Shown one piece after another: positions 1 to 49,124 of a stretch of 49,124 nucleotides of DNA. Below the pieces are notes generated by a model. That model searched no databases and was not told the DNA's origin. It saw only the letters and a list, made by a program, of their open reading frames with translations. Origin of the DNA: a phage. Made by a program: the position numbers and the translations under genes. How positions within the stretch are numbered: position 1 is the stretch's first letter; each line of letters starts with the position of its first letter. The stretch lies in sequence record PZ715802.1; one strand, written 5' to 3'.

Positions 1-28
1 TGTCGAGACAAGCAAAGGAGAATGACAA

Positions 29-340
29 ATGAAAGTATTTACCACTGTTGGATTTAGAACTAACCATTATTACATTGTTAACGATGACGGCGTTATTTTT
101 GCTTCATCAAAACCGTTCTTTGATGGTGATAACTTTTTCAAGAGCGTGTTTCAATCGCCTGGTGTTTTGGTAAGTATGTGCAATCGTGGCTCGTTAGCGC
201 CTTACAACAAAGAGGCTAATGATTTTGTTAATAAGGCAAATGGCATCAAGAGCAAGCGAGAAATGAATAAAAACGTTATCGCCGTTATTGTTTGTGTGGC
301 AATTGCCGTTGGTTCTATTTTCATGGGGGTTTGGTCATGA
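29..340 (+). CDS. hypothetical early protein with C-terminal hydrophobic segment
   Basis: ORF track; ATG at 29 preceded by AAGGAG at 15-20; C-terminal VIAVIVCVAIAVGSIFMGVW looks like a TM helix. Confidence 0.5.
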   Translation: MKVFTTVGFRTNHYYIVNDDGVIFASSKPFFDGDNFFKSVFQSPGVLVSMCNRGSLAPYNKEANDFVNKANGIKSKREMNKNVIAVIVCVAIAVGSIFMGVWS

Positions 341-519
341 CGCTTGATAATAAATTAGAAACGCAAAAGACGATCAACTATTTACTCGCTCTTGCTGATG
401 CACTTGAAAAAGGCGAGGCAGCATTAAATGATGTTAGTATTGAGTCAAGAAATCACGGATGGACTCAGATCGAAGAAACATTAACCGTTCAATATTTTAA
501 GGTGAATAAAGATGGCTAA
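337..519 (+). CDS. hypothetical protein (60 aa)
   Basis: internal ATG of track ORF 292-519; ATGA overlap with stop of upstream gene; GGGGG RBS 8 nt upstream. Confidence 0.4.
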   Translation: MTLDNKLETQKTINYLLALADALEKGEAALNDVSIESRNHGWTQIEETLTVQYFKVNKDG

Positions 520-1087
520 AATTATCATCCTCAATGCGCCTCCTGGTGCTGGCAAAGACACTATCGGCAAGATGATTTCTTTCTATTCACCTGGTGAGCA
601 ATGCCGAATTATTAGCTTTAAAGAACCAATGTTTGATATTGCATTGGCTATCCTTGGCAAAGAGAACTATCAGCGCTTCATGCTGGCTTATGATGACAGA
701 GAGCAGAAAGAAAGGCCGCAAACATTCCTGATGGGTATGTCACCGCGTGAGTTCATGATCTGGATTAGCGAGGATGTAATCAAACCTAAATTCGGCAAGG
801 ATTATTTCGGCGTAAGGTTTAACCAGAAAGTAAAAGAGTGTGATGCTCCTGTTGTTTGCACTGATGGTGGTTTTCCAGATGAAATTATCGCTCTAATCAA
901 TGCTGGTAATGAGGTGAAGCTATGTCGCTTGCATCGCGACGGGTTCACGTTTGCAGGTGATAGCCGCAACTACATTCGAATCAATCCATATTACCAGAAA
1001 AACGGATATAGTGAGCACGATTACTTATTAACCAATGAAAAGCCGATGATTACAGTTAGCGAAATCATTCGCGATCACCTTAAATAG
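512..1087 (+). CDS. P-loop nucleotide kinase (dNMP kinase / polynucleotide kinase-like)
   Basis: N-terminal Walker A LNAPPGAGKDT resembling the start of T4-type dNMP kinases; stop codon is the TAG of the downstream box element. Confidence 0.55.
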   Translation: MAKIIILNAPPGAGKDTIGKMISFYSPGEQCRIISFKEPMFDIALAILGKENYQRFMLAYDDREQKERPQTFLMGMSPREFMIWISEDVIKPKFGKDYFGVRFNQKVKECDAPVVCTDGGFPDEIIALINAGNEVKLCRLHRDGFTFAGDSRNYIRINPYYQKNGYSEHDYLLTNEKPMITVSEIIRDHLK

Positions 1088-1127
1088 CACGAATTGCTAA
1101 AACTTGCGCAAGGCCATTTGTTATAGT
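1085..1127 (+). promoter_or_regulatory. composite box element: TAGCAcgaatTGCTA palindrome, 22 nt with hairpin aggcca/tggcct, TATAGT
   Basis: one of 17 copies; palindrome 1085-1099, -10-like hexamer 1122-1127, about 40 nt upstream of ATG 1168. Confidence 0.6.
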
Positions 1128-1167
1128 GGCCTTATTCAATAGAAGCAACCAATCATAGGAATAAACG

Positions 1168-1365
1168 ATGAAAATTAAATGCACCAAATCAAACACCATG
1201 AATCTGACAGTTGGCGCGATTTACCATATGGAGGAAGGTGTAAACGGGTTTAGCCCAACTGTAACGCATGAATACGGCGGTCACTTCTTCTTAAACGGTA
1301 AAGACGGATTATCTGTAAACGTTGGTTCTTTCGTACTTGCAGAATTTGAGATCGTGGAGGAATAA
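1168..1365 (+). CDS. hypothetical protein
   Basis: ORF track; AGGAA RBS; follows box element. Confidence 0.5.
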   Translation: MKIKCTKSNTMNLTVGAIYHMEEGVNGFSPTVTHEYGGHFFLNGKDGLSVNVGSFVLAEFEIVEE

Positions 1366-1367
1366 AA

Positions 1368-1535
1368 ATGTTCTGGATTCATTCGCCGCAAGGGTTGCTT
1401 TATGTGCCTGGCGTTGAATTGGAAGAACGACGCGACGGCGACACGGTAAACATCATAACGAAGGATTCAAAAGGCCATACTCTTAAAACGTATGTTTTTA
1501 ACACTCCGGTTAAGGTCGAAAAAGATGATTAGATT
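1368..1535 (+). CDS. hypothetical small protein (55 aa), not in ORF track
   Basis: ATG at 1368 with GGAGGA RBS at 1354-1359; fills gap between 1365 and 1525; below the track length cutoff. Confidence 0.35.
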
Positions 1536-1707
1536 TATTGGTTTTGTGGCATTGCTTATGTGCGGAATATTGCTTACTGATAATGACACTTGGCAAAGCG
1601 CTGTTGGCGGTTTACTTATTTTTCTTGCAGGTGGCATGGTTGGCAGTGATGACGCAGCAAACAAGAATAAACTTTCCGATCATTTACGCAGAGAGACAAA
1701 ACGATGA
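1525..1707 (+). CDS. small membrane protein
   Basis: internal ATG of track ORF 1492-1707 with AAGG upstream; hydrophobic FIGFVALLMCGILL and LLIFLAGGMVG segments. Confidence 0.4.
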   Translation: MIRFIGFVALLMCGILLTDNDTWQSAVGGLLIFLAGGMVGSDDAANKNKLSDHLRRETKR

Positions 1708-1949
1708 ATAGAAAAATGCTGGTACGCGCATTCGCAAAGATTGCTAAAAGATGGGGAGATTCTAACAAATCACCTTACACGTTTAGCCGCTACGGTTATA
1801 AAAATGCTCGCGCCTGGGGTCGCTGCATTGCGGATAACTACAACGCCGAAATGCTGGAAGATTTCGCAAAGTGGATTGATACGCCTTTGAAGGATTGGTG
1901 TCAATTTGACTATGACTATTTCGCAGAAGAAGAAATTTCTTGTTGGTAA
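1704..1949 (+). CDS. hypothetical protein
   Basis: ORF track; ATGA overlap with upstream stop. Confidence 0.45.
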   Translation: MNRKMLVRAFAKIAKRWGDSNKSPYTFSRYGYKNARAWGRCIADNYNAEMLEDFAKWIDTPLKDWCQFDYDYFAEEEISCW

Positions 1950-1961
1950 GGAGAATAAAAT

Positions 1962-2459
1962 ATGAAAGCTAAAAATGATTTTTATAACTACCTGACAAAA
2001 GGCCGTGACTATACCGTTTTGAATAGCATAGATACTCTTTACCTTGTTGTTGCTGATAATGGCGTTAGAGTTTGGCTTGATAAAACTCTTTTCGAAAGCG
2101 AGCACCTAAGCAACGCAAAGCGGATCGCAGATGAAGCAAGCGCATTAGCAGAGCGTGAACGAATTCGCGATATAGTATCGGAGCAGGTTAGAAATTCGTG
2201 CTTACCTGGTGGCGATATCTTCAAATCAATGCGCGGTGAAATGACGGTTGGAATTCAAGATCGCGTAATTTCAAAGTCAGTTGATTCTGTAATTGAGAAT
2301 GCGCGATTCAATGCGTTGATTAACTCAGAGCATAACGAATACGTCAAAGTATTAGAGCAACTGCGTGAAGTGCTGCGAGTGCCGGAAGGTGAAAATATAG
2401 TGACTCATGCAAAGGTTGTAAGAGCGTTGGCTGATGCGCTGATTGGTCTGCAAAAATAG
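1962..2459 (+). CDS. hypothetical protein
   Basis: ORF track; AAGGAGA RBS; stop codon TAG is part of the box palindrome at 2457. Confidence 0.55.
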   Translation: MKAKNDFYNYLTKGRDYTVLNSIDTLYLVVADNGVRVWLDKTLFESEHLSNAKRIADEASALAERERIRDIVSEQVRNSCLPGGDIFKSMRGEMTVGIQDRVISKSVDSVIENARFNALINSEHNEYVKVLEQLREVLRVPEGENIVTHAKVVRALADALIGLQK

Positions 2460-2499
2460 CACTTTTTGTTAAAACTTCCGCGAGGGCATTTGTTAAAGT
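2457..2499 (+). promoter_or_regulatory. composite box element: TAGCActtttTGTTA, 22 nt, TAAAGT
   Basis: palindrome 2457-2471; hairpin gagggca/tgtcctc flanks the -10-like hexamer 2494-2499; precedes ATG 2533. Confidence 0.6.
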
Positions 2500-2532
2500 G
2501 TCCTCATTGAAGCGAAACACGGAGATTTAAAA

Positions 2533-2736
2533 ATGGCTGTATACACTGGCAAGATGTTTGAAAGCGAAAACCCGATTTACGGCGGCACTTATGAGCTAAT
2601 CATTGATGAAGATCGCGTTATCCTGGCTGATGACGACAGCGAGGAATATTATGAAGTAGAGGCCGACAAATGGGATAACGACGTTATGTTTCTTGTTGAT
2701 AACAACCGCATCAAGTTTTACGCAGTGGAGGAATAA
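2533..2736 (+). CDS. hypothetical protein
   Basis: ORF track; GGAGA RBS. Confidence 0.5.
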   Translation: MAVYTGKMFESENPIYGGTYELIIDEDRVILADDDSEEYYEVEADKWDNDVMFLVDNNRIKFYAVEE

Positions 2737-2739
2737 CAG

Positions 2740-3045
2740 ATGATCGCAATCAACCTATCAGAAGAACAAGCGAAATCGTTGCTAATGTGCCTTGGTTGGC
2801 GCATGGGCGCAGGTAACGAGGCGGTTGTAAACATCAAAGAGGAAGTAGCAAAAGAGCTTTTTGTGCAGCTTGAGCATAAACTGATGCCAGCCTCAACAAG
2901 CGCGGCGGAGTTGGCAGTATGGCGGCATGAAAACGGCCTTAATGAAATGGACGTTGAGAAGTGGAAACGTAAAAACGGAAAAGCTGTTGATAAGGTTGGT
3001 TTTGTTTGTCGCTGTATTATGGTTAACGTGGAGAAGTTCAGATGA
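2740..3045 (+). CDS. hypothetical protein
   Basis: ORF track; GGAGGA RBS. Confidence 0.5.
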   Translation: MIAINLSEEQAKSLLMCLGWRMGAGNEAVVNIKEEVAKELFVQLEHKLMPASTSAAELAVWRHENGLNEMDVEKWKRKNGKAVDKVGFVCRCIMVNVEKFR

Positions 3046-3380
3046 TTTACATTCACTCTTACGGCGTTGGCAAGTTTGGCAGCAAGCAGATCAGAAACAT
3101 TCACGACACGTTAGAAGAAGCGCAAGCACAGCAACGCGTTTTAGGTGGAGTTGTTCAGGCGTTTGAGTCAGTGGAAAACTTAGAAAGCGAATGGATGGAT
3201 CGCGAGCATATAAAGGATCTGATTGTTGATGAGGTGTCATGCTTGATTGACGATCTCACAACTGACGCGCCAGGGTCGCCGCGAAACTATGAGCCAGGAT
3301 CAACGCAATGGGATTGCTGGAAGGTCAAAACGCTAGGCAACATCCGTGATATTCTGGACGGAAAATTTAACGAAAATTGA
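3042..3380 (+). CDS. hypothetical protein
   Basis: ORF track; ATGA overlap with upstream stop. Confidence 0.5.
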   Translation: MIYIHSYGVGKFGSKQIRNIHDTLEEAQAQQRVLGGVVQAFESVENLESEWMDREHIKDLIVDEVSCLIDDLTTDAPGSPRNYEPGSTQWDCWKVKTLGNIRDILDGKFNEN

Positions 3381-3391
3381 TAGCTTTTAAA

Positions 3392-3426
3392 GCGCCTCAA
3401 TCGCATTATAAGAGGCGCATTTTTTA
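3392..3426 (+). terminator. intrinsic terminator
   Basis: stem gcgcctc/gaggcgc with 13-nt loop followed by TTTTTT. Confidence 0.5.
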
Positions 3427-3439
3427 GGAAGGTGATTCT

Positions 3440-3568
3440 ATGCCTGAATACATAAAACCGTCTCAGTGGTGCGCACAGAAGCAAGAAGAAGCATTAGAGC
3501 GCGGCGACACTGACACAGCATTGCACTACTTTGAAATGTTTCAACTTTGGAAATCAAGAGGACTTTAA
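3440..3568 (+). CDS. hypothetical small protein (42 aa), not in ORF track
   Basis: ATG 3440 with GGAAGGTG RBS; ends 1 nt before next start. Confidence 0.3.
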   Translation: MPEYIKPSQWCAQKQEEALERGDTDTALHYFEMFQLWKSRGL

Positions 3569-3569
3569 A

Positions 3570-3797
3570 ATGTTTGGACTTAATGAGGCTGAATACAACA
3601 TTGTTAAACGTGCTGCAAAAGAGTGCATGAAGGATCTGAAAGTTGAAGTGACAAGCGGCAACAAATACGATCATATTGCGGCTGGCATTATAACCAAACA
3701 TCACGCGCCAATTTCTACCCTAATCACTCGAACAAAGTTTGTATGGCTTGCTGGCTATATAGCTGGTCGATGGGGTAAGCCTGGCGAGTACGAATAA
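3570..3797 (+). CDS. hypothetical protein
   Basis: internal ATG of track ORF 3531-3797 with AAGAGGA RBS. Confidence 0.45.
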   Translation: MFGLNEAEYNIVKRAAKECMKDLKVEVTSGNKYDHIAAGIITKHHAPISTLITRTKFVWLAGYIAGRWGKPGEYE

Positions 3798-3819
3798 TAA
3801 GCACTTGAATCAATGAAGG

Positions 3820-3848
3820 TTGACGGCGTGTTGTCTGATTGGTAGATT
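3820..3848 (+). promoter_or_regulatory. sigma70-like promoter candidate TTGACG-N17-TAGATT
   Basis: hexamers read directly at 3820-3825 and 3843-3848. Confidence 0.3.
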
Positions 3849-3979
3849 AAACGCCGTGAACATAAGAGGCTCAACAGAGCAAAGCTCGGCGCGTTAGCCG
3901 TAAAACTTAATCGGATTGGATCGCAAGGCGAATGACAATCGCGGGAACCGTAACCCGCAACCATTCAGGAGAATTCACG

Positions 3980-4141
3980 ATGCAAAACAAAGAAATCGCA
4001 AAGGTAACAATTATCGTTGAGCGTGACGGAAAGAAAACGCGATACAAGAAGCGATTTAAACAAGGCGAGGCGATGTTAGGCCGGATCGGTGATTTCATGG
4101 TGAAATTGCAAGAGGATAAGCCGGATGAAATTCAAGGTTAA
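3980..4141 (+). CDS. hypothetical protein
   Basis: internal ATG of track ORF 3932-4141 with AGGAGA RBS. Confidence 0.4.
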   Translation: MQNKEIAKVTIIVERDGKKTRYKKRFKQGEAMLGRIGDFMVKLQEDKPDEIQG

Positions 4142-4307
4142 GCTAACCATCCGTCGCATGGGTCGCAATTGCGGATCATGTAAACAAGATTTCGAATGCG
4201 AGGTTGAAGCGCTAAACAATGTTGATGCGGTTCAATGTGCTAAAGTTCTTTCAGGTGCTAACCCTGAAACACACCAATTTTCAATTAATTATGTGAGGGC
4301 TATATAA
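4125..4307 (+). CDS. hypothetical protein with Cys pairs
   Basis: ORF track; GAGGA RBS; CGSC...C...C pattern. Confidence 0.4.
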   Translation: MKFKVKLTIRRMGRNCGSCKQDFECEVEALNNVDAVQCAKVLSGANPETHQFSINYVRAI

Positions 4308-4537
4308 TGCTGATGTTCATTGCGGGTTTTGGTTTTTGTGCGATTATCTGTTTTTTTCTCTATCTTTGTGTTTCGTGGGGTGTACAGCGTTGCGTAAAAG
4401 ACAACGAATTAGTGATCGCCATTTACGAAAATAAAACTGATAAATGGAAGATTACTAAAAACTTTGAAAAGATTGCTGATGAAATTGCATTCCGTCGCAA
4501 GTTTGGCAAGCCTGGAAGCATTAAGTACATCGACTGA
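4307..4537 (+). CDS. small membrane protein
   Basis: ORF track; N-terminal hydrophobic MLMFIAGFGFCAIICFFLYLCV. Confidence 0.45.
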   Translation: MLMFIAGFGFCAIICFFLYLCVSWGVQRCVKDNELVIAIYENKTDKWKITKNFEKIADEIAFRRKFGKPGSIKYID

Positions 4538-4554
4538 TGCAACAGCAAAAAGAT

Positions 4555-4578
4555 AACCCGCCTTGAGCGGGTTTTTTT
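4555..4578 (+). terminator. intrinsic terminator at end of early gene block
   Basis: stem acccgc/gcgggt, loop cttga, then TTTTTTT. Confidence 0.6.
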
Positions 4579-4627
4579 GTGTCTGCAATTTAGCTATAAT
4601 CATGCCTCAACAATGGAGGATTCTATT

Positions 4628-5152
4628 ATGGCAAAAAAAACAGATGCGCCAGCGGCTGAAAGCCTGAATTTTAAGAAACTATGGAATAAGCAATATTCAG
4701 ATCTCATTGGCACTAAACTTGATAAGCGCACAACGCTAACGCCAGAGCAGGTTATGAATTTGATTGTTCAGTATTTTGAATGGGCTGAATCAAACGCTAT
4801 AAAAGCAGGTGAAACGGCAACATTTCAGGGGCGTGTTTATCAGGATACGATTCACAAGCCGCGCATTTTTACATGGGAAGCGTTGAAGTTGTTTTGTGGT
4901 TTTTCCGGCACAGCACTAGCGAAATGGAAATTAAAGCCTGGCTATGATGTTGTAATTGAATTTGCTGAATCTGTAATTAAAGAGCAGAAATACCAGTTAG
5001 CGGCAAACGGAATGATTAACAGCACCATGATCGCAAAAGAGCTTGGCATTGATAAGGGCGACACGTTCAATATTAGCGCTAACGCTGAAACGGAAGTTAA
5101 CACGGAAGAAGCAATGAAAAACGCCGTCGCAAGCGTTCTAAGCAAAATTTAA
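4628..5152 (+). CDS. terminase small subunit (by position)
   Basis: internal ATG of track ORF 4577-5152 with GGAGGA RBS; immediately upstream of large terminase. Confidence 0.5.
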   Translation: MAKKTDAPAAESLNFKKLWNKQYSDLIGTKLDKRTTLTPEQVMNLIVQYFEWAESNAIKAGETATFQGRVYQDTIHKPRIFTWEALKLFCGFSGTALAKWKLKPGYDVVIEFAESVIKEQKYQLAANGMINSTMIAKELGIDKGDTFNISANAETEVNTEEAMKNAVASVLSKI

Positions 5153-5154
5153 AG

Positions 5155-6735
5155 GTGAATGCTATGTTGATATGGGAAGATTTAAGCAAGCTGGAAAAGC
5201 TGGCTATTAAAGAATTGAGTACGCACGATTTTGATACTTTCGTTAAAATCTGGTTCCCGATCCAGCAAGGTGAAAAATGGATTCCTAACTGGCATCACCT
5301 TTATATCGCAAGAGCGATTGATGAAATTATTGAAGGTACACGGAAAGATACGATCTTTAATGTAACTCCAGGCTCAGGTAAGACGGAATTACTTTCTATC
5401 CATTTCCCGCCGTACTCTTATTTAAAACTTAATAAGGTGCGGAACCTAAATATTTCATTTGCCGATACGCTTGTTAAACGAAACAGTAAGCGTGTGCGTG
5501 ATCTGGTTAATTCTCGAGAATGGCAAGAGCTTTTCCCTGCAAAAACTGGTACAAGCAAAGATGATGAATTTCAGGTTTTAAATGACGCTGGCAAAGTTCG
5601 CCTGGAAATGATTAGTAAATCAATGGGCGGTCAGATTACTGGTAGCCGTGGCGGTTACATTACGCCTGGCGTTTATTCAGGTTGCGTAACGCTTGACGAT
5701 CCAGAAAAGCCAGATGATATGTTTTCGAAGGTAAAACGTGAGCGCGGTCAAATGATCGCAAAGAACACCATTCGATCACGTCGCGCACATTCAGAAACGC
5801 CAATTATCGTTATCCAACAGCGTTTACATGCGCAGGATATGACATGGTTTTTAATGAATGGCGGCATGGGTATAGAGTTTGATCAGATCTCTATTCCGGC
5901 GATGGTTACAGAAGAATACGGGAAATCGCTTCCTGATTGGTTGCAGCCGCACTTTGAAAAGGATGTGCTTTCGTCTGAATACATCGTTATTGATGGCGTG
6001 AAGTATTATTCTTTCTGGCCTAGCAAGGAAAGCATTCATGATCTTAAAGCGCTACGCGATGCGGATTTGTACACGTTCCTTTCTCAGTATCAGCAAGAGC
6101 CAATTGCTCTTGGCGGTAACGCAATTAACGTTGGATGGTTCCAGTATTACGGAACCGGAGAAAAATCAACGATGCCAAAACCGGATCGCTTTGATTATAC
6201 GTTTATTACAGCAGATACCGCTCAGAAAGAAGGTGAGCTAAACGACTACAGCGTTTTATGTTATTGGGGCATGTTCAAAGGCCGTATATATTTTATTGAC
6301 GGTGTGCGCGGAAAATGGGAAGCGCCAATGTTAGAAACGCAGTTTAAAGCGTTTGTTAAACAGTGCTGGAACCGTAACAAAGAATGCGGAAACTTGCGTA
6401 AAATTTACGTGGAAGATAAAGCGAGCGGTACAGGTTTGATCCAGAATTGCCGCAAAGCATTTCCGATAGAAATTACTCCAGTGCAACGCGATAAAGACAA
6501 AGTAACGCGCTGCATGGACGCACAGCCAGTGATCAAGAATGGTTATGTTGTATTGCCGGAATCGCATCACATGCTTGCTGAATTTCTGGCAGAGGCGGCG
6601 GCATTCACTTATGATGATAGCCATCCTCATGATGATATTATGGATAACCTTTTTGATGCGGTTAATATTGAGCTTAACCTTGCTGATAATGCGGTTGATA
6701 GAATGAAGCGTTTAGCTGGATTAGCGAAGCGTTAA
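5155..6735 (+). CDS. terminase large subunit
   Basis: 526 aa; Walker A TPGSGKT; C-terminal nuclease-like region; position before portal; track start is GTG at 5155, alternative ATG at 5164. Confidence 0.85.
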   Translation: MNAMLIWEDLSKLEKLAIKELSTHDFDTFVKIWFPIQQGEKWIPNWHHLYIARAIDEIIEGTRKDTIFNVTPGSGKTELLSIHFPPYSYLKLNKVRNLNISFADTLVKRNSKRVRDLVNSREWQELFPAKTGTSKDDEFQVLNDAGKVRLEMISKSMGGQITGSRGGYITPGVYSGCVTLDDPEKPDDMFSKVKRERGQMIAKNTIRSRRAHSETPIIVIQQRLHAQDMTWFLMNGGMGIEFDQISIPAMVTEEYGKSLPDWLQPHFEKDVLSSEYIVIDGVKYYSFWPSKESIHDLKALRDADLYTFLSQYQQEPIALGGNAINVGWFQYYGTGEKSTMPKPDRFDYTFITADTAQKEGELNDYSVLCYWGMFKGRIYFIDGVRGKWEAPMLETQFKAFVKQCWNRNKECGNLRKIYVEDKASGTGLIQNCRKAFPIEITPVQRDKDKVTRCMDAQPVIKNGYVVLPESHHMLAEFLAEAAAFTYDDSHPHDDIMDNLFDAVNIELNLADNAVDRMKRLAGLAKR

Positions 6736-6749
6736 TGTGTAAAATCAAA

Positions 6750-6774
6750 GGCTGGAATATTCCGGCCTTTTTTA
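6750..6774 (+). terminator. intrinsic terminator/attenuator between terminase and portal
   Basis: stem ggctggaat/attccggcc then TTTTTT; near-identical copy at 10433. Confidence 0.45.
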
Positions 6775-6788
6775 TTATGGGGGTATTT

Positions 6789-8087
6789 ATGAGTGACAAG
6801 GTAAAGGCCATTACTAAAGAAGATGGTTACAACGAAATTTTCGGATCTAAAGATGGAACGTTTAGGCCAAATGCTTTTTACATGCAAAGTGCGGCATTTA
6901 AAACGTTATCGCAATTTTATGAAGAAGATGGAATGGCTCGGCGCATTGTCGATGTTATTCCCGAAGAAATGGTAACGCCTGGTTTTAAAGTTGACGGCTT
7001 GAAAAATGAAAAGGCTTTTAAATCGCGTTGGGATGAATTGCGATTAAACGCTAAAATTATTGATGCGCTTTCATGGTCTCGTTTATTTGGCGGTTCTGCA
7101 ATTCTTGCTGTTGTTGCTGATAACAGAATGCTTAAATCACCTGTAAAGCCTGGAGCACAACTTGAAGATATTCGCGTATATGATCGCTATCAGATCACCA
7201 TTCAGGAACGTGAAACTAATGCGCGGAGTGTTCGTTACGGTGAGCCGAAACTTTATAAGATCTCACCTGGCGGAGATATACCGGAATTCTTTGTTCATTA
7301 CTCGCGTATTTGCATCATTGATGGTGAGCGCGTATCGAATGAAAAACGCCGTCAAAATGATGGTTGGGGCGCAAGCATTTTAAACAAGCGTTTGATTGAG
7401 GCGATTGTTGATTATAACTATTGCCAGGAATTAGCAACGCAATTGCTACGCCGAAAACAACAAGCAGTATGGAAAGCGCGTGATCTGGCTTTGATGTGCG
7501 ACGATGAAGAAGGGCGCTACGCGGCGCGTTTGCGTTTGGCTCAGGTTGATGACGAAAGCGGAGTTGGTAAGGCAATTGGTATTGATGCCACAGATGAAGA
7601 ATATGAGGTTCTCAATTCTGACGTTTCCGGCGTTCCAGAGTTCTTACAGGAAAAGATTGATCGAATTGTTGCCCTAACTGGCATTCATGAAATCATCCTT
7701 AAAAATAAGAACACTGGCGGAGTTTCAGCGAGTCAAAACACGGCGCTAGAGACTTTCTATAAGTTGATTGATCGCAAGCGCGTAGAGGATTACAAGCCGA
7801 TTCTTGAATTCCTTTTGCCGTTCATGATCTCAGAATCCGAATGGTCTATTGAATTCGAACCGTTAAGCGTTCCGAGCGATAAGGACAAAGCTGAAATTAT
7901 GGCTAAGAACGTTGAATCTGTTGTAAAATTGAAAGCTGAACAGGCAATTAATCTCAAAGAAACAAGAGACACTTTGCGATCCATTTGTCCAGATCTTAAA
8001 ATCATGGACAATGACAACATTGAATTGCCAGAGCCAGAAGAAGAACAGGAACCGGAACCAGGAACGGAGGAATTAAACAATGAATGA
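6789..8087 (+). CDS. portal protein
   Basis: internal ATG of track ORF 6735-8087 placed after the terminator hairpin; GGGGG RBS; size and position after large terminase. Confidence 0.7.
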   Translation: MSDKVKAITKEDGYNEIFGSKDGTFRPNAFYMQSAAFKTLSQFYEEDGMARRIVDVIPEEMVTPGFKVDGLKNEKAFKSRWDELRLNAKIIDALSWSRLFGGSAILAVVADNRMLKSPVKPGAQLEDIRVYDRYQITIQERETNARSVRYGEPKLYKISPGGDIPEFFVHYSRICIIDGERVSNEKRRQNDGWGASILNKRLIEAIVDYNYCQELATQLLRRKQQAVWKARDLALMCDDEEGRYAARLRLAQVDDESGVGKAIGIDATDEEYEVLNSDVSGVPEFLQEKIDRIVALTGIHEIILKNKNTGGVSASQNTALETFYKLIDRKRVEDYKPILEFLLPFMISESEWSIEFEPLSVPSDKDKAEIMAKNVESVVKLKAEQAINLKETRDTLRSICPDLKIMDNDNIELPEPEEEQEPEPGTEELNNE

Positions 8088-8820
8088 TGTCTCATGGAGA
8101 TTTCCAGAGGCAACGAGGCGCGACGTTGATCGCGCCTTACAATTGCTTGTGAGGGATCTTGTTGTAAGAATGCGCCGTAACACAAAGCGCCTTAAATTTG
8201 ATGATCAGGTTAGTGAGGCGGCGGCAGATAATGAATCATACGCAGAGGAATTAATTTCCGCATTCATTGCGCTACTGCCAACTTTCGCGCTATCCATCTA
8301 TAAATTCAACTCAAAGGAATTTATCAGGATCGCAAATAAGACTGGAGGCAAGAATAATTTAGCCGTCCTGTTGCTGATTGGTCGAGGGGCTAACGCTGGT
8401 GAATCGTGGTACGCTCCTAAATATCACGTATGGCGGCAAATGGTGCGCGACTCTATCAGAAAGATGGTTGACAATATTCTTGACGATTGGGAAATGCAAG
8501 TAAGGTTAGCCGAATTGCACGAAGCGGATCAGAAAAGATTAAACGCAATTATCGAAAGGCGATTTAAGGTCTATAAAAATTGGGCGTCACGTCGCACTTC
8601 TGGTATAGTTGGCGCTTGGAATAGCGTGTTAATGTATCAGCGTTGTGTTGATGCTGGCGTTACCCATTATATTTGGCGCGGTCAGTTAGATGATCGCGAG
8701 CGTGAAAAACATTTGATGTGGGAAAAGAAACGGATCGCCTTAACATCTAATCACGTTTTTCCTGGTGAGGAATTTAATTGTCGTTGTTGGGCGCAACCGG
8801 ATTGGGAGACAGCAAAATGA
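8080..8820 (+). CDS. head morphogenesis / minor head protein
   Basis: ORF track; GGAGGA RBS; position after portal. Confidence 0.5.
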   Translation: MNDVSWRFPEATRRDVDRALQLLVRDLVVRMRRNTKRLKFDDQVSEAAADNESYAEELISAFIALLPTFALSIYKFNSKEFIRIANKTGGKNNLAVLLLIGRGANAGESWYAPKYHVWRQMVRDSIRKMVDNILDDWEMQVRLAELHEADQKRLNAIIERRFKVYKNWASRRTSGIVGAWNSVLMYQRCVDAGVTHYIWRGQLDDREREKHLMWEKKRIALTSNHVFPGEEFNCRCWAQPDWETAK

Positions 8821-9926
8821 AAAAGGTGCAACGTTTTGATAGCGTAAGAGTAAAGGCGCATTTTGATGAACATGGTTTTTTAGTTGATCGGCCTATTGTA
8901 GCGCGGATTGGTTTGCAGATTTACCAAACGCCATTTGGAGAGCGTAGAGAGTTCAGGCCAGCAAGTGAAGTATTCAAGGCTGATTCACTGGCAACCTATG
9001 CAGGAAAACCAATCACAGTAGGTCACGTCACCGTAACGCCGGAAAATGCGCGTAATGTTGTTGTTGGTACTTGTTCAGGCGCTGGCATTCCAAATGGGAT
9101 CGGAGTTGAAGCGCCTTTGAATATTTACGCAAAGGATGCAATTGAAAGCGCGAAGAAAAAACAAACGGCTGAAATCAGCGTTGGCTATACTTCAATTGAT
9201 ATTGATAAGCCAGGTTGGGGGTCTAATGAAACGGGCGAATACATCTTTGAAGAAGATCTAAAAGATGGTGAGCAGCCGCCGAAAGATTGGGTTAAGTTTG
9301 ATGCGCTACAAACAAACATTAGCGTAAACCATATCGCGCTTGTTTTTAAAGGTCGTGCCGGAATTGCAAAATTGAATCTTGATAGCGAGCAGGAATTCCC
9401 GTATGATACTGACGTTAAATTAAATAAAGAGGACGAAGTTATGACCGTTAAAATTAAACTGGATGGTGCTGTTGAATTTGACGTACCAAAAGAGGTTGCT
9501 ACCTTTATCGAAACCGTAAAGGCAGATGCTGAAAAAGCCAAAACCAAAGCCGACAGCCTGGAGGCAGAGCGTGACGCGCTACAGTCGAAAGTTGACGGCA
9601 TTCCGGCGCAGATTGAAGAAGCAGTGAAAAAAGCAAAAGCTGACGCTGATGAACATGCCGCACTGGTCGCTACCGCTTCCGAAGTTGGCGTAAAATGCGA
9701 CGGACTAACAGCAAAAGAAATTAAGATCGCATATGTGAAAGAGGTCATGGGTAATGACATTAGCGCAAAGGCTGATGCATATATTGATACCGCTTTTGAT
9801 ATCGCGAAAGAATCTGATAAAATGGCGGCTCAACGTATTGCACTGAAAGGCGATTCAGCAAAAGAAAAAGAAGATGGCGCGGATTCTGTTTTAAATCCTT
9901 CCGCACGTCTGAACAAAGCTAAATAA
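8817..9926 (+). CDS. prohead scaffold / protease-like protein
   Basis: internal ATG of track ORF 8778-9926 in ATGA overlap with upstream stop; C-terminal coiled-coil-rich AEKAKTKADSLEAERDALQSK region; position before capsid. Confidence 0.45.
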   Translation: MKKVQRFDSVRVKAHFDEHGFLVDRPIVARIGLQIYQTPFGERREFRPASEVFKADSLATYAGKPITVGHVTVTPENARNVVVGTCSGAGIPNGIGVEAPLNIYAKDAIESAKKKQTAEISVGYTSIDIDKPGWGSNETGEYIFEEDLKDGEQPPKDWVKFDALQTNISVNHIALVFKGRAGIAKLNLDSEQEFPYDTDVKLNKEDEVMTVKIKLDGAVEFDVPKEVATFIETVKADAEKAKTKADSLEAERDALQSKVDGIPAQIEEAVKKAKADADEHAALVATASEVGVKCDGLTAKEIKIAYVKEVMGNDISAKADAYIDTAFDIAKESDKMAAQRIALKGDSAKEKEDGADSVLNPSARLNKAK

Positions 9927-9938
9927 GGAGAAAATATT

Positions 9939-10427
9939 ATGGCTCAGATTTCAGCAAGTTATCATGTTGCAATGGCTCGCGCCTTGCCTGGTCAAGTTTC
10001 CGACACTTCCGCGTATAACATCGACGGAGCTTGTGTTCTTGAGAATGCAGCAGGCAATCAGAATAAGCCTGTTTTTGTTGGTGTGGCGGTCCAGCATGGC
10101 GGCGTTGATGCCATGGGCAATAAGCTGATTAAGCCGATGGAGGCAAGCGGCAAGGCTTACGGCGTTGCTATTCGATCCAACTTCCAGACCACATCTAAAG
10201 ATGGTCGCATGGTTTATGAGGCTGGTAGCGGAATTAACGTAATGACTAAAGGGCGCGTTTGGATGTTATCTGTAGAGTCGGAAGCGCCAGCATTCAAAAC
10301 AGCTATCAAACTTGATGATTCAGGACAGGTTGATTTAACGTCTGGATTAATTGAAACCACTTGGATCGCAACTGGAGACTTTACGGAATTCCAAGGTCTA
10401 AAACTCGTTGAGGTTCAACTGGTATAA
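9939..10427 (+). CDS. structural protein, paralog A of a tandem pair
   Basis: AAGGAGA RBS; shares YNIDG, NV.T.GR.W and C-terminal ..VQL with 10471-10911. Confidence 0.5.
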   Translation: MAQISASYHVAMARALPGQVSDTSAYNIDGACVLENAAGNQNKPVFVGVAVQHGGVDAMGNKLIKPMEASGKAYGVAIRSNFQTTSKDGRMVYEAGSGINVMTKGRVWMLSVESEAPAFKTAIKLDDSGQVDLTSGLIETTWIATGDFTEFQGLKLVEVQLV

Positions 10428-10432
10428 TAATA

Positions 10433-10457
10433 AGGCCGGATTATTCCGGCCTTTTAT
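10433..10457 (+). terminator. intrinsic terminator/attenuator
   Basis: stem aggccgga/tccggcct, loop ttat, then TTTTA; near-identical to hairpin at 6750. Confidence 0.5.
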
Positions 10458-10470
10458 ATATGGTGGTTTT

Positions 10471-10911
10471 ATGTCTGATTACGGTTCTATAATAGGTATA
10501 GTTGAAAATGGGTGCTTGGTAGATTCAAGCCTTTATAATATAGATGGCTCGCCAGTTATGGATGTTTCAGCCGTGATAGGTAAGGCCGTATGTGTTGATC
10601 GCATATCTTGCGGTTACAAAATAATCAGCCACAATTTTAATGAAAACTCAAAGCATTACGGAATCGTTACGCGTGATTATATGGATTTTTGCAAAGAATA
10701 TTACGACGCCGGAGATCCTGTTAACGTAATAACTCATGGTAGAATTTGGGTAATCACTCAGGACGAACAGGATATTCCATCGTATAAAGATCCTGTTTTT
10801 GTTAAAGACAATGGCTCTATATCAACAAGTGGATTTCCTACTAGTTGGTTTTTTACTGGCGAATACGTAAGATATTCACACGGATATATTTTACTATCAG
10901 TTCAGTTGTAG
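10471..10911 (+). CDS. structural protein, paralog B of a tandem pair
   Basis: internal ATG of track ORF 10408-10911 placed after the terminator; protein similarity to 9939-10427. Confidence 0.5.
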   Translation: MSDYGSIIGIVENGCLVDSSLYNIDGSPVMDVSAVIGKAVCVDRISCGYKIISHNFNENSKHYGIVTRDYMDFCKEYYDAGDPVNVITHGRIWVITQDEQDIPSYKDPVFVKDNGSISTSGFPTSWFFTGEYVRYSHGYILLSVQL

Positions 10912-11000
10912 CGTGCTAACACAAAAAACACTTGAACGTTTAACAAAAAATGCTATATTAAAGCCGTTATTGTGACGGCTTTTCTATGAGGGGAAATATT

Positions 11001-11978
11001 ATGTCTAAAGAAAAAATTAAATTTGATGAATTTGAAGCGTCTGTGATTTCTAATCACCTGCAACTGCAAGGCGCTAAAAACGATGCGTCTGATATGGGTA
11101 TTTGGACGGCTCAAGAGCTACACAAAATTAAGTCTCAGGCTTATGAGAAAGAATATCCGGCAGGTTCCGCACTGCGTGTATTCCCTGTAACGTCAGAGCT
11201 TTCCGATACTGATAAAACTTTTGAATACCAGACTTTCGACAAAGTAGGTCACGCAAAAATCATCGCTGATTATACTGATGATCTGCCAACTGTTGACGCG
11301 ATGATGACTTCTGAATTTGGTAAAGTGTTCCGCCTGGGTAATGCGTTCCTGATTTCCATTGACGAAATCAAAGCAGGTCAACGCACTGGCAAGAGCCTTT
11401 CCGCTCGCAAGGCAAACGCCGCACAGAATGCGCATGATCAGCTTGTCAATCACCTGGTTTTCAAAGGCTCTAAGCCGCACAAAATTATCAGTGTGTTTGA
11501 ACATCCGAACATCACAACTATCACCTCCGCAGGTTGGAACAACGCCGCAGGTACTGGTAAAAAGCCGGAAACAGCACAGGATGAATTAGAGCAAGCGATT
11601 GAAAAAATCGAAACGCTGACCAACGGGCAGCACCGCGCTACTCACATTCTGATCCCGCCGTCAATGCGTAAGGTTTTGAGCGTTCGTATGCCGGAAACCA
11701 CCATGAGCTATCTTGATTACTTCAAGCAGCAGAATGGAGGTATCACTATCGAATCCATTTCCGAGCTTGAAGATATCGACGGCGCAGGGACTAAAGCGGC
11801 GCTGGTTTACGAAAAAGATCCGATGAACATGAGCATTGAGATTCCAGAAGCGTTTAACATGCTGACCGCGCAACCTAAAGACCTGCATTTCAAAGTGCCT
11901 TGCACCTCTAAATGTACTGGCCTGACGATTTACCGTCCGTTGACGCTGGTTCTGATTAAAGGTCTTGTAGTAGGCTGA
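11001..11978 (+). CDS. major capsid protein (by position and size)
   Basis: internal ATG of track ORF 10986-11978 with GAGGGG RBS; about 325 aa; strong terminator immediately downstream. Confidence 0.6.
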   Translation: MSKEKIKFDEFEASVISNHLQLQGAKNDASDMGIWTAQELHKIKSQAYEKEYPAGSALRVFPVTSELSDTDKTFEYQTFDKVGHAKIIADYTDDLPTVDAMMTSEFGKVFRLGNAFLISIDEIKAGQRTGKSLSARKANAAQNAHDQLVNHLVFKGSKPHKIISVFEHPNITTITSAGWNNAAGTGKKPETAQDELEQAIEKIETLTNGQHRATHILIPPSMRKVLSVRMPETTMSYLDYFKQQNGGITIESISELEDIDGAGTKAALVYEKDPMNMSIEIPEAFNMLTAQPKDLHFKVPCTSKCTGLTIYRPLTLVLIKGLVVG

Positions 11979-11994
11979 TAATTCAATTAATATA

Positions 11995-12021
11995 GGGAAC
12001 CGTTAAAAGGTTCCCTTTTTT
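11995..12021 (+). terminator. intrinsic terminator
   Basis: stem gggaacc/ggttccc then TTTTTT. Confidence 0.65.
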
Positions 12022-12039
12022 ATATATGGAGAAAAACAA

Positions 12040-12312
12040 ATGGCTAAAGAAAAAGAAATTACACTGGTTAACACTGGCGTTGCACTGATTATTATTGATC
12101 GCATTGACGTTATGCCAGGTAAGGAAATTACCGTTGCGGAAAGCGTGTTAGAGCGGCAAGGCACTAAAGCACTTATGGCAGAAGGTAAGCTAACAATCAA
12201 AGATAACAGCGATCTCAATGCTGAAATCGTTGAAGCGTTTAAGAGCAAGCGCAAAAAAGATCCGAACGAAGGCAAGACAAAAAAAGAGCTTGAGGACGGC
12301 GGCGAGTATTAA
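12040..12312 (+). CDS. hypothetical head-associated protein
   Basis: ORF track; GGAG RBS; flanked by terminators. Confidence 0.45.
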   Translation: MAKEKEITLVNTGVALIIIDRIDVMPGKEITVAESVLERQGTKALMAEGKLTIKDNSDLNAEIVEAFKSKRKKDPNEGKTKKELEDGGEY

Positions 12313-12319
12313 TTAATAA

Positions 12320-12344
12320 AGGCGCTTATTTAGCGCCTTTTTTA
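12320..12344 (+). terminator. intrinsic terminator
   Basis: stem aggcgct/agcgcct then TTTTTT. Confidence 0.65.
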
Positions 12345-12357
12345 TTGGGGGTAAATC

Positions 12358-12762
12358 ATGAATGATATTGAGATCTTAGAGCAGATTTATAAACTTGCTC
12401 CAGCATTTAAAAAAGTAGATCCTGAATTGATTCAGGCATGGATCGAATTAGCAAAAGATTTCGTTTGCGTTAACCACTTCAAAGACAAGTACAATCGCGC
12501 TGTTGCTCTTTATACGTTGCACCTGATGACTCTTGACGGCGCAATGAAACAGGAAGGTGAAAGCGTAGAAAGCTACTCGCATCGTATAGCGTCATTTTCC
12601 CTGACTGGTGAGTTTTCTCAGACATTCAGCAAAGTTAGTGACGACACAAGCGGTAACACGTTGCGCCAAACGCCGTGGGGTAAAATGTATGAAGTTCTTA
12701 ACAAGAAAAAAGGCGGCGGATTTGGCCTTACAACTGCCTTTCGTCGGAGGTGCTCACGATGA
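12358..12762 (+). CDS. head-tail connector (gp6-like) protein
   Basis: ORF track; position; ALYTLHLM-type motif recalled from head-tail connector families. Confidence 0.45.
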
Positions 12763-13130
12763 ATTATGAACAAATCAGATCTATGGCATCGGCTGGAATT
12801 AATTTTTTTAGCGATGGAACTGGTGAATTTGATTGCATTACTCAACCTGGAAGCGTTGAAATTGTTGGCGGTATTGAGGTTGAAAAACCTGAAATAAAGG
12901 TGAAGATTAAAGGTCTTGTGAGAGCACCACGGACGCGAGAAGTTGACGGAGAGACAATTAGAGTTACCGACAAGTTAGGCGTTTTTAATGCTGATGTAGA
13001 GCTTAAAAACGGATATCAGATTGATATCGACGGCGAGCGTTATGTTATGGTTGAAACAAGACCAATCAGACCAACAAGCATTACCGTTGCTTACCGTCCA
13101 ATAATGCGGAGGGTTGCGGTTCATGGCTGA
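12759..13130 (+). CDS. neck / head closure protein
   Basis: internal ATG of track ORF 12750-13130 with GGAGGTG RBS; position. Confidence 0.4.
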
Positions 13131-13563
13131 TTATTCGATCCGAGAATTTCATGGCAATGTTGATAAATGGATCGAGCAAGTAGAAAGCGGATTGAATGAC
13201 GTGATTCAGATTTTTGGTGAAAAGGTTCACGGCGCATTAGTTGATATTGCGCCAGTGGACACAGGACGATTCAAAGCAAATATGCAGATCACAGCAAACA
13301 AGCCACCTCTTTACGCGCTCAATCAATATGATCCTGATGGTGAGAAAACAAAGGCGGAAGGTCGCAGGACGCTTTATGCTTTATTGCATGGCGGCGGCGC
13401 TATTAAATCAATATACTTTTCCAATATGCTGATTTACGCTAATGCTCTTGAATATGGTCATTCAAAGCAAGCGCCAGCGGGGGTATTTGGTATCGTTGCG
13501 ATCCGGTTGCGCTCTTACATGGCGGAAGCGATAAGGGAGGCGAGAAAGAAAAATGCACTATGA
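13123..13563 (+). CDS. HK97 gp10-like neck/tail component
   Basis: internal ATG of track ORF 13114-13563 with GGAGGG RBS; PVDTGRF motif. Confidence 0.45.
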   Translation: MADYSIREFHGNVDKWIEQVESGLNDVIQIFGEKVHGALVDIAPVDTGRFKANMQITANKPPLYALNQYDPDGEKTKAEGRRTLYALLHGGGAIKSIYFSNMLIYANALEYGHSKQAPAGVFGIVAIRLRSYMAEAIREARKKNAL

Positions 13564-13945
13564 ATTATCTGTTGCGGCAAGAATGGCGCTGGCTCAAGAA
13601 TACGAAAGCGAATATATGATCGCTTATGAAAACGTTGAATTTACGCCACCAAAAGGCGGAGGCATTTGGCTTAAATATGACTACAAAGAAGCAGATACAA
13701 TAATTCATGATCTGAAAAGGAAATGCATTAGCTATATTGGAATGGTTCAGATCGGAATTGAATTCCCGCCAGGTTCAGGAATTGATAAGGCTCGCAAGCT
13801 GGCAAAAAATATTGCTGATTTCTTTGAAGATGGTAAAATGCTTTCGAATGGCTATATTTCAGAAGGTGCAAAAGTGCATCCAGTTCAGAAATCAGAATCA
13901 GGCTGGTTTTATCCAGTACGTTTTTATGTTCGTTATGATGGTTAA
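13553..13945 (+). CDS. tail terminator / completion protein (by position)
   Basis: ORF track; position before major tail protein. Confidence 0.35.
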   Translation: MHYELSVAARMALAQEYESEYMIAYENVEFTPPKGGGIWLKYDYKEADTIIHDLKRKCISYIGMVQIGIEFPPGSGIDKARKLAKNIADFFEDGKMLSNGYISEGAKVHPVQKSESGWFYPVRFYVRYDG

Positions 13946-13959
13946 TAAAGGGGGCTATT

Positions 13960-14622
13960 ATGCACTTACCTAACGGAGCACAGATTTTTATTGAGAATAC
14001 TCGCGCACAGGCAGTAAGCGCAACCAACGTTAGCAACGCTGAAAAACCGGAGTTCACTGTTGCAAGTGGCGGAACTGACTTTAAAAAGGGTGATTACATT
14101 ATCGTTACCGCCTCAAGTTGGGGTAAATTGCTTGATCGCGTTCTGCGTGTGACGGCGGCTGAAGAAACTAAGGTTACTGTTGAAGGTATCGACACAACCG
14201 ATACTAACGTTTTCCCTGCTGGCGCTGTAACTGCGAGCTTTGCGAAAATCAACGGTTGGACAGAGATCCCATGCGTACAGGACTTGGGGCAGGACGGAGG
14301 CGAGCAACAGTATTACAATTACCAGTGCTTGAGCGATGACCAGGAGCAGCAGTTACCAACCTATAAAAGCGCGGTATCACTGACTTACACATTTGCGCAT
14401 GAATACGATAACCCGATTTATCCGCTATTGCGTAAGGCTGACGAATCCGGCGACGTTAAAGCATTGCGCATGTATGTACCAAAAGCGAAAGAAATGCGCC
14501 TTTGGGCTGGTGTGCTTTCTTTCAACGAGATCCCACAAACGGCGGTAAACGAAATGGAAACCGTTTCTTTGTCGGTATCCCTGAAAGGTCGCTTTACTTT
14601 CCTCCCTGCTAACCAGGATTAA
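13960..14622 (+). CDS. major tail protein (by position)
   Basis: ORF track; AAGGGGG RBS; followed by terminator and then the frameshifting chaperone gene. Confidence 0.55.
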   Translation: MHLPNGAQIFIENTRAQAVSATNVSNAEKPEFTVASGGTDFKKGDYIIVTASSWGKLLDRVLRVTAAEETKVTVEGIDTTDTNVFPAGAVTASFAKINGWTEIPCVQDLGQDGGEQQYYNYQCLSDDQEQQLPTYKSAVSLTYTFAHEYDNPIYPLLRKADESGDVKALRMYVPKAKEMRLWAGVLSFNEIPQTAVNEMETVSLSVSLKGRFTFLPANQD

Positions 14623-14628
14623 TATTAA

Positions 14629-14651
14629 GGGGCGCATTGCGTCCCTTTTTT
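14629..14651 (+). terminator. intrinsic terminator
   Basis: stem ggggcgc/gcgtccc (one G-U) then TTTTTT. Confidence 0.6.
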
Positions 14652-14699
14652 ATTTGATGTAATATCACCTCAATATTTAACCACTCAGGAGAAATGACA

Positions 14700-15014
14700 A
14701 TGGCTAAAATGAAATTGACTCTTGCCCCGCTTCCAGATTTCAAACTTCCAGTTAAATTTGTATTGCCGGATGGTAACGAGCAAAAAATTGTGTTTACCGT
14801 TAAGCATAAAAAGGCCAGCGAGATTCAAGAGCTTTACCAGAAAGAAGGTATTAAAGATCCTGAATTCATCATGAATGTTGCCGTGGGTTGGGATCTGGAG
14901 GAAGAATTCAACGAAGAAAACGCGCAACTGTTAGTTGATTATTATCCTGGCGCGGCGCTGGCTCTTATGGGATCTTATTTAAGTGCGCTGGCAGGGCAAC
15001 GCGTAAAAAACTAA
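14700..15014 (+). CDS. tail assembly chaperone, G-like short product
   Basis: track ORF 14694-15014; AGGAG RBS favours ATG 14700; lies between major tail protein and tape measure protein. Confidence 0.6.
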   Translation: MAKMKLTLAPLPDFKLPVKFVLPDGNEQKIVFTVKHKKASEIQELYQKEGIKDPEFIMNVAVGWDLEEEFNEENAQLLVDYYPGAALALMGSYLSALAGQRVKN

Positions 15015-15331
15015 AACGGGCGGTTTATCTGTATTATCAGAAACCGCCGACAGATGCAGAATTGCAAGCCGTAGGATTAACCCGCGCAGACTATGAAGGA
15101 GAAGATCCGCCAGAGGTCATATTTGATGAAAGTATGATGCAATCATGGGATATATTTTGCGCGATGGGTACACAGTGGCGTAGTGCTGGCGCTGGTGCTT
15201 ACGGTTTTGATTATAATGTTTTGCCTATGTTATTCAGAATCTATAAAATAGACGATGAAGAAATGGCCTTAAATGACTTGCGCATCATGGAACAAAAAGC
15301 ACTGGAAATGATGCAAGCAAATAACAAATAA
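14700..15331 (+). CDS. tail assembly chaperone, GT-like product via -1 frameshift at 15005-15011
   Basis: slippery heptamer A_AAA_AAC just before the stop; -1 frame is open from 15011 through track ORF 15062-15331. Confidence 0.55.
15005..15048 (+). other. programmed -1 ribosomal frameshift signal
   Basis: heptamer A_AAA_AAC 15005-15011, 7-nt spacer, perfect 8-bp stem ggcggttt/aaaccgcc at 15019-15048. Confidence 0.6.
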
Positions 15332-15353
15332 AGCGCCTACGGGCGCTTTTTTT
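15332..15353 (+). terminator. intrinsic terminator
   Basis: stem agcgcc/ggcgct, loop tacg, then TTTTTTT. Confidence 0.6.
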
Positions 15354-15368
15354 ATGAGGGTAAAATAT

Positions 15369-18278
15369 ATGGCTGAACAATTTGCAGGTTTAACACTTGG
15401 CGTTAACGTCGAGCAGTTAAACAAAGCTGTTAAGTCGTTACAGGACTTTAAAAAAGCCAACGACGAAGCAAAGAAAGGCGTTGAGAGCTTTGTTAACGAG
15501 GAAGAAGTTGCAAAGCAAAAGGCTAAACAGTTAGCCGATGAATTAGCGAAACAGAGCCGTGAATTTAAGAGAATTCAGGATACAGTTGATCCGACAGCGG
15601 CAAAAATGCGCAAGCTGTCACAGGCAGCAAGTGATCTTGATAAGCTATGGCAAAAAGGGATTGTACCTGATGAAACATTCTTCCAATTAGGGAGCATGTT
15701 GGAAACTCAGATCAGTAAATTGGAGCGCAACAAAAAGGCGCTTACGGAAGAAGGCCGCGCAGCGTTGGAAGAATCACGCACCAAAGAGAAAGCAGCGGCA
15801 GCAGGAAAGAGCTTCCTTGCGGATCTAGAATCACAAGCGGCTGCTCTTGGAAAAACCAAATCTGAATTACTGGAAATGAAAGCCGCGCAACTTGGCGTAA
15901 GTGCTCAGGCCGCGCCATTCATTGCACAGCTTAAAGCGCAAGAGCGCCAGATGAAATTAACCGGAATTAGCGCGGGGCAATATAACCAGGCAATGCGACA
16001 ACTTCCGGCTCAGATCACTGACGTTGTAACGTCGCTGGCTTCCGGCATGCCTGTTTGGTTGGTTGCAATCCAGCAGGGTGGGCAGATTAAAGATTCTTTC
16101 GGCGGCGTTGGTAATACGTTTAAAGTGCTGTTGTCGTTTCTTAATCCGGTAAACGTTGGCCTTGCCGCATTAGCCGTTTCAATGGGTGCTCTTGTTAAGG
16201 CTGGTTATGATGCGTATAAGTCGCAACGTGACTTGCAAGAGGCGTTAGTGATGACTGGTGGATATGCTGGCACAAACGGCGCACAGTTTGACAAGATGGC
16301 GCAGGATATTAATAACAGCACTGATGCGACCATTGGCAGCATTCGCGGCATTGCAACAGAGCTTGCAAAATCTGGAAAATACACCATTGATCAGATTAAA
16401 GCCATTACGAAAACTACCGCTCAGTGGTCAACTGTAACGGGTGAATCAAGCGATAAGATTACTGGTTACTTTGATAAGATTGCTGGCGATCCGGTTAAAG
16501 GTCTTGCAGAGCTAAACGAGCAATTCAACTTTTTAAGCGAAGGGCAGTTAACTTATATTGCAGACCTGGAGAAAACGAAAGGAAAAACGGAAGCAGTGAC
16601 GGCGGCGACAAAGTTATTTGCTGATGTTATGGATCAGAGATTAGCTAAACTGGCAGACTCCGCAACGCCATTAGAAAAGATGTGGACGAACATTAAAAAA
16701 TGGGCGTCAGATGCTTGGGGATGGGTTGGAGATCACACGCTGGCGGCGCTTAACCTGATTATCGACGTTGTAGCCGGAACGGTTGAGCAGGTCAGATACT
16801 TGCTTAATCAGGGTGATATTCTCATTGGTGAATTTATTGTGTCGGCAACTAAGACGATGCAAAAAATCCCAGGTCTTGATAATGTTGGCGATTCTGTAAT
16901 TTCGCAACAACAGAAGATCATTAATAACGCCAAAGAGAACAACAAGGAGCTATTAAAATCAATTGCAGAACGTAACGAGCGAGTCAAAAAAGGCGAGCAG
17001 GGTTACATTGACATGATGAAAAATCGTGCGGCGGTTGAACAGCAATATGCGACAAAAACAAAAGAGAATATCAGGAAGGAAGCCGAGGAATTAGCCAAAC
17101 GCGATAAAAAGCAAAAGGCTGAAAAAGTTAAGGTATCGGCTGGCGATAAGCTGGAAGAACAATATCAGCGTGATATCCTGGCGTTAGAAACTCAATTAAG
17201 AGTATTGAAAGAGCACAAGACGATCACAGATACCATAAGCCAGCAACGTAAATCTTTATGGGCTGAACAAGCTAAAATTCAGATTTTGCAAGAAGCCTCA
17301 ACAAAACGGCAACTTACTGATGAAGAAAAAAGCATTTTAGCCAACAAAGATAAGATCCTGGCGATGGCTGAACAAAAAGCTATTTTAGGAGATCAGATTG
17401 TTGCACAAACGCGCCTTAATCAGTTGCAAGATAGCTCAATCAAGTTTATCCAGCAGCAGAAAGCAGCAACAGAAGCACTAGCCAAAACCAGAGGGTTAAG
17501 TGAACGTGAAGCAGCAAGAGCGGCGGAACGTGCAAAGGTTGAGGCTGATTATCTTGCCAAAGGAGGTAAGGAAGGAGATCCGCAACTCACCGCCATGATG
17601 GATGAATTAGACAACCGCTATAAAGAGGAAGATGCTAAACGTGCTGATTGGTTATCTGGTGCAAAACATGCCTTTGCGGAGTACGGCGAAGAAGCAATGA
17701 ACATGTATGATAATATCGGCAACATTGCGAGCCAGGCGTTAAACGGCCTATCGCAACAAATGGCTGATTTCTTGACTACTGGACAAGCAAACTTCAAAGA
17801 CTTTGCAAAATCGATCATTAGCCTTATTGTTCAGATGATCACAAAGATGGTTATCTTCAATAGCATTTCCGGCATGATGGGCGGCTCAACCTGGACGCTT
17901 GGAAGCCTTTTAAGCGGTGCTGGTTTTGCTAGCGGCGGTTATACTGGCGACGGTGGCAAATATGATCCGGCTGGCGTTGTTCATAAGGGTGAGTTTGTTT
18001 TCACCAAAGAGGCAACGCAAAGAATCGGAGCTAAAAACCTGTATCGCATGATGCGAGGTTATGCAAACGGCGGTCAAGTAGGAAGCGTGACAACTGGCGG
18101 TGCTGGCATCAATCGCGGTGCATCGCAATTTGCATTTGGTGATATCAACGTTAACATTGACAACGGTCAAGATCCAAAAGGGATGGAAACTGGTATCAAG
18201 ATGATTTTCACTGAAATGATTCAACGGTCATGCTCGCAAGGTGGCGAGGTTTATAATTTTGTTCATGGGAGGGCTTAA
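15369..18278 (+). CDS. tail tape measure protein
   Basis: internal ATG of track ORF 15354-18278 with GAGGG RBS; about 970 aa, Ala/Gln/Lys-rich helical sequence; position after chaperone. Confidence 0.8.
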   Translation: MAEQFAGLTLGVNVEQLNKAVKSLQDFKKANDEAKKGVESFVNEEEVAKQKAKQLADELAKQSREFKRIQDTVDPTAAKMRKLSQAASDLDKLWQKGIVPDETFFQLGSMLETQISKLERNKKALTEEGRAALEESRTKEKAAAAGKSFLADLESQAAALGKTKSELLEMKAAQLGVSAQAAPFIAQLKAQERQMKLTGISAGQYNQAMRQLPAQITDVVTSLASGMPVWLVAIQQGGQIKDSFGGVGNTFKVLLSFLNPVNVGLAALAVSMGALVKAGYDAYKSQRDLQEALVMTGGYAGTNGAQFDKMAQDINNSTDATIGSIRGIATELAKSGKYTIDQIKAITKTTAQWSTVTGESSDKITGYFDKIAGDPVKGLAELNEQFNFLSEGQLTYIADLEKTKGKTEAVTAATKLFADVMDQRLAKLADSATPLEKMWTNIKKWASDAWGWVGDHTLAALNLIIDVVAGTVEQVRYLLNQGDILIGEFIVSATKTMQKIPGLDNVGDSVISQQQKIINNAKENNKELLKSIAERNERVKKGEQGYIDMMKNRAAVEQQYATKTKENIRKEAEELAKRDKKQKAEKVKVSAGDKLEEQYQRDILALETQLRVLKEHKTITDTISQQRKSLWAEQAKIQILQEASTKRQLTDEEKSILANKDKILAMAEQKAILGDQIVAQTRLNQLQDSSIKFIQQQKAATEALAKTRGLSEREAARAAERAKVEADYLAKGGKEGDPQLTAMMDELDNRYKEEDAKRADWLSGAKHAFAEYGEEAMNMYDNIGNIASQALNGLSQQMADFLTTGQANFKDFAKSIISLIVQMITKMVIFNSISGMMGGSTWTLGSLLSGAGFASGGYTGDGGKYDPAGVVHKGEFVFTKEATQRIGAKNLYRMMRGYANGGQVGSVTTGGAGINRGASQFAFGDINVNIDNGQDPKGMETGIKMIFTEMIQRSCSQGGEVYNFVHGRA

Positions 18279-18625
18279 TGTTAGATGAATTTACCTGGTG
18301 TACGCAGATTCAGAGCGGCGGAGGTGTAATGACAACTACCAATAACGACAGGGAAGTTGTTTTTGGTAACGGCTATCGCCAAAAGGCATCTTCTGGATTT
18401 AACACGGAAAGGAGGGAGTTTTCTATTGTATATGTTGGCAATGATTATAAGGCTGTTAAAGCATTTATGACGGATCACAGGTTAAAGCCTTTCTTGTGGA
18501 AAACTCCAGACGGTAGTTTTGGGTTGTTTACCGTAAAAGCCGGAACGGTTGGACTAACGCCAATTAGCCGAACCGCTCAGGAAGTCAAAGCAACTTTTAC
18601 GGAAGAATTTACATCAATGCGATAA
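18278..18625 (+). CDS. minor tail protein (lambda M-like)
   Basis: ORF track; GGGAGGG RBS; size and position. Confidence 0.6.
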   Translation: MLDEFTWCTQIQSGGGVMTTTNNDREVVFGNGYRQKASSGFNTERREFSIVYVGNDYKAVKAFMTDHRLKPFLWKTPDGSFGLFTVKAGTVGLTPISRTAQEVKATFTEEFTSMR

Positions 18626-18630
18626 ATCAA

Positions 18631-18653
18631 AGCCGCCTTGTGCGGCTTTTTTA
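18631..18653 (+). terminator. intrinsic terminator
   Basis: stem agccgc/gcggct then TTTTTT. Confidence 0.6.
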
Positions 18654-18691
18654 TTGTGTCTATAATGGTGCTTTATTGGAGGGCATAAAAT

Positions 18692-19450
18692 ATGGCTGAA
18701 AAACAGATCAAAAAGACTTTTGAAAATTGTCTGCAATCGCTTTTTCCTGGTGAGATTATTACTCTTGTCGAGGTTGACGGCACAAAATTTGGTGCTCAGG
18801 TTTACCGCTTTCATGCTGAAAATATCGCGTACACGCCAGAGGAATTAATGAAAGCGCGTGAAACTGGAATATTGCCGCCTAAAGACATTAAATTCCGTGG
18901 CGAGGTTTACGGGGCGCGTCCTTTTGGGATTACTGGCATAGGATTTACAAGTAACGGAAAGGCAGAGAAACCACAATTAGCGCTTTCAAATTTAGATAGC
19001 CGCGTATCTGCATTAATCAGATCATATAATGGCATGATGCAAGCCAAAGTAACAATTTGGGTTACATCGGCTGATTTAATTGATGATGAAGGTAATGTGG
19101 AGGACGGCGCATATAGAAAACTGGTTTATTATATTGAGCGTCCAAATTTTGTTAATCAGACGGTTGCACGTTTTGAATTAACATCCCCTTATGATATGGA
19201 TGGAATTATGATCCCGCCGCGACTCACTCAAAGCGTTTGTTATTGGGCGCAACGCGGATGGTATAGAAGCGGTAAAGGTTGCGGATATAACGGATCAGCA
19301 ATGTTTGATAAAGACAATAATCCGGTAACAGATCCGAGTAAGGATTATTGCGCCGGAACGGTAACAGCTTGCAAATTGCGCTTTGGCGCTCAAAATGAAT
19401 TAGACTTTGGCGGTTGCGCGGTTGCATCACTATTGAGGAAAAACCAATGA
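18692..19450 (+). CDS. minor tail protein (lambda L-like)
   Basis: ORF track; GGAGGG RBS; C-terminal Cys cluster; position. Confidence 0.65.
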   Translation: MAEKQIKKTFENCLQSLFPGEIITLVEVDGTKFGAQVYRFHAENIAYTPEELMKARETGILPPKDIKFRGEVYGARPFGITGIGFTSNGKAEKPQLALSNLDSRVSALIRSYNGMMQAKVTIWVTSADLIDDEGNVEDGAYRKLVYYIERPNFVNQTVARFELTSPYDMDGIMIPPRLTQSVCYWAQRGWYRSGKGCGYNGSAMFDKDNNPVTDPSKDYCAGTVTACKLRFGAQNELDFGGCAVASLLRKNQ

Positions 19451-20169
19451 TTAACGCAAAAATTAAACTTGAAATTATGCGCCATGCCAATGACGTTTAT
19501 CCTAATGAATGTTGTGGCCTGGTAACTCAAAAATCACGCGTACAGAAGTATCACCGGATCGACAACGTGAGCAAGGAGCCGGAAAAGCATTTTGAAATGG
19601 ATGCTGAACAATATGCAGAAGTTGAGGACGGCGGCGCAGATATCATCGCGATAGTTCATAGCCATACAGGTGAGGGAGCAACAACAATCCCTAGCGCACA
19701 CGATTTGTGCATGTGTGATGAAACTGGTGTTTCTTGGGTTATAGTTTCGATACCAGAAGGAGACATGAGAATCATAGAGCCACAATCACGGCCTTTGATT
19801 GGTCGCCCCTGGTCGCTTGGCGCTTATGATTGTTGGGGGCTTATTATGGCCTGGCATAAAGAGCAAGGCGTGATCCTGAATGATTTCCGTAAGCCGTATG
19901 AATGGTGGAAGCCGGAACATGGTGAAAACCTTTATCAAGATAATTACTTGAAAGAAGGTTTTATAGAAACAGGAGAGCCACCAAAGCCAGGTGATATGAT
20001 CATAATGCAGTTGCAAGCTCCAGTATGGAACCACGCCGGAATTTATTTAGGCAACAATCAACTATTGCATCATGCATTCGGCAAGTTGTCGCGAGTTGAT
20101 TTATATTCTGGATGGTATCAGGAACACACAACAATGATTTGCAGACATAAGGATCTGAAAAATGAATAA
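19447..20169 (+). CDS. tail tip assembly protein (lambda K-like: JAB/MPN plus NlpC/P60)
   Basis: internal ATG of track ORF 19414-20169 in ATGA overlap; JAMM-like HSHTGEGATTIPSAHD; C-terminal Cys/His YDCWGL...H. Confidence 0.75.
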   Translation: MINAKIKLEIMRHANDVYPNECCGLVTQKSRVQKYHRIDNVSKEPEKHFEMDAEQYAEVEDGGADIIAIVHSHTGEGATTIPSAHDLCMCDETGVSWVIVSIPEGDMRIIEPQSRPLIGRPWSLGAYDCWGLIMAWHKEQGVILNDFRKPYEWWKPEHGENLYQDNYLKEGFIETGEPPKPGDMIIMQLQAPVWNHAGIYLGNNQLLHHAFGKLSRVDLYSGWYQEHTTMICRHKDLKNE

Positions 20170-20761
20170 GGTTATCAACGTAAAATTATCAGGCTCACTA
20201 GGTCGCCGCTTTGGTGTTTTCCATAAATACGCCGTTGAGAGTTGGCCTGAATGCGTAAGGGCATTATCAAGCCAGGTTGAAGGATTCAAAGAATTTATGC
20301 AAAGTGAAATCGGATCAAAGATGAAATTTGCAATTTTCGTTGATGGTAAAAATGTTGGTCTGAATAATGATAGCGCATGGCGTTGCGCTCGCGAGGTTCG
20401 AATTGTTCCGGTTCCAACAGGTTCAAAATCTGGCGGTTTATTTCAGGTTGTTTTGGGTGCTGTTATTATGGTCACTGCGTTTTTCACTGGTGGTGCATCG
20501 CTGGCGGCTATGGGCGCGTTTTCATCGGCTGCATTTATGATGGGTGGTGCAATGGCTCTTGGAGGTGTGATGCAGATGATTAGCCCACAACAAGGGGGAA
20601 TGAGAATGGAGAGCCAAAGCGCAGCAAATAAACCATCATATGCGTTTGGGGGTGCTGTTAATACTACGGCGGCAGGTTATCCGGTATGTTTGCCATATGG
20701 TTATAGAACTGTTGGCGGCGCTGTATTCAGTGCTGGCTCATACGCAGAAGATAAACTTTAA
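20162..20761 (+). CDS. tail assembly protein (lambda I-like)
   Basis: ORF track; position; Gly/Ala-rich hydrophobic C-terminal half. Confidence 0.6.
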   Translation: MNKVINVKLSGSLGRRFGVFHKYAVESWPECVRALSSQVEGFKEFMQSEIGSKMKFAIFVDGKNVGLNNDSAWRCAREVRIVPVPTGSKSGGLFQVVLGAVIMVTAFFTGGASLAAMGAFSSAAFMMGGAMALGGVMQMISPQQGGMRMESQSAANKPSYAFGGAVNTTAAGYPVCLPYGYRTVGGAVFSAGSYAEDKL

Positions 20762-20769
20762 TTATATAA

Positions 20770-20793
20770 ACCCGCCGTTGCGCGGGTTTTTTG
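20770..20793 (+). terminator. intrinsic terminator
   Basis: stem cccgc/gcggg then TTTTTT. Confidence 0.6.
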
Positions 20794-20842
20794 TTACATG
20801 TACAATGGCAGCACGTTTAAATAGCACAAAAGGTTAAAAGCT

Positions 20843-23800
20843 ATGATCAAAAATATGATAACTGGCAGTAAGGGCGGTTCTTCAAAGCCTCATACACCTG
20901 TTGAAATGGAAGATAACCTAATTTCAATTAACAGGATCAGAATTCTTTTAGCCGTTTCTGATGGTGAAGTTGATCCAGACTTTTCATTGAAAGATTTATA
21001 TTTTGATGACGTTCCGGTTATGAATCAGGATGGTTCACTAAACTTTCAGAATGTTAAGGCAGAATTCAGACCAGGGACGCAAACGCAGGATTATATTCAG
21101 GGGTTTACTGATACAGCCAGCGAAATTACAGTTGCTCGCGATCTGACAGCCGCAACGCCTTATATTATTTCCGTGACTAATAAAAACCTTTCCGCGATCC
21201 GTATTAAAATTTTAATGCCGCGAGGGTTTACGCAGGAGGATAACGGAGATTTAACAGGTGTTCGCGTTGAATATGCTGTTGATATGGCTGTTGATGGTGC
21301 TGAATATAAAGAGGTTTTGCATGATGTAATTGAAGGTAAAACAATGAGCGGTTACGACAGAAGCCGACGAATTGATTTGCCTGCTTTTAATGAGCGTGTT
21401 TTATTGCGCGTCCGTCGCCTGGCAGATAGCACGTCAGCAAGGGTAACGGATCTGATTAAAATGCAAAGCTATGCGGAAGTTGTAGACGCTAAATTTCGTT
21501 ACCCCTTGACTGGTTTAGTATATGTTGAGTTTGACAGCGAATTATTCCCTAATGCGTTGCCGAATATCAGCATTAAGAAAAAATGGAAAATCATTAATGT
21601 TCCGTCAAATTATGATCCTATTTCCCGCACTTACTCAGGGTCATGGGATGGAACATGGAAAAAGGCATGGAGTAATAACCCTGCTTTTGTTCTGTATGAT
21701 TTGATTACCAATCAGCGTTACGGACTCGATCAAAGAGAATTAGGCATCGCGCTTGATAAATGGAGCATTTACGAATGTGCGCAGTATTGCGATCAGATGG
21801 TTCCAGACGGTAAAGGCGGAACAGAGCCGCGCTATCTTTGCGACGTTGTGATCCAGAGTCAAGTAGAGGCTTATCAGCTTGTGCGTGATATTTGTTCAAT
21901 CTTCCGTGGCATGAGCTTTTGGAATGGTGAGAGCCTTTCAATCGTGATCGATAAGCCTCGCGATGCGTCATACATCTTTACTAATGACAACGTGGTTAAC
22001 GGCGATTTCAGCTACACGTTTGCCAGCGAGAAAAGCATGTACACGCAATGCAACGTGACTTTCGACGACGAACAAAACATGTATCAACAGGACGTTGAGG
22101 GAGTTTTCGAAACGGAGGCGGCGTTACGATTTGGATATAACAGCACGTCAATTACTGCGATTGGATGCACACGACGCAGTGAGGCTAATCGCCGTGGTCG
22201 CTGGATTCTAAAAACCAACGTTAAGAGCACAACAGTTAACTTTGCTACTGGCCTGGAAGGTATGATCCCAACAATAGGTGATGTTATTGTTGTATCTGAT
22301 AACTTCTGGTCAAGTGCTCTAACGCTGAATCTATCAGGTCGCGTGATGGAGGTTAGCGGGTTGCAGGTGTTCACGCCGTTTAAGGTTGACGCAAGAGCAG
22401 GTGATCGCATTCTGGTAAATAAGCCAGATGGTAAGCCAGTTGGTCGAACCATTGCGCGTGTAAGTGATGACGGTAAAACGCTAACGCTAAACACGACATT
22501 TGGCTTTGACGTTCAGCCGGATACCATTTTTGCAATTGAGCGAACAGATATTGCACAGCAACGATATGTTGTAACCGGAATCACTAAGGGTGACGGTGAT
22601 GAAGAATTTACCTACAACATAACGGCTGTTGAATACGATCCTAACAAATACGATGAAATTGATTATGGCGTAAACATTGATGACCGTCCGACTTCAATCG
22701 TGCAGCCTGACATTTTGCCAGCACCGCAAAACGTCAAGATCGAATCTTATTCGCGAGTTGTTCAGGGTGCGAGCGTGGAAACAATGCACGTTTCATGGGA
22801 TAAGGTTGAATATGCAAGCCTTTATGAAATGCAGTGGAGAAAAGATAATGGCAACTGGAACAACACGCCGCGCACAGCCAACAAGGAAACGGAAGTTGAA
22901 GGTATTTACGCAGGAAACTATCACGTAAGGGTTAGATCTGTTGCAGCTAATGGTTCAGCGTCTGGATGGTCAGCAATTGTTAGCGCCGGATTAACTGGCA
23001 AAGTTGGCGAGCCAGAAAAGCCGATTAACCTTACAGCGTCTGACAATGAGGTTTTCGGCATTCGCGTAAAATGGGGTATGCCGGAGGGTTCTGGTGATAC
23101 AGCTTACATAGAGTTGCATCAAGCGCCGAACGGTGCTGATGGTCATCCTATTGTTGATGAAGCAACGCTCTTAACGCTGATACCGTTCCCGCAATATGAG
23201 TATTGGCATTCAATACTGCCAGCGGGTCATGTTGTCTGGTACAAGGCAAGGGCAGTTGACAAAATCGGGAATGTGTCTGATTGGACTGACTTTGTGCGCG
23301 GCATGGCTTCCGACGATACGAGCATTATCACGGATCATATTAAGGTCGATATTGAAAATTCTGATGGATATAAGTGGTTACAGGAAAACGCAATAAAGGC
23401 CAATGATAAGATCCACAGCACAGCGGAATCAGTGATTGAAAACGCATTAGCGAATGATAAAGATGTGCGACGTATGCGAGTTGAAAACGGCAAGCGTAAA
23501 GCGGAGTTCTTGCAATCGCTGAAACTCATTGCAGACGAAACAGAAGCAAGGGTAACGCAGGTCACTCAAATGAGTGCGCAATTTGACGAGAAATTAACGG
23601 CTCAAAATAGCGAATTGAGAGAGGTAATTGCTAACAGCACTGAAACCATTAGCCAAAGGATTGATCAGCTTACAGCTACGTTTGAGAGCGAAATTGATGG
23701 TGTTAAGCAGGATATCAAAGCACAGATAACTGATGTTAACCAGGCAATCACCAATGAAGCGGAAGCGCGAGCGTCAGCGGATAGGGCGTTATCAACTCAG

Positions 23801-24619
23801 ATTGGTGATACCCAATCAGCGGTGAATCAGAAACTTGATTCTTGGGTTAATGCCGATAGCGTTGGTACGATGTACGGCGTTAAGTTGGGGATCAGGTATA
23901 ACGGGCAGGAATATAGCGCAGGTATGGCGCTTTCTCTTGTCGCTGATGGTAGCGGAGTTAAATCACAATTCCTGTTTGATGCTGGACGATTTGCGATCAT
24001 CAATAATGCTCAAAGCGGAGCCTTTACATTGCCGTTTGTCGTTGAAAATAATCAGGTGTTTATCAATAGCTTACTTGTTAAAAATGGTTCTATCGGTAAT
24101 GCACAGATTGCAGATCAGATAAACTCTAACAACTGGAGTAGCGGCGCGGCTGGCTGGATGATTAATAAGAATGGTTATGCTGAATTTAACCAGGTAACTG
24201 TAAGGGGTGGCGTTTACGCATCATATGGTTCATTCACCGGAAGCGTTTACGCGCAAGATGGTTGGTTTAGGGGTACTGTTTACGCCGAAAAAATTGAGGG
24301 TGACGTTGCAAAGGCTGTTGTTCTTCCGTTTAACGGATCGGTTCACATTCCGGCGGTTAACTACAACAGACATCTTGTGATCCCTTATGTTGGTATTCAT
24401 GGGTACACATATTCAGGTGGTACATGGGGCGGCGGTACTGTTTGGGTTGATTCAACATATGGCGGTCGCCTTGCTAACGTTCAGGCAACTGCAATGCATG
24501 GCGGATCAAGTGGTTATGTTCTGTTGCCAGCAGGTAACGCAACTACGCTTTCATATGGTGGAAATCTAAACCACGCAAACGCAGTACCGATCTTAACAGT
24601 TCTGCTATTCAAAGCATAA
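20843..24619 (+). CDS. central tail fibre / host specificity protein (lambda J-like)
   Basis: 1258 aa; N-terminus GSKGGSSKPHTP and central PSNYDPISRTYSGSWDGTWK...YCDQMVPDGKGGTEPRY match lambda J as recalled. Confidence 0.85.
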   Translation: MIKNMITGSKGGSSKPHTPVEMEDNLISINRIRILLAVSDGEVDPDFSLKDLYFDDVPVMNQDGSLNFQNVKAEFRPGTQTQDYIQGFTDTASEITVARDLTAATPYIISVTNKNLSAIRIKILMPRGFTQEDNGDLTGVRVEYAVDMAVDGAEYKEVLHDVIEGKTMSGYDRSRRIDLPAFNERVLLRVRRLADSTSARVTDLIKMQSYAEVVDAKFRYPLTGLVYVEFDSELFPNALPNISIKKKWKIINVPSNYDPISRTYSGSWDGTWKKAWSNNPAFVLYDLITNQRYGLDQRELGIALDKWSIYECAQYCDQMVPDGKGGTEPRYLCDVVIQSQVEAYQLVRDICSIFRGMSFWNGESLSIVIDKPRDASYIFTNDNVVNGDFSYTFASEKSMYTQCNVTFDDEQNMYQQDVEGVFETEAALRFGYNSTSITAIGCTRRSEANRRGRWILKTNVKSTTVNFATGLEGMIPTIGDVIVVSDNFWSSALTLNLSGRVMEVSGLQVFTPFKVDARAGDRILVNKPDGKPVGRTIARVSDDGKTLTLNTTFGFDVQPDTIFAIERTDIAQQRYVVTGITKGDGDEEFTYNITAVEYDPNKYDEIDYGVNIDDRPTSIVQPDILPAPQNVKIESYSRVVQGASVETMHVSWDKVEYASLYEMQWRKDNGNWNNTPRTANKETEVEGIYAGNYHVRVRSVAANGSASGWSAIVSAGLTGKVGEPEKPINLTASDNEVFGIRVKWGMPEGSGDTAYIELHQAPNGADGHPIVDEATLLTLIPFPQYEYWHSILPAGHVVWYKARAVDKIGNVSDWTDFVRGMASDDTSIITDHIKVDIENSDGYKWLQENAIKANDKIHSTAESVIENALANDKDVRRMRVENGKRKAEFLQSLKLIADETEARVTQVTQMSAQFDEKLTAQNSELREVIANSTETISQRIDQLTATFESEIDGVKQDIKAQITDVNQAITNEAEARASADRALSTQIGDTQSAVNQKLDSWVNADSVGTMYGVKLGIRYNGQEYSAGMALSLVADGSGVKSQFLFDAGRFAIINNAQSGAFTLPFVVENNQVFINSLLVKNGSIGNAQIADQINSNNWSSGAAGWMINKNGYAEFNQVTVRGGVYASYGSFTGSVYAQDGWFRGTVYAEKIEGDVAKAVVLPFNGSVHIPAVNYNRHLVIPYVGIHGYTYSGGTWGGGTVWVDSTYGGRLANVQATAMHGGSSGYVLLPAGNATTLSYGGNLNHANAVPILTVLLFKA

Positions 24620-24741
24620 AAAGGAGGTAAATCAATGCCCTGGCTTAACGGTCGGGGCATTTTGTTTTCTTTTGTTCTACGGTGTTCACAACTTAATCCG
24701 GCGTAGAATTGAGAACGTTATGACAACAAAAAGAACAAATT

Positions 24742-24799
24742 AAATATCTATATAATACATACACTTAGAGTTTAATTATTATTATATATATCTATTTGT
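24742..24799 (+). repeat. AT-rich repeat copy A (AAATATCTATATAATACAT ... TAATTATTATTATATAT)
   Basis: direct sequence match to second copy at 45514-45570. Confidence 0.6.
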
Positions 24800-25024
24800 A
24801 TCCTTCTTGTTTCCATTGTTCTATATGGTTTGTGGTGGTTGTGTGTTTTGTATTGGTTGATGGTTATATATCACATGGTATGTATTTATATATGGTATGC
24901 GGCTTAAATGCGTGAACAATGGAACACTAAAACAACAACTAGTAAAATCATAAACTTACGATGTGATTTTGTTGTCAACGCTAGTTGTAAACGTATGCAA
25001 AACAAAAAGAACGCTTAAATGGTA

Positions 25025-25052
25025 TTGACTACATGAAACATTCACATATAAT
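25025..25052 (+). promoter_or_regulatory. sigma70 promoter TTGACT-N16-TATAAT
   Basis: near-consensus hexamers 25025-25030 and 25047-25052, about 30 nt upstream of exonuclease ATG. Confidence 0.5.
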
Positions 25053-25080
25053 GCAGACATACCAACGAGAGGATGACTAA

Positions 25081-26136
25081 ATGAGCGATTTTAAAGTTTA
25101 CACCTTTGACCAGTTAACCAACGGTGAATATCACGATCCGAAAGGCTGGTCGGCTGAATACGTTAGCGGTTCAAGCCTAGCAGAAATCTTTGCAAGTTGT
25201 CCGGCAGCATGGAAATACAGACCACGCGAGGAAAGCAAAGCGCTTGTTTTCGGTACGCAGTCACACACAAACTTCCAGAGTAGTGAGCTATTCGCAAAAG
25301 AGTACCGCAGAGCGCCAGCGCCGGAAGATTATGAAAACCTGATTACGAGCCAGGCAGCATTGGCAGCGAAATTAAAATCTTTTGGCCTGACTGGTACAAG
25401 CGGGAAAACGTATCCAGATCTGATTAAGATGATGGTTGATTGTGGTGAGGATCTAAATGTGCAATGGCTCATTGAAATGATCGCAGAAAGCCAAGCGCGA
25501 GCGGATAACGTTGAATTGGTTCCGGCTAAAGATTACGACGCTTGCGTTTCTATGCGCCGTGTTCTTGAGGCAATACCAGAGCACAACGCTTGCATGAATA
25601 GCCCAACAGCACAACGCGAGCTATCAATTTTCGGCACTATAAAAGGCGTGAAAGTCAAAGTAAGGCTTGACCATGTTGATATTTGCAAGGATGTGCTTGC
25701 AACGGTAATTTCCGGCTATGACGGTGAAGGGAATCCGGTTTATGAAACAACGCGATTTGATGAAGCGATTGTGATCACTGATTACAAAACAACGTCAAGC
25801 GCTAACCCAACGGAGTTTTCACGGCTGGCATTTAATCATGGTTACTACTTAAAAATGGCATTGCAGCACGACCTATTCAAGAAAGCGTATCCAGAAGAAA
25901 AACGACCTGTTGTTGTTCGACTTCTGGCGCAAGAAAAGAAAGAGCCGTTTTTACCTATCGCATACCGAATGACAGACGAGCAATTGAAGATCGGACGTCT
26001 GCAATACATGAGCGTTATCAACCAGTTTGCAGAATGCCAGGCTAATGACGTTTGGCCTTCATATGCAAACGGTGAGCCGGAAATTGACCTGCAAACGCCT
26101 GATTGGGTACGCAGACAATACAAAGGTTTTTTATAA
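25081..26136 (+). CDS. PD-(D/E)XK recombination exonuclease
   Basis: ORF track; GAGAGGA RBS; ITDYKTT motif; sits directly upstream of Erf and SSB. Confidence 0.6.
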   Translation: MSDFKVYTFDQLTNGEYHDPKGWSAEYVSGSSLAEIFASCPAAWKYRPREESKALVFGTQSHTNFQSSELFAKEYRRAPAPEDYENLITSQAALAAKLKSFGLTGTSGKTYPDLIKMMVDCGEDLNVQWLIEMIAESQARADNVELVPAKDYDACVSMRRVLEAIPEHNACMNSPTAQRELSIFGTIKGVKVKVRLDHVDICKDVLATVISGYDGEGNPVYETTRFDEAIVITDYKTTSSANPTEFSRLAFNHGYYLKMALQHDLFKKAYPEEKRPVVVRLLAQEKKEPFLPIAYRMTDEQLKIGRLQYMSVINQFAECQANDVWPSYANGEPEIDLQTPDWVRRQYKGFL

Positions 26137-26137
26137 A

Positions 26138-26179
26138 TAGCACTTTTTGCTAAAACAGCCATTCGATGCGTGGTATACT
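26138..26179 (+). promoter_or_regulatory. composite box element: TAGCActtttTGCTA, 21 nt, TATACT
   Basis: palindrome 26138-26152; -10-like hexamer in loop of gcgtg/cacgc hairpin. Confidence 0.55.
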
Positions 26180-26211
26180 ACACGCATCAACCAACAAGAG
26201 AGGAAATAAAA

Positions 26212-26502
26212 ATGGAACAGCAATTCAATGAACAAGACACTCAAGACGTTCGCGATCATGTAGGCGGATTTGTAAACGCATTAGGCATTATGCAACGCCA
26301 GTTCTTACGAGTAATTGATCCAAGCGAATCACCGGAAACTCTTGAATACGTTCGCAAGGTTGCATATTCGATTGATAACGTTGTGTTAACAGTTCTTCAA
26401 ATGGAGAATAACGAAGAACACCGCAAGATGATTAATCAGGCAAGTGAAATCATGATCCAGAATTTGATTGATTATCACAACGAGAACAAAGAAAAGCATT
26501 AA
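26212..26502 (+). CDS. hypothetical protein
   Basis: internal ATG of track ORF 26170-26502 with AGAGGA RBS; track start would lie inside the box element. Confidence 0.45.
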   Translation: MEQQFNEQDTQDVRDHVGGFVNALGIMQRQFLRVIDPSESPETLEYVRKVAYSIDNVVLTVLQMENNEEHRKMINQASEIMIQNLIDYHNENKEKH

Positions 26503-26548
26503 TTAACACGGCGGCGCAAGCCGCCATTATTAAACCGGAGTCAATGAA

Positions 26549-27211
26549 ATGAAATTTTCCGATCAAAACGCAAACGTAATTAAGGCATTGTTTGAGGCGC
26601 GTCAGTTATTCACAAAAGTAAAAAAGGATAAGCAAAACACGCACCTTAAAAACAAATATGCAACTCTTGACAGCGTTCTTGATGCTATTATGCCTGGCCT
26701 TACTGATAAGGGTTTATTCCTTACTCAAGATCAGAAAGTTGGCGAAGATTTGAAATCAATGACGGTTTTAACTCGCTTCATTCACGTTGAATCAAATGAA
26801 TGGGTTGAATATAGTTTCACGTTGCCAATGCAGAAATTAGATCCACAAGGCGGCGGCTCAACAAACAGCTATGCGAGACGTTATGCTCTTTGCACGGCTC
26901 TTGGCCTTGCAACGGCTGACGATGACGCAAATCTTGCCACCAAAAACGCGCAGGATTGGAAAAAAGATCTTGATGCTTGCGATAACCTTACAGACTTACA
27001 AGAAACGTTTAAAACGGCTTACAAGCAATCTGACGCGGCTAACAGGAGAATCATTAAAGAGCATTACGACAAGCTAAAAGCAAAAATGGAAATCGGAAAG
27101 GCTCGCGGTTTTAATCCGGCAGCGCCAGCGGCTAATGTTGCGAAGAAGGAAAATGTTGAAAACGAGCCGCAACAGGAAGTAAAATCTCAATCTATCACAG
27201 ACTTTGAATAA
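26549..27211 (+). CDS. erf: Erf-family single-strand annealing protein
   Basis: ORF track; CCGGAG RBS; sequence around SYARRYALCTALGLA matches Erf family as recalled; adjacent to exonuclease and SSB. Confidence 0.7.
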   Translation: MKFSDQNANVIKALFEARQLFTKVKKDKQNTHLKNKYATLDSVLDAIMPGLTDKGLFLTQDQKVGEDLKSMTVLTRFIHVESNEWVEYSFTLPMQKLDPQGGGSTNSYARRYALCTALGLATADDDANLATKNAQDWKKDLDACDNLTDLQETFKTAYKQSDAANRRIIKEHYDKLKAKMEIGKARGFNPAAPAANVAKKENVENEPQQEVKSQSITDFE

Positions 27212-27249
27212 ATTAACGTGGGGCGGTAACGCCCCAATAAGGATTAAGA

Positions 27250-27675
27250 ATGCACGTAATCACCGGAGAAATTCGCAAAGAGCCATTTGTAAAGCAAGGC
27301 GCAAACGGCACATTATACATCGTTGAGCTTTCGGAGTCATTTAAAGATCGTGAAGGTAATCGACAATACACCAATTACAAATTCTTCTTTAATGCTAAAA
27401 GCGACGGCATGAATAATTGGTATCGTGAAGCATTTCAGCAGGGTAAAGTTATTTCTGTATCATGCGATCAGTTACGCATTGATAGCCAGGAATACAACGG
27501 GCAGATTTATAACACATTGACGGCGGCGGGCTTTCCTAATCTTTTATTCAGTCAACGCGGAGAAGGGCAAGCGCCACAACAGCAGCAACCTCGACAGCAA
27601 CAACAATCGCCACGCCAGCAAGCGCCTCAAAACAACGAGCCGCCTATGGATTTTGACGACGATATTCCATTCTGA
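27250..27675 (+). CDS. ssb: single-stranded DNA-binding protein
   Basis: ORF track; Gln/Pro-rich linker and acidic C-terminal tail DFDDDIPF. Confidence 0.8.
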   Translation: MHVITGEIRKEPFVKQGANGTLYIVELSESFKDREGNRQYTNYKFFFNAKSDGMNNWYREAFQQGKVISVSCDQLRIDSQEYNGQIYNTLTAAGFPNLLFSQRGEGQAPQQQQPRQQQQSPRQQAPQNNEPPMDFDDDIPF

Positions 27676-27677
27676 TA

Positions 27678-27707
27678 AAAGAAAAGGAGCCGAAAGGCTC
27701 CTTTTTT
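27678..27707. terminator. bidirectional intrinsic terminator between convergent genes
   Basis: palindrome aaaaggagcc-gaa-ggctcctttt with A-run and T-run on either side. Confidence 0.65.
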
Positions 27708-27708
27708 A

Positions 27709-30072
27709 TTACTTAGCAATCTGAACAAACATTGCTTGCATTTCCGCAATTGCGGCTTTCATTTCTGCGATCTCGTTTTTCAACTCTTTAATTTCCTCCT
27801 GTTGTTTCTCTATTTTTTCTTTCTGCTCTTTGAATGCGTTAACCAAAAGAGCTACAACGCCATTATAGTTAATGCCTTTGATTGCCTCGCCTTTTGGATC
27901 TAGCTGACCATCATTATTCAAAGAATGAACCGCTTCCGGCAAAACCCTTTCAACATCTTGTGCGATCAATCCAGCCTCAATACTATAAACGCTGTTTTCA
28001 TCTTCAATTAGATTGTTGCGCTTGTAGTAAGTATAACCAGTTAGATAATCAATTTTGTCGGATGCCGTTTCGATCTCTTTTAGATGTGCTTTCATCCTTA
28101 TGTCAGATGTGCTGATCCATTGGTTACAACTTGCATTTCCGGCGTGATTAAATATAAATTGCGCTCCCTTAACATAAAGATGTGTTTCAGCACCGCCACT
28201 CGACCAGTTAACGGCATCCATTCCAGTAATCCAAGAATCACCCCAATGAACAACCTTAAATACGTTAACGGCTGCGTCTTTTGCTGTAATCTCGCAAAGC
28301 ATTCCAGCACCACGATCACGCCAGGCATCAAAAGCGCCTTCCTGAATTTGACCGCCAATCATGGCATTTGCCCCACCAGACCTAATGCCAGCAACCCTAA
28401 TGCCGTTTGCATCGTCACTAATAGGCCATATACTCAATAACCCGTACATGTTAAAATCATTAGCTTGGCATGTTGCAATATTTCTACCGTTGCACATTAC
28501 TTGCAAAATGCCATCACCGCCCCACTTAAAACCTGTGTCAGTGTCACCAATTACTAACGCATTACTTCCAAGCGCATTACCAATACCCCTACCGATAACT
28601 ATTGAATTGTAATTTAGCGCGTTACCGCTTTCATCAAATTGATAATAGTTTGTATCACCTCCTTCCCTAGTGACTTGTATTGTTGATTTTGCTAATCCAC
28701 CTTGAATTTCGTTGTAAATTCTTGAGTATGAAAGCTGTACATTTTCTGGACTTTTGTTTATTAAATAAAGAATTCCAGAGTTTGCAGAGTTTTTTTCTGT
28801 TAGGCTTATCCCTCTAAAAACAGGAATGTCAGTTTCACCAATGCCAAAGTTATTCCTTGCTTGGCTTACGTTTGCTGCACCTGTGCCGCCCTGTAGAATT
28901 CCAAGAGGAATATACTGTTGCGATGCGATATTCCAGTAACCCCAACCATCGTTACCAACTGTAAGGTATTTGATCTTATCCGGCGACCGAATAAACGTTT
29001 CACCATCGCCCTGATCAAATCGGTCAATCTGGAAATTAATTCTTGCTTGCGTTACGTTTTCCGCACCAGTACCGCCAGCACCAACAGAAAGAGCGGATGT
29101 GCTGTTATCGCTATTTCTTGCAACTCGCCACTCGCCGTTGTTTGCGATCCGTAATTCATAAGTCCATGCAGGGTTACGAAATGAGTTATAATCACCTGGA
29201 TTTTGACCCTTAACTGAATTAACAGCCTCAACTTTCAGCGCCTCCCTTGCTAAATCTTTATTAGCAAGATCATTAAGATTCTGATCCTTATGCAGAAGGT
29301 TTTCAGGGTTAACTTGTTGTGCCCATTGGCGAGCTTCATCACGCGCAGTTTCAGCGCCTTGTTTAGCGTTTCCGGCTGCAACCTTTGATTGTTCAGCCAG
29401 ATCACGAGCTTCCACGGCTTCATCACGAGCGTTGAAAGCCTCCTGCTTAATGGCTTCCGTTTCTCTAACAGCAGCGTCTTTAATGCCTTGCGTTTGCGTC
29501 TTTATTGCGTCAGTGTCTGCCTTAATCTGATTGGTTTCATAAACAGCAGCATCCTTAATCCGTTGAGTTTCTGCAATCGCAGTATCTTTAATTTGCGTAG
29601 TCTCAGAAACAGCGGCATCCTTAATAGCTTGCGTGTCGTTTTTTAATTGCTCAGTTGCGGCGCGATCTGCATCCGTTTTTTGTGCGGAAGACTCAGCGCG
29701 AGCAACAAGATCCTGTAATGTTTTAAGGTCAAAGTTTTTGAAGAATTCAATTGCTTCCTCAATAACCGTTTCTTTACTTTGGTAATATCTCAGCGTTTCC
29801 GCAACATCTTGCGCCATTCCATCTACCGTTAAAGAGTCATTCAACAGGATCACATAATTTCCGTTTTCTACTGGCTCGCCGTCAGTCTGGATCGCTTTCA
29901 TTTCCGTGTCGCTTACAATATCGCTAATCACAGCCAATTTAAGAGGCGATGTGAGAAATACGATTGTTGCGCCAGTGCGGATAAGAGAAAGCGGCTCACG
30001 CCATTTTGTGCCAGTACCAGTGATAACGCCTTGTGCGTCCATTGCAGCCGTACCAGTGCGATATAAAGCCAT
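27709..30072 (-). CDS. side tail fibre with C-terminal intramolecular chaperone domain
   Basis: 787 aa; internal tandem IKDAAV.ET repeats; C-terminus DYLTGYTYY...IEAGLIAQDVERVLPEAV typical of self-cleaving chaperone domains. Confidence 0.8.
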   Translation of the reverse strand: MALYRTGTAAMDAQGVITGTGTKWREPLSLIRTGATIVFLTSPLKLAVISDIVSDTEMKAIQTDGEPVENGNYVILLNDSLTVDGMAQDVAETLRYYQSKETVIEEAIEFFKNFDLKTLQDLVARAESSAQKTDADRAATEQLKNDTQAIKDAAVSETTQIKDTAIAETQRIKDAAVYETNQIKADTDAIKTQTQGIKDAAVRETEAIKQEAFNARDEAVEARDLAEQSKVAAGNAKQGAETARDEARQWAQQVNPENLLHKDQNLNDLANKDLAREALKVEAVNSVKGQNPGDYNSFRNPAWTYELRIANNGEWRVARNSDNSTSALSVGAGGTGAENVTQARINFQIDRFDQGDGETFIRSPDKIKYLTVGNDGWGYWNIASQQYIPLGILQGGTGAANVSQARNNFGIGETDIPVFRGISLTEKNSANSGILYLINKSPENVQLSYSRIYNEIQGGLAKSTIQVTREGGDTNYYQFDESGNALNYNSIVIGRGIGNALGSNALVIGDTDTGFKWGGDGILQVMCNGRNIATCQANDFNMYGLLSIWPISDDANGIRVAGIRSGGANAMIGGQIQEGAFDAWRDRGAGMLCEITAKDAAVNVFKVVHWGDSWITGMDAVNWSSGGAETHLYVKGAQFIFNHAGNASCNQWISTSDIRMKAHLKEIETASDKIDYLTGYTYYKRNNLIEDENSVYSIEAGLIAQDVERVLPEAVHSLNNDGQLDPKGEAIKGINYNGVVALLVNAFKEQKEKIEKQQEEIKELKNEIAEMKAAIAEMQAMFVQIAK

Positions 30073-30109
30073 AATTTCACCTCATTTACTTGATTAAAAT
30101 AGTGTAGTG

Positions 30110-30138
30110 ATTATGCGATATTGCTATGTTACATGCAA
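30110..30138 (-). promoter_or_regulatory. sigma70-like promoter TTGCAT-N17-CATAAT for tail fibre gene
   Basis: read on minus strand; -35 at 30133-30138, -10 at 30110-30115. Confidence 0.4.
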
Positions 30139-30140
30139 TA

Positions 30141-30164
30141 AAAAACCCGCCGTAGCGGGTTTCG
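30141..30164 (-). terminator. intrinsic terminator after primase gene
   Basis: minus-strand stem acccgc/gcgggt then T-run. Confidence 0.5.
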
Positions 30165-30226
30165 TCAACAACAACGAGAAGTCAATGAAACAGATTCATC
30201 GAAAAGTGTTAGTAGCAGGATGAATA

Positions 30227-31153
30227 TTATAATAAGTCACTTGCCTTGTAAAGCCTCCGCTCTATTCCATTTTTGAATTTACCGTTAATTGGTAGCATTA
30301 CGTCTAATTCTCGATCATCAGCAGCAATCAAAGTGTCGCGATCATTAGCATGGCACACAACGCGCATTTTGCGATCTCCTTTGTATCTGTATGCAACAAT
30401 TTCAAGATTTGAAGGTGAAAAACACGCCCATACTTCTTGCCCCGTCGCCATGTGTATATGTTGCGCATCAATCCAATCAACGCAAAGGTAAATTGTTTTG
30501 TCAGTCTTGCCAGTTACTGCAACGCTTCCGCGCGTGTAATCTTTCGCGTAAAAACTGCTTTTACCTTCCTCATTGACGAAAAGAATATTGCACATGTCAT
30601 CATCCAATTCATCACTATGCACCAGGTGGCAAGGAATAGCGTGTATATGCTCGCAATATCCATTTTCATGAGTTTTTACGCCCACTTGATACGATTCGCC
30701 GTCTAATGGATAAAACGCCTCAAAAACGCTTAGATTTGTTATTTCCATGCGTTCAGTTTTATCCATAACCTCAACACATTTTTCATGAGGCGCTTGAGAT
30801 CCGAAGTTGTAACCGGAATCACGCTTTGCCGCTTTGTTAGCCTTGTTGACAACCTCAACCGGAACCAGGTTTAACCATTCGCCTAGCGTGTCGATTGCTT
30901 CACTGTAATTTTCACCACGTATGCGCATGAATAATCCGATCCCTGAATCATTCCCGCATTGGTTGCAAATGTTTCCGCCGTCGCCTTTCTCGTTGATTTT
31001 GTCAGTCCAACGAAAGCGATCTTTACCGCCGCAATAAGGGCAAGGCTGATGCTTTCCGTTAAAGGTTAATTGAGGAATATCACAAAGTTTCATCAATGCC
31101 GCTTGCCACATGCCGCGCATCTTTGGGATCACTTCTTCTTTTTGATAATGCAT
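30227..31153 (-). CDS. DNA primase (zinc-ribbon type)
   Basis: ORF track; GGAGG RBS; CPYCGGKDRFRW...CNQCG zinc-ribbon motif. Confidence 0.55.
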   Translation of the reverse strand: MHYQKEEVIPKMRGMWQAALMKLCDIPQLTFNGKHQPCPYCGGKDRFRWTDKINEKGDGGNICNQCGNDSGIGLFMRIRGENYSEAIDTLGEWLNLVPVEVVNKANKAAKRDSGYNFGSQAPHEKCVEVMDKTERMEITNLSVFEAFYPLDGESYQVGVKTHENGYCEHIHAIPCHLVHSDELDDDMCNILFVNEEGKSSFYAKDYTRGSVAVTGKTDKTIYLCVDWIDAQHIHMATGQEVWACFSPSNLEIVAYRYKGDRKMRVVCHANDRDTLIAADDRELDVMLPINGKFKNGIERRLYKASDLL

Positions 31154-31165
31154 TTCTCAACCTCC

Positions 31166-31203
31166 AAATAAAAAACCTGGCACGATGATAAACCATGCCA
31201 GGC
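31166..31203 (-). terminator. hairpin terminator between HTH gene and primase
   Basis: minus-strand stem cctggca/tgccagg followed by TTTTTT. Confidence 0.4.
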
Positions 31204-31211
31204 CGGAATTT

Positions 31212-31820
31212 TTAGCAATCAGTGCTATCGACGGAAATCACAACGCGTTTCTTCTGATTGGCTTCCTTTGCTTTGCGCCGTTCTTCTTTCGCCTTGTCGC
31301 GTTCAGCTTTGCGCCGCGCTTTCTCCTTCTCGCGTTCTTCTGGAGTCATAGACCGTAACGGATCGTAAGGCCGGACAAATCCCCTTGCTTCCGCTTCCTC
31401 TTTGGTTACAAATCGCATTAGCTTTCTGTTGCTGCAACGATTCTCTAATGGCTTGCCGTTATTATCAAATTTGATATCTGGACGGCAATATGAAGCGCGG
31501 AAGCCGTTAAAACCTTTGCGTCGGTAATCTTTCTGGATCAGTTCAGCGCCTTTAGTTGAAATCATGCCGCGCTCTTTCCATCCCCATACTGTTTTAAGGT
31601 TAACGCCAATTTCACGCGCCAGGGCAGCGCAACCGCCGTAAGCGTTGACAACTTCATCAAGCCGCGCTTTTAATCCGGCTCTTACTTCTTCCTTTAATAC
31701 AAGATAACCGCTAACAGGTGCGCGACGTTTACGATCTTTACCACGTCTTACGCCGTTGTTACCATTGATTGTGCGTTTGTCGATTTCGCCAGTTGATGCA
31801 GCAATTTTGATTTCGCTCAT
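31212..31820 (-). CDS. HTH DNA-binding protein (Cro/YdaS-like) with basic C-terminal tail
   Basis: ORF track; helix-turn-helix-like CAALAREIGVNLKTVWGWK; Lys/Arg/Glu-rich C-terminus; weak RBS. Confidence 0.55.
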   Translation of the reverse strand: MSEIKIAASTGEIDKRTINGNNGVRRGKDRKRRAPVSGYLVLKEEVRAGLKARLDEVVNAYGGCAALAREIGVNLKTVWGWKERGMISTKGAELIQKDYRRKGFNGFRASYCRPDIKFDNNGKPLENRCSNRKLMRFVTKEEAEARGFVRPYDPLRSMTPEEREKEKARRKAERDKAKEERRKAKEANQKKRVVISVDSTDC

Positions 31821-31831
31821 ATTTTTATATA

Positions 31832-31873
31832 TAGCACTTTTTGCTAAAAAACTTGATTAAGTTTGTGTATGAT
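31832..31873 (+). promoter_or_regulatory. composite box element: TAGCActtttTGCTA, 21 nt, TATGAT
   Basis: palindrome 31832-31846 upstream of helicase ATG 31909. Confidence 0.55.
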
Positions 31874-31897
31874 ATGCCGCAAATGGCATTTAGTCAA
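31869..31897 (-). promoter_or_regulatory. sigma70-like promoter TTGACT-N17-TATCAT for HTH gene, face-to-face with box element
   Basis: read on minus strand; its -10 (31869-31874) overlaps the + strand -10 (31868-31873). Confidence 0.45.
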
Positions 31898-31908
31898 AAG
31901 GATAAAAA

Positions 31909-33882
31909 ATGATTCCTAACATTGAAAAGCAGATTGCAGATCTGGGAGAGGAAAGGATTAAGGCAATCCAGAAGCGTTTCACGGTTGGTGAGATTGTCCC
32001 GTATGAATACCAATGCGTTGCTTACGCTGAAATTGCAAAGCGCTTGAGTAAGTATGTTGATCCGTTTTTCGTTAAAGCGGCGGTGTCGGCAGGTAAAACA
32101 ATCATCTTTGCTATGGTTGCGGCTCAGTGCAGGAAAATGGGATTGAAAGCGTTATTTCTGGCGCGTCAATCTGAAATTGTGGATCAGGATTCAAAAGAGA
32201 TTAGCGCCTTTGGTGTTCCGAATTCCGTTTATTGCGCTGGCCTGAATACCAAAAGCGCTTATTTCCCGATTGTTGTAGGATCGGAAGGTACTGTAATTGG
32301 CGGATTGAATAAGGCGTTAGGTGATTACGTCCCACAGGTTTTAGGTATAGATGAATGTCATCAAGTCAACTGGAATGATATTGTTGAAGCCGAGGAAAAC
32401 GGCGAAAGCATAGAGCAAATGATGACACCGAAAGGTGAACCAGTTGAAGGGAATCCGTTGCTGATTGGTTCAGGCCGCGCACAATACACCATTATCATTG
32501 CAGAAATGCGCCGCCGTTGCCTTGAGACTTACGGTCATCAGTTGCGCATATTTGGAATGACAGGATCGGAATATCGCGGAATTGAGCCGATACTTGTCGA
32601 AGATAAAAGAATTCCTGGGTTTTGGCGTGAGCAGATCACAAACATTGATACTGATTACCTGGTAAAATTTGGTTCAGTTGTTCCCACTTATTTTGGCAAT
32701 GTTGGTGATTTGGGTTACGACTTATCAGAATTTACGCCAGTACATGAATTTGGCGTTGCTGATTATGACCAGAAGCAATTAAAGGCAATGAGTGACAAGA
32801 TTCACAAATCAGGAACCATGACGCAGAAAATAATGCAGATGGTTCATGAGGTGATGAAAAACCGCTTGTGCGCTCTTGTTACTTGCGCTGACGAAAGGCA
32901 CTGTAAAGAGGCGGCGGCGGCGCTTCCTCCTGGCACGAAATATCACATTATCACCGGAAAAACTGGAGAGAAACAGAGGCGCTTATGGCTTGAGGATGCT
33001 TATGAAGGCAGGGTGAAATATATTTTTCAGGTTCAGGCGCTAACAACTGGCGTGAACGTGCCGCCGTGGGATACTTCTGTTATTTTGCGTAAGATCGGAA
33101 GTCTAACGCTATTAACTCAGCTTTTGGGGCGTGGTATGCGTCAATTAAAAACATACCATAAAGAAGTATTGGGGATGCACAAAACGGATCACCTTGTTTT
33201 GGATTTTTCAGGCACGATGTTTGAAATGGGTAATTTGTATTTCGATCCGATGTTAGAGCAAGCGCAATTCCAGTTACGTAAATCACAGGACAAAGATCCG
33301 AAATATTGCCCGATTTGCGGTACAGAAAACTCATTCTATGCTCGCCGTTGCATTAATGAGGATGAAAACGGAAATCGTTGTGAACATTTCTGGACGTTCC
33401 AGGAATGTGAGGATCAGATTGATGACCGCACAAAGAAAGTTATTGTAAAAGGTTGCGGCGCAAAAAATGACGTTGCGGCGCGTGTATGCCGTTGCTGTAA
33501 TGTTCAGTTACGCGATCCAAATGATAACTTATCCGGCAAGATGTACCGTAAAAACGATTGGTGCGACGTGTTAGATTTTAATGTGACGCTGACAAAAAAC
33601 CAGGCTGGCGTAATATTCTGCTACACGTTACGTGATAGTGGCGGCGTAGAATTCAGGGCATACGAAAAATATTTCCCTGAATCAGAACACAAGATATGTA
33701 AAACTCTTTGGACAAAGGCGGTTAGAACACACGTTATAGATCGCCAGGCCGCAAACTTTATGATCACTTGCAGAAATGCAATTAAGATCATGAGTTATGC
33801 TGGGCAAATATTGCCACCAAAACGTGTTACCCATCGCAAGAACACAAAGAAAGAAGATTTGATCGCACAGAAGGAGTTTTAA
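31909..33882 (+). CDS. superfamily 2 DNA helicase with C-terminal Cys-rich region
   Basis: ORF track; Walker A SAGKT; DECH box; CPICG...C...C and CRCC clusters. Confidence 0.8.
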   Translation: MIPNIEKQIADLGEERIKAIQKRFTVGEIVPYEYQCVAYAEIAKRLSKYVDPFFVKAAVSAGKTIIFAMVAAQCRKMGLKALFLARQSEIVDQDSKEISAFGVPNSVYCAGLNTKSAYFPIVVGSEGTVIGGLNKALGDYVPQVLGIDECHQVNWNDIVEAEENGESIEQMMTPKGEPVEGNPLLIGSGRAQYTIIIAEMRRRCLETYGHQLRIFGMTGSEYRGIEPILVEDKRIPGFWREQITNIDTDYLVKFGSVVPTYFGNVGDLGYDLSEFTPVHEFGVADYDQKQLKAMSDKIHKSGTMTQKIMQMVHEVMKNRLCALVTCADERHCKEAAAALPPGTKYHIITGKTGEKQRRLWLEDAYEGRVKYIFQVQALTTGVNVPPWDTSVILRKIGSLTLLTQLLGRGMRQLKTYHKEVLGMHKTDHLVLDFSGTMFEMGNLYFDPMLEQAQFQLRKSQDKDPKYCPICGTENSFYARRCINEDENGNRCEHFWTFQECEDQIDDRTKKVIVKGCGAKNDVAARVCRCCNVQLRDPNDNLSGKMYRKNDWCDVLDFNVTLTKNQAGVIFCYTLRDSGGVEFRAYEKYFPESEHKICKTLWTKAVRTHVIDRQAANFMITCRNAIKIMSYAGQILPPKRVTHRKNTKKEDLIAQKEF

Positions 33883-33884
33883 AG

Positions 33885-34292
33885 ATGGTTACTGACAAAG
33901 GCGATTATCTGGAGTATTACAACAAATCAGATCCAGACGATAGGAAGGAGGAAGCGCACCAGGTTGATTCTTATTCATGGCTAACATATGAGTTTCCAAT
34001 GTGGCTTGTTTGGCACACTAAAAACGAGGGGAAGAAAACCATAGGCACAGCCGTAAAGGATCAGCAAGCGGGTGTGAAGAAGGGAGTTAGCGACATTCTA
34101 ATCCTGACTGGTTTTATTGGCTGCAAGTATTCATTTATAGCCATTGAGCTTAAACGCGCCAACAAGAAAGGCACGAAGGTAAGCGACGAACAAAAGGAAT
34201 TCTTGCGACGTGTCAGAGAGTGCGGAGGGTTTGCCGCCGTATGCTATGGAGTAGAGCAAGTAAAATTGGCTATCGCAGACGCTACAAAATAG
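33885..34292 (+). CDS. VRR-NUC domain nuclease
   Basis: ORF track; AAGGAG RBS; D..ELK and EQKEFLRRVRECGG motifs; stop codon is TAG of box. Confidence 0.55.
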   Translation: MVTDKGDYLEYYNKSDPDDRKEEAHQVDSYSWLTYEFPMWLVWHTKNEGKKTIGTAVKDQQAGVKKGVSDILILTGFIGCKYSFIAIELKRANKKGTKVSDEQKEFLRRVRECGGFAAVCYGVEQVKLAIADATK

Positions 34293-34332
34293 CACTTTTT
34301 GTTAAAACAGGCGCAACGGAATGCGCCATAAT
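34290..34332 (+). promoter_or_regulatory. composite box element: TAGCActtttTGTTA, 22 nt, CATAAT
   Basis: palindrome 34290-34304; hairpin ggcgca/tgcgcc in spacer. Confidence 0.6.
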
Positions 34333-34363
34333 GCACCCATCAGAACGAAACGGAGAAATCAAA

Positions 34364-34690
34364 ATGAAAAAGCTTTTAGCAGCAATCTTATTATCAGCAA
34401 GCTTTTCAGTAAATGCAGACTCTTGCAACAATATCATTCTTTATGCAATGAATAACGCAAAAGATAATTGGGGTTCAGAAGCAAGATTAGTTTCTCAACC
34501 TATGCATGTATCAATTTACAAGGATACATGCAAGACAGCAATAACAGCAAAAGGTGTTATAAGCAAAGATGACTTTTACGAAGGAATAAAAAACGGATCA
34601 AGCGCGGTGCTTGAAAAGCATGGTTATATTGATGCGGCAGATGTAAATTCTTTGGTAGCAAAAATTTCATACGATTTCGCAACAGAATAA
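34364..34690 (+). CDS. secreted small protein with signal peptide
   Basis: internal ATG of track ORF 34220-34690 with GGAGAAA RBS; N-terminus MKKLLAAILLSASFSVNA then DSC. Confidence 0.5.
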   Translation: MKKLLAAILLSASFSVNADSCNNIILYAMNNAKDNWGSEARLVSQPMHVSIYKDTCKTAITAKGVISKDDFYEGIKNGSSAVLEKHGYIDAADVNSLVAKISYDFATE

Positions 34691-34704
34691 GAGGCAAGAT
34701 AAAA

Positions 34705-35445
34705 ATGGCTAAAGATATTCAGGACGTAGCAACTATTGACACTTTCGAGCCGGAAATGGATTTTCATGAATTGCAATACGGAAAATATTCAGATATTGCA
34801 TTGCGCTCAGGTGGTCATTATCAGCCAGTTAGAGAAAACCCATTATTTAAGGTTAGCGGCAACCGTTATGCAGGAAGTAAAACGCCGGACGTTGTTCGCG
34901 ATTTGTGGGAAACGCCAGATGAAATTGTTGATTATCTTGCTGAACGTTACGGCAAATATGATCTTGATGCAGCCGCAACGGAAGATAATAAAAAATGCGA
35001 TAAGTTTTACAGCAAAGAAACAAACTGCTTAAAGCGCTGGTGGGGTAGCAATAAGCACGTTTGGTTAAATCCACCATACAGCAATCCAGATCCATTTATC
35101 AAAAAAGCAATTGAGCAGATGGAACACGGAAACCAGATTGATATTTTACTTCCGGCTGATAATTCAACTGCATGGTTTAGTGACGCACAAAAACACGCGG
35201 CAGAAATTATCTGGATTACTGGTGAAACCTGGAAGGATGAAGAAGGTCGCGAATATTCCAGAACTGGTCGAGTAGCGTTTATTTCTGGCATGACAGGTGA
35301 ACAAGTACAGGGCAACAATAAAGGCAGCGTGATTTTTATCATGCGCCAACTTAAAGAAGGTGAGCAACAGCAAACTCACTATGTGAAGATTAGCGACATT
35401 TGCCCTTCCGTAAAAAATAAACGAGCCAAAGCGCGGAGCATTTAA
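34705..35445 (+). CDS. dam: DNA N6-adenine methyltransferase (phage Dam type)
   Basis: ORF track; AGAGG RBS; catalytic NPPY motif in WLNPPYSNP. Confidence 0.8.
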   Translation: MAKDIQDVATIDTFEPEMDFHELQYGKYSDIALRSGGHYQPVRENPLFKVSGNRYAGSKTPDVVRDLWETPDEIVDYLAERYGKYDLDAAATEDNKKCDKFYSKETNCLKRWWGSNKHVWLNPPYSNPDPFIKKAIEQMEHGNQIDILLPADNSTAWFSDAQKHAAEIIWITGETWKDEEGREYSRTGRVAFISGMTGEQVQGNNKGSVIFIMRQLKEGEQQQTHYVKISDICPSVKNKRAKARSI

Positions 35446-35446
35446 A

Positions 35447-35677
35447 ATGAGCATTCGATTAGCCGATCACATGAAATGGGATTTATTTGTTGGTATGACA
35501 ATTCGCTTACTTGATAAGCATGGTTATAACGCTGATAAAATGGAGTTGATAAACTGCCTGGATATGACATTTGACGAAATAAAAGTTGCGCCTTTGTACA
35601 TGTGGGAAAGAAAAATTGAGCACGACCTGATACAATACAAACGCAGAGAGGGCGCACGATTTTTCAATGTGAAATAG
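35447..35677 (+). CDS. hypothetical protein
   Basis: ORF track; stop codon is TAG of box. Confidence 0.45.
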   Translation: MSIRLADHMKWDLFVGMTIRLLDKHGYNADKMELINCLDMTFDEIKVAPLYMWERKIEHDLIQYKRREGARFFNVK

Positions 35678-35717
35678 CACTTTTTGTTAAAACCCGCTTC
35701 GGCGGGTTTTGTATTAT
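35675..35717 (+). promoter_or_regulatory. composite box element: TAGCActtttTGTTA, 22 nt, TATTAT
   Basis: palindrome 35675-35689; spacer hairpin cccgc/gcggg followed by TTTT also looks terminator-like. Confidence 0.55.
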
Positions 35718-35747
35718 GTGCTTAACGGAGAACAAGAGGATTCAAAA

Positions 35748-35912
35748 ATGAAAATTGTAAACGTTGAATACTTAAAAGATGCGCAATGGCTGGCTAAAGA
35801 ATCATTGTTTATGCTTGATCGCAAACATCCAAAAGTAATTGCACAAATACTTTGGAATGACGCAATGGAGTTACTTAAAAAGGCTTACGGTTATGAAAGT
35901 GACAAAAGGTAA
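35748..35912 (+). CDS. hypothetical small protein
   Basis: internal ATG of track ORF 35709-35912 downstream of box and AGAGGA-like RBS. Confidence 0.4.
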   Translation: MKIVNVEYLKDAQWLAKESLFMLDRKHPKVIAQILWNDAMELLKKAYGYESDKR

Positions 35913-36135
35913 AAAGGAAACTTGGGAGTTAGCGAAAAAAGGCGGTCTTGATGAAGGGATCGCCAAAATAGCGCAATATTTCGATATCAAAGACGTGTGC
36001 GTTATTGTCGGTGATGAAATGGCATATGTGGATGAAAAGCCGCACAAGGTTCATCGCGTTCCGGCAATTCCGACAACAATCGACTATAAAGAAGTGATCA
36101 ACAAAACAAAAGAGCAAAGGAAATATTACAAGTGA
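35893..36135 (+). CDS. hypothetical protein (start uncertain)
   Basis: track ORF 35839-36135; chosen ATG overlaps previous gene by 20 nt; weak RBS. Confidence 0.3.
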   Translation: MKVTKGKKETWELAKKGGLDEGIAKIAQYFDIKDVCVIVGDEMAYVDEKPHKVHRVPAIPTTIDYKEVINKTKEQRKYYK

Positions 36136-36228
36136 AAACAATTAAATTCATGTTTGCTGTTATCTTGCCGCCAATGCTGGCATGGTTTATGATGTACGCC
36201 GTTGTTATGAAATAAGAGGATTTGTGAA

Positions 36229-37344
36229 ATGAGTGCAGCAAAAATTACTGACGAACAACTTATAGCAGAAAGGGCGGCAGGTTTAAAACTGCGTGAGATT
36301 GCGGAAAAATACGGAATGAGCTTGCGCCAGGTTGAGCACCGTCACAGCAAATTGGCTAAGCGTGGCGAAATCTCAACTATCGGATCACCTGGATTTGCTG
36401 TAATTGGTGAATCACAGCTTAAACGTGCAAATGGTGAGGTTGTAATGACCTGGACTAAAACGCACAAAGACAAAGCGCAATTAGATGCAATAATGCAAGC
36501 GGCTATGGCTGCATTTTCGGAAGAATTGCCACGAGTAGAACCGCAACCGGAAAAGATTGTTGACTATTCGAAAACTCTTGCGCTATATCCGATCTTTGAT
36601 ATTCACATTGGCGCAATGGCGCACAAGCATGAAAGCGGTGAGAATTACGACACGGCGACGGCAGAAAAGATCATGAATGAATTCTTTGATTATGCCGTCG
36701 ATAAAGCACCGAATAGCGAAAAGGCTGTATTGCTGATTGGTGGTGATATGATTCACAGTGACGGTCTGGAGGCTGTAACACCTGCAAGCGGTCACGTTTT
36801 GGATCAGGATTCGCGATATGCGAAACTTGTTTATGTTGCCATTCGAGCCACGCGCAGAGCAGTAAGCCGAATGCTGGAAAAACATAAAGAGGTTGAATTG
36901 CAGATCATTGAAGGTAATCACGACCAATCAGGAATGATCTGGCTACGTGCTGCAATGGCGGCGGCGTATGAGAATGAGCCACGCGTAAAGGTTGATGTTT
37001 CTCCGCGCGTCGTGCATCACACTCAATATGGTAAAACTTTCCTAGCTTATCATCATGGTCACACTGTACGCAAGCCAGAAACGCTTTTAATGATGTGTGC
37101 AGCGGATTGGCGGGAAGATTTCGGAAACTCCAATTCAATGTATGCGCATGTAGGGCATTGGCATCACCAGACTGTTACAGAAACGAGCCTTGGCATTGTT
37201 GAGGTGCATAACACTATGGCAGCAAAAGACGCTTACGCCGCGCGTGGTGGCTGGCGTTCACGTCGCAGGGCGGCGGTAATTATTTATGATAAGGAATATG
37301 GCGAAATAGGGCGGTTTATGTTTTACCCCGAAATGATTGCTTAA
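36229..37344 (+). CDS. metallophosphoesterase (calcineurin-like) with N-terminal HTH
   Basis: ORF track; AGAGGA RBS; N-terminal LKLREIAEKYGMSLRQV; phosphoesterase motifs DIHIG, GGDMIHSD, GNHD, HHGH. Confidence 0.6.
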   Translation: MSAAKITDEQLIAERAAGLKLREIAEKYGMSLRQVEHRHSKLAKRGEISTIGSPGFAVIGESQLKRANGEVVMTWTKTHKDKAQLDAIMQAAMAAFSEELPRVEPQPEKIVDYSKTLALYPIFDIHIGAMAHKHESGENYDTATAEKIMNEFFDYAVDKAPNSEKAVLLIGGDMIHSDGLEAVTPASGHVLDQDSRYAKLVYVAIRATRRAVSRMLEKHKEVELQIIEGNHDQSGMIWLRAAMAAAYENEPRVKVDVSPRVVHHTQYGKTFLAYHHGHTVRKPETLLMMCAADWREDFGNSNSMYAHVGHWHHQTVTETSLGIVEVHNTMAAKDAYAARGGWRSRRRAAVIIYDKEYGEIGRFMFYPEMIA

Positions 37345-37357
37345 TTAAATTATCAAG

Positions 37358-37392
37358 AAAAAGGCTGGCTAAGTGCTGGCCTTTTTTTGTTT
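37358..37392 (+). terminator. hairpin terminator candidate
   Basis: aaaaaggc...gccttttttt inverted repeat with 13-nt loop. Confidence 0.4.
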
Positions 37393-37455
37393 TTGTGGTT
37401 AACATATTCACACTAATTTTGGCATTGACATTTTAATTTAATTGAGGATCAGATT

Positions 37456-37680
37456 ATGAGAGACTTTCTTTTAATGGCGCAAAACTCTTTCGGAGGTGCA
37501 ACGGTAGTTGGATCTTTTACTGGTGAGTTTTTGCTTGCACTTGCTACGTTTATTTTGTTCGCTATTTTCGGCTGTTGGGGCGCATGGCTGAAATGGCGTG
37601 ATAGTAAAGCGATCCGAGAGGCTTTAGATTCAGGGGATTTAAAAACGGCGCTTAATCTACGGCAGAAAGAGAGGGTATAA
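37456..37680 (+). CDS. holin (by position and hydrophobicity)
   Basis: ORF track; GAGGA RBS; TM segment [21 protein letters not shown]; immediately upstream of endolysin. Confidence 0.55.
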
Positions 37681-38171
37681 TGACAATCAAGAAAGGTATA
37701 GCCGCCACCGTCACAGGGGCGGCTTTAATGTTGGCATCGCCTTTGATTGAAGAAATTGAAGGCGTAAAGTATAAGCCTTACAAGGATATTGCGGGGATCT
37801 GGACTGTATGCCACGGCATTACAGGAAAGGATGTGATTCTTGGAAAGGAATATACCAGGCGAGAATGTGACGCGCTATTAGCAAAGCATATGAAAGTAGC
37901 GGCTGACGCTGTTGATAAGGCGGTTAAGGTTGAAATTCCTTTATCAATGCGAGCGGCTCTATACTCATTCACTTTTAATGCTGGTACTGGCGCGTTTCGT
38001 AAGTCAACCATGCTGAAAAAGATCAACAATGGTGATCTATGGGGCGGTTGTGGTGAGCTATGGAACTGGACATATTACCGTAACCCTAAAACTGGTAAAA
38101 AGGAAAAATCAAGAGGATTGAAGAACCGCCGCGCCGTCGAATATAAATATTGCGTAAGGGATCTTAAATGA
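37680..38171 (+). CDS. SAR endolysin (T4-type lysozyme)
   Basis: start overlaps holin stop; N-terminal weakly hydrophobic [18 protein letters not shown]; E-x8-D-x5-T catalytic spacing. Confidence 0.8.
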
Positions 38172-38557
38172 AAAAGAAATTAATGGCTGTTTTGATGTGC
38201 GTTATGCTTTCCGGTTGTTCTGCGTCGAGCTTGTTACCTGGCCTGATTGGTAGCAAGCCCGATATAACAGCACAGGCAGGATCTGAAAATGTGAAACAAA
38301 CTGTTGGTGTAACTGCAAAGCATGATACATCAAGCAATCAGGAAACCACATTTAAAGAATCGGCTGTTGGAAAGGTTGACACGTCGAATAAAAAACAGGT
38401 GAGCACTTCAAGCATTAAGGCAGATAACATCACAGCGGAAAGAATAGAGATCCGAAACAATGATGGTCTTAATGTTCCGGCAATCGCAATGGGTATATTG
38501 ATGTTTATTGCTGGTATGCTGGCAGGGTGGGCACTTAAACGTAACAAGGCGGCATAA
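38168..38557 (+). CDS. unimolecular spanin
   Basis: ATGA overlap with endolysin; lipobox LSGC at N-terminus and C-terminal [21 protein letters not shown], the architecture described for T1 gp11. Confidence 0.75.
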
Positions 38558-38573
38558 GCCGCCTTTTCTTTTA
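38547..38573. terminator. hairpin terminator at junction of convergent blocks
   Basis: stem aaggcggc/gccgcctt followed by TTCTTTT. Confidence 0.5.
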
Positions 38574-38792
38574 AAAAATATTGTTCATTAAGTCTTGGAA
38601 ACTATTACCGCTATAATCCTTTTCCTCAATAATGTGAGCGCCTTTCTTTTTTATATCCCACAGCATTTTTTCATATTCGCAGCGGTTAATGCCAAACGTA
38701 CTACCATCATCAACATATGCGGTTCCTTTGTTGTTGAAAACGTCAAATGTAACATTAACAACGCGAATTGTTTTGATAGTGCATTTTAACAT
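38571..38792 (-). CDS. hypothetical protein
   Basis: ORF track; AAAGGA RBS; box element upstream. Confidence 0.45.
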   Translation of the reverse strand: MLKCTIKTIRVVNVTFDVFNNKGTAYVDDGSTFGINRCEYEKMLWDIKKKGAHIIEEKDYSGNSFQDLMNNIF

Positions 38793-38828
38793 TTTGTTTT
38801 CCTTTTGTTGCTACGTTTCGTTAAAGCA

Positions 38829-38871
38829 AATATACCCGATACAAGATCGGGTGTTTTAACAAAAAGTGCTA
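38829..38871 (-). promoter_or_regulatory. composite box element (minus): TAGCActtttTGTTA, 22 nt, TATATT
   Basis: palindrome 38857-38871; spacer hairpin cccgat/atcggg. Confidence 0.55.
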
Positions 38872-39066
38872 TTCAAAGCGCCTGACGTGAATTAGTAGTT
38901 CACCGTCATCATTTGTTAACTGGTGCTCATTATCTTCAAACGCTCGCATATCACTGTAAAGCAACAACATTAGTGCATAGACAAAATCATCATGCGAAAT
39001 TTGCATTGCTGAACTTTCTTTCAAAATAAGATCTATCAAATGCTGGCTTGCTGAATAATTCTTCAT
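38869..39066 (-). CDS. hypothetical protein (overlaps 38990-39382; status uncertain)
   Basis: track ORF; stop codon coincides with TAG of the box, as for several other genes. Confidence 0.3.
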   Translation of the reverse strand: MKNYSASQHLIDLILKESSAMQISHDDFVYALMLLLYSDMRAFEDNEHQLTNDDGELLIHVRRFE

Positions 39067-39382
39067 CGCTCATTTTCTCAATGTTCATCATCTCCCACAC
39101 ATAACGATTGGAATCACCTTCCAGGCTATGCAACTCAAAATTAAACGGCCTTTTCATCTTGTTTTTGCACCAGTACACGCAATGAACGCCGTCAAGATAT
39201 CCATAACCCATCATTCGCGCTATAAACTCTTTGCTTGAGCTTGAAGCGAAATAGCGGGGCGTTACCCCCGCATTTTTGGCGAGCCTTTCACATTCACGGT
39301 GACGGAATATAAATCTTGCTAACTCTTGGCGGTTGAATTTCTCGCGAGACTCGCAAAAGCGATACAGATCTAATAAGAACAT
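38990..39382 (-). CDS. hypothetical protein
   Basis: ORF track; GGGG RBS. Confidence 0.45.
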   Translation of the reverse strand: MFLLDLYRFCESREKFNRQELARFIFRHRECERLAKNAGVTPRYFASSSSKEFIARMMGYGYLDGVHCVYWCKNKMKRPFNFELHSLEGDSNRYVWEMMNIEKMSDEELFSKPAFDRSYFERKFSNANFA

Positions 39383-39384
39383 GA

Positions 39385-40965
39385 TTACCCCATTAACGCC
39401 GGATTTACATAAACAAATTTACCAACGCTGCAAACATAATTCTTTTCTTCAAGCATTGGCAATAATTGTTCCTCAATTCGTTTCATCACGCCTGATTGAC
39501 CTGTAAACGGCTTAACCTTACGCGCACTTTCATAGATAGCTCTTGCATTGGTAACGCCTTTATTTTGACGTGAGATCTTAATGATTATTTCAATTAACTT
39601 GCTCATTTCTGCATCATCGCCAGCGTGACCGGAAGCATTCGCGGCGTTGATATATGTTTTGCTTAATTCGCTGAACATCACCAAAGCCTCTTGCATTGTC
39701 TCAACTTCAATTTCTCGCGACTTTTGCGGCGTACCGTTTGGATTAAACCAATTGCGGATCGTGTGCAATACTGACGCAATGCGGATCACTTGCTTATCCA
39801 TTTTGCCCAAAGCACCACGCAACATTGTATGTGAATATTTCCCGCCGTCTGCTAAATCTGGCTCTAATTGCTGGCGAGCAATATTAAGAACACGCATTGC
39901 AGAACGTGACGGCTTCAATACAACATTTTGCTCAGTCATGATGTTATGAATCAACTGGAAATATTGCGCCTTTAATTCTTTATCAACTGGCGTGTAATCA
40001 AGATCACCATTTTCATCAATAAATACACGCTCGCCTAACATTGTTTTTTCACGTACAAGTAAGAAACGTTCACTAACACCGATACCACGCGCCCCTGCAT
40101 CCATGATCCCTTTTATCGTTTCATCCTGGGCAATTACGCTCATGCAGCCCAACGCAACAAAACTCATATTGTTTTCAGAGTTGGCGCGAGCTATTGAAAC
40201 GTGTCCGGCGTCCCATGCTTTTAGAACCAATTCGCTGTTAGTCTTGCGATCACTATTAGCGTAAGTCAATCCGAGTAAGCTGTTGATGCTTGTTGCTTCA
40301 TCGGAAATAACAGCAAAGTTACCCTGGCGATTGTTGATCTTTGCTAACCCTTCCGGCGTGGTGTCTGATACCGGAAAAACGATATCGCACATTTTTTCTA
40401 ACTTTTCCTCTAATTCCTCCTTTTCCTCAAACAACGCAGCTAACTCAGTGCCGGAACGTTCAGCTTTCAATTCCTTTTCAACGCCTTTTAATTTCGCTGC
40501 GATCTTCTTTCGCTCTTTCTTGCGTTGTTCGTTGATGCGCTCAACTTCACAGACCATTGGCGCAATAGCCAGGCTGTTGATTGCTGATTTACCAGTTGAT
40601 GGCGGCTGACTGGTTACAACGTAAAGCGCCGTTGGTTGTTCAGTGCCGTGGTACTCAACTTGGAAGCGTCCAACCATAGCGGCGGAAACGCAACCTATGA
40701 AATGCATATAGGCCGATGATTCAGGAAATTGAACAGATTGCGCAATGCTACGTGACAGTTTACCCACAACATCAACATCATTACCCAAAGAGATCACAGG
40801 ATAACGGTCATTAGCGCCGTTGATATCCTTCACAGGTTCCCAAAAGCTGGACGATTGGCGGTAGCCGTTCGACTGAATAGCAACGCGAAGCGGCGATGTT
40901 CCCTGCGATTCTGCAATGGCTATAACTTGTTGAGGTGTCAATTTGTTGGTGTCAAAGTCAAACAT
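39385..40965 (-). CDS. Walker-A ATPase, possibly replication-associated
   Basis: 526 aa; AAGGAGA RBS; SQPPSTGKSA P-loop-like motif; box element upstream. Confidence 0.5.
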   Translation of the reverse strand: MFDFDTNKLTPQQVIAIAESQGTSPLRVAIQSNGYRQSSSFWEPVKDINGANDRYPVISLGNDVDVVGKLSRSIAQSVQFPESSAYMHFIGCVSAAMVGRFQVEYHGTEQPTALYVVTSQPPSTGKSAINSLAIAPMVCEVERINEQRKKERKKIAAKLKGVEKELKAERSGTELAALFEEKEELEEKLEKMCDIVFPVSDTTPEGLAKINNRQGNFAVISDEATSINSLLGLTYANSDRKTNSELVLKAWDAGHVSIARANSENNMSFVALGCMSVIAQDETIKGIMDAGARGIGVSERFLLVREKTMLGERVFIDENGDLDYTPVDKELKAQYFQLIHNIMTEQNVVLKPSRSAMRVLNIARQQLEPDLADGGKYSHTMLRGALGKMDKQVIRIASVLHTIRNWFNPNGTPQKSREIEVETMQEALVMFSELSKTYINAANASGHAGDDAEMSKLIEIIIKISRQNKGVTNARAIYESARKVKPFTGQSGVMKRIEEQLLPMLEEKNYVCSVGKFVYVNPALMG

Positions 40966-40992
40966 CTAAAAATCTCCTTCTTGTTGCCGCTA

Positions 40993-41035
40993 ATTATAAC
41001 GGCAACATTCTACAGCCTTTTAGCAATTCGTGCTA
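40993..41035 (-). promoter_or_regulatory. composite box element (minus): TAGCAcgaatTGCTA, 22 nt, TATAAT
   Basis: palindrome 41021-41035; -10-like hexamer in loop of gttgccg/cggcaac hairpin. Confidence 0.6.
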
Positions 41036-41281
41036 TTTGATCGGCTCAACCCTGGCTAATAACTTTCCGTCTATAATGCTATGACATTCAAGAGTTTTAG
41101 GATCGAACGCAAGCGAACGATGGAACGTATGACCAATCAGCAAATATGAATGCTTATCCCTGATGCGATAGACCGTTTCACCTTCCTTTAATGACGATAT
41201 CGCACTAAAAACAACCTTGTAACGATATTTTTGCATAGCCTCAGAACGGTGAGGAATGTAATCTTTTTCCGGTAAACTCAT
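41033..41281 (-). CDS. hypothetical protein
   Basis: ORF track; ATGA overlap; stop is TAG of box. Confidence 0.45.
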   Translation of the reverse strand: MSLPEKDYIPHRSEAMQKYRYKVVFSAISSLKEGETVYRIRDKHSYLLIGHTFHRSLAFDPKTLECHSIIDGKLLARVEPIK

Positions 41282-41640
41282 GAGTATTTGGCCTCAAACA
41301 GATAAGCACCGCCAGCGGCTGAAAATCCAACTTCTTCCCGATACAGAGTGAAACGGTCTCCGTTTTCGTCGAAAACATATCCAGCAACAGCACCTAACAC
41401 GCGGCCTTGTTCGATCTGGTAACGCTTATCGGCTTTGAAAGTTTTCTTGATCTGCATGGAGTGGTTTACCCATGTGCATTTAATGGTTTTGGTCTTAACA
41501 TTTCGGAATGTTAATCCGGTTAAGTTGGCGTGAATCCATTTCCCATCTAACTTAACGAAAGTATCATCATTTTCGTCTACCCGCGCTTTGTATAGGCGGT
41601 TATCAGATCCGATAAGTTTGATTGATTTGAATTTAGCCAT
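41278..41640 (-). CDS. hypothetical protein
   Basis: ORF track; AAAGGAGA RBS. Confidence 0.5.
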   Translation of the reverse strand: MAKFKSIKLIGSDNRLYKARVDENDDTFVKLDGKWIHANLTGLTFRNVKTKTIKCTWVNHSMQIKKTFKADKRYQIEQGRVLGAVAGYVFDENGDRFTLYREEVGFSAAGGAYLFEAKYS

Positions 41641-41673
41641 TTGATTTATCTCCTTTTGTTTTCGTTGAAAGCA

Positions 41674-41715
41674 TTATGCCGGATACGTGATCCGGCGTTT
41701 TAACAAAAAGTGCTA
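41674..41715 (-). promoter_or_regulatory. composite box element (minus): TAGCActtttTGTTA, 21 nt, CATAAT
   Basis: palindrome 41701-41715; spacer hairpin gccggatc/gatccggc. Confidence 0.55.
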
Positions 41716-42408
41716 TTTCTGATTTGCCAGGCATACAGCAAGCGCAAAGCCGCGCGGAGTGAGTGAGCGGATCAGCTTTGTTCGCTTAGACTTGCCGCCG
41801 AGCTTTTGCCAGCCTGGATTGTTGTTCCCTGTTGGCAATACTGCGTTTGTATCCGGCATTACAAAGCCGTTACCCGTCCAAAGACAAGTTTTTTTGGTGT
41901 ACGCATCGCGAGCGGGAATGATTTCAGGAAAGTGAGGATGTTTATCATCTTCCGGCAACAGACCTCCAAACGCGCAAGGATGAAAGATAAAATCAGGTTG
42001 CCGCCACATTGACGACAGAACACTAACAGGATTCTCAATCATGTATGGAACGTTAAACCGATCCGCAATATTGGCAGCAATCTTTGCCGTTTCAACCGCC
42101 TTTTTCTGGAAGTCTGGATCACGTTCACGCTTTGCGGCAAAGTGACGCGATCCACTAACAGCTAAATCAGTGCATGGAGGGAATGCAATAATAAAATCTG
42201 GAGTGCCAAAGACGCGCATCATTGCGTTATGCTGGAATGATAATCCGATCCACTCATTCAAATAAACTATGTTGGGATGAGTCACGCGCACTGATTGGTA
42301 ATCACCATGATCAGCACCGTCGAAATTAAAGCACAGCACTTTGTGACCACGTTCAGCCCACGGCAACGCAGCATAACCAGAACCATCAAATAGTGAGAAA
42401 ATAAGCAT
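41713..42408 (-). CDS. compact DNA cytosine-5 methyltransferase-like protein
   Basis: internal ATG of track ORF 41713-42462 with AAAGGA RBS; motif I LFDGSG, motif IV FPPC, motif VI ENP with spacing as in M.HhaI-type enzymes; only about 231 aa. Confidence 0.5.
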   Translation of the reverse strand: MLIFSLFDGSGYAALPWAERGHKVLCFNFDGADHGDYQSVRVTHPNIVYLNEWIGLSFQHNAMMRVFGTPDFIIAFPPCTDLAVSGSRHFAAKRERDPDFQKKAVETAKIAANIADRFNVPYMIENPVSVLSSMWRQPDFIFHPCAFGGLLPEDDKHPHFPEIIPARDAYTKKTCLWTGNGFVMPDTNAVLPTGNNNPGWQKLGGKSKRTKLIRSLTPRGFALAVCLANQK

Positions 42409-42516
42409 GTTTAAATCCTTTCTGTATGACCTTGTAAGGCGTTTTGTTTGTAGGTGTGACAATCGTATTAGTTACGGCCTGAAATCGCGACATAATGCGA
42501 AACAGGCCGCTATTTT

Positions 42517-42594
42517 TTACTTACAGAATGGGCATGTTGTTTTATTCCCGCTTCCGCCGTGTTTTGGACAGCAAATTTTTTCGATAGGTGTCAT
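42517..42594 (-). CDS. Cys-rich mini-protein (25 aa), not in ORF track
   Basis: ATG with GGAG RBS; MTPIEKICCPKHGGSGNKTTCPFCK. Confidence 0.25.
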   Translation of the reverse strand: MTPIEKICCPKHGGSGNKTTCPFCK

Positions 42595-42606
42595 TTTAAA
42601 TACTCC

Positions 42607-42831
42607 TTAGAATGGGAAACAACGCTTGCAAGATGGATCGAAGTTACAACCGCAATCATTGATTATTGCGTTAGGATCAGCAAGCATCACGCTACTTTCT
42701 TGATCCATATCCATAGCGCCTAATGCGTCATCAAGCGTTATTTCAAGATAGGCAACTTTAAGCGCCCATTCCTTGTTGAGTCCAGCCGCATCCGCTTCAT
42801 GTAGGCGAGCAAAGAAAGCATCTTGAACCAT
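42607..42831 (-). CDS. hypothetical protein with C-terminal Cys cluster
   Basis: track ORF 42607-42849 begins with TTG; first ATG at 42831. Confidence 0.4.
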   Translation of the reverse strand: MVQDAFFARLHEADAAGLNKEWALKVAYLEITLDDALGAMDMDQESSVMLADPNAIINDCGCNFDPSCKRCFPF

Positions 42832-42832
42832 A

Positions 42833-43054
42833 TCAACCCCACTTCTCAATAAACATGCTCATTTCGTCAATCATCGCGTAAGCATCGCTTTCAGTCATGC
42901 GACGGATTCTTCCGCCTGGGTGTTCGCCAACAGCGTAACCAGTTTTTACGCGGGTAATCGTTAACTGATGGAATCCAGAGTCGCGATCCATTTTCAAAAC
43001 TACTTTCCCGTGAGCTTTGACAATGTTCATGATGGATTCAGTTTTCAGTTTCAT
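42833..43054 (-). CDS. hypothetical protein
   Basis: ORF track; GGAGA RBS. Confidence 0.45.
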   Translation of the reverse strand: MKLKTESIMNIVKAHGKVVLKMDRDSGFHQLTITRVKTGYAVGEHPGGRIRRMTESDAYAMIDEMSMFIEKWG

Positions 43055-43085
43055 TTTTGATTCTCCATTTTGTTTATGTGAAAGT

Positions 43086-43128
43086 ATGATACCAATCAGA
43101 GCGTTATCGTTTTTAGCAATTCGTGCTA
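43086..43128 (-). promoter_or_regulatory. composite box element (minus): TAGCAcgaatTGCTA, 22 nt, TATCAT
   Basis: palindrome 43114-43128. Confidence 0.55.
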
Positions 43129-43280
43129 TTTACGGCGATAAACGGATATCCTGTTAAATCTGCATTTCTATAACGTGCAGACCTAACCCAACAGCCGCCT
43201 TTGCTCATAATTAAAGCGTTTTTATGGCGAATATTCACGCGGTAAATTCTTCCGGTTTTTATGTTTTTGAAGTAGGTCAT
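43113..43280 (-). CDS. hypothetical small protein (55 aa), not in ORF track
   Basis: ATGA overlap with stop of 43277-43510; reads through the box and stops within it. Confidence 0.3.
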   Translation of the reverse strand: MTYFKNIKTGRIYRVNIRHKNALIMSKGGCWVRSARYRNADLTGYPFIAVNSTNC

Positions 43281-43510
43281 AATTTAACCTCATGATACTC
43301 TATAAACTCTTGCACATATGCGCATTCGCGCGGCGACTCCTGGCCTTTTATCACCTCACAGCCACCATTAAACAGATAGCAGTGCTGGCAAAGGTTGCCA
43401 CCTGCGTTTTCCTCAGCGATCTGAATTCCGGTACACAAACCGCCACCAAACCTATGAGGAAAATCGTAAGCATGGCAGCGGCACGTTGCTTGATTCCGCT
43501 TACGTTTCAT
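43277..43510 (-). CDS. Cys-rich hypothetical protein
   Basis: ORF track; eight Cys residues. Confidence 0.45.
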   Translation of the reverse strand: MKRKRNQATCRCHAYDFPHRFGGGLCTGIQIAEENAGGNLCQHCYLFNGGCEVIKGQESPRECAYVQEFIEYHEVKL

Positions 43511-43791
43511 TAGATGTTCTCGCTAATAAACTGGATAACCTGGCGAAGATGTTTTTCATCTTTAATTAATGCTGGCAATTCTTCCATAACTTCTTTTTTA
43601 AGATAAATGTTTGCATTCCATGTGAATGAGCCATCACCATTTACGCGGTAAGAGCAAAGCCATTCGCAATCATTATCAGATTCCCAAATGCACAGCGTTT
43701 CAAATTCTTCAAACTTGTTGTAACCCGTTTCAATGCTTAACTCAATGCCACGTTTGCCAGCGAAGTTAGTAGTTGTTTTTGATACCATCAT
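43510..43791 (-). CDS. hypothetical protein
   Basis: ORF track; GGAGA RBS. Confidence 0.45.
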   Translation of the reverse strand: MMVSKTTTNFAGKRGIELSIETGYNKFEEFETLCIWESDNDCEWLCSYRVNGDGSFTWNANIYLKKEVMEELPALIKDEKHLRQVIQFISENI

Positions 43792-43823
43792 TTTAAAATT
43801 CTCCGGTTCGTTTCGATGAATGC

Positions 43824-43866
43824 ATTATGCCAAAACAAACCGGATCGCTTTTAACAAAAAGTGCTA
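43824..43866 (-). promoter_or_regulatory. composite box element (minus): TAGCActtttTGTTA, 22 nt, CATAAT
   Basis: palindrome 43852-43866. Confidence 0.55.
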
Positions 43867-43968
43867 TTTAATTAAAATACTAATACCTTTTCGCACGCTT
43901 TCCGTCGCCTCCGTAATGGTCATTAGCAACAGCAAGAATCCAAGCGTTAGGAATAAAAAATAGCTTCA

Positions 43969-44163
43969 TTAATCACTCTCCATGACAATTACAGGCTCCA
44001 GGCGCTCAAGCACCACTTTGAAATCGGAGTAAAAAGTGGGGCGACATTTTGTTAATTCCTCATATGTATCAGTTGCCAGGCAAGCGCGATCACCTTCATA
44101 GCACACAACTCGCTTACCATTTGCGCGACTGATTGCAACGACGCGATAAGTATTATTGATCAT
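43969..44163 (-). CDS. hypothetical protein
   Basis: ORF track; start overlaps upstream stop. Confidence 0.4.
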   Translation of the reverse strand: MINNTYRVVAISRANGKRVVCYEGDRACLATDTYEELTKCRPTFYSDFKVVLERLEPVIVMESD

Positions 44164-44396
44164 TTCATCACCTCAATTGAATAAATACTTTCAACGCCTG
44201 GCGCGTATAACCGATCTCCATCTTCAGTTATGCAAAGGCAAAGTGCAAGGCCGCGATTGTCTAAAATATGCAAGTCATTTTGTCTATCCATCAAAATTTC
44301 ATATTCGCGATCTTCATCAAATCGCCAAACGCTTAACATGCACTTTCCAGATGATTTAACTTTTACTTTCTTTCCGGCGAAATTTAAACGACTCAT
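44160..44396 (-). CDS. hypothetical protein
   Basis: ORF track; ATGA overlaps at both ends. Confidence 0.45.
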   Translation of the reverse strand: MSRLNFAGKKVKVKSSGKCMLSVWRFDEDREYEILMDRQNDLHILDNRGLALCLCITEDGDRLYAPGVESIYSIEVMK

Positions 44397-44611
44397 TGCG
44401 CCACCTCCACAGTTTCAAATACGGTATTGAATGCCAGAAGTTTAAATTTCTTGCCAGGCTCAACCACTGCGATATTCCAGGTAATGCCGCCGTGATATGC
44501 AACCATATCATCAATATCAACAGTAACCTCAGTACCTTTTTTGAACAATCCTTTTTCGTGGCTCGCATCGCGTACAGTAACCACAGTTTCGAATTGAGTT
44601 TGAATTTCCAT
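44393..44611 (-). CDS. hypothetical protein
   Basis: ORF track; AGGAGA RBS. Confidence 0.45.
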   Translation of the reverse strand: MEIQTQFETVVTVRDASHEKGLFKKGTEVTVDIDDMVAYHGGITWNIAVVEPGKKFKLLAFNTVFETVEVAQ

Positions 44612-44642
44612 CGTTAATCTCCTGATTGGTTTCGATGGGGTA

Positions 44643-44685
44643 ACTATATCAAGATACCCCGATCCGGTTTTAACAAAAAATGCTA
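44643..44685 (-). promoter_or_regulatory. composite box element (minus): TAGCAtttttTGTTA, 22 nt, TATAGT
   Basis: palindrome 44671-44685. Confidence 0.55.
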
Positions 44686-44686
44686 T

Positions 44687-45121
44687 TTACAGCCATTCGC
44701 CGGAAACAATGAAATCAGTGAAATCGTCATGATCCAAAATGCTGTGATAGCCAGTGCAATAATCATTTTTAACCATGTTACCACGCAAACGCACATAATC
44801 AGCCTTTCGATCCGTAATCCAACGAATAAAGCGAGCGTTACGTTGTGGTATCGTTCCGGCGTAAGCCTCTTTGAATCCAATGTGTGCGATGAATGCCACA
44901 AAGCGGATTTGCAAGCCTGGATTGTCTTTCTTTGCCTCGTTAACCAGGTCGCGGAAGTTTTCACGCGTTGGCTTGACCGGAACCAATTCGCCTAACTCGA
45001 TCATGCGGTTGAAGTCTGAAACACTGGAAGATGATTCCATAAACAGCCCATCGCTACCAAACATCACAACGCCGCTTTCGATGAAGTAAGTGTGTCCGTT
45101 GTATTTGTTGGTGTATTTCAT
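44687..45121 (-). CDS. hypothetical protein
   Basis: internal ATG of track ORF 44687-45157 with GAGGA RBS; first gene after the minus-strand box at 45153-45195. Confidence 0.5.
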   Translation of the reverse strand: MKYTNKYNGHTYFIESGVVMFGSDGLFMESSSSVSDFNRMIELGELVPVKPTRENFRDLVNEAKKDNPGLQIRFVAFIAHIGFKEAYAGTIPQRNARFIRWITDRKADYVRLRGNMVKNDYCTGYHSILDHDDFTDFIVSGEWL

Positions 45122-45152
45122 CGTGAATTCCTCATTTCGTTTCGATGAAGTA

Positions 45153-45195
45153 ATCATAGCAATTCGCGTCTGATTGGTTTTAACAAAAAGTGCTA
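45153..45195 (-). promoter_or_regulatory. composite box element (minus): TAGCActtttTGTTA, 22 nt, TATGAT
   Basis: palindrome 45181-45195; first promoter of the minus-strand block. Confidence 0.55.
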
Positions 45196-45205
45196 TTCAT
45201 GCAAT

Positions 45206-45233
45206 AGACCGATTGGTCTAGACCGTTTGGTCT
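45206..45233. promoter_or_regulatory. operator-like tandem 14-bp palindromic repeats AGACCGATTGGTCT / AGACCGTTTGGTCT
   Basis: two adjacent copies differing at one base; includes perfect 10-bp palindrome GGTCTAGACC. Confidence 0.45.
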
Positions 45234-45269
45234 AATGAACGCATCGTTTTGTGTATCGAACGCATTCAT

Positions 45270-45297
45270 GATCCTGTTACGTGATCGTTATATGATC
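45270..45297. repeat. cluster of three GATC sites within 28 bp
   Basis: GATC at 45270, 45283, 45294 inside a non-coding region; the phage encodes a Dam-type methyltransferase. Confidence 0.4.
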
Positions 45298-45513
45298 AGA
45301 TGATGATTGATGTGTGAGATTTTGTGATTGAAATTGATTTGATTTGATTAGATTTGAGTAGTGAGTGAGTAGAAATAATCACACCTTGCCGATCAGTGAA
45401 AACTTTTCCCGCAAAACATCACTCCATGCTCCGCGCGTTTCGTTTTGTTCCTCGTTGTTTTCCGCCAGACCTTCCGCAGTTTAGCGCAACGTTACACAAC
45501 ACGTATAACAACA

Positions 45514-45570
45514 AAATATCTATATAATACATTGAAAAGTAAGATAATTATTATTATATATCTATATTGT
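45514..45570 (+). repeat. AT-rich repeat copy B
   Basis: matches copy A at 24742-24799. Confidence 0.6.
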
Positions 45571-45784
45571 TATATAACTTGTTTTGCTTGTTTCTTGTGA
45601 TATTGATACCCATTTGCGGATTGATAGAGTATAAAATTATAAGATAGGTGCTCTTATTTATTATGGGTGATGCTGATTTTTTGCGAAATAGTGTAACGAT
45701 TTAGAACACCGTTGATTTGAAAGGATAAATTTTCAAATCCTGTTATATTGCGTGATGTTTTTGTTGCCTAATCAAAAATAACAC

Positions 45785-45812
45785 TTGACGCATAAGCCAG
45801 GTTTGCTAAGAT
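45785..45812 (+). promoter_or_regulatory. sigma70-like promoter TTGACG-N16-TAAGAT
   Basis: hexamers at 45785-45790 and 45807-45812, about 35 nt upstream of ATG 45847. Confidence 0.45.
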
Positions 45813-45846
45813 TTCTGCATCGAGCAACAACGGAGGATAACCAATC

Positions 45847-46134
45847 ATGGTAAGGGGCAAAATCGTAAAGCGTGACCTATCCATAGTTGATGCAACGCCA
45901 GAAGATGCAACCAAAGATATCATGCGCCTAATGTACATAGCGCGGATAATTGAGGCGGCAAAACCAAACAGGCTGTATTACATCGACGTTAAGGCATCCG
46001 GTCGAGATGTTAACTCATTGCGCCAGGCAATAAACACGATTGCGAAAGAGGATCGCAGAACCATTAAAACAATAACCACTGATAACGGCTATATCGGCTT
46101 TGTTATCATCGACGTTAAAGAAGCGTTTGTGTAA
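45847..46134 (+). CDS. hypothetical protein
   Basis: ORF track; GGAGGA RBS. Confidence 0.5.
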   Translation: MVRGKIVKRDLSIVDATPEDATKDIMRLMYIARIIEAAKPNRLYYIDVKASGRDVNSLRQAINTIAKEDRRTIKTITTDNGYIGFVIIDVKEAFV

Positions 46135-46145
46135 AGAGGTGAATC

Positions 46146-46589
46146 ATGGAACAAATGACAAGTAAAGAGTTTTGCGATAAATTGCGCGAAGCTGCAAGAG
46201 CCGCTGCAACAGGTGAAGTGATCAAGTTGCCAGTTGCCTATATCACAATGCACGTTCAGGCAGAGGACGCAAAGAAACTAAATTCATCATACATCCGCAC
46301 GATCATGAATCGCGTACCGGAAGTAAAAGAGGTTGGATCTGTAAGTGTCAAGAAAAAGACAAGTGATGACGGCGCGGAGTATTACGAGATCGCAATCAAC
46401 CGCGACACAAAACGCCGCATAGTGACAACTAATGACCTTCCGGCAATCAAAGAGCATGAGCGCGAAAAGCTGGTTGAAAAGATTATGCGCATATCGCCAG
46501 ACTTCTCACACCTGGACGATGAAAAGGCACTTGTTGCAATGCGAGCGGTTGCCACGTTCAAAGATCTGATTAAGGAGATCTCAAAGTGA
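46146..46589 (+). CDS. hypothetical protein
   Basis: ORF track; AGAGGTG RBS. Confidence 0.5.
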   Translation: MEQMTSKEFCDKLREAARAAATGEVIKLPVAYITMHVQAEDAKKLNSSYIRTIMNRVPEVKEVGSVSVKKKTSDDGAEYYEIAINRDTKRRIVTTNDLPAIKEHEREKLVEKIMRISPDFSHLDDEKALVAMRAVATFKDLIKEISK

Positions 46590-46822
46590 AAGCATTCGCC
46601 TTTGTCGCTGCAATGTGGTGTGTCGTTATTGATAGTCCTGGCGTGGCGCTGGTTGTTCTTGGCTTGATATTGTTGGGGGCGTTTGATGAATAAGAAACTT
46701 TTAGATCATGCCGTGGTGTTCTTTATCGCTGCTGCTGGATTTTCGCTGTTGTCAATTGCTTTTTCAATCCTTGCTTTTGCTGTGTCAATGCTGAAATGAC
46801 GGATTACATCCTGATTGGTAAA

Positions 46823-46865
46823 TAGCACTTTTTGTTAAAACTCGATTGGGGTAGTTTGGCATAAT
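46823..46865 (+). promoter_or_regulatory. composite box element: TAGCActtttTGTTA, 22 nt, CATAAT
   Basis: palindrome 46823-46837; spacer hairpin ggggta/tacccc. Confidence 0.6.
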
Positions 46866-46897
46866 TACCCCATCGAAACGAAACGAGGAAAACACAA

Positions 46898-47056
46898 TGA
46901 CTACATTAATCACCTGGGAACACGAAGCAAGCCAGCCAGTAACCCGCGAGTTTGAAACTCTTAGCCAGGCTTATTTGCTGGCGGCGAATGGCGGTTATTA
47001 CAAGGCTCAAGTCATTGATGAAATGGGGGTGATTGTTTATGAGTTTAAAGCGTGAT
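46898..47056 (+). CDS. hypothetical small protein (52 aa), not in ORF track
   Basis: ATG 46898 with ACGAGGAAA RBS immediately downstream of box. Confidence 0.35.
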
Positions 47057-47239
47057 GTAGCCTACCAGAGTGCATACGGTACGCGCCAATACAAATGGGA
47101 CGGCTTGCACGTTTGGACGCGCGGATTCCCTGGCGAAATCTGGCGGCTGGCGGCTGGCTGGCCTCAGCCTCAGATGTCAAAGCGCGATCTTGAATATTAT
47201 GTGAACAAAGGCGAATTTAAGGAGTGGGATAATGTTTGA
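47039..47239 (+). CDS. hypothetical protein
   Basis: first ATG of track ORF 47033-47239, which begins with TTG. Confidence 0.4.
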   Translation: MSLKRDVAYQSAYGTRQYKWDGLHVWTRGFPGEIWRLAAGWPQPQMSKRDLEYYVNKGEFKEWDNV

Positions 47240-47489
47240 ACTGAAACGCGTAACTGTTGAGATCCTGAATGATGGCTCTTACGATGGAATGAAACACTTA
47301 ACCTTCCCGATCCGCATTGAGAATTGCATTGATTACGGTATTGAAGTTGGCATGGTTGACGTTCCTCTTGATGCACTTATCGCGGCTGGCTATGACAAAG
47401 AGAAAGGCCAATGCGCCGATATACCGGATAGCTATGAAAGCGACACACATTTTCCGTTCACCTATGGCGAATGCCGGATTGTTGATTGA
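47232..47489 (+). CDS. hypothetical protein
   Basis: ORF track; AAGGAG RBS. Confidence 0.5.
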   Translation: MFELKRVTVEILNDGSYDGMKHLTFPIRIENCIDYGIEVGMVDVPLDALIAAGYDKEKGQCADIPDSYESDTHFPFTYGECRIVD

Positions 47490-47563
47490 GGTTATAAAAT
47501 GAGCAGTTGGCACAATGAGCACGTAATGCAATTCTACCGCCACAGAATAAAGAAAATGATCAA

Positions 47564-47606
47564 TAGCACGAATTGCTAAAACAGAATCCTGGGGTTGCGG
47601 TATAGT
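47564..47606 (+). promoter_or_regulatory. composite box element: TAGCAcgaatTGCTA, 22 nt, TATAGT
   Basis: palindrome 47564-47578; spacer hairpin ggggtt/aacccc. Confidence 0.6.
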
Positions 47607-47638
47607 AACCCCACACCAAACGAAAGAAGGAAATCAAA

Positions 47639-47962
47639 ATGGAATTAGCACGTAACGCAATTTATGGCTTACACCTCAAAGGCGGTAAAGGTTCAACCTA
47701 TGTTCACCTTTTTCATGTGAATGAGCGCAACCAGGTTGATATTGCGATGTATACAGATCAGTTTCTGGTAAAAGGTGAAATGGGCGATAGGTTTAATCCG
47801 CAATTCGTCGAACAAGATCCAACGTATAGCCATGACCATTGGGTTTGTGATGATTACTATAATTTCATCATGGTTGATAGTCACGTTACGGACACGCGGA
47901 AAATAACAGTTAGCGACTATAAGCGCATGACTCGAAAAGTATTGAAGCATAAAGCGCAATAG
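47639..47962 (+). CDS. hypothetical protein
   Basis: ORF track; AAGGAA RBS; stop is TAG of the next box. Confidence 0.5.
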   Translation: MELARNAIYGLHLKGGKGSTYVHLFHVNERNQVDIAMYTDQFLVKGEMGDRFNPQFVEQDPTYSHDHWVCDDYYNFIMVDSHVTDTRKITVSDYKRMTRKVLKHKAQ

Positions 47963-48002
47963 CACAAAATGTTAAGCGGTCATGTGTCCTGATGGGTATA
48001 AT
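47960..48002 (+). promoter_or_regulatory. composite box element, variant: TAGCAcaaaaTGTTA, 22 nt, TATAAT
   Basis: palindrome 47960-47974; spacer hairpin gcggtcat/atgaccgc. Confidence 0.5.
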
Positions 48003-48034
48003 GACCGCATCAACCAACCAAAGGAGAAGTAAAA

Positions 48035-48142
48035 ATGTCTAAAGAGTCTATCAAGCAGTTTCTGAAATACGGTTCTATGATTGTGCTCGCTACCGTTGTG
48101 CTGGCTGGCATCGCGTATAGCATTATTGAGTTTGCGGGGTAA
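48035..48142 (+). CDS. small membrane peptide (35 aa), not in ORF track
   Basis: ATG with AAAGGAGAAG RBS; hydrophobic MIVLATVVLAGIAYSII. Confidence 0.3.
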   Translation: MSKESIKQFLKYGSMIVLATVVLAGIAYSIIEFAG

Positions 48143-48145
48143 TTG

Positions 48146-48709
48146 ATGTTTACGATCAACTTGTGGGGAAGGGATTATGTTAATCCCTATGTTGCGACAA
48201 AACAGCGTTTCGTTATTTTCGACCTAGACGGCACATTGTCAAATGGTGAGCACCGCTTGCACCTGTTGCCAACGGTTGATTTGCATCTTACTGAAAGCTG
48301 GAGTGAGTTTAATCGCGCCGCAAAGGATGATTCACCATTCAGCAATAACATTTCCGTGTGCAACGCCATGTTTGACGCCGGATACCTGGTTATCATCCTA
48401 ACAGGACGTAGTGATGAAGTTGAAGCAGAAACGCGAGCCTGGTTAGCTGAAAACGGCGTTTCTTTCGATTGGCTAATTATGCGCCGCGCGGAGGACAACC
48501 GGAAAGATACAGTAATCAAAGAGGAAGTTTTACGGACTATCGGACTAGATCGCATTGTCGCATGTTGGGATGACTCACCAAACGTTATTGCACACCTGCG
48601 CGGCCTGGGCTTGACTGTTTACCAGGTAATTGACTACGGCGAGCAGTTACACGATCACTTAAAATCTCACGGCGTGGAGGAATTGAGCGATGACAGCAAA
48701 GATAATTGA
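48146..48709 (+). CDS. HAD-superfamily phosphatase
   Basis: track ORF 48143-48709 begins with TTG; ATG at 48146; DxDGT motif in FVIFDLDGTL. Confidence 0.55.
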   Translation: MFTINLWGRDYVNPYVATKQRFVIFDLDGTLSNGEHRLHLLPTVDLHLTESWSEFNRAAKDDSPFSNNISVCNAMFDAGYLVIILTGRSDEVEAETRAWLAENGVSFDWLIMRRAEDNRKDTVIKEEVLRTIGLDRIVACWDDSPNVIAHLRGLGLTVYQVIDYGEQLHDHLKSHGVEELSDDSKDN

Positions 48710-48878
48710 AGATCGGCATGGTGATAACGTGCTTATTTACATCGAAGGGAAATCGGTGTGGATTGACTGCAAATACGAGGATGACACACATTTGCAGTTT
48801 CGCGGAATCTTTGACAAGAAAGGCGCGTTAGAGTTAGCAGAACACATCAAGCGGCTTGCGGAAGAATTACCGGAATAG
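48690..48878 (+). CDS. hypothetical protein
   Basis: ORF track; overlaps end of upstream gene. Confidence 0.4.
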   Translation: MTAKIIEDRHGDNVLIYIEGKSVWIDCKYEDDTHLQFRGIFDKKGALELAEHIKRLAEELPE

Positions 48879-49074
48879 AGTATTTATTATGTTGACTTTT
48901 ATCTTGATCGCTATCGTTTTAATTCTGTATGTTTGCGGCGCTTTCCTGATGCGAGCGCTACTAAAAGAGGCTGACGCTGATGACAAGGATAGTTGGAAGC
49001 CGATTGTTTTGTGGCCTGGCTATATCATCGTGCCAATTTACGAGCTAATCCGCGATGGTGAGTTTAAATGGTAA
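48856..49074 (+). CDS. small membrane protein (start uncertain, 48856 or 48890)
   Basis: ORF track; hydrophobic MLTFILIAIVLILYVCGAFLM. Confidence 0.4.
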   Translation: MRKNYRNRVFIMLTFILIAIVLILYVCGAFLMRALLKEADADDKDSWKPIVLWPGYIIVPIYELIRDGEFKW

Positions 49075-49117
49075 ATAGCACTTTTTGCTAAAACTTGCTA
49101 AGGCACATTTGATAAAG
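49075..49117 (+). promoter_or_regulatory. composite box element: TAGCActtttTGCTA, 22 nt, TAAAGT; no downstream gene inside the window
   Basis: palindrome 49075-49089; spacer hairpin aggcaca/tgtgcct; would drive the gene at 29 if the ends are joined. Confidence 0.55.
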
Positions 49118-49124
49118 TGTGCCT

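Follow-up and report, generated by a model that had tools for sequence, protein, structure and literature searches.

The two ends of a 49,124-nt T1-like phage record meet within a single repeat-bearing, promoter-like unit

The window, by which we mean the whole stretch of phage DNA analysed here (49,124 nt), closes with a plus-strand gene of 61 amino acids at 48889..49074, taken from the list of open reading frames and assigned to PHROG 9755, which the U136B and TLS annotations identify as the homologue of U136B_014 and TLS gp11; its exact protein is present on 24 contigs. The TAA stop codon of this gene (49072-49074) shares the first two bases of a 21-nt direct repeat, or box, of the T1-like type (AAATAGCACTTTTTGCTAAAA, plus strand, 49073..49093), which matches the repeat consensus aaATAGCACnnnTTGnTAAAA exactly and has the sequence of TLS DR4, listed as aaatagcactttttgctaaaa at 4059-4079 in TLS Supplementary Table S1. 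An earlier, sequence-only reading had described a complete box at the end of the window with no gene after it, and this is what we found: the exact core ATAGCACTTTTTGCTAAAA occupies 49075-49093, the hexamer TAAAGT lies at 49113-49118, and only 6 nt remain beyond it. The span proposed for that element (49075-49117) ends one base before the hexamer is complete. Placed in the register of the 18 units described below, TAAAGT forms, with the TG at 49110-49111 and one intervening base, an extended -10 (plus strand, 49110..49118), and the -10 begins 19 nt past the box core, as it does in the other units. RNAfold further predicts an inverted repeat at 49100..49124 (plus strand; AAGGCACA at 49100-49107 and TGTGCCT at 49118-49124, completed by the T at window position 1) that holds the -10 in its loop and 3' arm and loses its last base pair to the record break; the hairpin, taken over offsets 15-55, has a folding energy of -17.0 kcal/mol (z = -5.2 against shuffles).

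The window opens on the second half of the same unit, a plus-strand leader (1..28) with the Shine-Dalgarno sequence AAGGAG at 15-20, followed by a gene of 103 amino acids (plus strand, 29..340, ATG 29-31; open reading frame list, PHROG 22783, U136B_015) that is the positional homologue of TLS gp12, annotated in TLS as a membrane protein; an exact-protein look-up returned no identical copy of its product on record. The first gene had been described as promoterless within the window, and indeed no canonical sigma-70 promoter was detected in 1-28 or before the gene. Once the ends are joined, and only then, the terminal box, which is intergenic and oriented with transcription, lies at about the usual 76 nt (here 78) before a start codon. 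The expected agreement in length with the intact internal unit at 2454..2535 (plus strand; box, hairpin, TAAAGT, leader, ATG 2533), the reference of the sequence-only reading, is close: the distance from box start to ATG is 78 nt across the join, and in the 2456-2535 unit it is 77 nt. The proposed similarity in sequence holds overall (65/86 aligned columns) and is good in the box and the -10, but is only moderate in the leader (25/38). The cut falls in a 78-nt unit that separates the gp11 homologue from the gp12 homologue of TLS. Box, hairpin and -10 are thereby left to close the record at its 3' side, while its 5' side opens with the leader, the ribosome-binding site and the gene; gene 29-340 does have a control region, at the opposite end of the record.

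At the whole-genome level, the window is 93-96% identical at the nucleotide level to phSE-5, U136B, phSE-2, Sazh and TLS across 90-98% of either half, the ICTV genus level being ~70% nucleotide similarity, and the closest genome in the phage collection is ~96% identical, with no exact copy. Its gene order is that of the members of the genus Tlsvirus (TLS, U136B, phSE-2, phSE-5, Stevie, Sazh), placing it within the Tempevirinae, and its length falls among those of its relatives (48.1-50.5 kb). The same 21-nt repeats and terminase type are found across the genus; the window differs from these relatives in a few mosaic replacements, seen as segments uncovered in the U136B comparison, and the U136B annotation of a 'GntR-family regulator' is unsupported here, no Pfam domain being detected in its homologue (1962-2459).

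Alignment to these T1-like relatives, which the sequence-only reading had suggested as a check, places the join in the interior of their genomes. In U136B, phSE-2, phSE-5, PCST1 and Stevie, the junction sequence ...TAAAGTGTGCCT|TGTCGAGACAAGC... lies inside the genome and is unbroken, with 0 bases lost or doubled; in U136B a single alignment piece of 97.3% identity crosses it, in four more records (phSE-2 in two accessions, phSE-5 and PCST1) it is fully covered, and 8 independent metagenome or isolate contigs cross it, each as a single HSP. The neighbouring bases 25066 and 25067 of phSE-5 correspond to the two ends of the window. Whole-genome comparison showed the window to be collinear with the entire U136B genome, both U136B record ends included, and to be a simple rotation of it by ~4 kb, with window position 1 at U136B 4022 and window position 49124 at U136B 4021. 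TLS and U136B are opened 3.8 kb upstream of the window's opening and Stevie 4.6 kb downstream of it, and none of the best 40 of 49 matching records is split at the window's break position. No terminal redundancy was found inside the window, its first and last 5 kb having only box copies in common. These comparisons support the earlier proposal that the ends are contiguous: with a probability of roughly 0.93, the window appears to represent one complete genome length, without redundancy, of a Tlsvirus (T1-like, Drexlerviridae), the record starting at an arbitrary base inside a promoter/leader unit.

The packaging functions point in the same direction. The small terminase (plus strand, 4577..5152; PHROG 606) is P22 gp3-like, with a match to PF16677 GP3_package (E = 6e-9) that exceeds the cut-off of that family. 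Of the large terminase (plus strand, 5155..6735; PHROG 38), only Terminase_6C (PF17289), a generic nuclease domain, was recognised. Headful packaging with ~1 kb of redundancy and a mapped pac region has been reported for TLS, whose virion DNA, alone among these phages, has been shown to give a submolar pac fragment and heterogeneous, terminally redundant ends (PMC11447400). Stevie has been described as 'partially permuted' (PMC4319613), and U136B is circularly permuted by description, its record having been given the TLS starting point (PMC8104045). An alignment identified a 78-nt pac-region homologue in the window (plus strand, 45317..45394) that matches the first 78 bases of the TLS record at 100% identity; this record begins at the AGATTT assigned as pac, an approximate assignment that rests on restriction mapping and resemblance to the P22 pac; its window counterpart, 45317, lies 3,808 nt before the break, and the U136B record end corresponds to window 45316. 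Packaging in this phage is likely to start near 45317. Virions of this group are filled by the headful mechanism from a pac site, and their DNA is for this reason terminally redundant and partly circularly permuted, assembling as a circle. The window resembles headful genomes such as those of P22 and T1 in behaving as a circle, with contiguous ends and no common repeat, and in its P22 gp3-like small terminase, whereas the size of its redundancy and its direction of packaging are borrowed from TLS, the phage itself being known here from sequence alone.

The break would then be an arbitrary point and not a terminus; the pac homologue sits 3,808 nt upstream, and the best 40 of the 49 matching records are unsplit at the position. 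We nevertheless weighed a less arbitrary origin, in which the assembler stopped here because a headful of a late round ended at this point or because coverage changed stepwise where the terminally redundant zone ends. The pac homologue precedes position 1 by 3.8 kb, and in the TLS series, which runs for 3-4 rounds, each round shifts the ends by ~1 kb (PMC11447400), such that one of them could fall nearby; however, headful ends are diffuse, with TLS giving heterogeneous bands of 4-5 kb (PMC11447400), and assemblers break circular-mapping genomes at arbitrary k-mers, U136B having required the trimming of a 127-bp overlap (PMC8104045). We consider this origin quite improbable. Still less credible are true physical ends at positions 1 and 49124, whether cos ends or an exact direct terminal repeat, with the terminal box an orphan. 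The record is written linear from here and its break meets the end of an inverted repeat, but the conservation of the join in five relatives and eight spanning contigs, the absence of a split here in the best 40 of the 49 matching records, the P22 gp3-like small terminase and the lack of a terminal repeat in the window all stand against such ends, as do the TLS experiments, which demonstrated headful packaging from the site whose homologue is window 45317 (PMC11447400). The weakest alternative, an incomplete contig with sequence missing between window end and start, has a negligible probability, with no support found for it, and is contradicted by a join that matches the relatives without an extra or missing base, a box-to-ATG distance within the family range, collinearity with the whole of U136B and a length within the genus range. 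A circularly mapping genome opened at an arbitrary base remains our reading, and the window is best handled as circular, with neither end taken as a biological terminus. That the ends of the record split one promoter-plus-leader unit is ordinary, as anticipated for a headful-packaging phage group.

The divided unit belongs to a family that recurs throughout the window. The box core has 15 matches at up to 3 mismatches, where 100 shuffles led us to expect 0, and 18 good, near-identical units could be delineated, all of them (18/18) co-oriented with the downstream gene at a fixed spacing (71-84 nt from box to ATG, median 75.5); among 148 units from other T1-like contigs the mode of this distance is 75-78 nt. 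Each unit comprises a 21-nt box at ~-51 to -31, no -35, an extended -10, usually a hairpin over the spacer or the -10, and a leader of ~30 nt. Repeats of 21 or 22 nt have been reported in T1-like phages, namely DR1-18 in TLS, the consensus VWATAGCAYKWWTTGYTAAAAV in Stevie and 20 copies in T1 (Stevie: PMC4319613), and a homologous 22-bp element is annotated as a repeat_region in the Stevie record. These published repeats and the window boxes have the same sequence, intergenic place, orientation and distance of ~76 nt from start codons. The papers describing them call their function unknown and raise a stoperator, an enhancer site and an UP element as ideas; the fixed extended -10 located 19 nt downstream, the missing -35 and the overlapping, compensated hairpin are what the present analysis adds to these descriptions.

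'Promoter element', the term used in the sequence-only reading, is a reasonable reading of the units. Across the 148 external units, the -10 hexamer occurs at a constant offset, preceded by G at -14 in 132/148 and by TG in 82/148, and a hexamer with A2 and T6 at the fixed offset is present in 99% of 119 external units compared with 46% of single-box loci, a group drawn partly from T1-like contigs and otherwise from contigs with no such relationship. The terminal copy, TGA-TAAAGT, satisfies the extended -10 definition (TGn before a TATAAT-like hexamer). The 148 external units have no -35, their best -35 score averaging 2.3 of 6. A canonical sigma-70 scan of both window ends, in which a TTGACA-like -35 hexamer is expected 16-18 nt before the -10, made no call at the units and gave no excess over shuffles; the literature searched gave no mapped transcription start in any T1-like phage or in the Drexlerviridae. 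Like extended -10 sigma-70 promoters (TGnTATAAT) and activator-dependent, -35-less promoters such as the middle promoters of T4, the units share TG or G at -15/-14, a good -10 and an unusable -35, and the upstream box could substitute for the latter. Most likely, host sigma-70 RNA polymerase would start ~7 nt past the -10, which for the terminal unit predicts a start at position 1-2 (7 nt past its -10), and the box would aid recruitment through alpha-CTD or a sequence-specific factor.

Several other assignments for the box were considered. TTGYTA within it is ruled out as a -35 by its distance of 22 nt from the -10; a different hexamer, placed 17 nt from TTGYTA, is ruled out as the -10 by the lack of conservation of its second-position A. 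A sigma-54 reading was rejected: such a promoter has TGGCAC-N5-TTGC, with GG and GC 10 nt apart, and the box, TAGCAC-N3-TTGY, has AG where GG is required and falls 2 nt short in its spacing. UP elements are A/T-rich and lie at ~-59 to -38, and the 19-nt core at ~-49 to -31, with its invariant, G/C-containing ATAGCAC, fits poorly in position and in composition. The T4 MotA box ends ~12 nt before the -10; the position of the unit box, which ends 19 nt before its -10, lies farther away and does not fit.

The units might instead be stoperator or repressor sites, or the upstream part of a terminator module, with genes read through from a few canonical promoters. A stoperator was raised by the authors of both the TLS and Stevie studies (Stevie: PMC4319613), the canonical scan is silent at the units, and the TLS annotation treats two of the unit hairpins as terminators, T57 and T62. 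Moreover, in at least 11/18 units the gene upstream has its stop codon within the box or directly next to it, and read-through RNA must for that reason enter them. Against this stand the A2/T6 hexamer of the external units, the G at -14 in 89% of them, the uniform orientation and constant distance with respect to the next gene, and the units at 45196 (minus strand) and 31831 (plus strand), which head divergent blocks that read-through from upstream could not reach. We regard a non-promoter function as unlikely, while noting that promoter and stoperator or terminator roles are not mutually exclusive and can coexist.

The hairpin is itself a recurrent part of the promoter-like unit, significant in 14/18 window units, with a mean folding energy of -12.3 kcal/mol compared with -5.1 kcal/mol for random 41-mers. 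Of 170 external segments, 67% fold at -10 kcal/mol or below. Folding is stronger on the sense than on the antisense strand, and double-sided changes at predicted pairs kept pairing in 24 cases and broke it in 4. No RNA but that reaching the unit by read-through from the gene before it would contain the complete hairpin, which is why the hairpin would be expected to act on upstream transcripts, in termination or 3'-end formation, rather than on those of its own unit.

The terminal unit also appears to lie at a mosaic border. It is 97-98% identical across relatives while the adjoining genes differ: the gene following this one unit is 103, 98, 86 or 84 amino acids long among contigs that share it, and the alignments of many relatives end 4-11 nt into the first gene or span just the 90-nt unit. 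Such borders suggest recombination at the units. The PeSL (promoter-early stem-loop) cassettes of T4-like phages combine a stem-loop with a promoter, are repeated between small early genes and border swapped genes (PMC4122927), and the T1-like units likewise join a stem-loop to a promoter-like sequence and recur among genes of that kind. The two are alike in function only, with no sequence relationship, the present phage being a siphovirus of the Drexlerviridae and the PeSL phages T4-like myoviruses; in addition, the T1-like hairpin sits within the predicted promoter or across it, at the spacer or the -10, whereas that of PeSL lies in front of the promoter, and the strongly conserved upstream box is a further difference. 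Tentatively, and with more doubt than confidence, we propose that the units may form a dedicated T1-like promoter class, -35-less, with an extended -10, a sequence-specific factor bound at ~-49 to -31 and an overlapping hairpin that would act on read-through RNA only; the units would then serve as self-insulating terminator/promoter cassettes and recombination joints, a siphovirus counterpart of PeSL. One candidate for the factor is a Cro-like HTH protein (31212-31820), whose gene follows a sequence that recurs exactly in TLS as one of the three predicted sigma-70-like promoters of that phage. T1-like phages have almost no canonical promoters, and the units bear on how their transcription is organised: repeats of 'function unknown' would turn out to have every structural part of an extended -10 promoter that lacks a -35, together with a hairpin under selection, at mosaic borders.

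A minor observation concerns the position of the break, which coincides exactly with the predicted +1 and the final base pair of the terminal hairpin; we treat this as a coincidence.

At its 3' end the window closes with a complete box (a T1-like 21-nt direct repeat, here at 49073-49093 with its 19-nt core from 49075), a hairpin and a -10 element, the plus strand ending at 49124 in GGTAAATAGCACTTTTTGCTAAAACTTGCTAAGGCACATTTGATAAAGTGTGCCT, while the 5' sequence TGTCGAGACAAGCAAAGGAGAATGACAAATG, starting at position 1 on the same strand, carries AAGGAG at 15-20 and an ATG at 29-31. The sequence-only reading had taken these for the two halves of one promoter unit, separated when the record was linearised. 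When the last base is set against the first, the distance from box start to ATG becomes 78 nt, compared with 77 nt in the internal unit at 2456-2535, and 65 of 86 aligned columns are identical between the two, bearing out the leader length and the sequence similarity claimed for them. Laying out in register the 18 units of the window likewise bore out the pairing of a complete box element at the end with a matching leader at the start: in every unit the 19-nt box core is followed by a variable stretch of 19 nt and then by a hexamer resembling TATAAT (TATAGT, CATAAT, TAAAGT, TATTAT and others), which TGn precedes in roughly half of them; a leader of ~30 nt with a Shine-Dalgarno sequence runs on to the start codon, 71-84 nt (median 75.5) away from where the box begins. 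Counted from the -10 hexamer, the break comes exactly 7 nt on, where +1 of the cut promoter is predicted, and it costs the 8-bp stem of the hairpin its final base pair; most simply, both are coincidence.

The two ends are contiguous in related phages. A 593-nt junction query, joining the window's last 246 bases to its first 347, aligned in one piece to the Tlsvirus relative Escherichia phage U136B (97.3%, 3775-4366) and was matched over its full length in phSE-2, phSE-5 and PCST1. In the alignment with these four and Stevie, the 26 nt about the join (ATAAAGTGTGCCT running into TGTCGAGACAAGC) were identical, with no missing or duplicated bases, and in phSE-5 the window ends map to the neighbouring bases 25066 and 25067. 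Many independent contigs (metagenome, Logan and NCBI) encode exactly the 61-aa product of the last window gene; eight of them were fetched, and each spans the join in a single alignment, with 78-79 nt from the stop of that gene to the next gene start. By whole-genome BLAST, the window is a plain rotation of U136B, with window 1 at U136B 4022, window 49124 at 4021 and the final base of the U136B record at window 45316. Apart from box copies, the first and last 5 kb of the window have no sequence in common. Since its ends are contiguous in relatives and share only box copies, and the whole is a rotation of U136B, the window is a complete, non-redundant circular representation.

The window matches Tlsvirus members at 93-96% identity over 90-98% of its length and has the gene order of U136B, placing it by sequence in Tlsvirus (Drexlerviridae, Tempevirinae). 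TLS packages by headful from a pac site, as evidenced by a submolar pac-HindIII fragment and diffuse bands of 5 and 4 kb, each round adding ~1 kb of redundancy; pac was put at AGATTT on the basis of restriction mapping and likeness to P22 pac (PMC11447400). This AGATTT begins the TLS record, whose nt 1-78 are 100% identical to window 45317-45394. Within that region, the pac-homologous stretch 45317-45360 is a run of short GATT(T)-type repeats (AGATTTTGTGATTGAAATTGATTTGATTTGATTAGATTTGAG), 100% conserved with TLS and flanked on both sides by sequence divergent or replaced relative to U136B. Stevie has been characterised as partially permuted, having a headful-type TerL (PMC4319613), and U136B as circularly permuted; from the latter a 127-bp assembly overlap was trimmed, and its record was reopened so that it matched a reference phage (PMC8104045). 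For the window's own terminases, the matches are to the P22 gp3 family (small) and to a generic terminase nuclease domain (large).

The probable packaging start lies 3,808 nt upstream of position 1, which is no gene start, and among the 40 listed of 49 matching records none is split at this position; the break point is thus unlike a terminus, and arbitrary. The proposal of a whole genome opened at an arbitrary point therefore held up, as did alignment to T1-like genomes as a means of checking it, U136B being collinear but opened elsewhere. With a probability of 0.93, this record is the circular map, opened at an arbitrary point, of a genome packaged by headful, and the phage itself carries the split unit whole. 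The finding is real and was correctly interpreted, yet what it describes is already known, both as a property of T1-like phage records and as a repeat. Some host labels among the matching records look doubtful: OR786094.1, named 'Streptococcus phage MBBL140' and assigned to S. agalactiae as host, shares 93% identity with this enterobacterial Tlsvirus across 95% of the first half of the window, and ~20 records give Campylobacter jejuni as host.

In the window the box core, ATAGCACNNNTTGNTAAAA, occurs in strong excess. The longer box pattern of the sequence-only reading, allowing at most 3 mismatches, matched 15 times, compared with 0 in 100 shuffles, and a relaxed search gave 22 matches, 18 of them intergenic or gene-end units directed at the next gene. 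The repeat itself has already been described: TLS has 18 intergenic copies of 21 nt (consensus aaATAGCACnnnTTGnTAAAA), of which DR4 has the same sequence as the terminal copy of the window, Stevie carries a 22-bp version 16 times, with the annotation repeat_region, and in T1 there are 20 copies (PMC4319613). The TLS and Stevie papers call its function unknown, put forward a role as stoperator, enhancer site or UP element, and state that prediction yielded just three sigma-70-like promoters in TLS. What is added here is a fixed extended -10 without a -35, the hairpin, and a conserved island between variable genes, and it is this promoter, hairpin and mosaic anatomy that merits a separate look.

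Scanning IMG/VR for the box pattern gave 148 unique external units, from contigs with at least 2 boxes and with the downstream sequence unfiltered. Most carry TATAGT, CATAAT, TAAAGT or TATTAT at offset 38, with G at -14 in 132/148 and TG in 82/148; the best match to a -35 scores 2.3 of 6 on average, and start-codon distances peak at 75-78 nt. At single-box loci (unrelated contigs and some T1-like ones) this architecture was much rarer. TTGYTA inside the box was ruled out as a -35, since at 22 nt from the -10 it is unable to act as one. A consensus promoter scanner made no call at box units, because they have a fixed extended -10 without a -35. The cut unit is probably a sigma-70 extended -10 promoter, with a predicted transcript start at window 1-3. 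The invariant ATAGCAC of the box argues for a sequence-specific protein and not the alpha-CTD alone.

Hairpins folding significantly better than shuffles occur in 14 of the 18 window units (plus strand: 1084, 2456, 26137, 34289, 35674, 46822, 47563, 47959 and 49075; minus strand: 31228, 38872, 41036, 41716 and 44686). For the window units the mean MFE is -12.3 kcal/mol vs -5.1 for random 41-mers (mean z -3.2), and the cut unit (AAGGCACA pairing with TGTGCCTT) folds at -17.0 kcal/mol. The hairpins either lie in the spacer, ending at the -10, or enclose the -10, and their stem sequences vary from unit to unit. External T1-like units are alike in this. Among 170 unique external segments, 67% fold at -10 kcal/mol or below, the sense strand better than the antisense, with a P value inflated by the relatedness of the sequences; within 28 clusters of units that are near-orthologous, predicted pairs changed on both sides kept pairing 24 times and lost it 4 times. 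Neither the TLS nor the Stevie paper reports hairpins with these units, save for two copies given as terminators, TLS T57 and T62. Because the 3' arm ends at about the predicted +1, a transcript begun at the unit would lack the 5' arm, and the hairpin could form only in read-through RNA from upstream. This geometry and the sense-strand bias fit a possible role in terminating upstream transcripts or forming their 3' ends.

The layout of box units is very compact. At boxes 1084, 2456, 26137, 34289, 35674 and 49075, and on the minus strand at 38872, 41036, 41716 and 44686, the upstream stop codon lies in or against the TAAATAG box start, and at 43129 (minus strand) it lies within CTAAAA, so that upstream translation and transcription run straight into the following unit.

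Many relatives align just to 4-11 nt beyond the ATG, or over the 90-nt unit alone at 97-98%, and the gene after the unit encodes 103, 98, 86 or 84 aa among contigs sharing the cut unit. In phages with different flanking genes, the ~90-nt promoter unit (49073-49124 plus 1-40) keeps 97-98% identity. By these comparisons, the cut unit appears to mark a mosaic or recombination border, an arrangement akin to that of PeSL terminator/promoter cassettes in T4-like phages (PMC4122927; PMC2839356).

The plus-strand unit at 31831 overlaps, face to face, a canonical minus-strand promoter at 31868-31897 (TTGACT-N17-TATCAT, identical to TLS P57), the two -10 hexamers occupying the same bases. That promoter precedes a minus-strand gene (31212-31820) for a 202-aa Cro/YdaS-like HTH protein (PHROG 2856, 'transcriptional regulator'), a candidate box-binding factor. 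For window 1962-2459, homologous to U136B_022, no Pfam domain was found at E ≤ 0.01 and the PHROG is of unknown function, leaving the label 'putative GntR-family transcriptional regulator' unsupported here. The two largest non-coding regions, one following the tail-fibre gene and the other beside the pac-like region, each contain a copy of a very A+T-rich 48-nt repeat (24773-24820 and 45545-45592; 77% identical), which might possibly serve as an origin or promoter cluster. The second tail-fibre gene (ORF 27709-30072, 787 aa) contains four copies of a ~50-nt repeat at 29447-29637 (minus strand), the last three spaced at 33 nt, an 11-residue periodicity.

Follow-up and report, generated by a model that had tools for sequence, protein, structure and literature searches.

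Predicted Pnkp-family phosphatase and gp1-type nucleotide kinase genes form a linked pair across the genome junction of a Tlsvirus phage

The 49,124-nucleotide sequence of phage record PZ715802.1, henceforth referred to as the window, belongs to Tlsvirus (Drexlerviridae, Tempevirinae) and is ~93–96% identical to Escherichia phage U136B; its first 3 kb are 93% identical to U136B and 88–95% identical to many other Tlsvirus phages. A phosphatase gene and a kinase gene lie near its two ends, both on the + strand, in a series of short early ORFs that share their direction and precede the terminase genes. The features considered are as follows.

36229..37344, + strand: phrog_704 protein of 371 aa ("DNA repair exonuclease"; "putative phosphoesterase" in U136B), phrog_704 match at 2.7e-149
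48146..48709, + strand: predicted stand-alone HAD (DxDxT) phosphatase of the Pnkp 3'-phosphatase family, 187 aa (PF25109, phrog_415, AF2/Foldseek)
48690..49074, + strand: two small co-directional ORFs of 62 aa and ~61 aa, corresponding to hypothetical U136B_013 and U136B_014
29..519, + strand: two small co-directional ORFs of 103 aa and ~60 aa, corresponding to U136B_015 and U136B_016
512..1087, + strand: predicted compact P-loop kinase of the T4 gp1 / dNMP-kinase family, 191 aa (phrog_139, AF2/Foldseek)

The sequence-only reading had placed a P-loop kinase and a DxDGT phosphatase on either side of the genome junction, about 1.5 kb apart. Both ORFs are present, with matches to PF25109, phrog_415 and phrog_139 far above chance, and the junction itself is real. 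When positions 48101–49124 were joined to 1–1100, the product was colinear with U136B at 95.9% identity, an ungapped block spanned the join, and no terminal repeat was found in the alignment of the joined ends. The window junction is the circular-permutation point of a Tlsvirus-type genome, and in U136B and PCST1 the two genes occur on contiguous sequence. The quoted distance is correct from start to start (1,490 bp) but not from the phosphatase stop to the kinase start, a gap of 926 bp that contains the four small ORFs; among T1-like phages this spacer varies from -58 to 2,072 bp. Operon boundaries could not be defined because predicted promoters and terminators around both genes were no more numerous than in shuffled sequence.

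Both genes belong to known families, and annotations for them exist already in TLS and U136B; the TLS re-annotation lists Gp09 as a polynucleotide kinase and Gp14 as a dNMP kinase (PMC11447400). Many GenBank records also name the phosphatase-only protein "polynucleotide kinase", a misleading label since the protein contains no kinase domain. The literature search returned genome-annotation papers only and no biochemical study of the pair. The present analysis shows how strongly the genes are linked, by synteny, overlap and fusion, and it adds a recurrent phrog_704 partner and a paralogue linked to ribonucleotide reductase (RNR) genes.

The phosphatase is 187 aa long from its ATG, or 188 aa from a TTG one codon upstream (48143), and carries the motif D27-L-D29-G-T31. 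It matched Pfam PF25109 (HAD_PNKP) at 70.1 bits (E 2.8e-19; gathering threshold 27.6 bits) over profile positions 3–138 of 143, and phrog_415 at E 1.4e-68. The only significant relatives in a PDB sequence search were Pnkp1 (4XRP), the best match, and T4 Pnkp (5UJ0/1LTQ), with E values of 2.9e-15, 5e-9 and 3e-8 when a 38-sequence profile was used. Foldseek with the AF2 model (pLDDT 81, pTM 0.79) placed 5UJ0 at the top (E 2e-9, TM 0.79 on target), together with 4XRU/4XRP and 1LTQ. In HMMER alignments with T4 Pnkp, D27/D29/T31 correspond to D165/D167/T169, R38 to R176, T87-G88-R89 to S211-G212-R213, D122 to D254, K126 to K258, and D143/D144 to D277/D278; of the T4 residues, R176, R213, D254 and D277 are presumably essential on the basis of earlier mutagenesis. 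The full set of DxDxT, motif II Ser/Thr, motif III Lys and motif IV acidic pair is present, and all mapped catalytic residues are invariant across an alignment of 38 homologues. Catalytic roles have been assigned to D165, D167, S211, K258 and D278 of the T4 enzyme (PMC3592404). As judged by sequence and predicted fold, the window phosphatase is a true homologue of the 3'-phosphatase domain of T4 Pnkp.

The C-terminal phosphatase of T4 Pnkp (pseT; 1LTQ, 5UJ0) thus shares PF25109, fold and catalytic residues with the window protein, at ~23–30% identity. Unlike T4 Pnkp, the window phosphatase stands alone without an N-terminal Pnk-type kinase, has no RNA-ligase partner among the annotated U136B genes, and carries a 12-residue insert (HRLHLLPT.DLHLTESW) just after motif I that is missing from a full-length Pnkp. 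In HAD enzymes the substrate-selecting cap elements sit just after motif I, and the insert may affect specificity. Some T1-like homologues have additional Cys/His-rich C-terminal extensions, such as ...EHWFSVVDGKCLRCG (P0133, P0141, P0142, P0176, P0201, P0235 and P0237, also P0170 and P0227; alignment A2), and some also possess an extra domain of ~60 residues; neither feature occurs in the window protein.

The RNR-linked paralogue was found in RB49-like phages. The stand-alone HAD_PNKP protein kvi_96 of phage kvi is 42% identical to the window phosphatase over 151 residues without gaps and shares the insert, but its motif IV reads ED rather than DD. Its gene (L169 2486–2962) directly follows nrdA-nrdB, overlapping the end of nrdB upstream of denA, and does not neighbour a gp1-like kinase gene. 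Phage kvi also encodes a full-length Pnkp beside RnlA, separate from the stand-alone phosphatase. In Krischvirus (T4-like), a second, stand-alone HAD_PNKP protein is misleadingly annotated "polynucleotide 5'-kinase and 3'-phosphatase".

The kinase carries the Walker A motif PPGAGKDT at residues 10–17. No Pfam or NCBIfam model matched it above threshold; it matched phrog_139 ("deoxynucleoside monophosphate kinase") at E 1.3e-48, and T4 gp1 matched the same profile at 1.8e-65. With the AF2 model (pLDDT 93.4), the highest Foldseek TM-score was 0.70 to T4 gp1 (1DEK), the remaining matches being adenylate kinases and phosphomevalonate kinase, and T4 Pnkp was absent from both Foldseek lists. The MAFFT alignment with gp1 is colinear through GKDT, R63/R68, R79/R132-133, D118...E124/D175...E181 and the lid arginines, with G14, K15, D16, R79 and E124 invariant. 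The window kinase is 50 residues shorter than gp1, lacks its ~36-residue insert, and is only 13–15% identical to it in structural alignments and 22% in the MAFFT alignment. Profile comparison with gp1 by hhalign reached a probability of 39.6% over 36 columns covering the P-loop alone, and PDB searches (phmmer and a narrow 40-sequence profile) gave P-loop-level matches only. As no direct similarity to solved kinases extends past the P-loop, the link to gp1 rests on the PHROG profile and the structure. A rough NJ tree places gp1 on a long branch outside the kinase relatives, a family that comprises 3,726 clusters at 50% identity.

A 5'-OH kinase domain of the Pnk type, homologous to residues 1–150 of T4 Pnkp, was not found in the window kinase. 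By inspection alone, the segment after strand 2, where counterparts of the general-base Asp and the Arg that activate the 5'-OH in T4 Pnkp (D35, R38) were sought, reads S35-F36-K37-x-P39-M40 and has no invariant acidic residue. Profile and model together indicate a kinase of the gp1 type rather than the PNKP type. Mammalian PNKP and Capnocytophaga Pnkp1 (Pnkp1-Rnl-Hen1, 4XRP) likewise combine a HAD 3'-phosphatase with a P-loop kinase, but their kinases are Pnk-type hydroxyl kinases, whereas the window kinase is NMP-kinase-like and a separate polypeptide. The sequence-only reading had likened the two proteins to the halves of a polynucleotide kinase-phosphatase; the likeness stands for the phosphatase (PF25109, fold and catalytic residues) and not for the kinase (phrog_139 and 1DEK).

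The pairing of phosphatase and kinase is not due to chance. The kinase gene lies downstream on the same strand in 80/80 T1-like contigs recovered with the phosphatase profile, with the two genes overlapping in 35 loci, 50–108 bp apart in 11 and 640–2,072 bp apart in 34. This order is retained although the module shifts between the early and lysis regions. From the kinase side, 16/80 viral contigs recovered with the kinase profile contain a phosphatase gene that precedes the kinase gene by no more than 2 kb on the same strand and in many cases overlaps the kinase start; unrelated podophages are among those with overlapping genes. Two clusters among the kinase relatives, P0259 (403 aa) and P0266 (461 aa), are fusions whose N-terminal part matches HAD_PNKP/phrog_415 and whose C-terminal part matches phrog_139. 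Four contigs from three samples carry the fusions. P0259 occurs on three of these, up to 60 kb long, from a phage of different gene content (RdgC, NinH, Prim-Pol); the P0266 contig is only 1.9 kb and offers no informative context. The phosphatase-linked kinases form essentially one clade and a small neighbouring clade in the rough NJ tree. Since the pair is adjacent or fused in other phages, the two enzymes probably work together on DNA breakdown products.

A third component is suggested by the phrog_704 gene, which is unlinked to the pair in the window but lies directly upstream of it in 27/80 T1-like loci and in L016–L021, and directly downstream of the P0259 fusion gene in L005. The window phrog_704 protein is a candidate for this component. 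It had no Pfam match above threshold; Metallophos gave a sub-threshold match to the phrog_704 homologue in L018 and none to the window protein. NCBIfam gave a faint 18-bit match, far below cutoff, to PdeM (ligase-associated DNA-damage endonuclease) for the phrog_704 protein and nothing useful for the phosphatase or kinase.

In four podophage loci (L018–L021), overlapping genes encode the phrog_704 protein, phosphatase, kinase and an ATP-dependent DNA ligase, in contigs of 39–45 kb that include Erwinia podophage Era103 (L020). The kinase gene adjoins a ligase gene in five further loci (L023, L025, L038, L055 and L069). The absence of an evident ligase in the window, as already remarked in the sequence-only reading, held up at the sensitivity of a DNA-ligase profile: an HMM of phage ATP-dependent DNA ligases had no match there at E<=10, so that no ligase-like ORF emerged as a sealing partner (Rnl1 in T4), none is annotated in U136B, and the word is absent from the TLS paper (PMC11447400). 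The KxDG motifs of the window were considered as ligase signatures and rejected as chance occurrences, all being in structural proteins and primase.

The best explanation, held with moderate confidence, is that the phosphatase and kinase serve nucleotide salvage. The conserved phage module would act on DNA-derived phosphoesters, at the level of nucleotides or short oligonucleotides, and feed phage DNA synthesis. The gp1-type (d)NMP kinase would convert 5'-dNMPs from degraded host DNA to dNDPs, while the phosphatase would use Pnkp-type aspartyl-phosphate chemistry to strip 3'-phosphates from deoxynucleotides or oligonucleotide ends. The 3'-dephosphorylated products could be degraded further, with the phrog_704 phosphoesterase/exonuclease as a possible agent, and so enter the 5'-dNMP pool. 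The family assignments, the intact active sites, the conserved gene order and the fusions are shown here; the substrates, the salvage function and a contribution of the phrog_704 protein are inferences. The proposed role, dNMP kinase of a lytic phage that recycles host-DNA nucleotides, is the point of likeness to T7 gp1.7 and T5 Dnk. The gp1.7 gene lies in an early DNA-metabolism block near the DNA ligase gene, and its product is not known to contain a P-loop or to be homologous to the window kinase.

Several observations argue for salvage. The relatives and fold neighbours of the kinase all phosphorylate a phosphate group, and the catalytic motifs are alike in aligned phosphatase-linked and unlinked kinases. 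No phosphatase was found within 8 kb in 62/80 kinase loci, which lie amid replication and nucleotide-metabolism genes (5'-3' exonuclease, ThyX, RNR, PhoH and NT5C). A 184–188-aa ORF that recurs upstream of the kinase in marine loci was considered as a nucleotidase and rejected, having weak RuvC-like matches or none. The stand-alone phosphatase of RB49-like phages directly follows RNR genes. The phosphatase of T4 Pnkp acts on 3'-dTMP with a turnover of 24 per second (PMC3592404). T1 and TLS break down host DNA and reuse its nucleotides by genes yet to be named (PMC11447400), and the recurrently adjacent phosphoesterase, 3'-phosphatase and nucleotide kinase are concrete candidates for this T1-type pathway. 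The dNMP-pool role that the sequence-only reading had kept as its fallback is the better-supported one.

Other observations weigh against salvage. The similarity of the kinase to gp1 at the profile-sequence level is restricted to the P-loop, with gp1 on its long outgroup branch, and we know of no assayed kinase from the compact 190-aa clade and found none in the literature. E. coli salvages nucleosides poorly, and complete dephosphorylation of 3'-dNMPs would yield nucleosides. There is no evident metabolic reason to join a dNMP kinase and a 3'-phosphatase in one protein, whereas kinase-phosphatase fusions typify end-healing enzymes, and the podophage loci that end in an ATP-dependent DNA ligase, with the five further cases of kinase-ligase adjacency, point in the same direction.

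These last observations favour a less probable alternative, in which the two proteins would be the separate halves of a non-orthologous polynucleotide kinase-phosphatase that acts on DNA ends. Its phosphatase would strip 3'-phosphates and its gp1-like kinase would phosphorylate the 5'-OH termini of nicked or broken DNA. In T1-like phages host LigA would then seal the break, and in podophages the phage ligase encoded next to the pair would do so, most likely in repair of host-nuclease damage. The phosphatase retains every catalytic residue of T4 Pnkp (PMC3592404). The tight phosphoesterase-phosphatase-kinase-ligase operons and the kinase-ligase neighbours described above are consistent with end healing, as is the faint PdeM match of the phrog_704 protein, and the Cys/His-rich tails of some T1-like phosphatases could bind nucleic acid. 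In mammalian PNKP the domain order is phosphatase then kinase, and the phage fusions P0259 and P0266 have the same order. In its fullest form, which we consider unlikely, the pair, fused in some phages, would represent a polynucleotide kinase-phosphatase that arose independently a second time, through recruitment of an NMP-kinase scaffold to phosphorylate 5'-OH DNA ends. Together with the phrog_704 phosphoesterase and a DNA ligase, supplied by the phage itself in podophages and by the host (LigA) in T1-like phages, it would repair DNA ends against host nucleases that leave 3'-phosphate/5'-hydroxyl breaks. If the kinase does act on DNA ends, the module would be an unrecognised analogue of polynucleotide kinase-phosphatase. 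The gp1-type assignment of the kinase and the RNR-linked phosphatase instead favour the salvage reading.

It is improbable that the two genes are functionally unrelated and merely share an early-gene block. The four small ORFs between them in Tlsvirus, the lack of any above-chance promoter or terminator signal marking an operon, and the possibility that synteny within one phage family is inherited rather than selected are compatible with such a view. Against it stand the fusions, the overlapping start and stop codons of many loci, the recurrence of the adjacency in phage groups of differing genome architecture, and the fixed gene order despite relocation of the module.

A homologue of T4 Stp is encoded by a 26-aa ORF at 47499–47579 (+), which precedes the phosphatase gene by 566 bp; the two peptides are equal in length and identical at 13 of the first 18 residues. 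The tblastn matches to this ORF coincide exactly with annotated stp genes in T4-like phages, and the U136B copy is labelled "putative Stp". T4 Stp inhibits the EcoprrI restriction enzyme and so triggers the PrrC anticodon nuclease, and host RtcB directly joins 3'-P/5'-OH ends. That the pair is an RNA-repair healing module restoring tRNAs cut by anticodon nucleases such as PrrC, perhaps triggered by the phage's own Stp-like peptide, is very unlikely: the nearby Stp homologue and the RNA-repair function of T4 Pnkp and Pnkp1, to which the phosphatase is closest among solved structures, speak for it, but tRNA repair was rejected because no RNA ligase was found (Rnl and RtcB are not among the 25 most frequent Pfam families of 135 kinase-locus neighbour proteins, and none is annotated in U136B) and because the pair, present throughout Drexlerviridae, is far more widespread than Stp, whose non-T4-like matches were few among the matches listed; in addition, RB49-like phages hold their separate full Pnkp and RnlA for that task, and healing would be counterproductive given RtcB.

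Two minor observations concern the kinase family. Among the commonest neighbours of gp1-like kinases in environmental phage contigs were the glycosyltransferase families Glycos_transf_1, Glyco_transf_4 and Glyco_trans_1_4, with 6–8 of the 135 neighbour proteins (kinase loci L022–L086, alignment A4). The 219-aa relative P0087 of Citrobacter phage HCF1 (alignment A1) appears to open with a partly duplicated copy of the central conserved segment and to lack a normal P-loop N-terminus; its gene may be rearranged or mis-called.

Follow-up and report, generated by a model that had tools for sequence, protein, structure and literature searches.

A recurrent intergenic element in a Tlsvirus genome matches class II marbox promoters, is combined with RNA hairpins and is probably served by host regulators

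The intergenic element repeated in the phage record PZ715802.1 (49,124 nucleotides, analysed over its whole length and here called the window) is probably a class II marbox promoter fused to a terminator or attenuator and served by the host proteins Rob, MarA or SoxS. The source genome is a Tlsvirus (Drexlerviridae), a T1/TLS-like phage. The repeat itself (21 nt) was already described for phage TLS in 2024, where its function was listed as an open question (PMC11447400); new beyond that description are, among others, the marbox match, the micF geometry, the conserved G at -14 together with a conserved A, and the recurrence in the family.

The motif TAGCA-N5-TGYTA occupies 19 distinct sites, which yield 27 strand matches; shuffled sequence gave an expectation of 0.18 such matches, and none of 100 shuffles reached 27. 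A -10-like hexamer follows 21-22 bp 3' of the palindrome in 18 copies, all aimed at a non-structural gene. The sequence-only reading had listed seventeen copies, with coordinates that are all right, including those of the CGAAT subtype at 1085, 41021, 43114 and 47564; the repeat is real, but the complete promoter-like units number 18, the extra one (49075-49124) lying at the window end. Its claim that no copy lies within the structural operon is not exact, since two further copies sit in the structural region, at 10937-10956 (-) and 20821-20840 (+). The 20-bp box has the consensus A-T-A-G-C-A-C-(TTT/GAA/AAA/TGA)-T-T-G-Y-T-A-A-A-A-C, in which G4, C5, A6, T12 and G13 are most conserved and the centre (TTT, GAA, AAA, TGA) is variable. 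The predicted units with their putative marboxes, the two atypical copies and one neighbouring repeat are:

1084-1134, + strand: promoter unit; marbox ATAGCACGAATTGCTAAAAC 1084-1103, 18-bp spacer, hexamer TATAGT 1122-1127, predicted +1 A 1134, ATG 1168; TAG 1085-1087 is the stop of gene 512-1087; hairpin dG -12.9, z -3.8
2456-2506, + strand: promoter unit; marbox 2456-2475, hexamer TAAAGT 2494-2499, predicted +1 A 2506, ATG 2533; hairpin dG -14.2, z -4.3
10937-10956, - strand: atypical marbox copy ATAGCATTTTTTGTTAAACG in antisense orientation, flanked by gene 10408-10911 and the major head gene; without a good hexamer
20821-20840, + strand: atypical marbox copy ATAGCACAAAAGGTTAAAAG, 2 nt ahead of the start codon (ATG 20843) of the gene for the 1258-aa tail protein; without a usable -10
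26137-26186, + strand: promoter unit leading into the Erf and SSB genes; marbox 26137-26156, 17-bp spacer, hexamer TATACT 26174-26179, predicted +1 A 26186, ATG 26212; an 8-bp stem flanks the hexamer, dG -14.2
31174-31228, - strand: promoter/terminator unit of the primase gene (ATG 31153); marbox 31228-31209, coding for the regulator C-terminus ..DSTDC-stop; intrinsic-terminator hairpin 31204-31174, then T6; hexamer TATCAT 31190-31185 in the loop
31831-31880, + strand: promoter unit of the helicase gene (ATG 31909); marbox 31831-31850, 17-bp spacer, hexamer TATGAT 31868-31873; the canonical sigma-70-type promoter from which the Cro-like regulator gene would be read (31897-31869, - strand) faces this unit, and the two -10 elements overlap
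34289-34339, + strand: promoter unit; marbox 34289-34308, hexamer CATAAT 34327-34332, predicted +1 A 34339, ATG 34364; hairpin within the spacer
35674-35724, + strand: promoter unit; marbox 35674-35693, hexamer TATTAT 35712-35717, ATG 35748; terminator-like hairpin CCCGCTTCGGCGGGTTTT in the spacer
38822-38872, - strand: promoter unit; marbox 38872-38853, hexamer TATATT 38834-38829, ATG 38792; terminator-like hairpin ACCCGATCTTGTATCGGGT in the spacer
40986-41036, - strand: promoter unit of a DUF3987 helicase-like gene (ATG 40965); marbox 41036-41017, hexamer TATAAT 40998-40993; 7-bp stem around the hexamer, hairpin dG -16.7, z -6.7
41666-41716, - strand: promoter unit; marbox 41716-41697, hexamer CATAAT 41678-41673, ATG 41640; hairpin within the spacer
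43079-43129, - strand: promoter unit; marbox 43129-43110, coding for the C-terminal S-T-N-C-stop of gene 43113-43280; hexamer TATCAT 43091-43086, ATG 43054
43817-43867, - strand: promoter unit; marbox 43867-43848, hexamer CATAAT 43829-43824, ATG 43791; no significant hairpin
44636-44686, - strand: promoter unit; marbox 44686-44667, hexamer TATAGT 44648-44643, predicted +1 A 44636, ATG 44611
45146-45196, - strand: promoter unit; marbox 45196-45177, hexamer TATGAT 45158-45153, predicted +1 A 45146, ATG 45121
45205-45234: two tandem palindromes TAGACC-N4-GGTCTA, immediately upstream of the preceding unit
46822-46872, + strand: promoter unit; marbox 46822-46841, hexamer CATAAT 46860-46865, predicted +1 A 46872, ATG 46897; hairpin dG -18.7, z -5.2
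47563-47613, + strand: promoter unit; marbox 47563-47582, hexamer TATAGT 47601-47606, predicted +1 A 47613, ATG 47639
47959-48009, + strand: promoter unit; marbox ATAGCACAAAATGTTAAGCG 47959-47978 (3' end degenerate), hexamer TATAAT 47997-48002, ATG 48035
49075-49124, + strand: promoter unit split by the window end; marbox 49075-49094, hexamer TAAAGT 49113-49118

The window ends join, since the last unit continues at position 1 (Shine-Dalgarno sequence aaggag, ATG 29). Genes upstream of the units do use the TAG of the element as their stop codon, as had been noticed: on the + strand those ending at 1087, 2459, 34292 and 35677, and on the - strand those ending at 38869, 41033 and 41713. For the region of unit 31831-31880 there is TLS promoter P57 (PMC11447400 Table S1), and the hairpin of unit 35674-35724 is annotated in TLS as terminator T62 (PMC11447400). 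The copy at 10937-10956 keeps its position and orientation in T1, Vc1 and Snitter, and that at 20821-20840 has the same placement in TLS (DR8) and Snitter; both are without a -10, and the promoter model leaves them unexplained, which counts against it.

The promoter architecture predicted for the cassette is well supported by its geometry. Among the 17 units wholly within the window, the hexamer begins 22 bp from the palindrome in 15 and 21 bp in two, in line with the spacing first reported, which corresponds to 18 or 17 bp past the 20-bp box. When four phages were pooled, the best hexamer was found 18 bp past the box in 52 of 74 copies and 17 bp past it in six, and 63 of the 74 had, 17/18 bp past the box, a hexamer that matches in at least four of six positions and has A as its second and T as its sixth base, compared with 3.6% of random positions. 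All 18 window units are oriented forward, toward the downstream gene; the G at -14 and an A seven nt past the hexamer are conserved, and the predicted +1 is an A at 15 of 17 window positions. Canonical -35/-10 pairs are depleted in 31100-49124 (28 vs 41.1 +/- 6.3 in shuffles). The activator-dependent geometry proposed from the letters alone is supported, with a protein site centred near -41/-42 in place of a -35 (class II). Class II marbox promoters carry a forward box overlapping the -35 (PMC6900184, PMC12052159), centred near -41 and without a recognisable -35 (PMC10268841). The host micF promoter (MG1655) consists of ACAGCACTGAATGTCAAAAC, 18 nt, TAGAAT and the transcription start, and the phage spacing is likewise 18 bp with the box forward. 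In cryo-EM complexes of Rob and RamA on micF, the activator occludes the -35 while touching both sigma region 4 and the alpha C-terminal domain (PMC9178005, PMC8811837).

The phage repeat ATAGCAC-TTT-TTGYTAAAAC matches the published E. coli marbox GCAHWWWWTGYYAAA, the monomer site of MarA/SoxS/Rob (PMC6900184). This consensus has 13 perfect matches in the window vs 0.05 in shuffles, and 22 vs 0.9 with one mismatch permitted. Conversely, a weight matrix trained on 63 phage copies only ranked the micF and mar marboxes of E. coli (sites taken from MG1655) at ~5e-7 and that of fumC at 6e-5 against a background of 2 million random 20-mers. The first interpretation of the element as a palindrome for a dimeric factor has to be revised: it is not a true palindrome and is better read as an asymmetric site. 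Position 14 is C or T about equally often, whereas G4, with which it would pair by symmetry, never varies; C7 and T11 are both conserved but not complementary, and the conserved flanks are asymmetric as well; because of this asymmetry, binding of a monomer fits. The apparent symmetry (GCA...TGY, T2/A16, T15) is nearly all contained already in the marbox consensus. The conservation of A3 and T11 goes beyond what that consensus requires and counts against the marbox reading.

The spacer hairpins are real and compensatory between copies, as had been suspected; the placement of the hexamer in the loop, however, holds for one of two classes only. In one class the stem is confined to the spacer, its end falling on the hexamer's TA, and in the other the stem arms lie on either side of the hexamer. 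Mean minimum free energy was -10.4 kcal/mol in the copies, -4.7 in segment shuffles and -6.1 in between-copy chimeras, with z < -2 in 41 of 63 copies. The sense RNA was the stabler strand in 48 copies and the antisense in 12 (p = 7.5e-7), and 62 of 545 pairs were G-U, which is consistent with hairpins that work as RNA, in the sense transcript. In the orthologous primase-gene unit of five phages the stem sequences are unrelated; all five have z of -3.8 to -5.6, place the hexamer in the loop and carry a U6 tail. By these features some hairpins are predicted intrinsic terminators with the -10 in the loop; the role is not general, since many hairpins are without a U tract.

From the sequence we infer that the activator is Rob, MarA or SoxS, as well as the transcription starts, the activator dependence and the function of the hairpins. 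Each copy would then compactly mark the boundary of a transcription unit and combine two devices laid over one another. The first would be an activator-dependent sigma-70 promoter, with the marbox at about -50 to -31, forward and in place of the -35, an 18-bp (rarely 17-bp) spacer, a -10 usually with G at -14, a C-rich discriminator of 6 nt, an A as the +1, and a CA-rich leader of 21-34 nt that includes a Shine-Dalgarno sequence. The analogy to micF and fumC suggests that the box would be bound by a monomer of the MarA/SoxS/Rob family, which would recruit host RNA polymerase by touching region 4 of sigma-70 and the alpha C-terminal domain. The second device would be a sense-strand RNA hairpin in transcripts coming from the upstream gene, which often stops on TAG or TAA at the box edge; lying in the spacer or straddling the -10, it may terminate, attenuate or 3'-stabilise the upstream transcript, and transcripts from the unit's own +1 would be unaffected because the 5' arm is absent. 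The sequence-only reading had already suggested a coupled hairpin and promoter, and this is supported: the RNA hairpin would serve transcripts arriving from upstream, and the promoter the gene that follows.

The activator is most likely a pre-existing host protein, since the phage is without an AraC-family protein and the units drive the small genes expressed first as well as the genes for replication and recombination: tblastn with MarA, SoxS and Rob found no AraC-family protein in the phage (best E-value 0.17), nor did a Pfam scan of 44 plus 6 phage proteins. Rob would be the constitutive candidate, and MarA, SoxS and RamA would act once induced. Against this, most Rob is held in inactive aggregates during standard growth (PMC10268841) and MarA and SoxS are scarce without inducers, yet T1-like phages propagate well in laboratory strains. 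The motif is also present in a phage recorded as infecting Vibrio cholerae, and in a literature of incomplete coverage we found no report of rob, marA or soxS mutants affecting T1-like phages.

The sequence-only reading had called for a look at T1-like genomes, and the architecture indeed recurs in T1 (22 copies), Rtp (16) and Klebsiella phage KP36 (16), and moreover in Vc1 (12) and Erwinia phage Snitter (10). None of the Drexlerviridae genomes examined (825 records) is without the motif or without a conserved Cro-like regulator, and it is this co-occurrence alone that ties the phage HTH candidates (31212-31820 and 36229-37344) to the site. They are possible rival or additional binders but single-HTH and not AraC-like: the 31212-31820 product is the only clear HTH protein, Cro-like by sequence and fold, and the promoter of its gene (TTGACT-17-TATCAT), one of the few canonical ones of sigma-70 type in the phage, overlaps the -10 of a marbox unit, while the 36229-37344 protein has a weak N-terminal HTH_23 match only (E = 0.0025). 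It is possible, though unlikely, that one of the two serves the same architecture as a dimer on TAGCA-N5-TGCTA centred near -42, either activating like lambda cI at PRM or later shutting off early promoters like Cro, or in a mixed model competing for the site after a host Rob-family protein has acted early. The half-sites TAGCA/TGCTA, 10 bp apart centre to centre, would suit an HTH dimer, and the extra conservation of A3 would be accounted for; but no more than about half of the copies carry the symmetric C14, neither C7/T11 nor the conserved 3' AAAAC is mirrored on the other side, and the match to both the marbox and the micF spacing would be a coincidence at the ~1e-6 level. Furthermore, the units drive what are presumably the earliest genes, in both genome arms, before any phage protein exists, and the tandem palindromes at 45205-45234 offer a better candidate for a palindromic dimer operator.

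We regard it as very improbable that the units are factor-independent extended -10 promoters in which the A/T-rich box makes an UP-element-like contact with the alpha C-terminal domain, an idea raised for TLS (PMC11447400). The G at -14 is conserved, many copies have TGn, and the box has an A/T-rich centre at about -50 to -31; yet it is G4, C5, A6, T12 and G13 rather than an A/T tract that are most conserved while the centre varies, UP elements are not near-identical over 20 bp across genera, and the box matches a specific protein site. Least probable is a primarily non-promoter role, be it termination, a roadblock or 'stoperator'-like silencing of read-through (raised in PMC11447400) or a recombination cassette shuffling small early genes, likened to the PeSL cassettes of T4-type phages: hairpins are frequent and some look like bona fide terminators, copies lie at boundaries between small accessory genes, and two have no -10, but the fixed 17/18-bp distance, the G at -14, the +1 A and a leader of constant length ahead of the start codon are traits of promoters, which recombination, possibly a side effect of the repeats, leaves unexplained.

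The match of the upstream half of the cassette to the MarA/SoxS/Rob marbox suggests that the phage may use these host regulators for the expression of its early genes.

The window belongs to the genus Tlsvirus (Drexlerviridae, Tempevirinae) and shares 94-97% identity with phSE-2, Stevie, KMB25 and their relatives. One of its repeat units (a box, a spacer and a -10-like hexamer pointing at a gene) is split by the window end: it begins in 49075-49124 and resumes at 1-31, where its hairpin closes and is followed by a Shine-Dalgarno sequence and the ATG at 29. Since the cut unit joins across the ends, the window represents a complete, circularly permuted genome that was opened within an intergenic cassette. 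In phage TLS, 18 intergenic direct repeats of 21 nt, aaATAGCACnnnTTGnTAAAA, have been described, which are oriented with transcription, lie about 76 nt 5' of start codons and were noted for T1, Rtp and Rogue1 too (German et al., 2024, PMC11447400). Stoperators, enhancer sites and UP elements were suggested as their roles, and the authors regard the function of the repeat as an open question for the field (PMC11447400). The element in the window is this TLS repeat, with the same orientation toward genes and the same distance of about 76 nt to the start codons. The TLS paper gives no fixed-distance -10 hexamer, marbox identity, +1 position or hairpin statistics (PMC11447400). The existence of the element was therefore already known; new here are the reading of the element as a class II marbox promoter, a -10 and a predicted +1 at fixed distance, and RNA hairpins or terminators interleaved with the promoter. 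Throughout the literature searched, which did not extend to the genome papers of T1 (2004) and Rtp (2006) or to Zafar 2011, neither the marbox nor MarA, SoxS or Rob was tied to T1-like phages, and no transcription-start or RNA-seq data were found for Drexlerviridae. Rfam and tRNA scans of the window gave no matches.

A search for TAGCA-N5-TGYTA returned 27 strand matches, corresponding to 19 distinct sites in 49,124 bp, against 0.18 in shuffled sequences. The coordinates and the two main subtypes that a sequence-only reading had given for 17 copies all proved correct in this search, as did its observation that the TAG of the element serves several upstream genes as stop codon. Aligned and oriented, the copies read aaATAGCAC-(TTT/GAA/AAA/TGA)-TTG(C/T)TAAAAC. 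On the 3' side come a variable stretch and a -10-like hexamer; a Shine-Dalgarno sequence and the start codon follow about 30 nt further on. The box at 31209-31228 also encodes the C-terminus ...D-S-T-D-C-stop of the Cro-like regulator (the product of 31212-31820 on the minus strand), a tail that is conserved in Tlsvirus homologues, and the box at 43110-43129 encodes S-T-N-C-stop of gene 43113-43280.

The repeat matches the marbox, the site for one monomer of MarA, SoxS or Rob, 5'-GCAHWWWWTGYYAAA-3' (PMC6900184). The commonest phage copy, GCACTTTTTGTTAAA, fits 15 of 15 marbox positions. The window holds 13 perfect matches to the 15-mer marbox and 22 with at most one mismatch, for which shuffled sequences yielded 0.05 and 0.9, respectively. 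A 20-mer form, AYnGCACnnWnnRYYAAAYn, was reportedly described by Martin and colleagues in 1999, and 19 copies lie within one mismatch of this form. For comparison with the phage copies, three experimentally defined host sites were taken from the E. coli MG1655 genome:

micF marbox, ACAGCACTGAATGTCAAAAC, E. coli MG1655
fumC marbox, ATGGCACGAAAGACCAAACA, E. coli MG1655
mar marbox, ATGCCACGTTTTGCTAAATC, the reverse complement of GATTTAGCAAAACGTGGCAT, E. coli MG1655

A weight matrix built from 63 phage copies only, with 2 million random 20-mers as background, ranked the micF and mar sites at about 5e-7 and the fumC site at 6e-5. Nearly all of the apparent palindrome (GCA...TGY, Y2, Y15, A16) already belongs to the marbox consensus. 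The two halves of the phage logo are not symmetric: G4 never varies and its mirror position 14 is C or T about equally, C7 and T11 are conserved yet non-complementary, and the conserved 3' AAAAC has no 5' mirror. The conserved positions thus lack the two-fold symmetry that an operator for a symmetric helix-turn-helix (HTH) dimer of the Cro/cI type would show, and a monomer site fits better than the palindrome for a dimeric factor that was proposed earlier. An UP element, an A/T tract at -40 to -60 that the alpha C-terminal domain contacts and that requires no particular G/C positions, does not fit either; the information is highest at G4, C5, A6, T12 and G13, and the A/T centre is the variable part.

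At class II marbox promoters the box lies in forward orientation and overlaps the -35 region (PMC6900184, PMC12052159). Such sites centre near -41 without a recognisable -35, with a mean of 1.9 matches in that hexamer (PMC10268841), and in cryo-EM on micF one Rob or RamA monomer touches the alpha C-terminal domain and sigma-70 region 4 and occludes the -35 (PMC9178005, PMC8811837). At micF the gap between box and hexamer is 18 nt, followed by TAGAAT and an annotated RNA start 7 nt past the hexamer; in the MG1655 sequence fumC has a gap of 18-19 nt. Among the units wholly inside the window, the gap is 18 nt in 15 of 17 and 17 nt in the other two. When 74 copies from the window, T1, Rtp and Klebsiella phage KP36 were pooled, the best hexamer stood exactly 18 nt past the box in 52 copies, with 6 more at 17 nt; a hexamer with at least four of six matches, including A2 and T6, was present at 17 or 18 nt in 63 of the 74, compared with 3.6% of random positions. 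The box is in forward orientation, with its GCAC end distal and hexamer and gene downstream, in all 18 window units and in 63 of the 74 pooled copies. The bases 17 bp 5' of the hexamer are AAAACn, matching TTGACA at two or three of six positions. An ordinary -35 was rejected because TTGYTA stands 21-22 bp from the hexamer, which is too distant, and no hexamer occurs at 17 bp. The hexamer consensus is TATaaT, accompanied by a conserved G at -14 and a conserved A at hexamer+7; the units also keep a C-rich discriminator of 6 nt, and the leaders to the start codon measure 21-34 nt. In the non-structural half of the genome (31100-49124) canonical -35/-10 pairs are under-represented (28 versus 41.1 +/- 6.3 in shuffles).

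The fixed gap, the orientation, the G at -14 with the A at the predicted +1 and the small number of canonical pairs strongly support, at the sequence level, the reading of the repeat units as promoters. Consensus match, forward orientation, overlap of the -35 region with a centre near -41 and a micF-like gap were all found, so that, judged by its sequence, the element has every feature expected of a class II marbox promoter. The sole good intergenic canonical pairs in 31100-49124 lie at 31897-31869 (minus strand), 45785-45812 (plus strand) and 36165-36193 (plus strand) and are candidate activator-independent immediate-early or constitutive units. Predicted 5' leaders (46872-46896, 44636-44612, 41666-41641) share a CA-rich A-TCGAAACGAAAC-(N)-GGAG, found in T1, Rtp and KP36 as well, which may be a conserved unstructured translation-enhancing leader.

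The phage units have in common with enterobacterial class II promoters (micF, fumC, lpxC P2) the asymmetric 20-bp marbox with GCAC and YAAA, a forward box over the -35 region, the 18 bp to the hexamer (micF), the lack of a recognisable -35 and, presumably, the use of sigma-70. They differ in that 18-22 near-consensus copies occur in a virulent genome of 49 kb, whereas host class II sites are degenerate and scattered, and in that phage copies sit directly on the upstream stop codon and carry an RNA hairpin in the spacer or discriminator. At lambda PRM, cI bound at OR2 provides class II activation, a phage HTH dimer contacting sigma region 4. The phage units resemble PRM, whose regulator is phage-encoded, in having an activator site centred near -42 beside a promoter whose -35 is weak or absent. 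They differ in that the site in the window is asymmetric and matches that of a host monomer, and nothing was found that connects the Cro-like protein with the box. T4 middle promoters depend on sigma appropriation by AsiA and on a MotA box whose centre lies at about -30 and which stands 11-13 bp from the -10. They too have a conserved box in place of the -35, a good (extended) -10 and many repeats in a virulent phage; a MotA-dependent middle promoter was nevertheless rejected, as the box in the window ends 18 bp from the hexamer and Pfam scans gave no match to the MotA or AsiA families. The promoter-early stem-loop (PeSL) cassettes of T4-type phages, reportedly described by Arbiol and colleagues in 2010, are said to combine an early promoter with a terminator stem-loop and to recur as small cassettes between small non-essential early genes, with strong sigma-70 promoters that have a -35. 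The window likewise has repeated small cassettes of promoter and stem-loop between small early genes, but a marbox replaces the -35 and the hairpin is interleaved with the -10 instead of lying beside it. As with the stoperators of mycobacteriophage L5, many copies of an asymmetric intergenic site are oriented with transcription; the L5 sites bind the phage repressor and block elongation in the lysogen, while the phage in question is virulent and its sites keep a fixed distance to -10 hexamers.

The hairpins were analyzed in segments of 35-36 nt, consisting of spacer, hexamer and the next 12 nt, from 63 copies. Their mean minimum free energy was -10.4 kcal/mol, compared with -4.7 for shuffles that kept the hexamer and -6.1 for chimeras between copies, and z was below -2 in 41 of the 63. 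Two classes were found. In the first, the stem-loop lies inside the spacer and ends on the TA of the hexamer, and several of these hairpins carry a rho-independent terminator annotation in T1 and TLS; in the second, the arms flank the hexamer and the discriminator forms the 3' arm. The sense RNA fold was more stable than the antisense fold in 48 copies and less stable in 12 (p = 7.5e-7), and G-U pairs made up 62 of 545 pairs. This systematic sense-strand bias, together with the G-U pairs, suggests a function in RNA that is read from upstream and disfavours a DNA cruciform. Some units have a G+C-rich stem-loop followed by a U tract (31204-31174, with T6; 35688-35711; 38852-34). Where the stem flanks the hexamer, AUCGAAAC mostly comes next, without a U tract; stems that lack such a tract may serve in attenuation, 3'-end protection or processing.

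The unit in the intergenic region between the regulator and primase genes is orthologous in the window, T1, Rtp, KP36 and Snitter, with unrelated stem sequences. All five fold strongly, with z values of -3.8 to -5.6 and a U6 end, and their loop holds a -10-like hexamer that is correctly spaced from the box. A transcript started from this hexamer would begin without the 5' arm, so that no terminator would form; the cassette would thereby insulate the upstream unit while starting the next one.

Regarding the protein that binds, the units precede small genes of both genome arms as well as recombination, primase and helicase genes. When infection starts, no phage protein is present yet, so that an activator already made by the host is the simplest reading for units in front of such genes, and host proteins of the MarA/SoxS/Rob family probably activate them, in line with the marbox match and the promoter geometry. 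Rob is the constitutive member of the three and has the highest DNA affinity, yet it is mostly aggregated and inactive in standard growth (PMC10268841); this aggregation is the main biological objection to a host activator.

A phage-encoded binder, including a mixed model with different early and late factors, appears unlikely. A phage protein resembling MarA was sought in the window by tblastn, for which MarA, SoxS and the N-terminal domain of Rob served as queries; this returned nothing, and Pfam found no HTH_18 or AraC domain in 50 phage proteins (44 small non-structural ORFs and six larger ones). PHROGs searches with ten proteins gave only "transcriptional regulator" for 31212-31820. The 202-aa product of this gene, which belongs to the P22_Cro/YdaS families, is the only clear DNA-binding protein. 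Its AlphaFold model (pLDDT 83.7) shows one Cro-like HTH domain, to which further parts are added at the N- and C-terminus, and Foldseek against the PDB returned Cro proteins, with weak E-values of about 0.03, and no AraC-type double HTH. The 371-aa protein of 36229-37344 has a weak N-terminal match to the homeodomain-like HTH_23 (residues 11-39, E = 0.0025); its relatives are annotated as DNA repair exonuclease or phosphoesterase, and the KP36 record gives a Sigma70_r4_2 match for the homologue. The Cro-like regulator was found in 825 Drexlerviridae records and the motif in all genomes retrieved, "Vibrio" phage Vc1 and Erwinia phage Snitter among them; the phyletic pattern therefore does not separate a host from a phage factor. 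The remaining weight falls to factor-independent or non-promoter readings. CRP, FNR, Fis, IHF, LexA and DeoR were discarded as binders, the box showing no fit to their consensus sites.

The regulator gene itself has one of the few canonical promoters, TTGACT-17-TATCAT at 31897-31869 on the minus strand. Within 31868-31898, the -10 TATGAT of the marbox unit of the helicase gene (plus strand) overlaps the regulator -10 TATCAT (minus strand) face to face, and these divergent promoters probably compete for RNA polymerase. Two overlapping tandem palindromes of 16 bp, TAGACCGATTGGTCTA and TAGACCGTTTGGTCTA, occur at 45205-45234 and nowhere else in the window. They lie 10-37 bp 5' of the marbox unit that reads leftward, where a non-coding, AT-rich stretch of 650 nt (45197-45846) between divergent early operons has its edge. 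The Cro-like regulator may use them as its operator; alternatively, they may be part of a replication origin.

Two atypical boxes are located in the structural region:

20821-20840, plus strand, atypical box ATAGCACAAAAGGTTAAAAG, ending 2 nt before the ATG at 20843 of the gene for a J-like tail protein of 1258 aa
10937-10956, minus strand, atypical box directed antisense into gene 10408-10911, just 5' of a terminator and the major head gene

The first has no -10 at 17 or 18 nt, and its placement and CAAAAGG centre recur in TLS (DR8) and Snitter (about 23792, minus strand). The second, likewise without a usable -10, may act as antisense promoter or roadblock, and T1 (about 15069), Vc1 (about 5713) and Snitter (about 33973) have a box in the same position and antisense direction. 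Both copies, which are thus conserved in position in other genera, hint at a possible second role of the bound protein, for example at an antisense promoter or as a roadblock.

Combining these observations, we tentatively put forward, as a possibility still open to considerable doubt, that nearly the entire early and replication programme of T1-like phages might be hard-wired to the host regulators of antibiotic and stress responses, MarA/SoxS/Rob (or RamA), being tuned to stress and involving a regulator sink, competition by the Cro-like protein and insulation by loops. About 20 near-consensus class II marboxes in each genome would provide the wiring, and infection would be tuned to the efflux and stress state of the host. 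TLS-like phages such as U136B use TolC, and tolC lies within the mar/sox/rob regulon (PMC11762307); the receptor gene of these TolC-dependent phages is thus part of the host regulon in question. As it replicates, phage DNA would form a sink and titrate the regulators off host resistance genes, and the early phase might later be ended by the Cro-like protein competing for the pseudo-symmetric core. A -10 within a terminator loop would be a general means of insulating transcription units in very short spacers and a source of very compact natural activator-dependent promoter-terminator cassettes.

Besides the function of the repeat, the transcription of T1-like phages with almost no recognisable sigma-70 promoters has been a standing puzzle, and the class II marbox reading recasts the question of repeat function as a few simple experiments. 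If the proposed wiring is true, a widespread family of virulent phages of enterobacteria (Escherichia, Salmonella, Citrobacter, Klebsiella and Erwinia) would depend on, or be boosted by, the regulators of multidrug resistance, which would be relevant to phage therapy and to trade-offs between phage and antibiotic resistance.

What the first reader, a model, noticed from the sequence alone, without database searches (positions are those of the whole stretch)
6750..10473. Duplicated terminator-plus-initiation module before the portal gene and before the second paralog
Sequence 6749-6791 (aggctggaatattccggcctttttt attatgggggtattt ATG AGT GAC) and 10433-10473 (aggccggattattccggcctttta tatatggtggtttt ATG TCT GAT) are near-identical hairpin-T-run-RBS-Met-Ser-Asp modules. 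Similar compact terminator-RBS units follow most late genes (12021, 12344, 15353, 18653). This points to attenuation-based dosage control in the late operon and to reuse of an intergenic cassette.
Basis: seen in the sequence. Interest (0 to 1): 0.45.

Follow-up and report, generated by a model that had tools for sequence, protein, structure and literature searches.

The report
Two look-alike terminators in a T1-like phage
The two near-identical hairpin, T-run and ribosome-site units are real, but they are the already catalogued predicted terminators T30 and T34 of TLS-type phages, each at a site where all relatives carry a hairpin, so they are ordinary late-operon punctuation, not a duplicated cassette.

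Summary
The window is a Tlsvirus genome (Drexlerviridae, T1-like), 97.6% identical to Citrobacter phage Supreme284.

**Observation: confirmed.**
- Hairpin 6747-6770 lies between terL and the portal gene. Hairpin 10432-10453 lies between two paralogous cement/decoration genes.
- They match at 22 of 24 bases in the core and at 48 of 59 aligned columns through the ribosome site and ATG.
- They are the most similar pair among 18 terminator modules in the window (score 34, next 23).

**What they are.**
- Both are listed as predicted rho-independent terminators T30 and T34 in the TLS reannotation paper. Both sites are annotated as terminators in the T1 and Stevie records.
- In about 40 distinct relatives a hairpin plus T-tail sits at both junctions (82% and 94% of distinct sequences, against 2.6% of coding windows). 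Stems change through compensatory substitutions.
- The terL-portal stem is conserved widely. The second hairpin differs by genus and resembles the first only in Tlsvirus and one related lineage.
- Met-Ser-Asp is inherited separately by each gene and uses different Ser codons.

**Conclusion.** "Cassette reuse" is weakly supported: about 0.1-0.2 such pairs are expected per genome by chance. Leaky termination and 3'-end stabilisation for dosage control is plausible but untested here. Novelty is low.

The parts
5155..6735 (+). Terminase large subunit gene (terL). Its TAA stop is at 6733-6735.
   Evidence: Pfam Terminase_6C. 99% identical to Stevie/TLS TerL. Annotated in relatives.
6740..6745 (+). 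-10-like hexamer TAAAAT, 4 nt upstream of the first G of the hairpin. Possible promoter element; this is an inference.
   Evidence: A TAnAAT-type hexamer ends 0-4 nt before the stem's first G/C in 32 of 32 distinct Drexlerviridae terL-portal junctions, even where the hairpin sequence class differs. The KP36 record annotates a promoter plus stem_loop here.
6747..6770 (+). Hairpin 1, equal to TLS terminator T30. It has a 10-bp stem with one U.G pair and the loop ATAT. The T-run 6768-6773 has 6 T.
   Evidence: Listed as T30 in TLS Supplementary Table S1. Annotated as a terminator in Stevie and T1. Covariation.
6779..6791 (+). Shine-Dalgarno GGGGG (6779-6783), 5-nt spacer, and portal start codon ATG (6789-6791).
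   Evidence: The Stevie annotation places the RBS and start at the same spots. TLS has 5 T and the window 6 T in the T-run, which breaks the frame from the upstream ATG at 6735, so the hairpin is non-coding.
6789..8087 (+). Portal protein gene.
   Evidence: Pfam Phage_portal_3, E = 1e-69.
9939..10427 (+). First cement/decoration protein gene (TLS htjA homologue).
   Evidence: Pfam Phage_cement. Paralogous to the next gene.
10420..10428 (+). TGGTATAAT, a perfect extended -10 motif that overlaps the stop codon of the first paralog. Its function is not shown.
   Evidence: Conserved within Tlsvirus. Similar hexamers occur in only 27 of 58 distinct sequences at this junction in the family.
10432..10453 (+). 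Hairpin 2, equal to TLS terminator T34. It has a 9-bp stem and the loop TTAT. The T-run 10452-10455 has 4 T and is followed by ATATAT.
   Evidence: Listed as T34 in TLS Table S1. The syntenic site is annotated as a terminator in Stevie and T1. Covariation.
10462..10473 (+). Shine-Dalgarno GGTGG (10462-10466), 4-nt spacer, and ATG of the second paralog.
   Evidence: Stevie RBS annotation.
10471..10911 (+). Second cement/decoration paralog gene (TLS hdeC homologue).
   Evidence: Pfam XM1_gp53_minor_capsid / Phage_cement. 32% identical to the first paralog.
10932..10982 (+). Conserved promoter-like site: TTGAAC, 16-nt spacer, TGcTATATT (10932-10959). It is followed at once by hairpin AAAGCCGT/ACGGCTTT (10960-10982, TLS T35), then the Shine-Dalgarno site and the major capsid start at 11001.
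   Evidence: The block is conserved across TLS, Vc1, egaa, tunus, K50, ISF002 and T1. T35 is listed in TLS Table S1.
11994..12016 (+). Terminator hairpin after the major capsid gene (TLS T36A).
12318..12340 (+). Terminator hairpin after the DUF7444 gene (TLS T36B).
14627..14647 (+). Terminator hairpin after the major tail gene (TLS T42).
15330..15349 (+). Terminator hairpin before the tape-measure gene (TLS T44).
18629..18649 (+). Terminator hairpin after the gene that follows the tape measure (TLS T46).

Best explanation
Hairpins 6747-6770 and 10432-10453 are two separate Rho-independent terminators. Each has been conserved at its own position in the late operon of a TLS-type, T1-like phage. 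Each sits 17-18 nt upstream of the start codon of the next gene.

Shown here:
- Each has a GC-rich stem, a 4-nt loop and a T-run on the transcribed strand, placed just after a stop codon.
- A hairpin with a T-tail is kept at both junctions throughout Drexlerviridae, while the stem sequence changes through paired substitutions.

Inferred:
- Host RNA polymerase transcribing terS-terL, or portal to first cement gene, releases part of its transcripts at the T-run.
- The retained 3' hairpin protects those upstream messages from 3' exonucleases.
- The fraction that reads through, perhaps with transcripts from nearby promoter elements, expresses the next block.
- This divides the late region into expression units of different dosage.

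The two hairpins look alike because they meet the same constraints: AAGGC...GCCTT stem ends, an AT tetraloop, a U-run, an AU spacer, a GG-rich ribosome site and an ATG. On top of this there is a lineage-specific coincidence, or an old short conversion, in the four inner stem pairs. They are not copies of an inserted cassette.

The confidence of 0.6 is for the whole statement. That these are conserved terminator-type hairpins already catalogued as T30 and T34 is about 0.9. That they act as leaky terminators setting dosage is about 0.5.
For: - Anatomy and stability.
- Identity with published predictions: T30 and T34 in TLS Supplementary Table S1. Terminators are annotated at the same junctions in Stevie and T1.
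- Position is conserved: a hairpin plus T-tail scoring at least 20 occurs in 82% of 50 distinct terL-portal junctions and 94% of 68 distinct junctions after the cement gene, against 2.6% of 680 coding windows.
- Compensatory change: 7 of 9 pairs (second hairpin) and 5 of 10 pairs (first hairpin) show changes on both sides. No shuffle out of 500 reached the observed covariation score, and pairing collapses when the partner is slid.
- Orthology rather than duplication: the GGCTGG/CCrGCC stem is at terL-portal in TLS, Vc1, egaa, tunus, K50 and others. The second site carries GGCGCTC, GGCACTC, GGCTCC, GGGGACTATCC and other stems in other genera.
- Phages with a single cement gene (Rtp, KP36) also have a hairpin after it.
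- The general layout (T-run, AT, GGAG, ATG) is shared by most late junctions.
- Precedent for leaky terminators setting dosage: phiX174. The T1 'transcripton' model is cited.
Against: - There are no transcript-end or read-through data for any Drexlerviridae phage, so termination, its efficiency and any dosage effect are inferred.
- A simple attenuation cascade fits poorly. The major capsid gene lies downstream of three hairpins, and it appears to have its own conserved promoter.
- In Webervirus the terL-portal hairpin has almost no T-tail (1-2 T in 8), so at least there the hairpin must do something other than terminate.
- A -10-like hexamer directly abuts the terL-portal hairpin in 32 of 32 lineages, which hints at a promoter-linked role.
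- Within-genome similarity of the two modules is clearly highest in Tlsvirus (32-34, against 10-23 in the 35 other distinct genome types). A past copying event cannot be excluded.
Confidence: 0.6

Rival explanations
1. Terminator overlapped by a promoter, acting as an insulating junction in the sense of the T1 transcripton model. The hairpin stops transcripts coming from upstream. A -10 element placed directly before the stem starts new transcripts inside or at the foot of the 5' arm. Those transcripts either lack a complete terminator hairpin or carry it as a stabilising 5'-terminal stem-loop.
For: - A TAnAAT hexamer ends 0-4 nt before the first G/C of the terL-portal stem in 32 of 32 distinct sequences, across at least five unrelated stem classes. 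The figure is 4 of 28 at the junction after the DUF7444 gene.
- The KP36 record annotates a promoter (TTGAAA, 17 nt, CATAAT) abutting a stem_loop at this junction.
- The capsid-gene junction has a conserved site (-35, spacer, TGn-extended -10) followed at once by a hairpin.
- The second module is preceded by a perfect TGGTATAAT.
- The TLS paper summarises the T1 late region as modules flanked by terminators that contain promoters.
Against: - No convincing -35 lies upstream of 6740-6745 in the window (TGGATT, 3 of 6). The promoter scan did not call either site, and promoter-like sites are not enriched overall.
- AT-rich stop-codon contexts produce -10-like hexamers easily. At the second junction only 27 of 58 distinct sequences have one.
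- The TLS authors, using stricter criteria, accepted only three sigma-70 promoters and could not confirm transcriptons.
- For module 2 the predicted start (about 10434-10435) would keep the whole GC core plus the U-run, so the new transcripts would still meet the terminator.
Confidence: 0.25
2. Copied module. In the Tlsvirus ancestor the terL-portal hairpin and its downstream leader were copied, by short-patch gene conversion or illegitimate recombination, over the pre-existing terminator between the two cement genes. This would be the 'reuse' that the first reader proposed.
For: - The pair scores 34 against a next-best 23 within the window.
- Within-genome scores for the two junctions are 32-34 in Tlsvirus and 10-23 in the 35 other distinct genome types.
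- Only 0.18% of 3,890 comparisons between non-orthologous family hairpins reach the score of this pair.
Against: - The longest exact shared run is 14 nt, and differences are spread through stem, loop, T-run, ribosome site and spacers.
- Contig L035, which is not Tlsvirus, has the same GGCCGGA/TCCGGCC stem at the second site with a different loop (GAAA) and tail. The stem therefore predates Tlsvirus and was not homogenised together with the loop.
- With about 55 pairs of late hairpins per genome, the family-based rate gives about 0.1-0.2 such pairs by chance.
- Comparable similarity (score up to 22) occurs between other non-orthologous junction classes.
- The identical 24-mer also occurs once in an unrelated viral contig.
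- The Met-Ser-Asp part is not copied: the Ser codons differ and each N-terminus is conserved in its own orthologues.
Confidence: 0.2
3. The hairpins are mainly RNA processing or stability elements rather than terminators. An AU-rich single-stranded stretch (UAAAAUCAAA, UAUAAUAAUAA) next to a stable stem would be an RNase E entry site. Cleavage there would leave the upstream message with or without a protective 3' stem and the downstream message with a 5' stem-loop. This would set different half-lives for neighbouring cistrons.
For: - The hairpin is conserved even where the T-tail is nearly absent (Webervirus terL-portal junction, 1-2 T in 8).
- AU-rich segments always precede the stems.
- Hairpins follow genes for abundant virion proteins: cement protein, major capsid and major tail.
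Against: - In Tempevirinae and Tunavirinae the T-tail is consistently kept (4-7 T in 8). It is oriented with transcription, which a pure stability element does not need.
- There are no processing data.
Confidence: 0.1

Closest known systems
Predicted rho-independent terminators T30 and T34 of Escherichia phage TLS (Supplementary Table S1 of PMC11447400), and the terminators annotated at the same junctions in Citrobacter phage Stevie (NC_027350) and phage T1 (NC_005833)
   Same: - T30 (ggctggaatattccggcc + T-run) and T34 (ggccggattattccggcc + ttttatatat) are the very sequences of the finding, at the same two junctions.
- Stevie annotates terminator plus RBS at both sites.
- T1 annotates terminators after terL and between genes 49 and 48.
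   Different: - The window has 6 T in the first T-run, where TLS has 5.
- None of these records or papers comments on the resemblance between the two, and none has experimental support.
- The T1 hairpins at these sites have different sequences.
T1 'transcripton' model of the late region (Roberts et al. 2004, as summarised in PMC11447400)
   Same: A series of co-directional late gene blocks bounded by intrinsic terminators. T1-like phages typically carry 18-21 of them.
   Different: The model also requires a promoter inside each block. The TLS authors could not confirm that for TLS. Here only the capsid-gene junction shows a well-conserved full promoter-like site.
Leaky Rho-independent terminators TJ, TF, TG and TH of phiX174
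   Same: Terminators placed after structural genes that let part of the polymerase read through, giving nested mRNAs and graded dosage. This is what the modules would work like.
   Different: The phage, genome type and sequences are unrelated, and efficiencies have been measured only for phiX174. This is a functional analogy, not membership.

Membership tests
Rho-independent (intrinsic) transcription terminator | GC-rich stem-loop (about 5-14 bp, loop 3-8 nt) on the transcribed strand | tested here: met
   10 bp with loop ATAT (-14.2 kcal/mol) and 9 bp with loop TTAT (-16.2 kcal/mol).
Rho-independent (intrinsic) transcription terminator | U-rich tract immediately 3' of the stem | tested here: met
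   TTTTTT at 6768-6773. TTTT at 10452-10455 followed by ATATAT, which is a weaker tract.
Rho-independent (intrinsic) transcription terminator | Intergenic position downstream of a stop codon, co-oriented with the flanking genes | tested here: met
   Hairpin 1 begins 12 nt after the terL stop and hairpin 2 begins 5 nt after the stop of the first cement gene. All flanking genes are on the + strand. A T-run length difference between TLS and the window rules out coding through hairpin 1.
Rho-independent (intrinsic) transcription terminator | Structure kept in orthologous positions through compensatory changes | tested here: met
   Caveat: the hairpins were picked by a hairpin finder, so the percentage paired is partly circular. 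The control on coding windows (2.6%) and the slide controls address this.
Rho-independent (intrinsic) transcription terminator | Transcript 3' ends map to the U-tract, and RNA polymerase is released in vitro or in vivo | not testable with these tools
   No Term-seq or RNA-end data for Drexlerviridae were found.
Duplicated or mobile intergenic cassette (REP/MITE-like repeated element) | Presence/absence polymorphism: relatives that lack the element at the site | tested here: not met
   Both junctions carry a hairpin in nearly all relatives.
Duplicated or mobile intergenic cassette (REP/MITE-like repeated element) | Copies at several sites or in several genomic contexts | tested here: not met
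   There are only two sites in the window within 3 mismatches. In IMG/VR the 24-mer occurs only at these two junctions of TLS-like contigs, plus one unrelated contig.
Duplicated or mobile intergenic cassette (REP/MITE-like repeated element) | Sequence identity that extends beyond what function requires | tested here: inconclusive
   48 of 59 columns are identical, and the pair is an outlier in the window and across genomes. However, the longest exact run is 14 nt and the family-based chance rate is about 0.1-0.2 per genome.
T1-type transcripton (promoter, genes, terminator) | A promoter within each terminator-bounded block | tested here: inconclusive
   A conserved -10-like hexamer precedes hairpin 1 in 32 of 32 lineages, and a conserved full promoter-like site precedes the capsid gene. 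No promoter was called at either module by the scan.

The most novel reading that the evidence does not exclude
The terL-portal junction of all Drexlerviridae may be a composite element. A -10 promoter hexamer is fused to the foot of a hairpin, so the same 40 nt would end incoming transcripts and launch new ones that begin inside the stem. The new transcripts would escape termination or gain a protective 5' stem-loop. Under this reading, Tlsvirus acquired a second copy of this layout (TGGTATAAT plus a near-identical hairpin) between its two cement-protein genes.
Probability: 0.2. Interest if true: 0.45.

Novelty: already known. Interest (0 to 1): 0.15.

Why it matters
It matters little beyond careful annotation.
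- It confirms that the late region of TLS-type phages is punctuated by conserved intrinsic terminators packed tightly against the next ribosome site. This is useful for anyone engineering these phages or harvesting compact terminator and RBS parts.
- Long ORF calls that run through the hairpins (for example the 6735 and 10408 starts) are wrong.
- The side observation of a universally conserved -10 hexamer fused to the terL-portal hairpin gives a concrete target for the first transcript-end mapping of a T1-like phage.

Tried and rejected
- **Rfam scan of the whole window:** no family reached its gathering score.
- **Mobile or repeated cassette:** rejected. The 24-mer has only two sites in the window. 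In IMG/VR it is confined to the two syntenic junctions of TLS-like contigs plus one unrelated 5.4-kb contig. That contig's context matches nothing in the phage or plasmid collections.
- **Hairpin copied during duplication of the cement-protein gene:** rejected. The look-alike partner lies before the portal gene, not before the first paralog. Single-copy phages (Rtp, KP36) already have a hairpin after the cement gene.
- **Coding explanation** (extended ORFs starting at ATG 6735 or TTG 10408, as in the F61 annotation): rejected because the T-run length differs between TLS and the window.
- **Met-Ser-Asp as part of a copied unit:** rejected.
- **Literature searches for transcript-end or RNA-seq data on T1-like phages:** nothing usable. 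The T1 genome paper itself is not held.
- **MAFFT alignments of the short hairpins:** rows with other stem or loop lengths were put out of register. The pair counts therefore understate pairing.

Full report
**What the window is.** Positions 5000-12500 are 97.6% identical to Citrobacter phage vB_CfrD_Supreme284 and about 92-94% identical to phages Stevie and TLS. The window is therefore a Tlsvirus genome (Drexlerviridae, Tempevirinae), a T1-like siphophage. From homology and Pfam, the genes around the finding are:

| Gene | Coordinates |
|---|---|
| terL | 5155-6735 |
| portal | 6789-8087 |
| head morphogenesis | 8080-8820 |
| protease/scaffold | 8817-9926 |
| cement/decoration paralog 1 | 9939-10427 |
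| cement/decoration paralog 2 | 10471-10911 |
| major capsid | 11001-11978 |

The two paralogs are 32% identical (E = 5e-19). Both match Pfam Phage_cement / XM1_gp53.

- Module 1 is AAAGGCTGGA-ATAT-TCCGGCCTTT (6747-6770). It has a T-run to 6773, GGGGG at 6779-6783 and ATG at 6789.
- Module 2 is AAGGCCGGA-TTAT-TCCGGCCTT (10432-10453). It has a T-run to 10455, GGTGG at 10462-10466 and ATG at 10471.
- The 24-nt cores differ at two positions. Nothing else in the window comes within three mismatches.
- The stems fold at -14.2 and -16.2 kcal/mol.
- A local alignment gives 48 identities in 59 columns. Among 153 pairs of 18 terminator modules in the window this pair scores 34 and the next best 23.

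**They are already on record.**
- The TLS reannotation paper lists exactly these sequences as predicted rho-independent terminators T30 and T34. It also lists T35, T36A, T36B, T42, T44, T46, T49 and T50, which correspond to the other late hairpins here.
- The Stevie record annotates terminator plus RBS at both junctions.
- The T1 record annotates terminators after terL and between its two paralogs, genes 49 and 48.
- 18-21 such terminators are typical of T1-like phages.

**Comparative evidence for function.** I collected the region from 12 annotated relatives and 80 IMG/VR loci found with a portal alignment. I located the junctions with tblastn.
- A hairpin with a T-tail (score at least 20) is present after terL in 82% of 50 distinct sequences.
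- It is present after the first cement gene in 94% of 68 distinct sequences, against 2.6% of 680 coding windows.
- The stems vary by paired substitutions. At the second site the classes include GGCGCTC/GAGCGCC, GGCACTC/GAGTGCC, GCCACTC/GAGTGGC, GGCTCC/GGAGCC, GGCCGGA/TCCGGCC and GGGGACTATCC/GGATAGTCC.
- On alignments of these hairpins, 7 of 9 and 5 of 10 pairs show changes on both sides. The covariation score exceeds all 500 shuffles, and pairing collapses when the partner is slid.
- The hairpins were chosen by a hairpin finder, so the percentage paired is partly circular. The coding-window control and the diversity of stems carry the argument.

Both elements are therefore under selection as structures, with a T-tail kept in Tempevirinae and Tunavirinae.

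**Duplication or not.**
- The terL-portal stem GGCTGG/CCrGCC is orthologous across TLS, Vc1, egaa, tunus, K50 and many metagenomic contigs.
- The T1 group has a related GGCTGTC/GACGGCC stem with the U.G pair at the same place.
- The second hairpin differs by genus and resembles the first only in Tlsvirus.
- One contig outside Tlsvirus (L035) has the same GGCCGGA/TCCGGCC stem at the second site, but with loop GAAA and a different tail. The stem is therefore older than Tlsvirus and was not homogenised together with the loop and leader.
- Within-genome similarity of the two modules is 32-34 in Tlsvirus and 10-23 in the 35 other distinct genome types. So there is a real excess.
- The background of about 15-20 shows how much of the resemblance is just the family-wide layout of T-run, AT, GG-rich ribosome site and ATG.
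- Using family hairpins from non-orthologous junctions as a null, 0.18% of 3,890 comparisons reach the score of this pair. Other junction classes reach even higher scores.
- With about 55 pairs of late hairpins per genome, that gives about 0.1-0.2 such pairs by chance.
- The identical 24-mer also turns up once in an unrelated viral contig.
- The Met-Ser-Asp starts use unrelated Ser codons. MSDK is conserved in portal orthologues and MSDYG in second-paralog orthologues.

I conclude that no cassette was inserted or reused. An old short conversion of the stem cannot be excluded (about 0.2).

**Mechanism.**
- Shown: the anatomy of intrinsic terminators, the intergenic co-oriented position, and conserved structure.
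- Inferred: partial termination plus 3'-end protection that divides the late region into dosage units. phiX174 does this with its poor terminators TJ, TF and TG.
- A plain attenuation cascade from one upstream promoter does not fit well, because the major capsid gene lies behind three hairpins.
- That gene is preceded by a strongly conserved promoter-like block, TTGAAC-16 nt-TGcTATATT at 10932-10959, followed at once by a hairpin.
- A TAnAAT hexamer abuts the terL-portal hairpin in 32 of 32 distinct sequences, even where the stem class is unrelated. In Webervirus that hairpin almost lacks a T-tail.
- KP36 annotators marked a promoter plus stem-loop at that junction.

An overlapped terminator-promoter junction is therefore a serious rival (about 0.25). 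The window has no good -35 there, and the promoter scan called nothing. No transcript-end data exist for this family.

**Verdict.** Novelty is low, because the elements are already catalogued.

Noticed in passing
window 1084, 2456, 26137, 31831, 34289, 35674, 46822, 47563, 49075 (+ strand); 31228, 38872, 41036, 41716, 43129, 43867, 44686, 45196 (- strand): The 21-nt repeat AAATAGCACnnnTTGnTAAAA is reported for TLS as DR1-18 with its function left open. In all 16 copies examined it is followed by a -10-like hexamer 19 nt (twice 18 nt) after the repeat end, often with TG at the extended -10 position. This looks like the upstream element of a phage promoter class. Its TTGnTA sits 5 nt too far from the -10 to act as a normal -35.
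   Followed up: partly
window, the 42 nt downstream of each repeat listed above (e.g. 46841-46882, 47582-47623, 1103-1144): Each of these putative promoters carries its own inverted repeat that brackets or abuts the -10 hexamer, for example GGGGTA...TACCCC, AAGGCCA...TGGCCTT and GATGCGTG...CACGCATC. The mean inverted-repeat score is 11.8, against 6.9 +/- 0.5 in shuffles (0 of 300 reach it). The stems differ between copies, which points to a nucleic-acid structure rather than a protein-binding site.
   Followed up: partly
window 10932-10982: The junction between the second cement gene and the major capsid gene holds a promoter-like block (-35 TTGAAC, 16-nt spacer, TGcTATATT). It is conserved from TLS to T1. 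Its spacer is the 21-nt repeat in reverse orientation (TLS 'DR7'). It is followed directly by a hairpin (TLS T35). The TLS paper did not list a promoter here.
   Followed up: partly
window 6740-6745 and the equivalent site in loci L003-L106: A TAnAAT hexamer ends 0-4 nt before the terL-portal hairpin in 32 of 32 distinct Drexlerviridae sequences, including lineages whose hairpin sequence is unrelated. In several genera the 21-nt repeat overlaps the terL stop codon, 5 nt upstream of that hexamer.
   Followed up: partly
window 8080-8820: The head-morphogenesis gene is mosaic. It is 99-100% identical (protein) to Stevie and contig L033, but only about 47% identical to TLS, Sazh, LL5 and others whose neighbouring genes are 94-99% identical. 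The cement genes show similar module swaps (contig L033: 65% and 39%).
   Followed up: no
window 6735-6788, 10408-10470, 10986-11000 and 15354-15368: Mechanical ORF calls start upstream of the likely true starts (portal 6789, second paralog 10471, major capsid 11001, tape measure 15369). Two of them read through terminator hairpins. The public F61 record uses the long portal and terL calls.
   Followed up: partly
public records seen: Records labelled Streptococcus phage MBBL140 (92.8% identical over 7.5 kb), Campylobacter phage C4 and others, and Vibrio phage Vc1 are T1/TLS-like enterobacterial-type genomes. The host labels look doubtful or reflect contamination.
   Followed up: no
L016 (IMGVR_UViG_3300012973_000695), reverse strand about 4120-4143: An unrelated 5.4-kb viral contig carries the identical 24-mer AAGGCCGGATTATTCCGGCCTTTT after a small membrane-protein-like ORF. 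Its context matches nothing in the phage or plasmid collections.
   Followed up: partly

What the first reader, a model, noticed from the sequence alone, without database searches (positions are those of the whole stretch)
9939..10911. Tandem paralogous structural genes between scaffold and capsid genes
The products of 9939-10427 and 10471-10911 share YNIDG, a central NV(M/I)T.GR(V/I)W block and a C-terminal ..VQL, so they arose by tandem duplication and have since diverged. Their position suggests head decoration or accessory capsid proteins; the divergence could alter capsid surface properties.
Basis: seen in the sequence. Interest (0 to 1): 0.5.

Follow-up and report, generated by a model that had tools for sequence, protein, structure and literature searches.

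The report
Paired capsid cement protein genes
These two adjacent genes are diverged copies of a phage capsid "cement" protein, matching the pair already solved by cryo-EM in coliphage T1, except that the second copy here lacks T1's outward-facing Ig-like domain; this is a well-understood kind of feature.

Summary
ORF A (9939-10427, 162 aa) and ORF B (10471-10911, 146 aa) are real paralogues: 32% identity, BLASTP E 5e-19.

The window is a Tlsvirus genome (T1-like siphophage, Drexlerviridae). Both proteins pass the Pfam thresholds for the trimeric cement/decoration families PF22758 and PF23982. Their closest solved relatives are the two cement proteins of phages T1 and FCWL1:
- A matches T1 gp49 (E 6e-43).
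- B matches the cement core of T1 gp48 (E 3e-13), but lacks gp48's linker and Big_2 Ig-like domain.

In T1, gp49 forms 80 homotrimers, and 60 further sites hold heterotrimers of one gp48 and two gp49. That is the most likely arrangement here, by homology only.

What I add:
- The A+B pair is present in every surveyed relative whose capsid protein is at least 72% identical. More distant Drexlerviridae have one copy.
- The Ig domain appears to have been lost repeatedly, but the B core was always kept.
- The segment holding the last third of A plus B is swapped as a cassette between phages with 97-99% identical capsid protein.
- A structurally conserved terminator separates A from B. It could help keep B scarce.

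Verdict: a new member of a known kind; modest interest.

The parts
9939..10427 (+). Gene A: major cement/decoration protein (162 aa), orthologue of T1 gp49. It has a conserved N-arm (MAQISASY...), and the model is confident from about residue 30 onward.
   Evidence: Pfam PF22758 88 bits and PF23982 62 bits. PDB 9kmg_a/9kzj 158-aa cement protein, E 6e-43. The AF2 model (pLDDT 78.5, residues 1-27 disordered) has T1/FCWL1 cement chains as best Foldseek hits, TM 0.75-0.8.
10432..10457 (+). GC-rich hairpin plus T-run (intrinsic-terminator-like) between A and B. There is no room for a promoter before B's RBS.
   Evidence: Terminator scan. RNA fold -19.2 kcal/mol, z -3.9. A hairpin plus T-run with a different sequence but the same structure sits at this position in T1, DELF2, Sfin-6, G29-2, EC125, tunus and K50evo16. 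It is annotated as a terminator in G29-2.
10471..10911 (+). Gene B: minor cement paralogue (146 aa). It is a T1 gp48-type cement core without the linker and Big_2 Ig-like domain. Its N-arm is 4 residues shorter than A's and begins MSDY.
   Evidence: Pfam PF23982 91 bits and PF22758 53 bits, with no Big_2 hit at E<=1. PDB best hits are the N-terminal ~140 residues of the 255-aa BIG2 chains 9kzj_H/9kmh_ak, E 3e-13. The AF2 model (pLDDT 72.8) best matches T1/FCWL1 cement chains, TM 0.69-0.75. Of 18 variable nucleotide positions among 8 Tlsvirus copies, 12 are third-codon positions.
10932..10959 (+). Promoter-like site ahead of the capsid gene: TTGAAC-16 nt-(TG)cTATATT. It contains one copy (10938-10956) of the 19-nt repeat TTTTAACAAAAAGTGCTAT that occurs throughout the genome.
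   Evidence: Promoter scan. The TTGMMC-N16-TGCTATNAT arrangement is present in this spacer in all genera examined, including single-copy phages. The repeat has 13 copies against 0.12 expected.
10960..10982 (+). Second hairpin, immediately after the promoter-like -10 and ahead of the capsid gene's RBS. It bounds the B cassette on the right.
   Evidence: RNA fold. A hairpin (usually with a T-run) is present at this position in all two-copy relatives.
11001..11978 (+). Major capsid protein gene: context, and the binding partner of A and B.
   Evidence: PF09950 188 bits, phrog_264. The start at ATG 11001 is inferred from the GAGGGG RBS and the TLS annotation.
8817..9926 (+). Prohead protease/scaffold gene: upstream context.
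   Evidence: DUF2213 84 bits; phrog_530 head maturation protease, E 4e-109.
10277..10915 (+). Exchangeable cassette: the last third of A (from about codon 113), the terminator, and all of B.
   Evidence: Loci L025 and L027 are colinear with the window at 84-99% nt identity on both sides. This segment has no nucleotide match in them; an Ig-bearing version sits in its place. Identities there: MCP 97-99%, protease 94-99%, A C-terminal part 42-46%, B 38-42%. Between the window and TLS, 10217-11016 is 96-100% identical while the flanks are 67-99%.

Best explanation
A and B are the two paralogous capsid cement (decoration) proteins of a Tlsvirus, a T1-like siphophage. A corresponds to T1 gp49 and B to the cement core of T1 gp48. 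By homology with the T1 cryo-EM structure, both adopt the fold described there as beta-tulip and bind the outside of the expanded T=7 shell at the 140 threefold and quasi-threefold positions. A is the bulk subunit: it forms homotrimers, with its conserved N-arm anchoring it to the capsid protein. B replaces one A subunit in one class of 60 sites, giving heterotrimers of one B and two A. From the trimer counts I infer these are the penton-adjacent sites, so about 360 A and 60 B per head. Unlike T1 gp48, this B ends exactly at the end of the cement core and displays no Ig-like domain. Its retained role is therefore most likely structural, as a site-specific cement subunit near the vertices, not surface adhesion. 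The low level of B could be helped by the terminator between A and B, since B has no promoter of its own. What is shown: the paralogy, the family membership, the homology to the solved T1/FCWL1 proteins, the absence of the Ig domain, and the conserved terminator structure. What is inferred: heterotrimer formation and placement in this phage, the stoichiometry, and control by terminator read-through.
For: - Paralogy: BLASTP E 5e-19.
- Family: both proteins exceed the gathering score of PF22758 and PF23982 and share phrog_1989.
- Solved relatives: A matches the 158-aa T1/FCWL1 cement chain at E 6e-43. B matches residues ~14-139 of the 255-aa BIG2 chain at E 3e-13.
- Models: the AF2 models of both have T1/FCWL1 cement chains as their best PDB hits (TM 0.69-0.8), followed by Pam3 gp6 and XM1 gp53.
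- T1 arrangement: PMC11945409 reports 80 gp49 homotrimers plus 60 heterotrimers of one gp48 and two gp49. The gp49 N-terminus is embedded in the shell and gp48 sits only on the outside. The legend of its Figure 2A shows four homotrimers and two heterotrimers beside a hexon and a penton. If those six are the hexon's own neighbours, two per hexon fits only the penton-adjacent class of a T=7 lattice (my inference). The FCWL1 portal-vertex entry 9kmh holds 5 chains of the B-type protein.
- Gene order: protease, A, B, capsid protein, as in T1.
- B is kept and constrained: it is present in all ~52 surveyed loci with MCP at least 72% identical. It retains all 14 family-invariant residues. Variable sites fall mostly in third codon positions (12 of 18).
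- Terminator: a hairpin plus T-run sits between A and B in every two-copy genus examined, with a different sequence each time.
Against: - There are no direct data for this phage or any Tlsvirus: no structure, and no mass spectrometry that detects B. The TLS paper assigns a gel band only to the A homologue, and only tentatively.
- Orthology of this B with T1 gp48 is not resolved by the core tree. The split grouping all B proteins was recovered in only 25% of NJ bootstraps, against 97% for the non-Tunavirus B clade.
- B is only 28-30% identical to T1 gp48.
- Read-through control is inferred from sequence alone. The promoter-like site ahead of the capsid gene overlaps a repeat of unknown function that is inverted there relative to its other copies.
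- Identity of the A C-terminal part does not track B identity better than the A N-terminal part does (Spearman 0.67 against 0.81). Co-evolution of a heterotrimer interface is therefore not demonstrated.
Confidence: 0.8

Rival explanations
1. B is a decaying remnant: after losing the Ig-like domain that gave it its purpose, the 146-aa stump is no longer incorporated or needed.
For: B lacks the Big_2 domain that T1 gp48 carries. B is more AT-rich than its neighbours (37% against 44-47% GC; GC3 31%) and has a weaker RBS. Some pairwise pN/pS values within Tlsvirus are high (0.5-0.8), but they rest on 2-6 substitutions.
Against: The ORF is intact and at least 95% identical in protein in all 44 closest phage records. 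All 14 family-invariant residues are retained. Of 18 variable sites, 12 are third-codon positions. Ig-less B genes of 143-173 aa are kept in 26 surveyed loci from lineages whose B is only 32-49% identical to this one. No surveyed relative with MCP at least 72% identical has lost B.
Confidence: 0.05
2. B is a genuine capsid cement protein but does not copy the T1 arrangement. It forms B-only trimers at a subset of sites, for example around vertices or the portal only, or acts transiently during prohead maturation.
For: Heterotrimer formation was not tested here. In the PDB listing the B-type protein of FCWL1 appears only in the portal-vertex entry (5 chains) and not in the icosahedral capsid entry. 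B-core identity to T1 gp48 is low, 28-30%.
Against: T1, the only relative with a published description, shows heterotrimers of one gp48 and two gp49 at 60 sites. The cassette that is exchanged among relatives carries A's C-terminal third together with B. In the homologue XM1 gp53 the C-terminal domain is the trimerisation domain. This fits co-assembly, although physical linkage alone would give the same pattern.
Confidence: 0.12
3. The A/B pairs of Tunavirinae (T1) and Tempevirinae (this phage) arose by two independent duplications. On this view B is an analogue, not an orthologue, of T1 gp48.
For: In the bootstrapped NJ tree, T1-type B does not group with the other B proteins (all-B split 25%). 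T1 B is closer to T1 A (42%) than to this B (29%).
Against: The gene order and slot are the same. Both B types share the 4-residue shorter N-arm. The C-terminal Big_2 domains of Tunavirus B and of K50/Warwickvirus B are homologous with shared motifs (E 1e-7 to 2e-16), and the latter B proteins sit in the same 97%-supported clade as this one. With A as outgroup, all B proteins form one clade in an NJ tree without bootstraps. The two-copy state coincides with one capsid-protein similarity group.
Confidence: 0.15
4. A and B are scaffolding proteins, as several GenBank records label them ('putative scaffolding protein', 'SbcC-like scaffolding protein').
For: These labels appear in some deposited records. 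The genes lie next to the protease/scaffold gene.
Against: Homologues are resolved on the outside of mature T1, FCWL1, XM1 and Pam3 capsids. The models are beta-rich folds, not coiled coils. The scaffold-like coiled-coil region lies in the upstream protease gene.
Confidence: 0.02

Closest known systems
Coliphage T1 cement proteins gp49 and gp48 (PDB 9kzj; PMC11945409) and the equivalent pair of phage FCWL1 (PDB 9kmg/9kmh)
   Same: Same virus family and same gene order (protease, A, B, capsid protein). A is 55% identical to gp49. B aligns to the gp48 cement core, shares its shortened N-arm, and is the minor partner. The fold is the same by model-to-structure comparison.
   Different: B here is 146 aa and stops at the end of the core. 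T1 gp48 is 255 aa with a proline-rich linker and a Big_2 Ig-like domain that projects outward. The B cores are only 28-30% identical, and orthology is not resolved by the core tree.
Single-gene trimeric cement proteins of the same Pfam families: Pam3 gp6, E217 gp24 (PF22758) and XM1 gp53 (PF23982); structurally also TW1 gp56 and lambda gpD
   Same: [quoted passage not shown] Both A and B pass both Pfam thresholds, and the models hit Pam3 and XM1 chains.
   Different: Those phages use one gene and 140 homotrimers. Here, as in T1, there are two diverged copies.
Herpesvirus triplex (one Tri1 and two Tri2)
   Same: A 1:2 heterotrimer of related proteins that ties three capsomers together. The T1 authors draw this analogy.
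   Different: No detectable sequence relationship. The triplex is required for herpesvirus capsid assembly (my own knowledge; not tested here).
Other occupants of the same slot in single-copy Drexlerviridae: collagen-repeat proteins of Rogunavirus-like phages
   Same: A gene sits between the A terminator and the capsid gene, presumably an accessory head-surface protein.
   Different: It is unrelated in sequence: a 481-aa protein with collagen triple-helix repeats and no cement domain.

Membership tests
Pfam PF22758 Phage_cement (E217 gp24/Pam3 gp6) and PF23982 XM1_gp53_minor_capsid | Sequence score above the curated gathering threshold (27 bits) over most of the profile | tested here: met
   A scores 88.3 and 62.2 bits; B scores 53.0 and 90.7 bits. 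Both cover nearly the whole profile.
Trimeric cement/decoration proteins described as beta-tulip (T1 gp49/gp48, Pam3 gp6, XM1 gp53) | The fold: a beta-rich core preceded by a flexible N-arm | tested here: met
   AF2 models have core pLDDT 70-96 with N-terminal residues 1-25/27 disordered. Best Foldseek PDB hits are T1/FCWL1 cement chains (TM 0.69-0.8), then Pam3 and XM1.
Trimeric cement/decoration proteins described as beta-tulip (T1 gp49/gp48, Pam3 gp6, XM1 gp53) | Gene located beside the major capsid protein gene in the head module | tested here: met
   The order is protease/scaffold (8817-9926), A, B, MCP (11001-11978).
Trimeric cement/decoration proteins described as beta-tulip (T1 gp49/gp48, Pam3 gp6, XM1 gp53) | [quoted passage not shown] | not testable with these tools
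   Known for the homologues. No structure or proteomics exists for this phage.
T1 gp48-type minor cement paralogue | A second cement-domain gene immediately downstream of the gp49-type gene, with a shortened, divergent N-arm | tested here: met
   gene order; 4-residue shorter N-terminus in all B-type proteins including T1 gp48.
T1 gp48-type minor cement paralogue | C-terminal linker plus Big_2 Ig-like domain | tested here: not met
   No Big_2 hit at E<=1, and the protein ends at the core. T1, tunus, EC125 and K50 B proteins carry the extra ~110-aa C-terminal domain; Big_2 was detected by Pfam in T1 and tunus, and the other two are homologous to these by BLASTP.
T1 gp48-type minor cement paralogue | Incorporation as one subunit of a heterotrimer with two gp49-type subunits at 60 sites | not testable with these tools
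   Only single-chain prediction was available. This is known only for T1.
T1 gp48-type minor cement paralogue | Common descent with T1 gp48 (orthology) | tested here: inconclusive
   The core NJ bootstrap does not recover an all-B split (25%). The homologous Ig domains of Tunavirus and non-Tunavirus B proteins and the outgroup-rooted NJ tree favour a single origin.

The most novel reading that the evidence does not exclude
The conserved job of the minor paralogue is not Ig display. It is a vertex-adjacent structural role carried by its core. Three observations point this way. The Ig domain appears to have been lost independently several times while the core was never lost. The unit made of A's C-terminal part plus B behaves as a horizontally exchangeable cassette, so phages with essentially the same shell carry either an Ig-bearing or an Ig-less version. 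Its copy number may be set by read-through of a structurally conserved terminator. If so, T1-like phages would offer a natural, swappable system for studying how a paralogue breaks the symmetry of a cement lattice.
Probability: 0.4. Interest if true: 0.45.

Novelty: new member of a known kind. Interest (0 to 1): 0.3.

Why it matters
It gives a confident, structure-based function to two genes that most deposited Tlsvirus genomes label 'hypothetical', 'scaffolding protein', or, for TLS gp35, 'IgG-domain-containing decoration protein'. The last label does not fit a 146-aa protein with no Ig domain.

For phage engineering, the B slot and the Ig-bearing and Ig-less cassettes mark a naturally tolerated site for capsid display or for changing surface properties.

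For capsid biology, repeated Ig loss with retention of the core suggests that the minor paralogue has a structural role of its own. That can be tested with TLS or U136B.

Tried and rejected
- The word-indexed homologue search with B returned only 9 proteins. It was too shallow to survey the family, so I used tblastn on the phage collection and a scan of viral contigs instead.
- The literature search for 'HtjA' gave almost only irrelevant hits.
- The FCWL1 paper is not in the library. Only a passing citation was found, so FCWL1 evidence is limited to PDB titles and chain counts.
- The Sfin-1 virion LC-MS/MS table did not show either homologue in the passages returned, and its matches look unreliable. 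I did not use it as evidence either way.
- I tested whether identity of A's C-terminal part tracks B better than A's N-terminal part does, which would suggest co-evolution. It does not: Spearman 0.67 against 0.81. That argument was dropped.
- I first read the 19-nt repeat as a general extended -10 promoter. The other 12 copies lack a -35 and lie antisense to local genes in that reading. Only the copy upstream of the capsid gene is called promoter-like, and with caution.
- A bootstrapped NJ tree of 53 B cores timed out. The tree therefore has no support values.
- dN/dS for B within Tlsvirus has little power, with 2-13 substitutions per pair. I used the codon-position distribution instead.

Full report
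**What is there.** The window is a near-complete Tlsvirus genome (Drexlerviridae, Tempevirinae). Region 8800-12400 is 99.7% identical to Salmonella phage vB_SenS_UTK0006 and 91.5% identical to the type phage TLS. ORF A is 9939-10427 (162 aa) and ORF B is 10471-10911 (146 aa). They lie on the + strand between the prohead protease/scaffold gene (8817-9926; DUF2213, phrog_530) and the major capsid protein gene (ATG 11001 to 11978; PF09950, phrog_264). Each has its own ribosome-binding site. B's alternative upstream TTG start would run through a terminator hairpin, and all B-type proteins in relatives outside Tunavirus begin MSDY (T1 gp48 begins MAYEN). ATG 10471 is therefore the start.

**Check of the observation.** A and B align at 32% identity, E 5e-19.

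**What the proteins are.**
- Both exceed the curated thresholds of Pfam PF22758 (Phage_cement, E217 gp24/Pam3 gp6) and PF23982 (XM1 gp53 minor capsid protein).
- Against PDB sequences, A matches a 158-aa 'cement protein II / decoration protein' chain at E 6e-43. B matches residues ~14-139 of a 255-aa 'BIG2 domain-containing protein / decoration protein gp29' at E 3e-13. These chains come from the capsids of phage T1 (9kzj) and phage FCWL1 (9kmg, 9kmh).
- AF2 models of both proteins have a disordered N-arm (residues 1-25/27) and a confident beta-rich core (pLDDT 72.8 and 78.5). Their best PDB matches are the same T1/FCWL1 chains (TM 0.69-0.8), followed by Pam3 gp6 and XM1 gp53.

**How the homologues work.** The T1 cryo-EM paper (PMC11945409) describes a T=7 head of 415 capsid-protein copies.
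- Both proteins are described there as having a beta-tulip fold.
- The gp49 N-terminus is embedded in the shell. gp48 sits only on the outside, and its flexible C-terminal Ig-like domain projects outward.
- XM1 and Pam3 use a single gene and 140 homotrimers.

A T=7 lattice has 20 strict threefold sites, 60 hexon-only quasi-threefold sites (three per hexon) and 60 penton-adjacent sites (two per hexon). The legend of T1's Figure 2A shows four homotrimers and two heterotrimers beside a hexon and a penton. If those six are the hexon's own neighbours, the 80/60 split fits only the penton-adjacent class for the heterotrimers. This is my inference. It agrees with the five B-type chains in the FCWL1 portal-vertex entry.

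**Difference from T1.** T1 gp48 is 255 aa: a cement core, a proline-rich linker and a Big_2 domain. The window's B stops at the end of the core and has no Big_2 hit at E<=1. The GenBank label of the 146-aa TLS orthologue, 'IgG-domain-containing decoration protein', therefore appears to have been carried over from longer homologues and does not fit.

**Distribution and history.** I surveyed 90 Drexlerviridae loci.
- Every locus whose capsid protein is at least 72% identical to the window's has A plus B (about 52 loci).
- In 26 of these, B is Ig-less (143-173 aa). In 26, B is 250-338 aa with the Ig domain.
- Loci with capsid protein 50-63% identical (Webervirus, Eclunavirus, Rogunavirus and others) have a single cement gene. 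A few of them carry an unrelated gene in the slot, for example a 481-aa collagen-repeat protein in Rogue1.

On whether there was one duplication or two:
- The non-Tunavirus B proteins form a clade with 97% NJ bootstrap support.
- Tunavirus B is not reliably joined to them: the all-B split was recovered in 25% of bootstraps.
- However, the Big_2 domains of Tunavirus B and of K50/Warwickvirus B are clearly homologous (E 1e-7 to 2e-16, shared DKTG.W and W(T/A)ANDGSG motifs).
- An A-rooted NJ tree puts all B proteins together, with Ig-less forms interleaved among Ig-bearing ones (no support values).

The simplest reading is one old duplication in the ancestor of Tunavirinae and Tempevirinae, with an ancestral B that carried the Ig domain, followed by repeated loss of that domain. 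The core was never lost in the sample.

**Is B functional here?**
- It is intact and at least 95% identical in protein in all 44 closest phage records.
- It keeps all 14 family-invariant residues.
- Of 18 variable nucleotide sites among eight Tlsvirus copies, 12 are third-codon positions.

These points argue against a decaying remnant.

**Cassette behaviour.**
- Two viral contigs (L025, L027) match the window at 84-99% nt identity on both sides, with capsid protein 97-99% and protease 94-99% identical.
- Window segment 10277-10915 has no nucleotide match in them. This segment holds the last third of A from about codon 113, the terminator and all of B. An Ig-bearing version occupies its place.
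- Between the window and TLS, 10217-11016 is 96-100% identical while the flanks range from 67% to 99%.
- B's dS is 0.033, against 0.28-0.39 for the protease/scaffold, A and capsid genes and 0.59 for the downstream DUF7444 gene.
- B is also AT-richer: 37% GC against 44-47%.

So this segment moves as a unit among phages with essentially the same shell. In XM1 gp53 the C-terminal domain is the trimerisation domain. The co-transfer fits A and B assembling together, but simple physical linkage explains it equally well, and a correlation test gave no specific support.

**Expression layout.**
- The A-B spacer holds a strong hairpin plus T-run (10432-10457; -19.2 kcal/mol, z -3.9). There is no room for a promoter before B's RBS.
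- Every two-copy genus examined has a hairpin plus T-run there with a different sequence.
- The B-capsid gene spacer holds a promoter-like TTGAAC-N16-(TG)cTATATT (10932-10959) followed by a second hairpin. This arrangement is also present in single-copy phages, where it directly follows A's terminator.
- B therefore sits in a slot between A's terminator and the capsid gene's promoter-like site. It could be made only by read-through, which would suit a 6:1 ratio of A to B. This is inference from sequence.
- The promoter call is uncertain because it overlaps a genome-wide repeat of unknown function.

**Verdict.** The system is already known from T1 and FCWL1. This locus is a new member whose minor paralogue lacks the Ig domain. 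Interest is modest at 0.3. The added points are the repeated Ig loss with core retention, the swappable cassette and the terminator-bounded slot. All three are testable but not surprising to a capsid specialist.

Noticed in passing
window 10938-10956 and 12 other sites (2456, 26137, 31831, 34289, 35674, 38854, 41698, 43849, 44668, 45178, 46822, 49075): The 19-nt repeat TTTTAACAAAAAGTGCTAT occurs 13 times against 0.12 expected. It corresponds to the 21-nt direct repeat of unknown function reported in TLS (PMC11447400). Compared with ORFs of at least 110 aa, the copy ahead of the capsid gene is the only one inverted relative to the local direction of transcription. It is also the only one with a TTGAAC -35-like hexamer beside it. 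Several other copies directly follow a GC hairpin.
   Followed up: partly
window 10017-10216 (A residues ~27-93): This stretch of A is only 67-82% identical in nucleotides to TLS, whereas the surrounding regions are 97-98% identical. Within it, the protein loop at residues ~34-72 matches Hanrivervirus G29-2 at all but three positions (LENAAGNQN..VFVGVAVQHGGVDAMGNKLIKPM.ASGKAYG). It looks like a mosaic recombination patch in a variable, possibly surface-exposed, part of the major cement protein.
   Followed up: partly
window 10471-10911: B is unusually uniform among Tlsvirus genomes (pS 0.02-0.075, dS 0.033 against TLS) while the protease/scaffold, A and capsid genes show dS 0.28-0.39 and DUF7444 0.59. 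B also has lower GC (37%, GC3 31%) than they do. This suggests recent spread of this Ig-less allele by recombination; it remains unexplained.
   Followed up: partly
L004 3035-4480 (phage Rogue1); also L055, L058, L085: In single-copy Rogunavirus-like phages the slot between the cement gene and the capsid gene holds an unrelated gene of 347-505 aa. In Rogue1 this is a 481-aa protein with collagen triple-helix repeats and no cement domain, possibly a different head-surface fibre.
   Followed up: partly
L001 3146-3586 (TLS hdeC, GJGTLS_35): GenBank annotates the 146-aa TLS orthologue of B as 'IgG-domain-containing decoration protein'. The protein is 99% identical to the window's B, which has no Ig/Big_2 hit. 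The label is probably wrong.
   Followed up: yes
window 12040-12312: A conserved 90-aa protein (DUF7444, phrog_2716, 'JK_24P') is encoded just after the capsid gene. It is bracketed by terminator-like hairpins at 11994-12016 and 12318-12340. Its function is unknown, and it could be another small head protein.
   Followed up: no
window 6735-6800: The mechanical portal ORF (and the UTK0006 annotation) starts at 6735, but a terminator-like hairpin lies at 6747-6770 inside it. TLS annotates a portal 19 codons shorter. The true start is probably the internal ATG encoding MSDKVKAI.
   Followed up: no
L066 (IMGVR_UViG_2974632794, 53,145 bp): This locus shows three cement-domain ORFs (143, 183 and 193 aa). 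A cement-protein homologue from phage 2019SD1, whose contig has the same length, is flagged UNVERIFIED_ASMBLY, so this is probably an assembly artefact and not a triplication.
   Followed up: no
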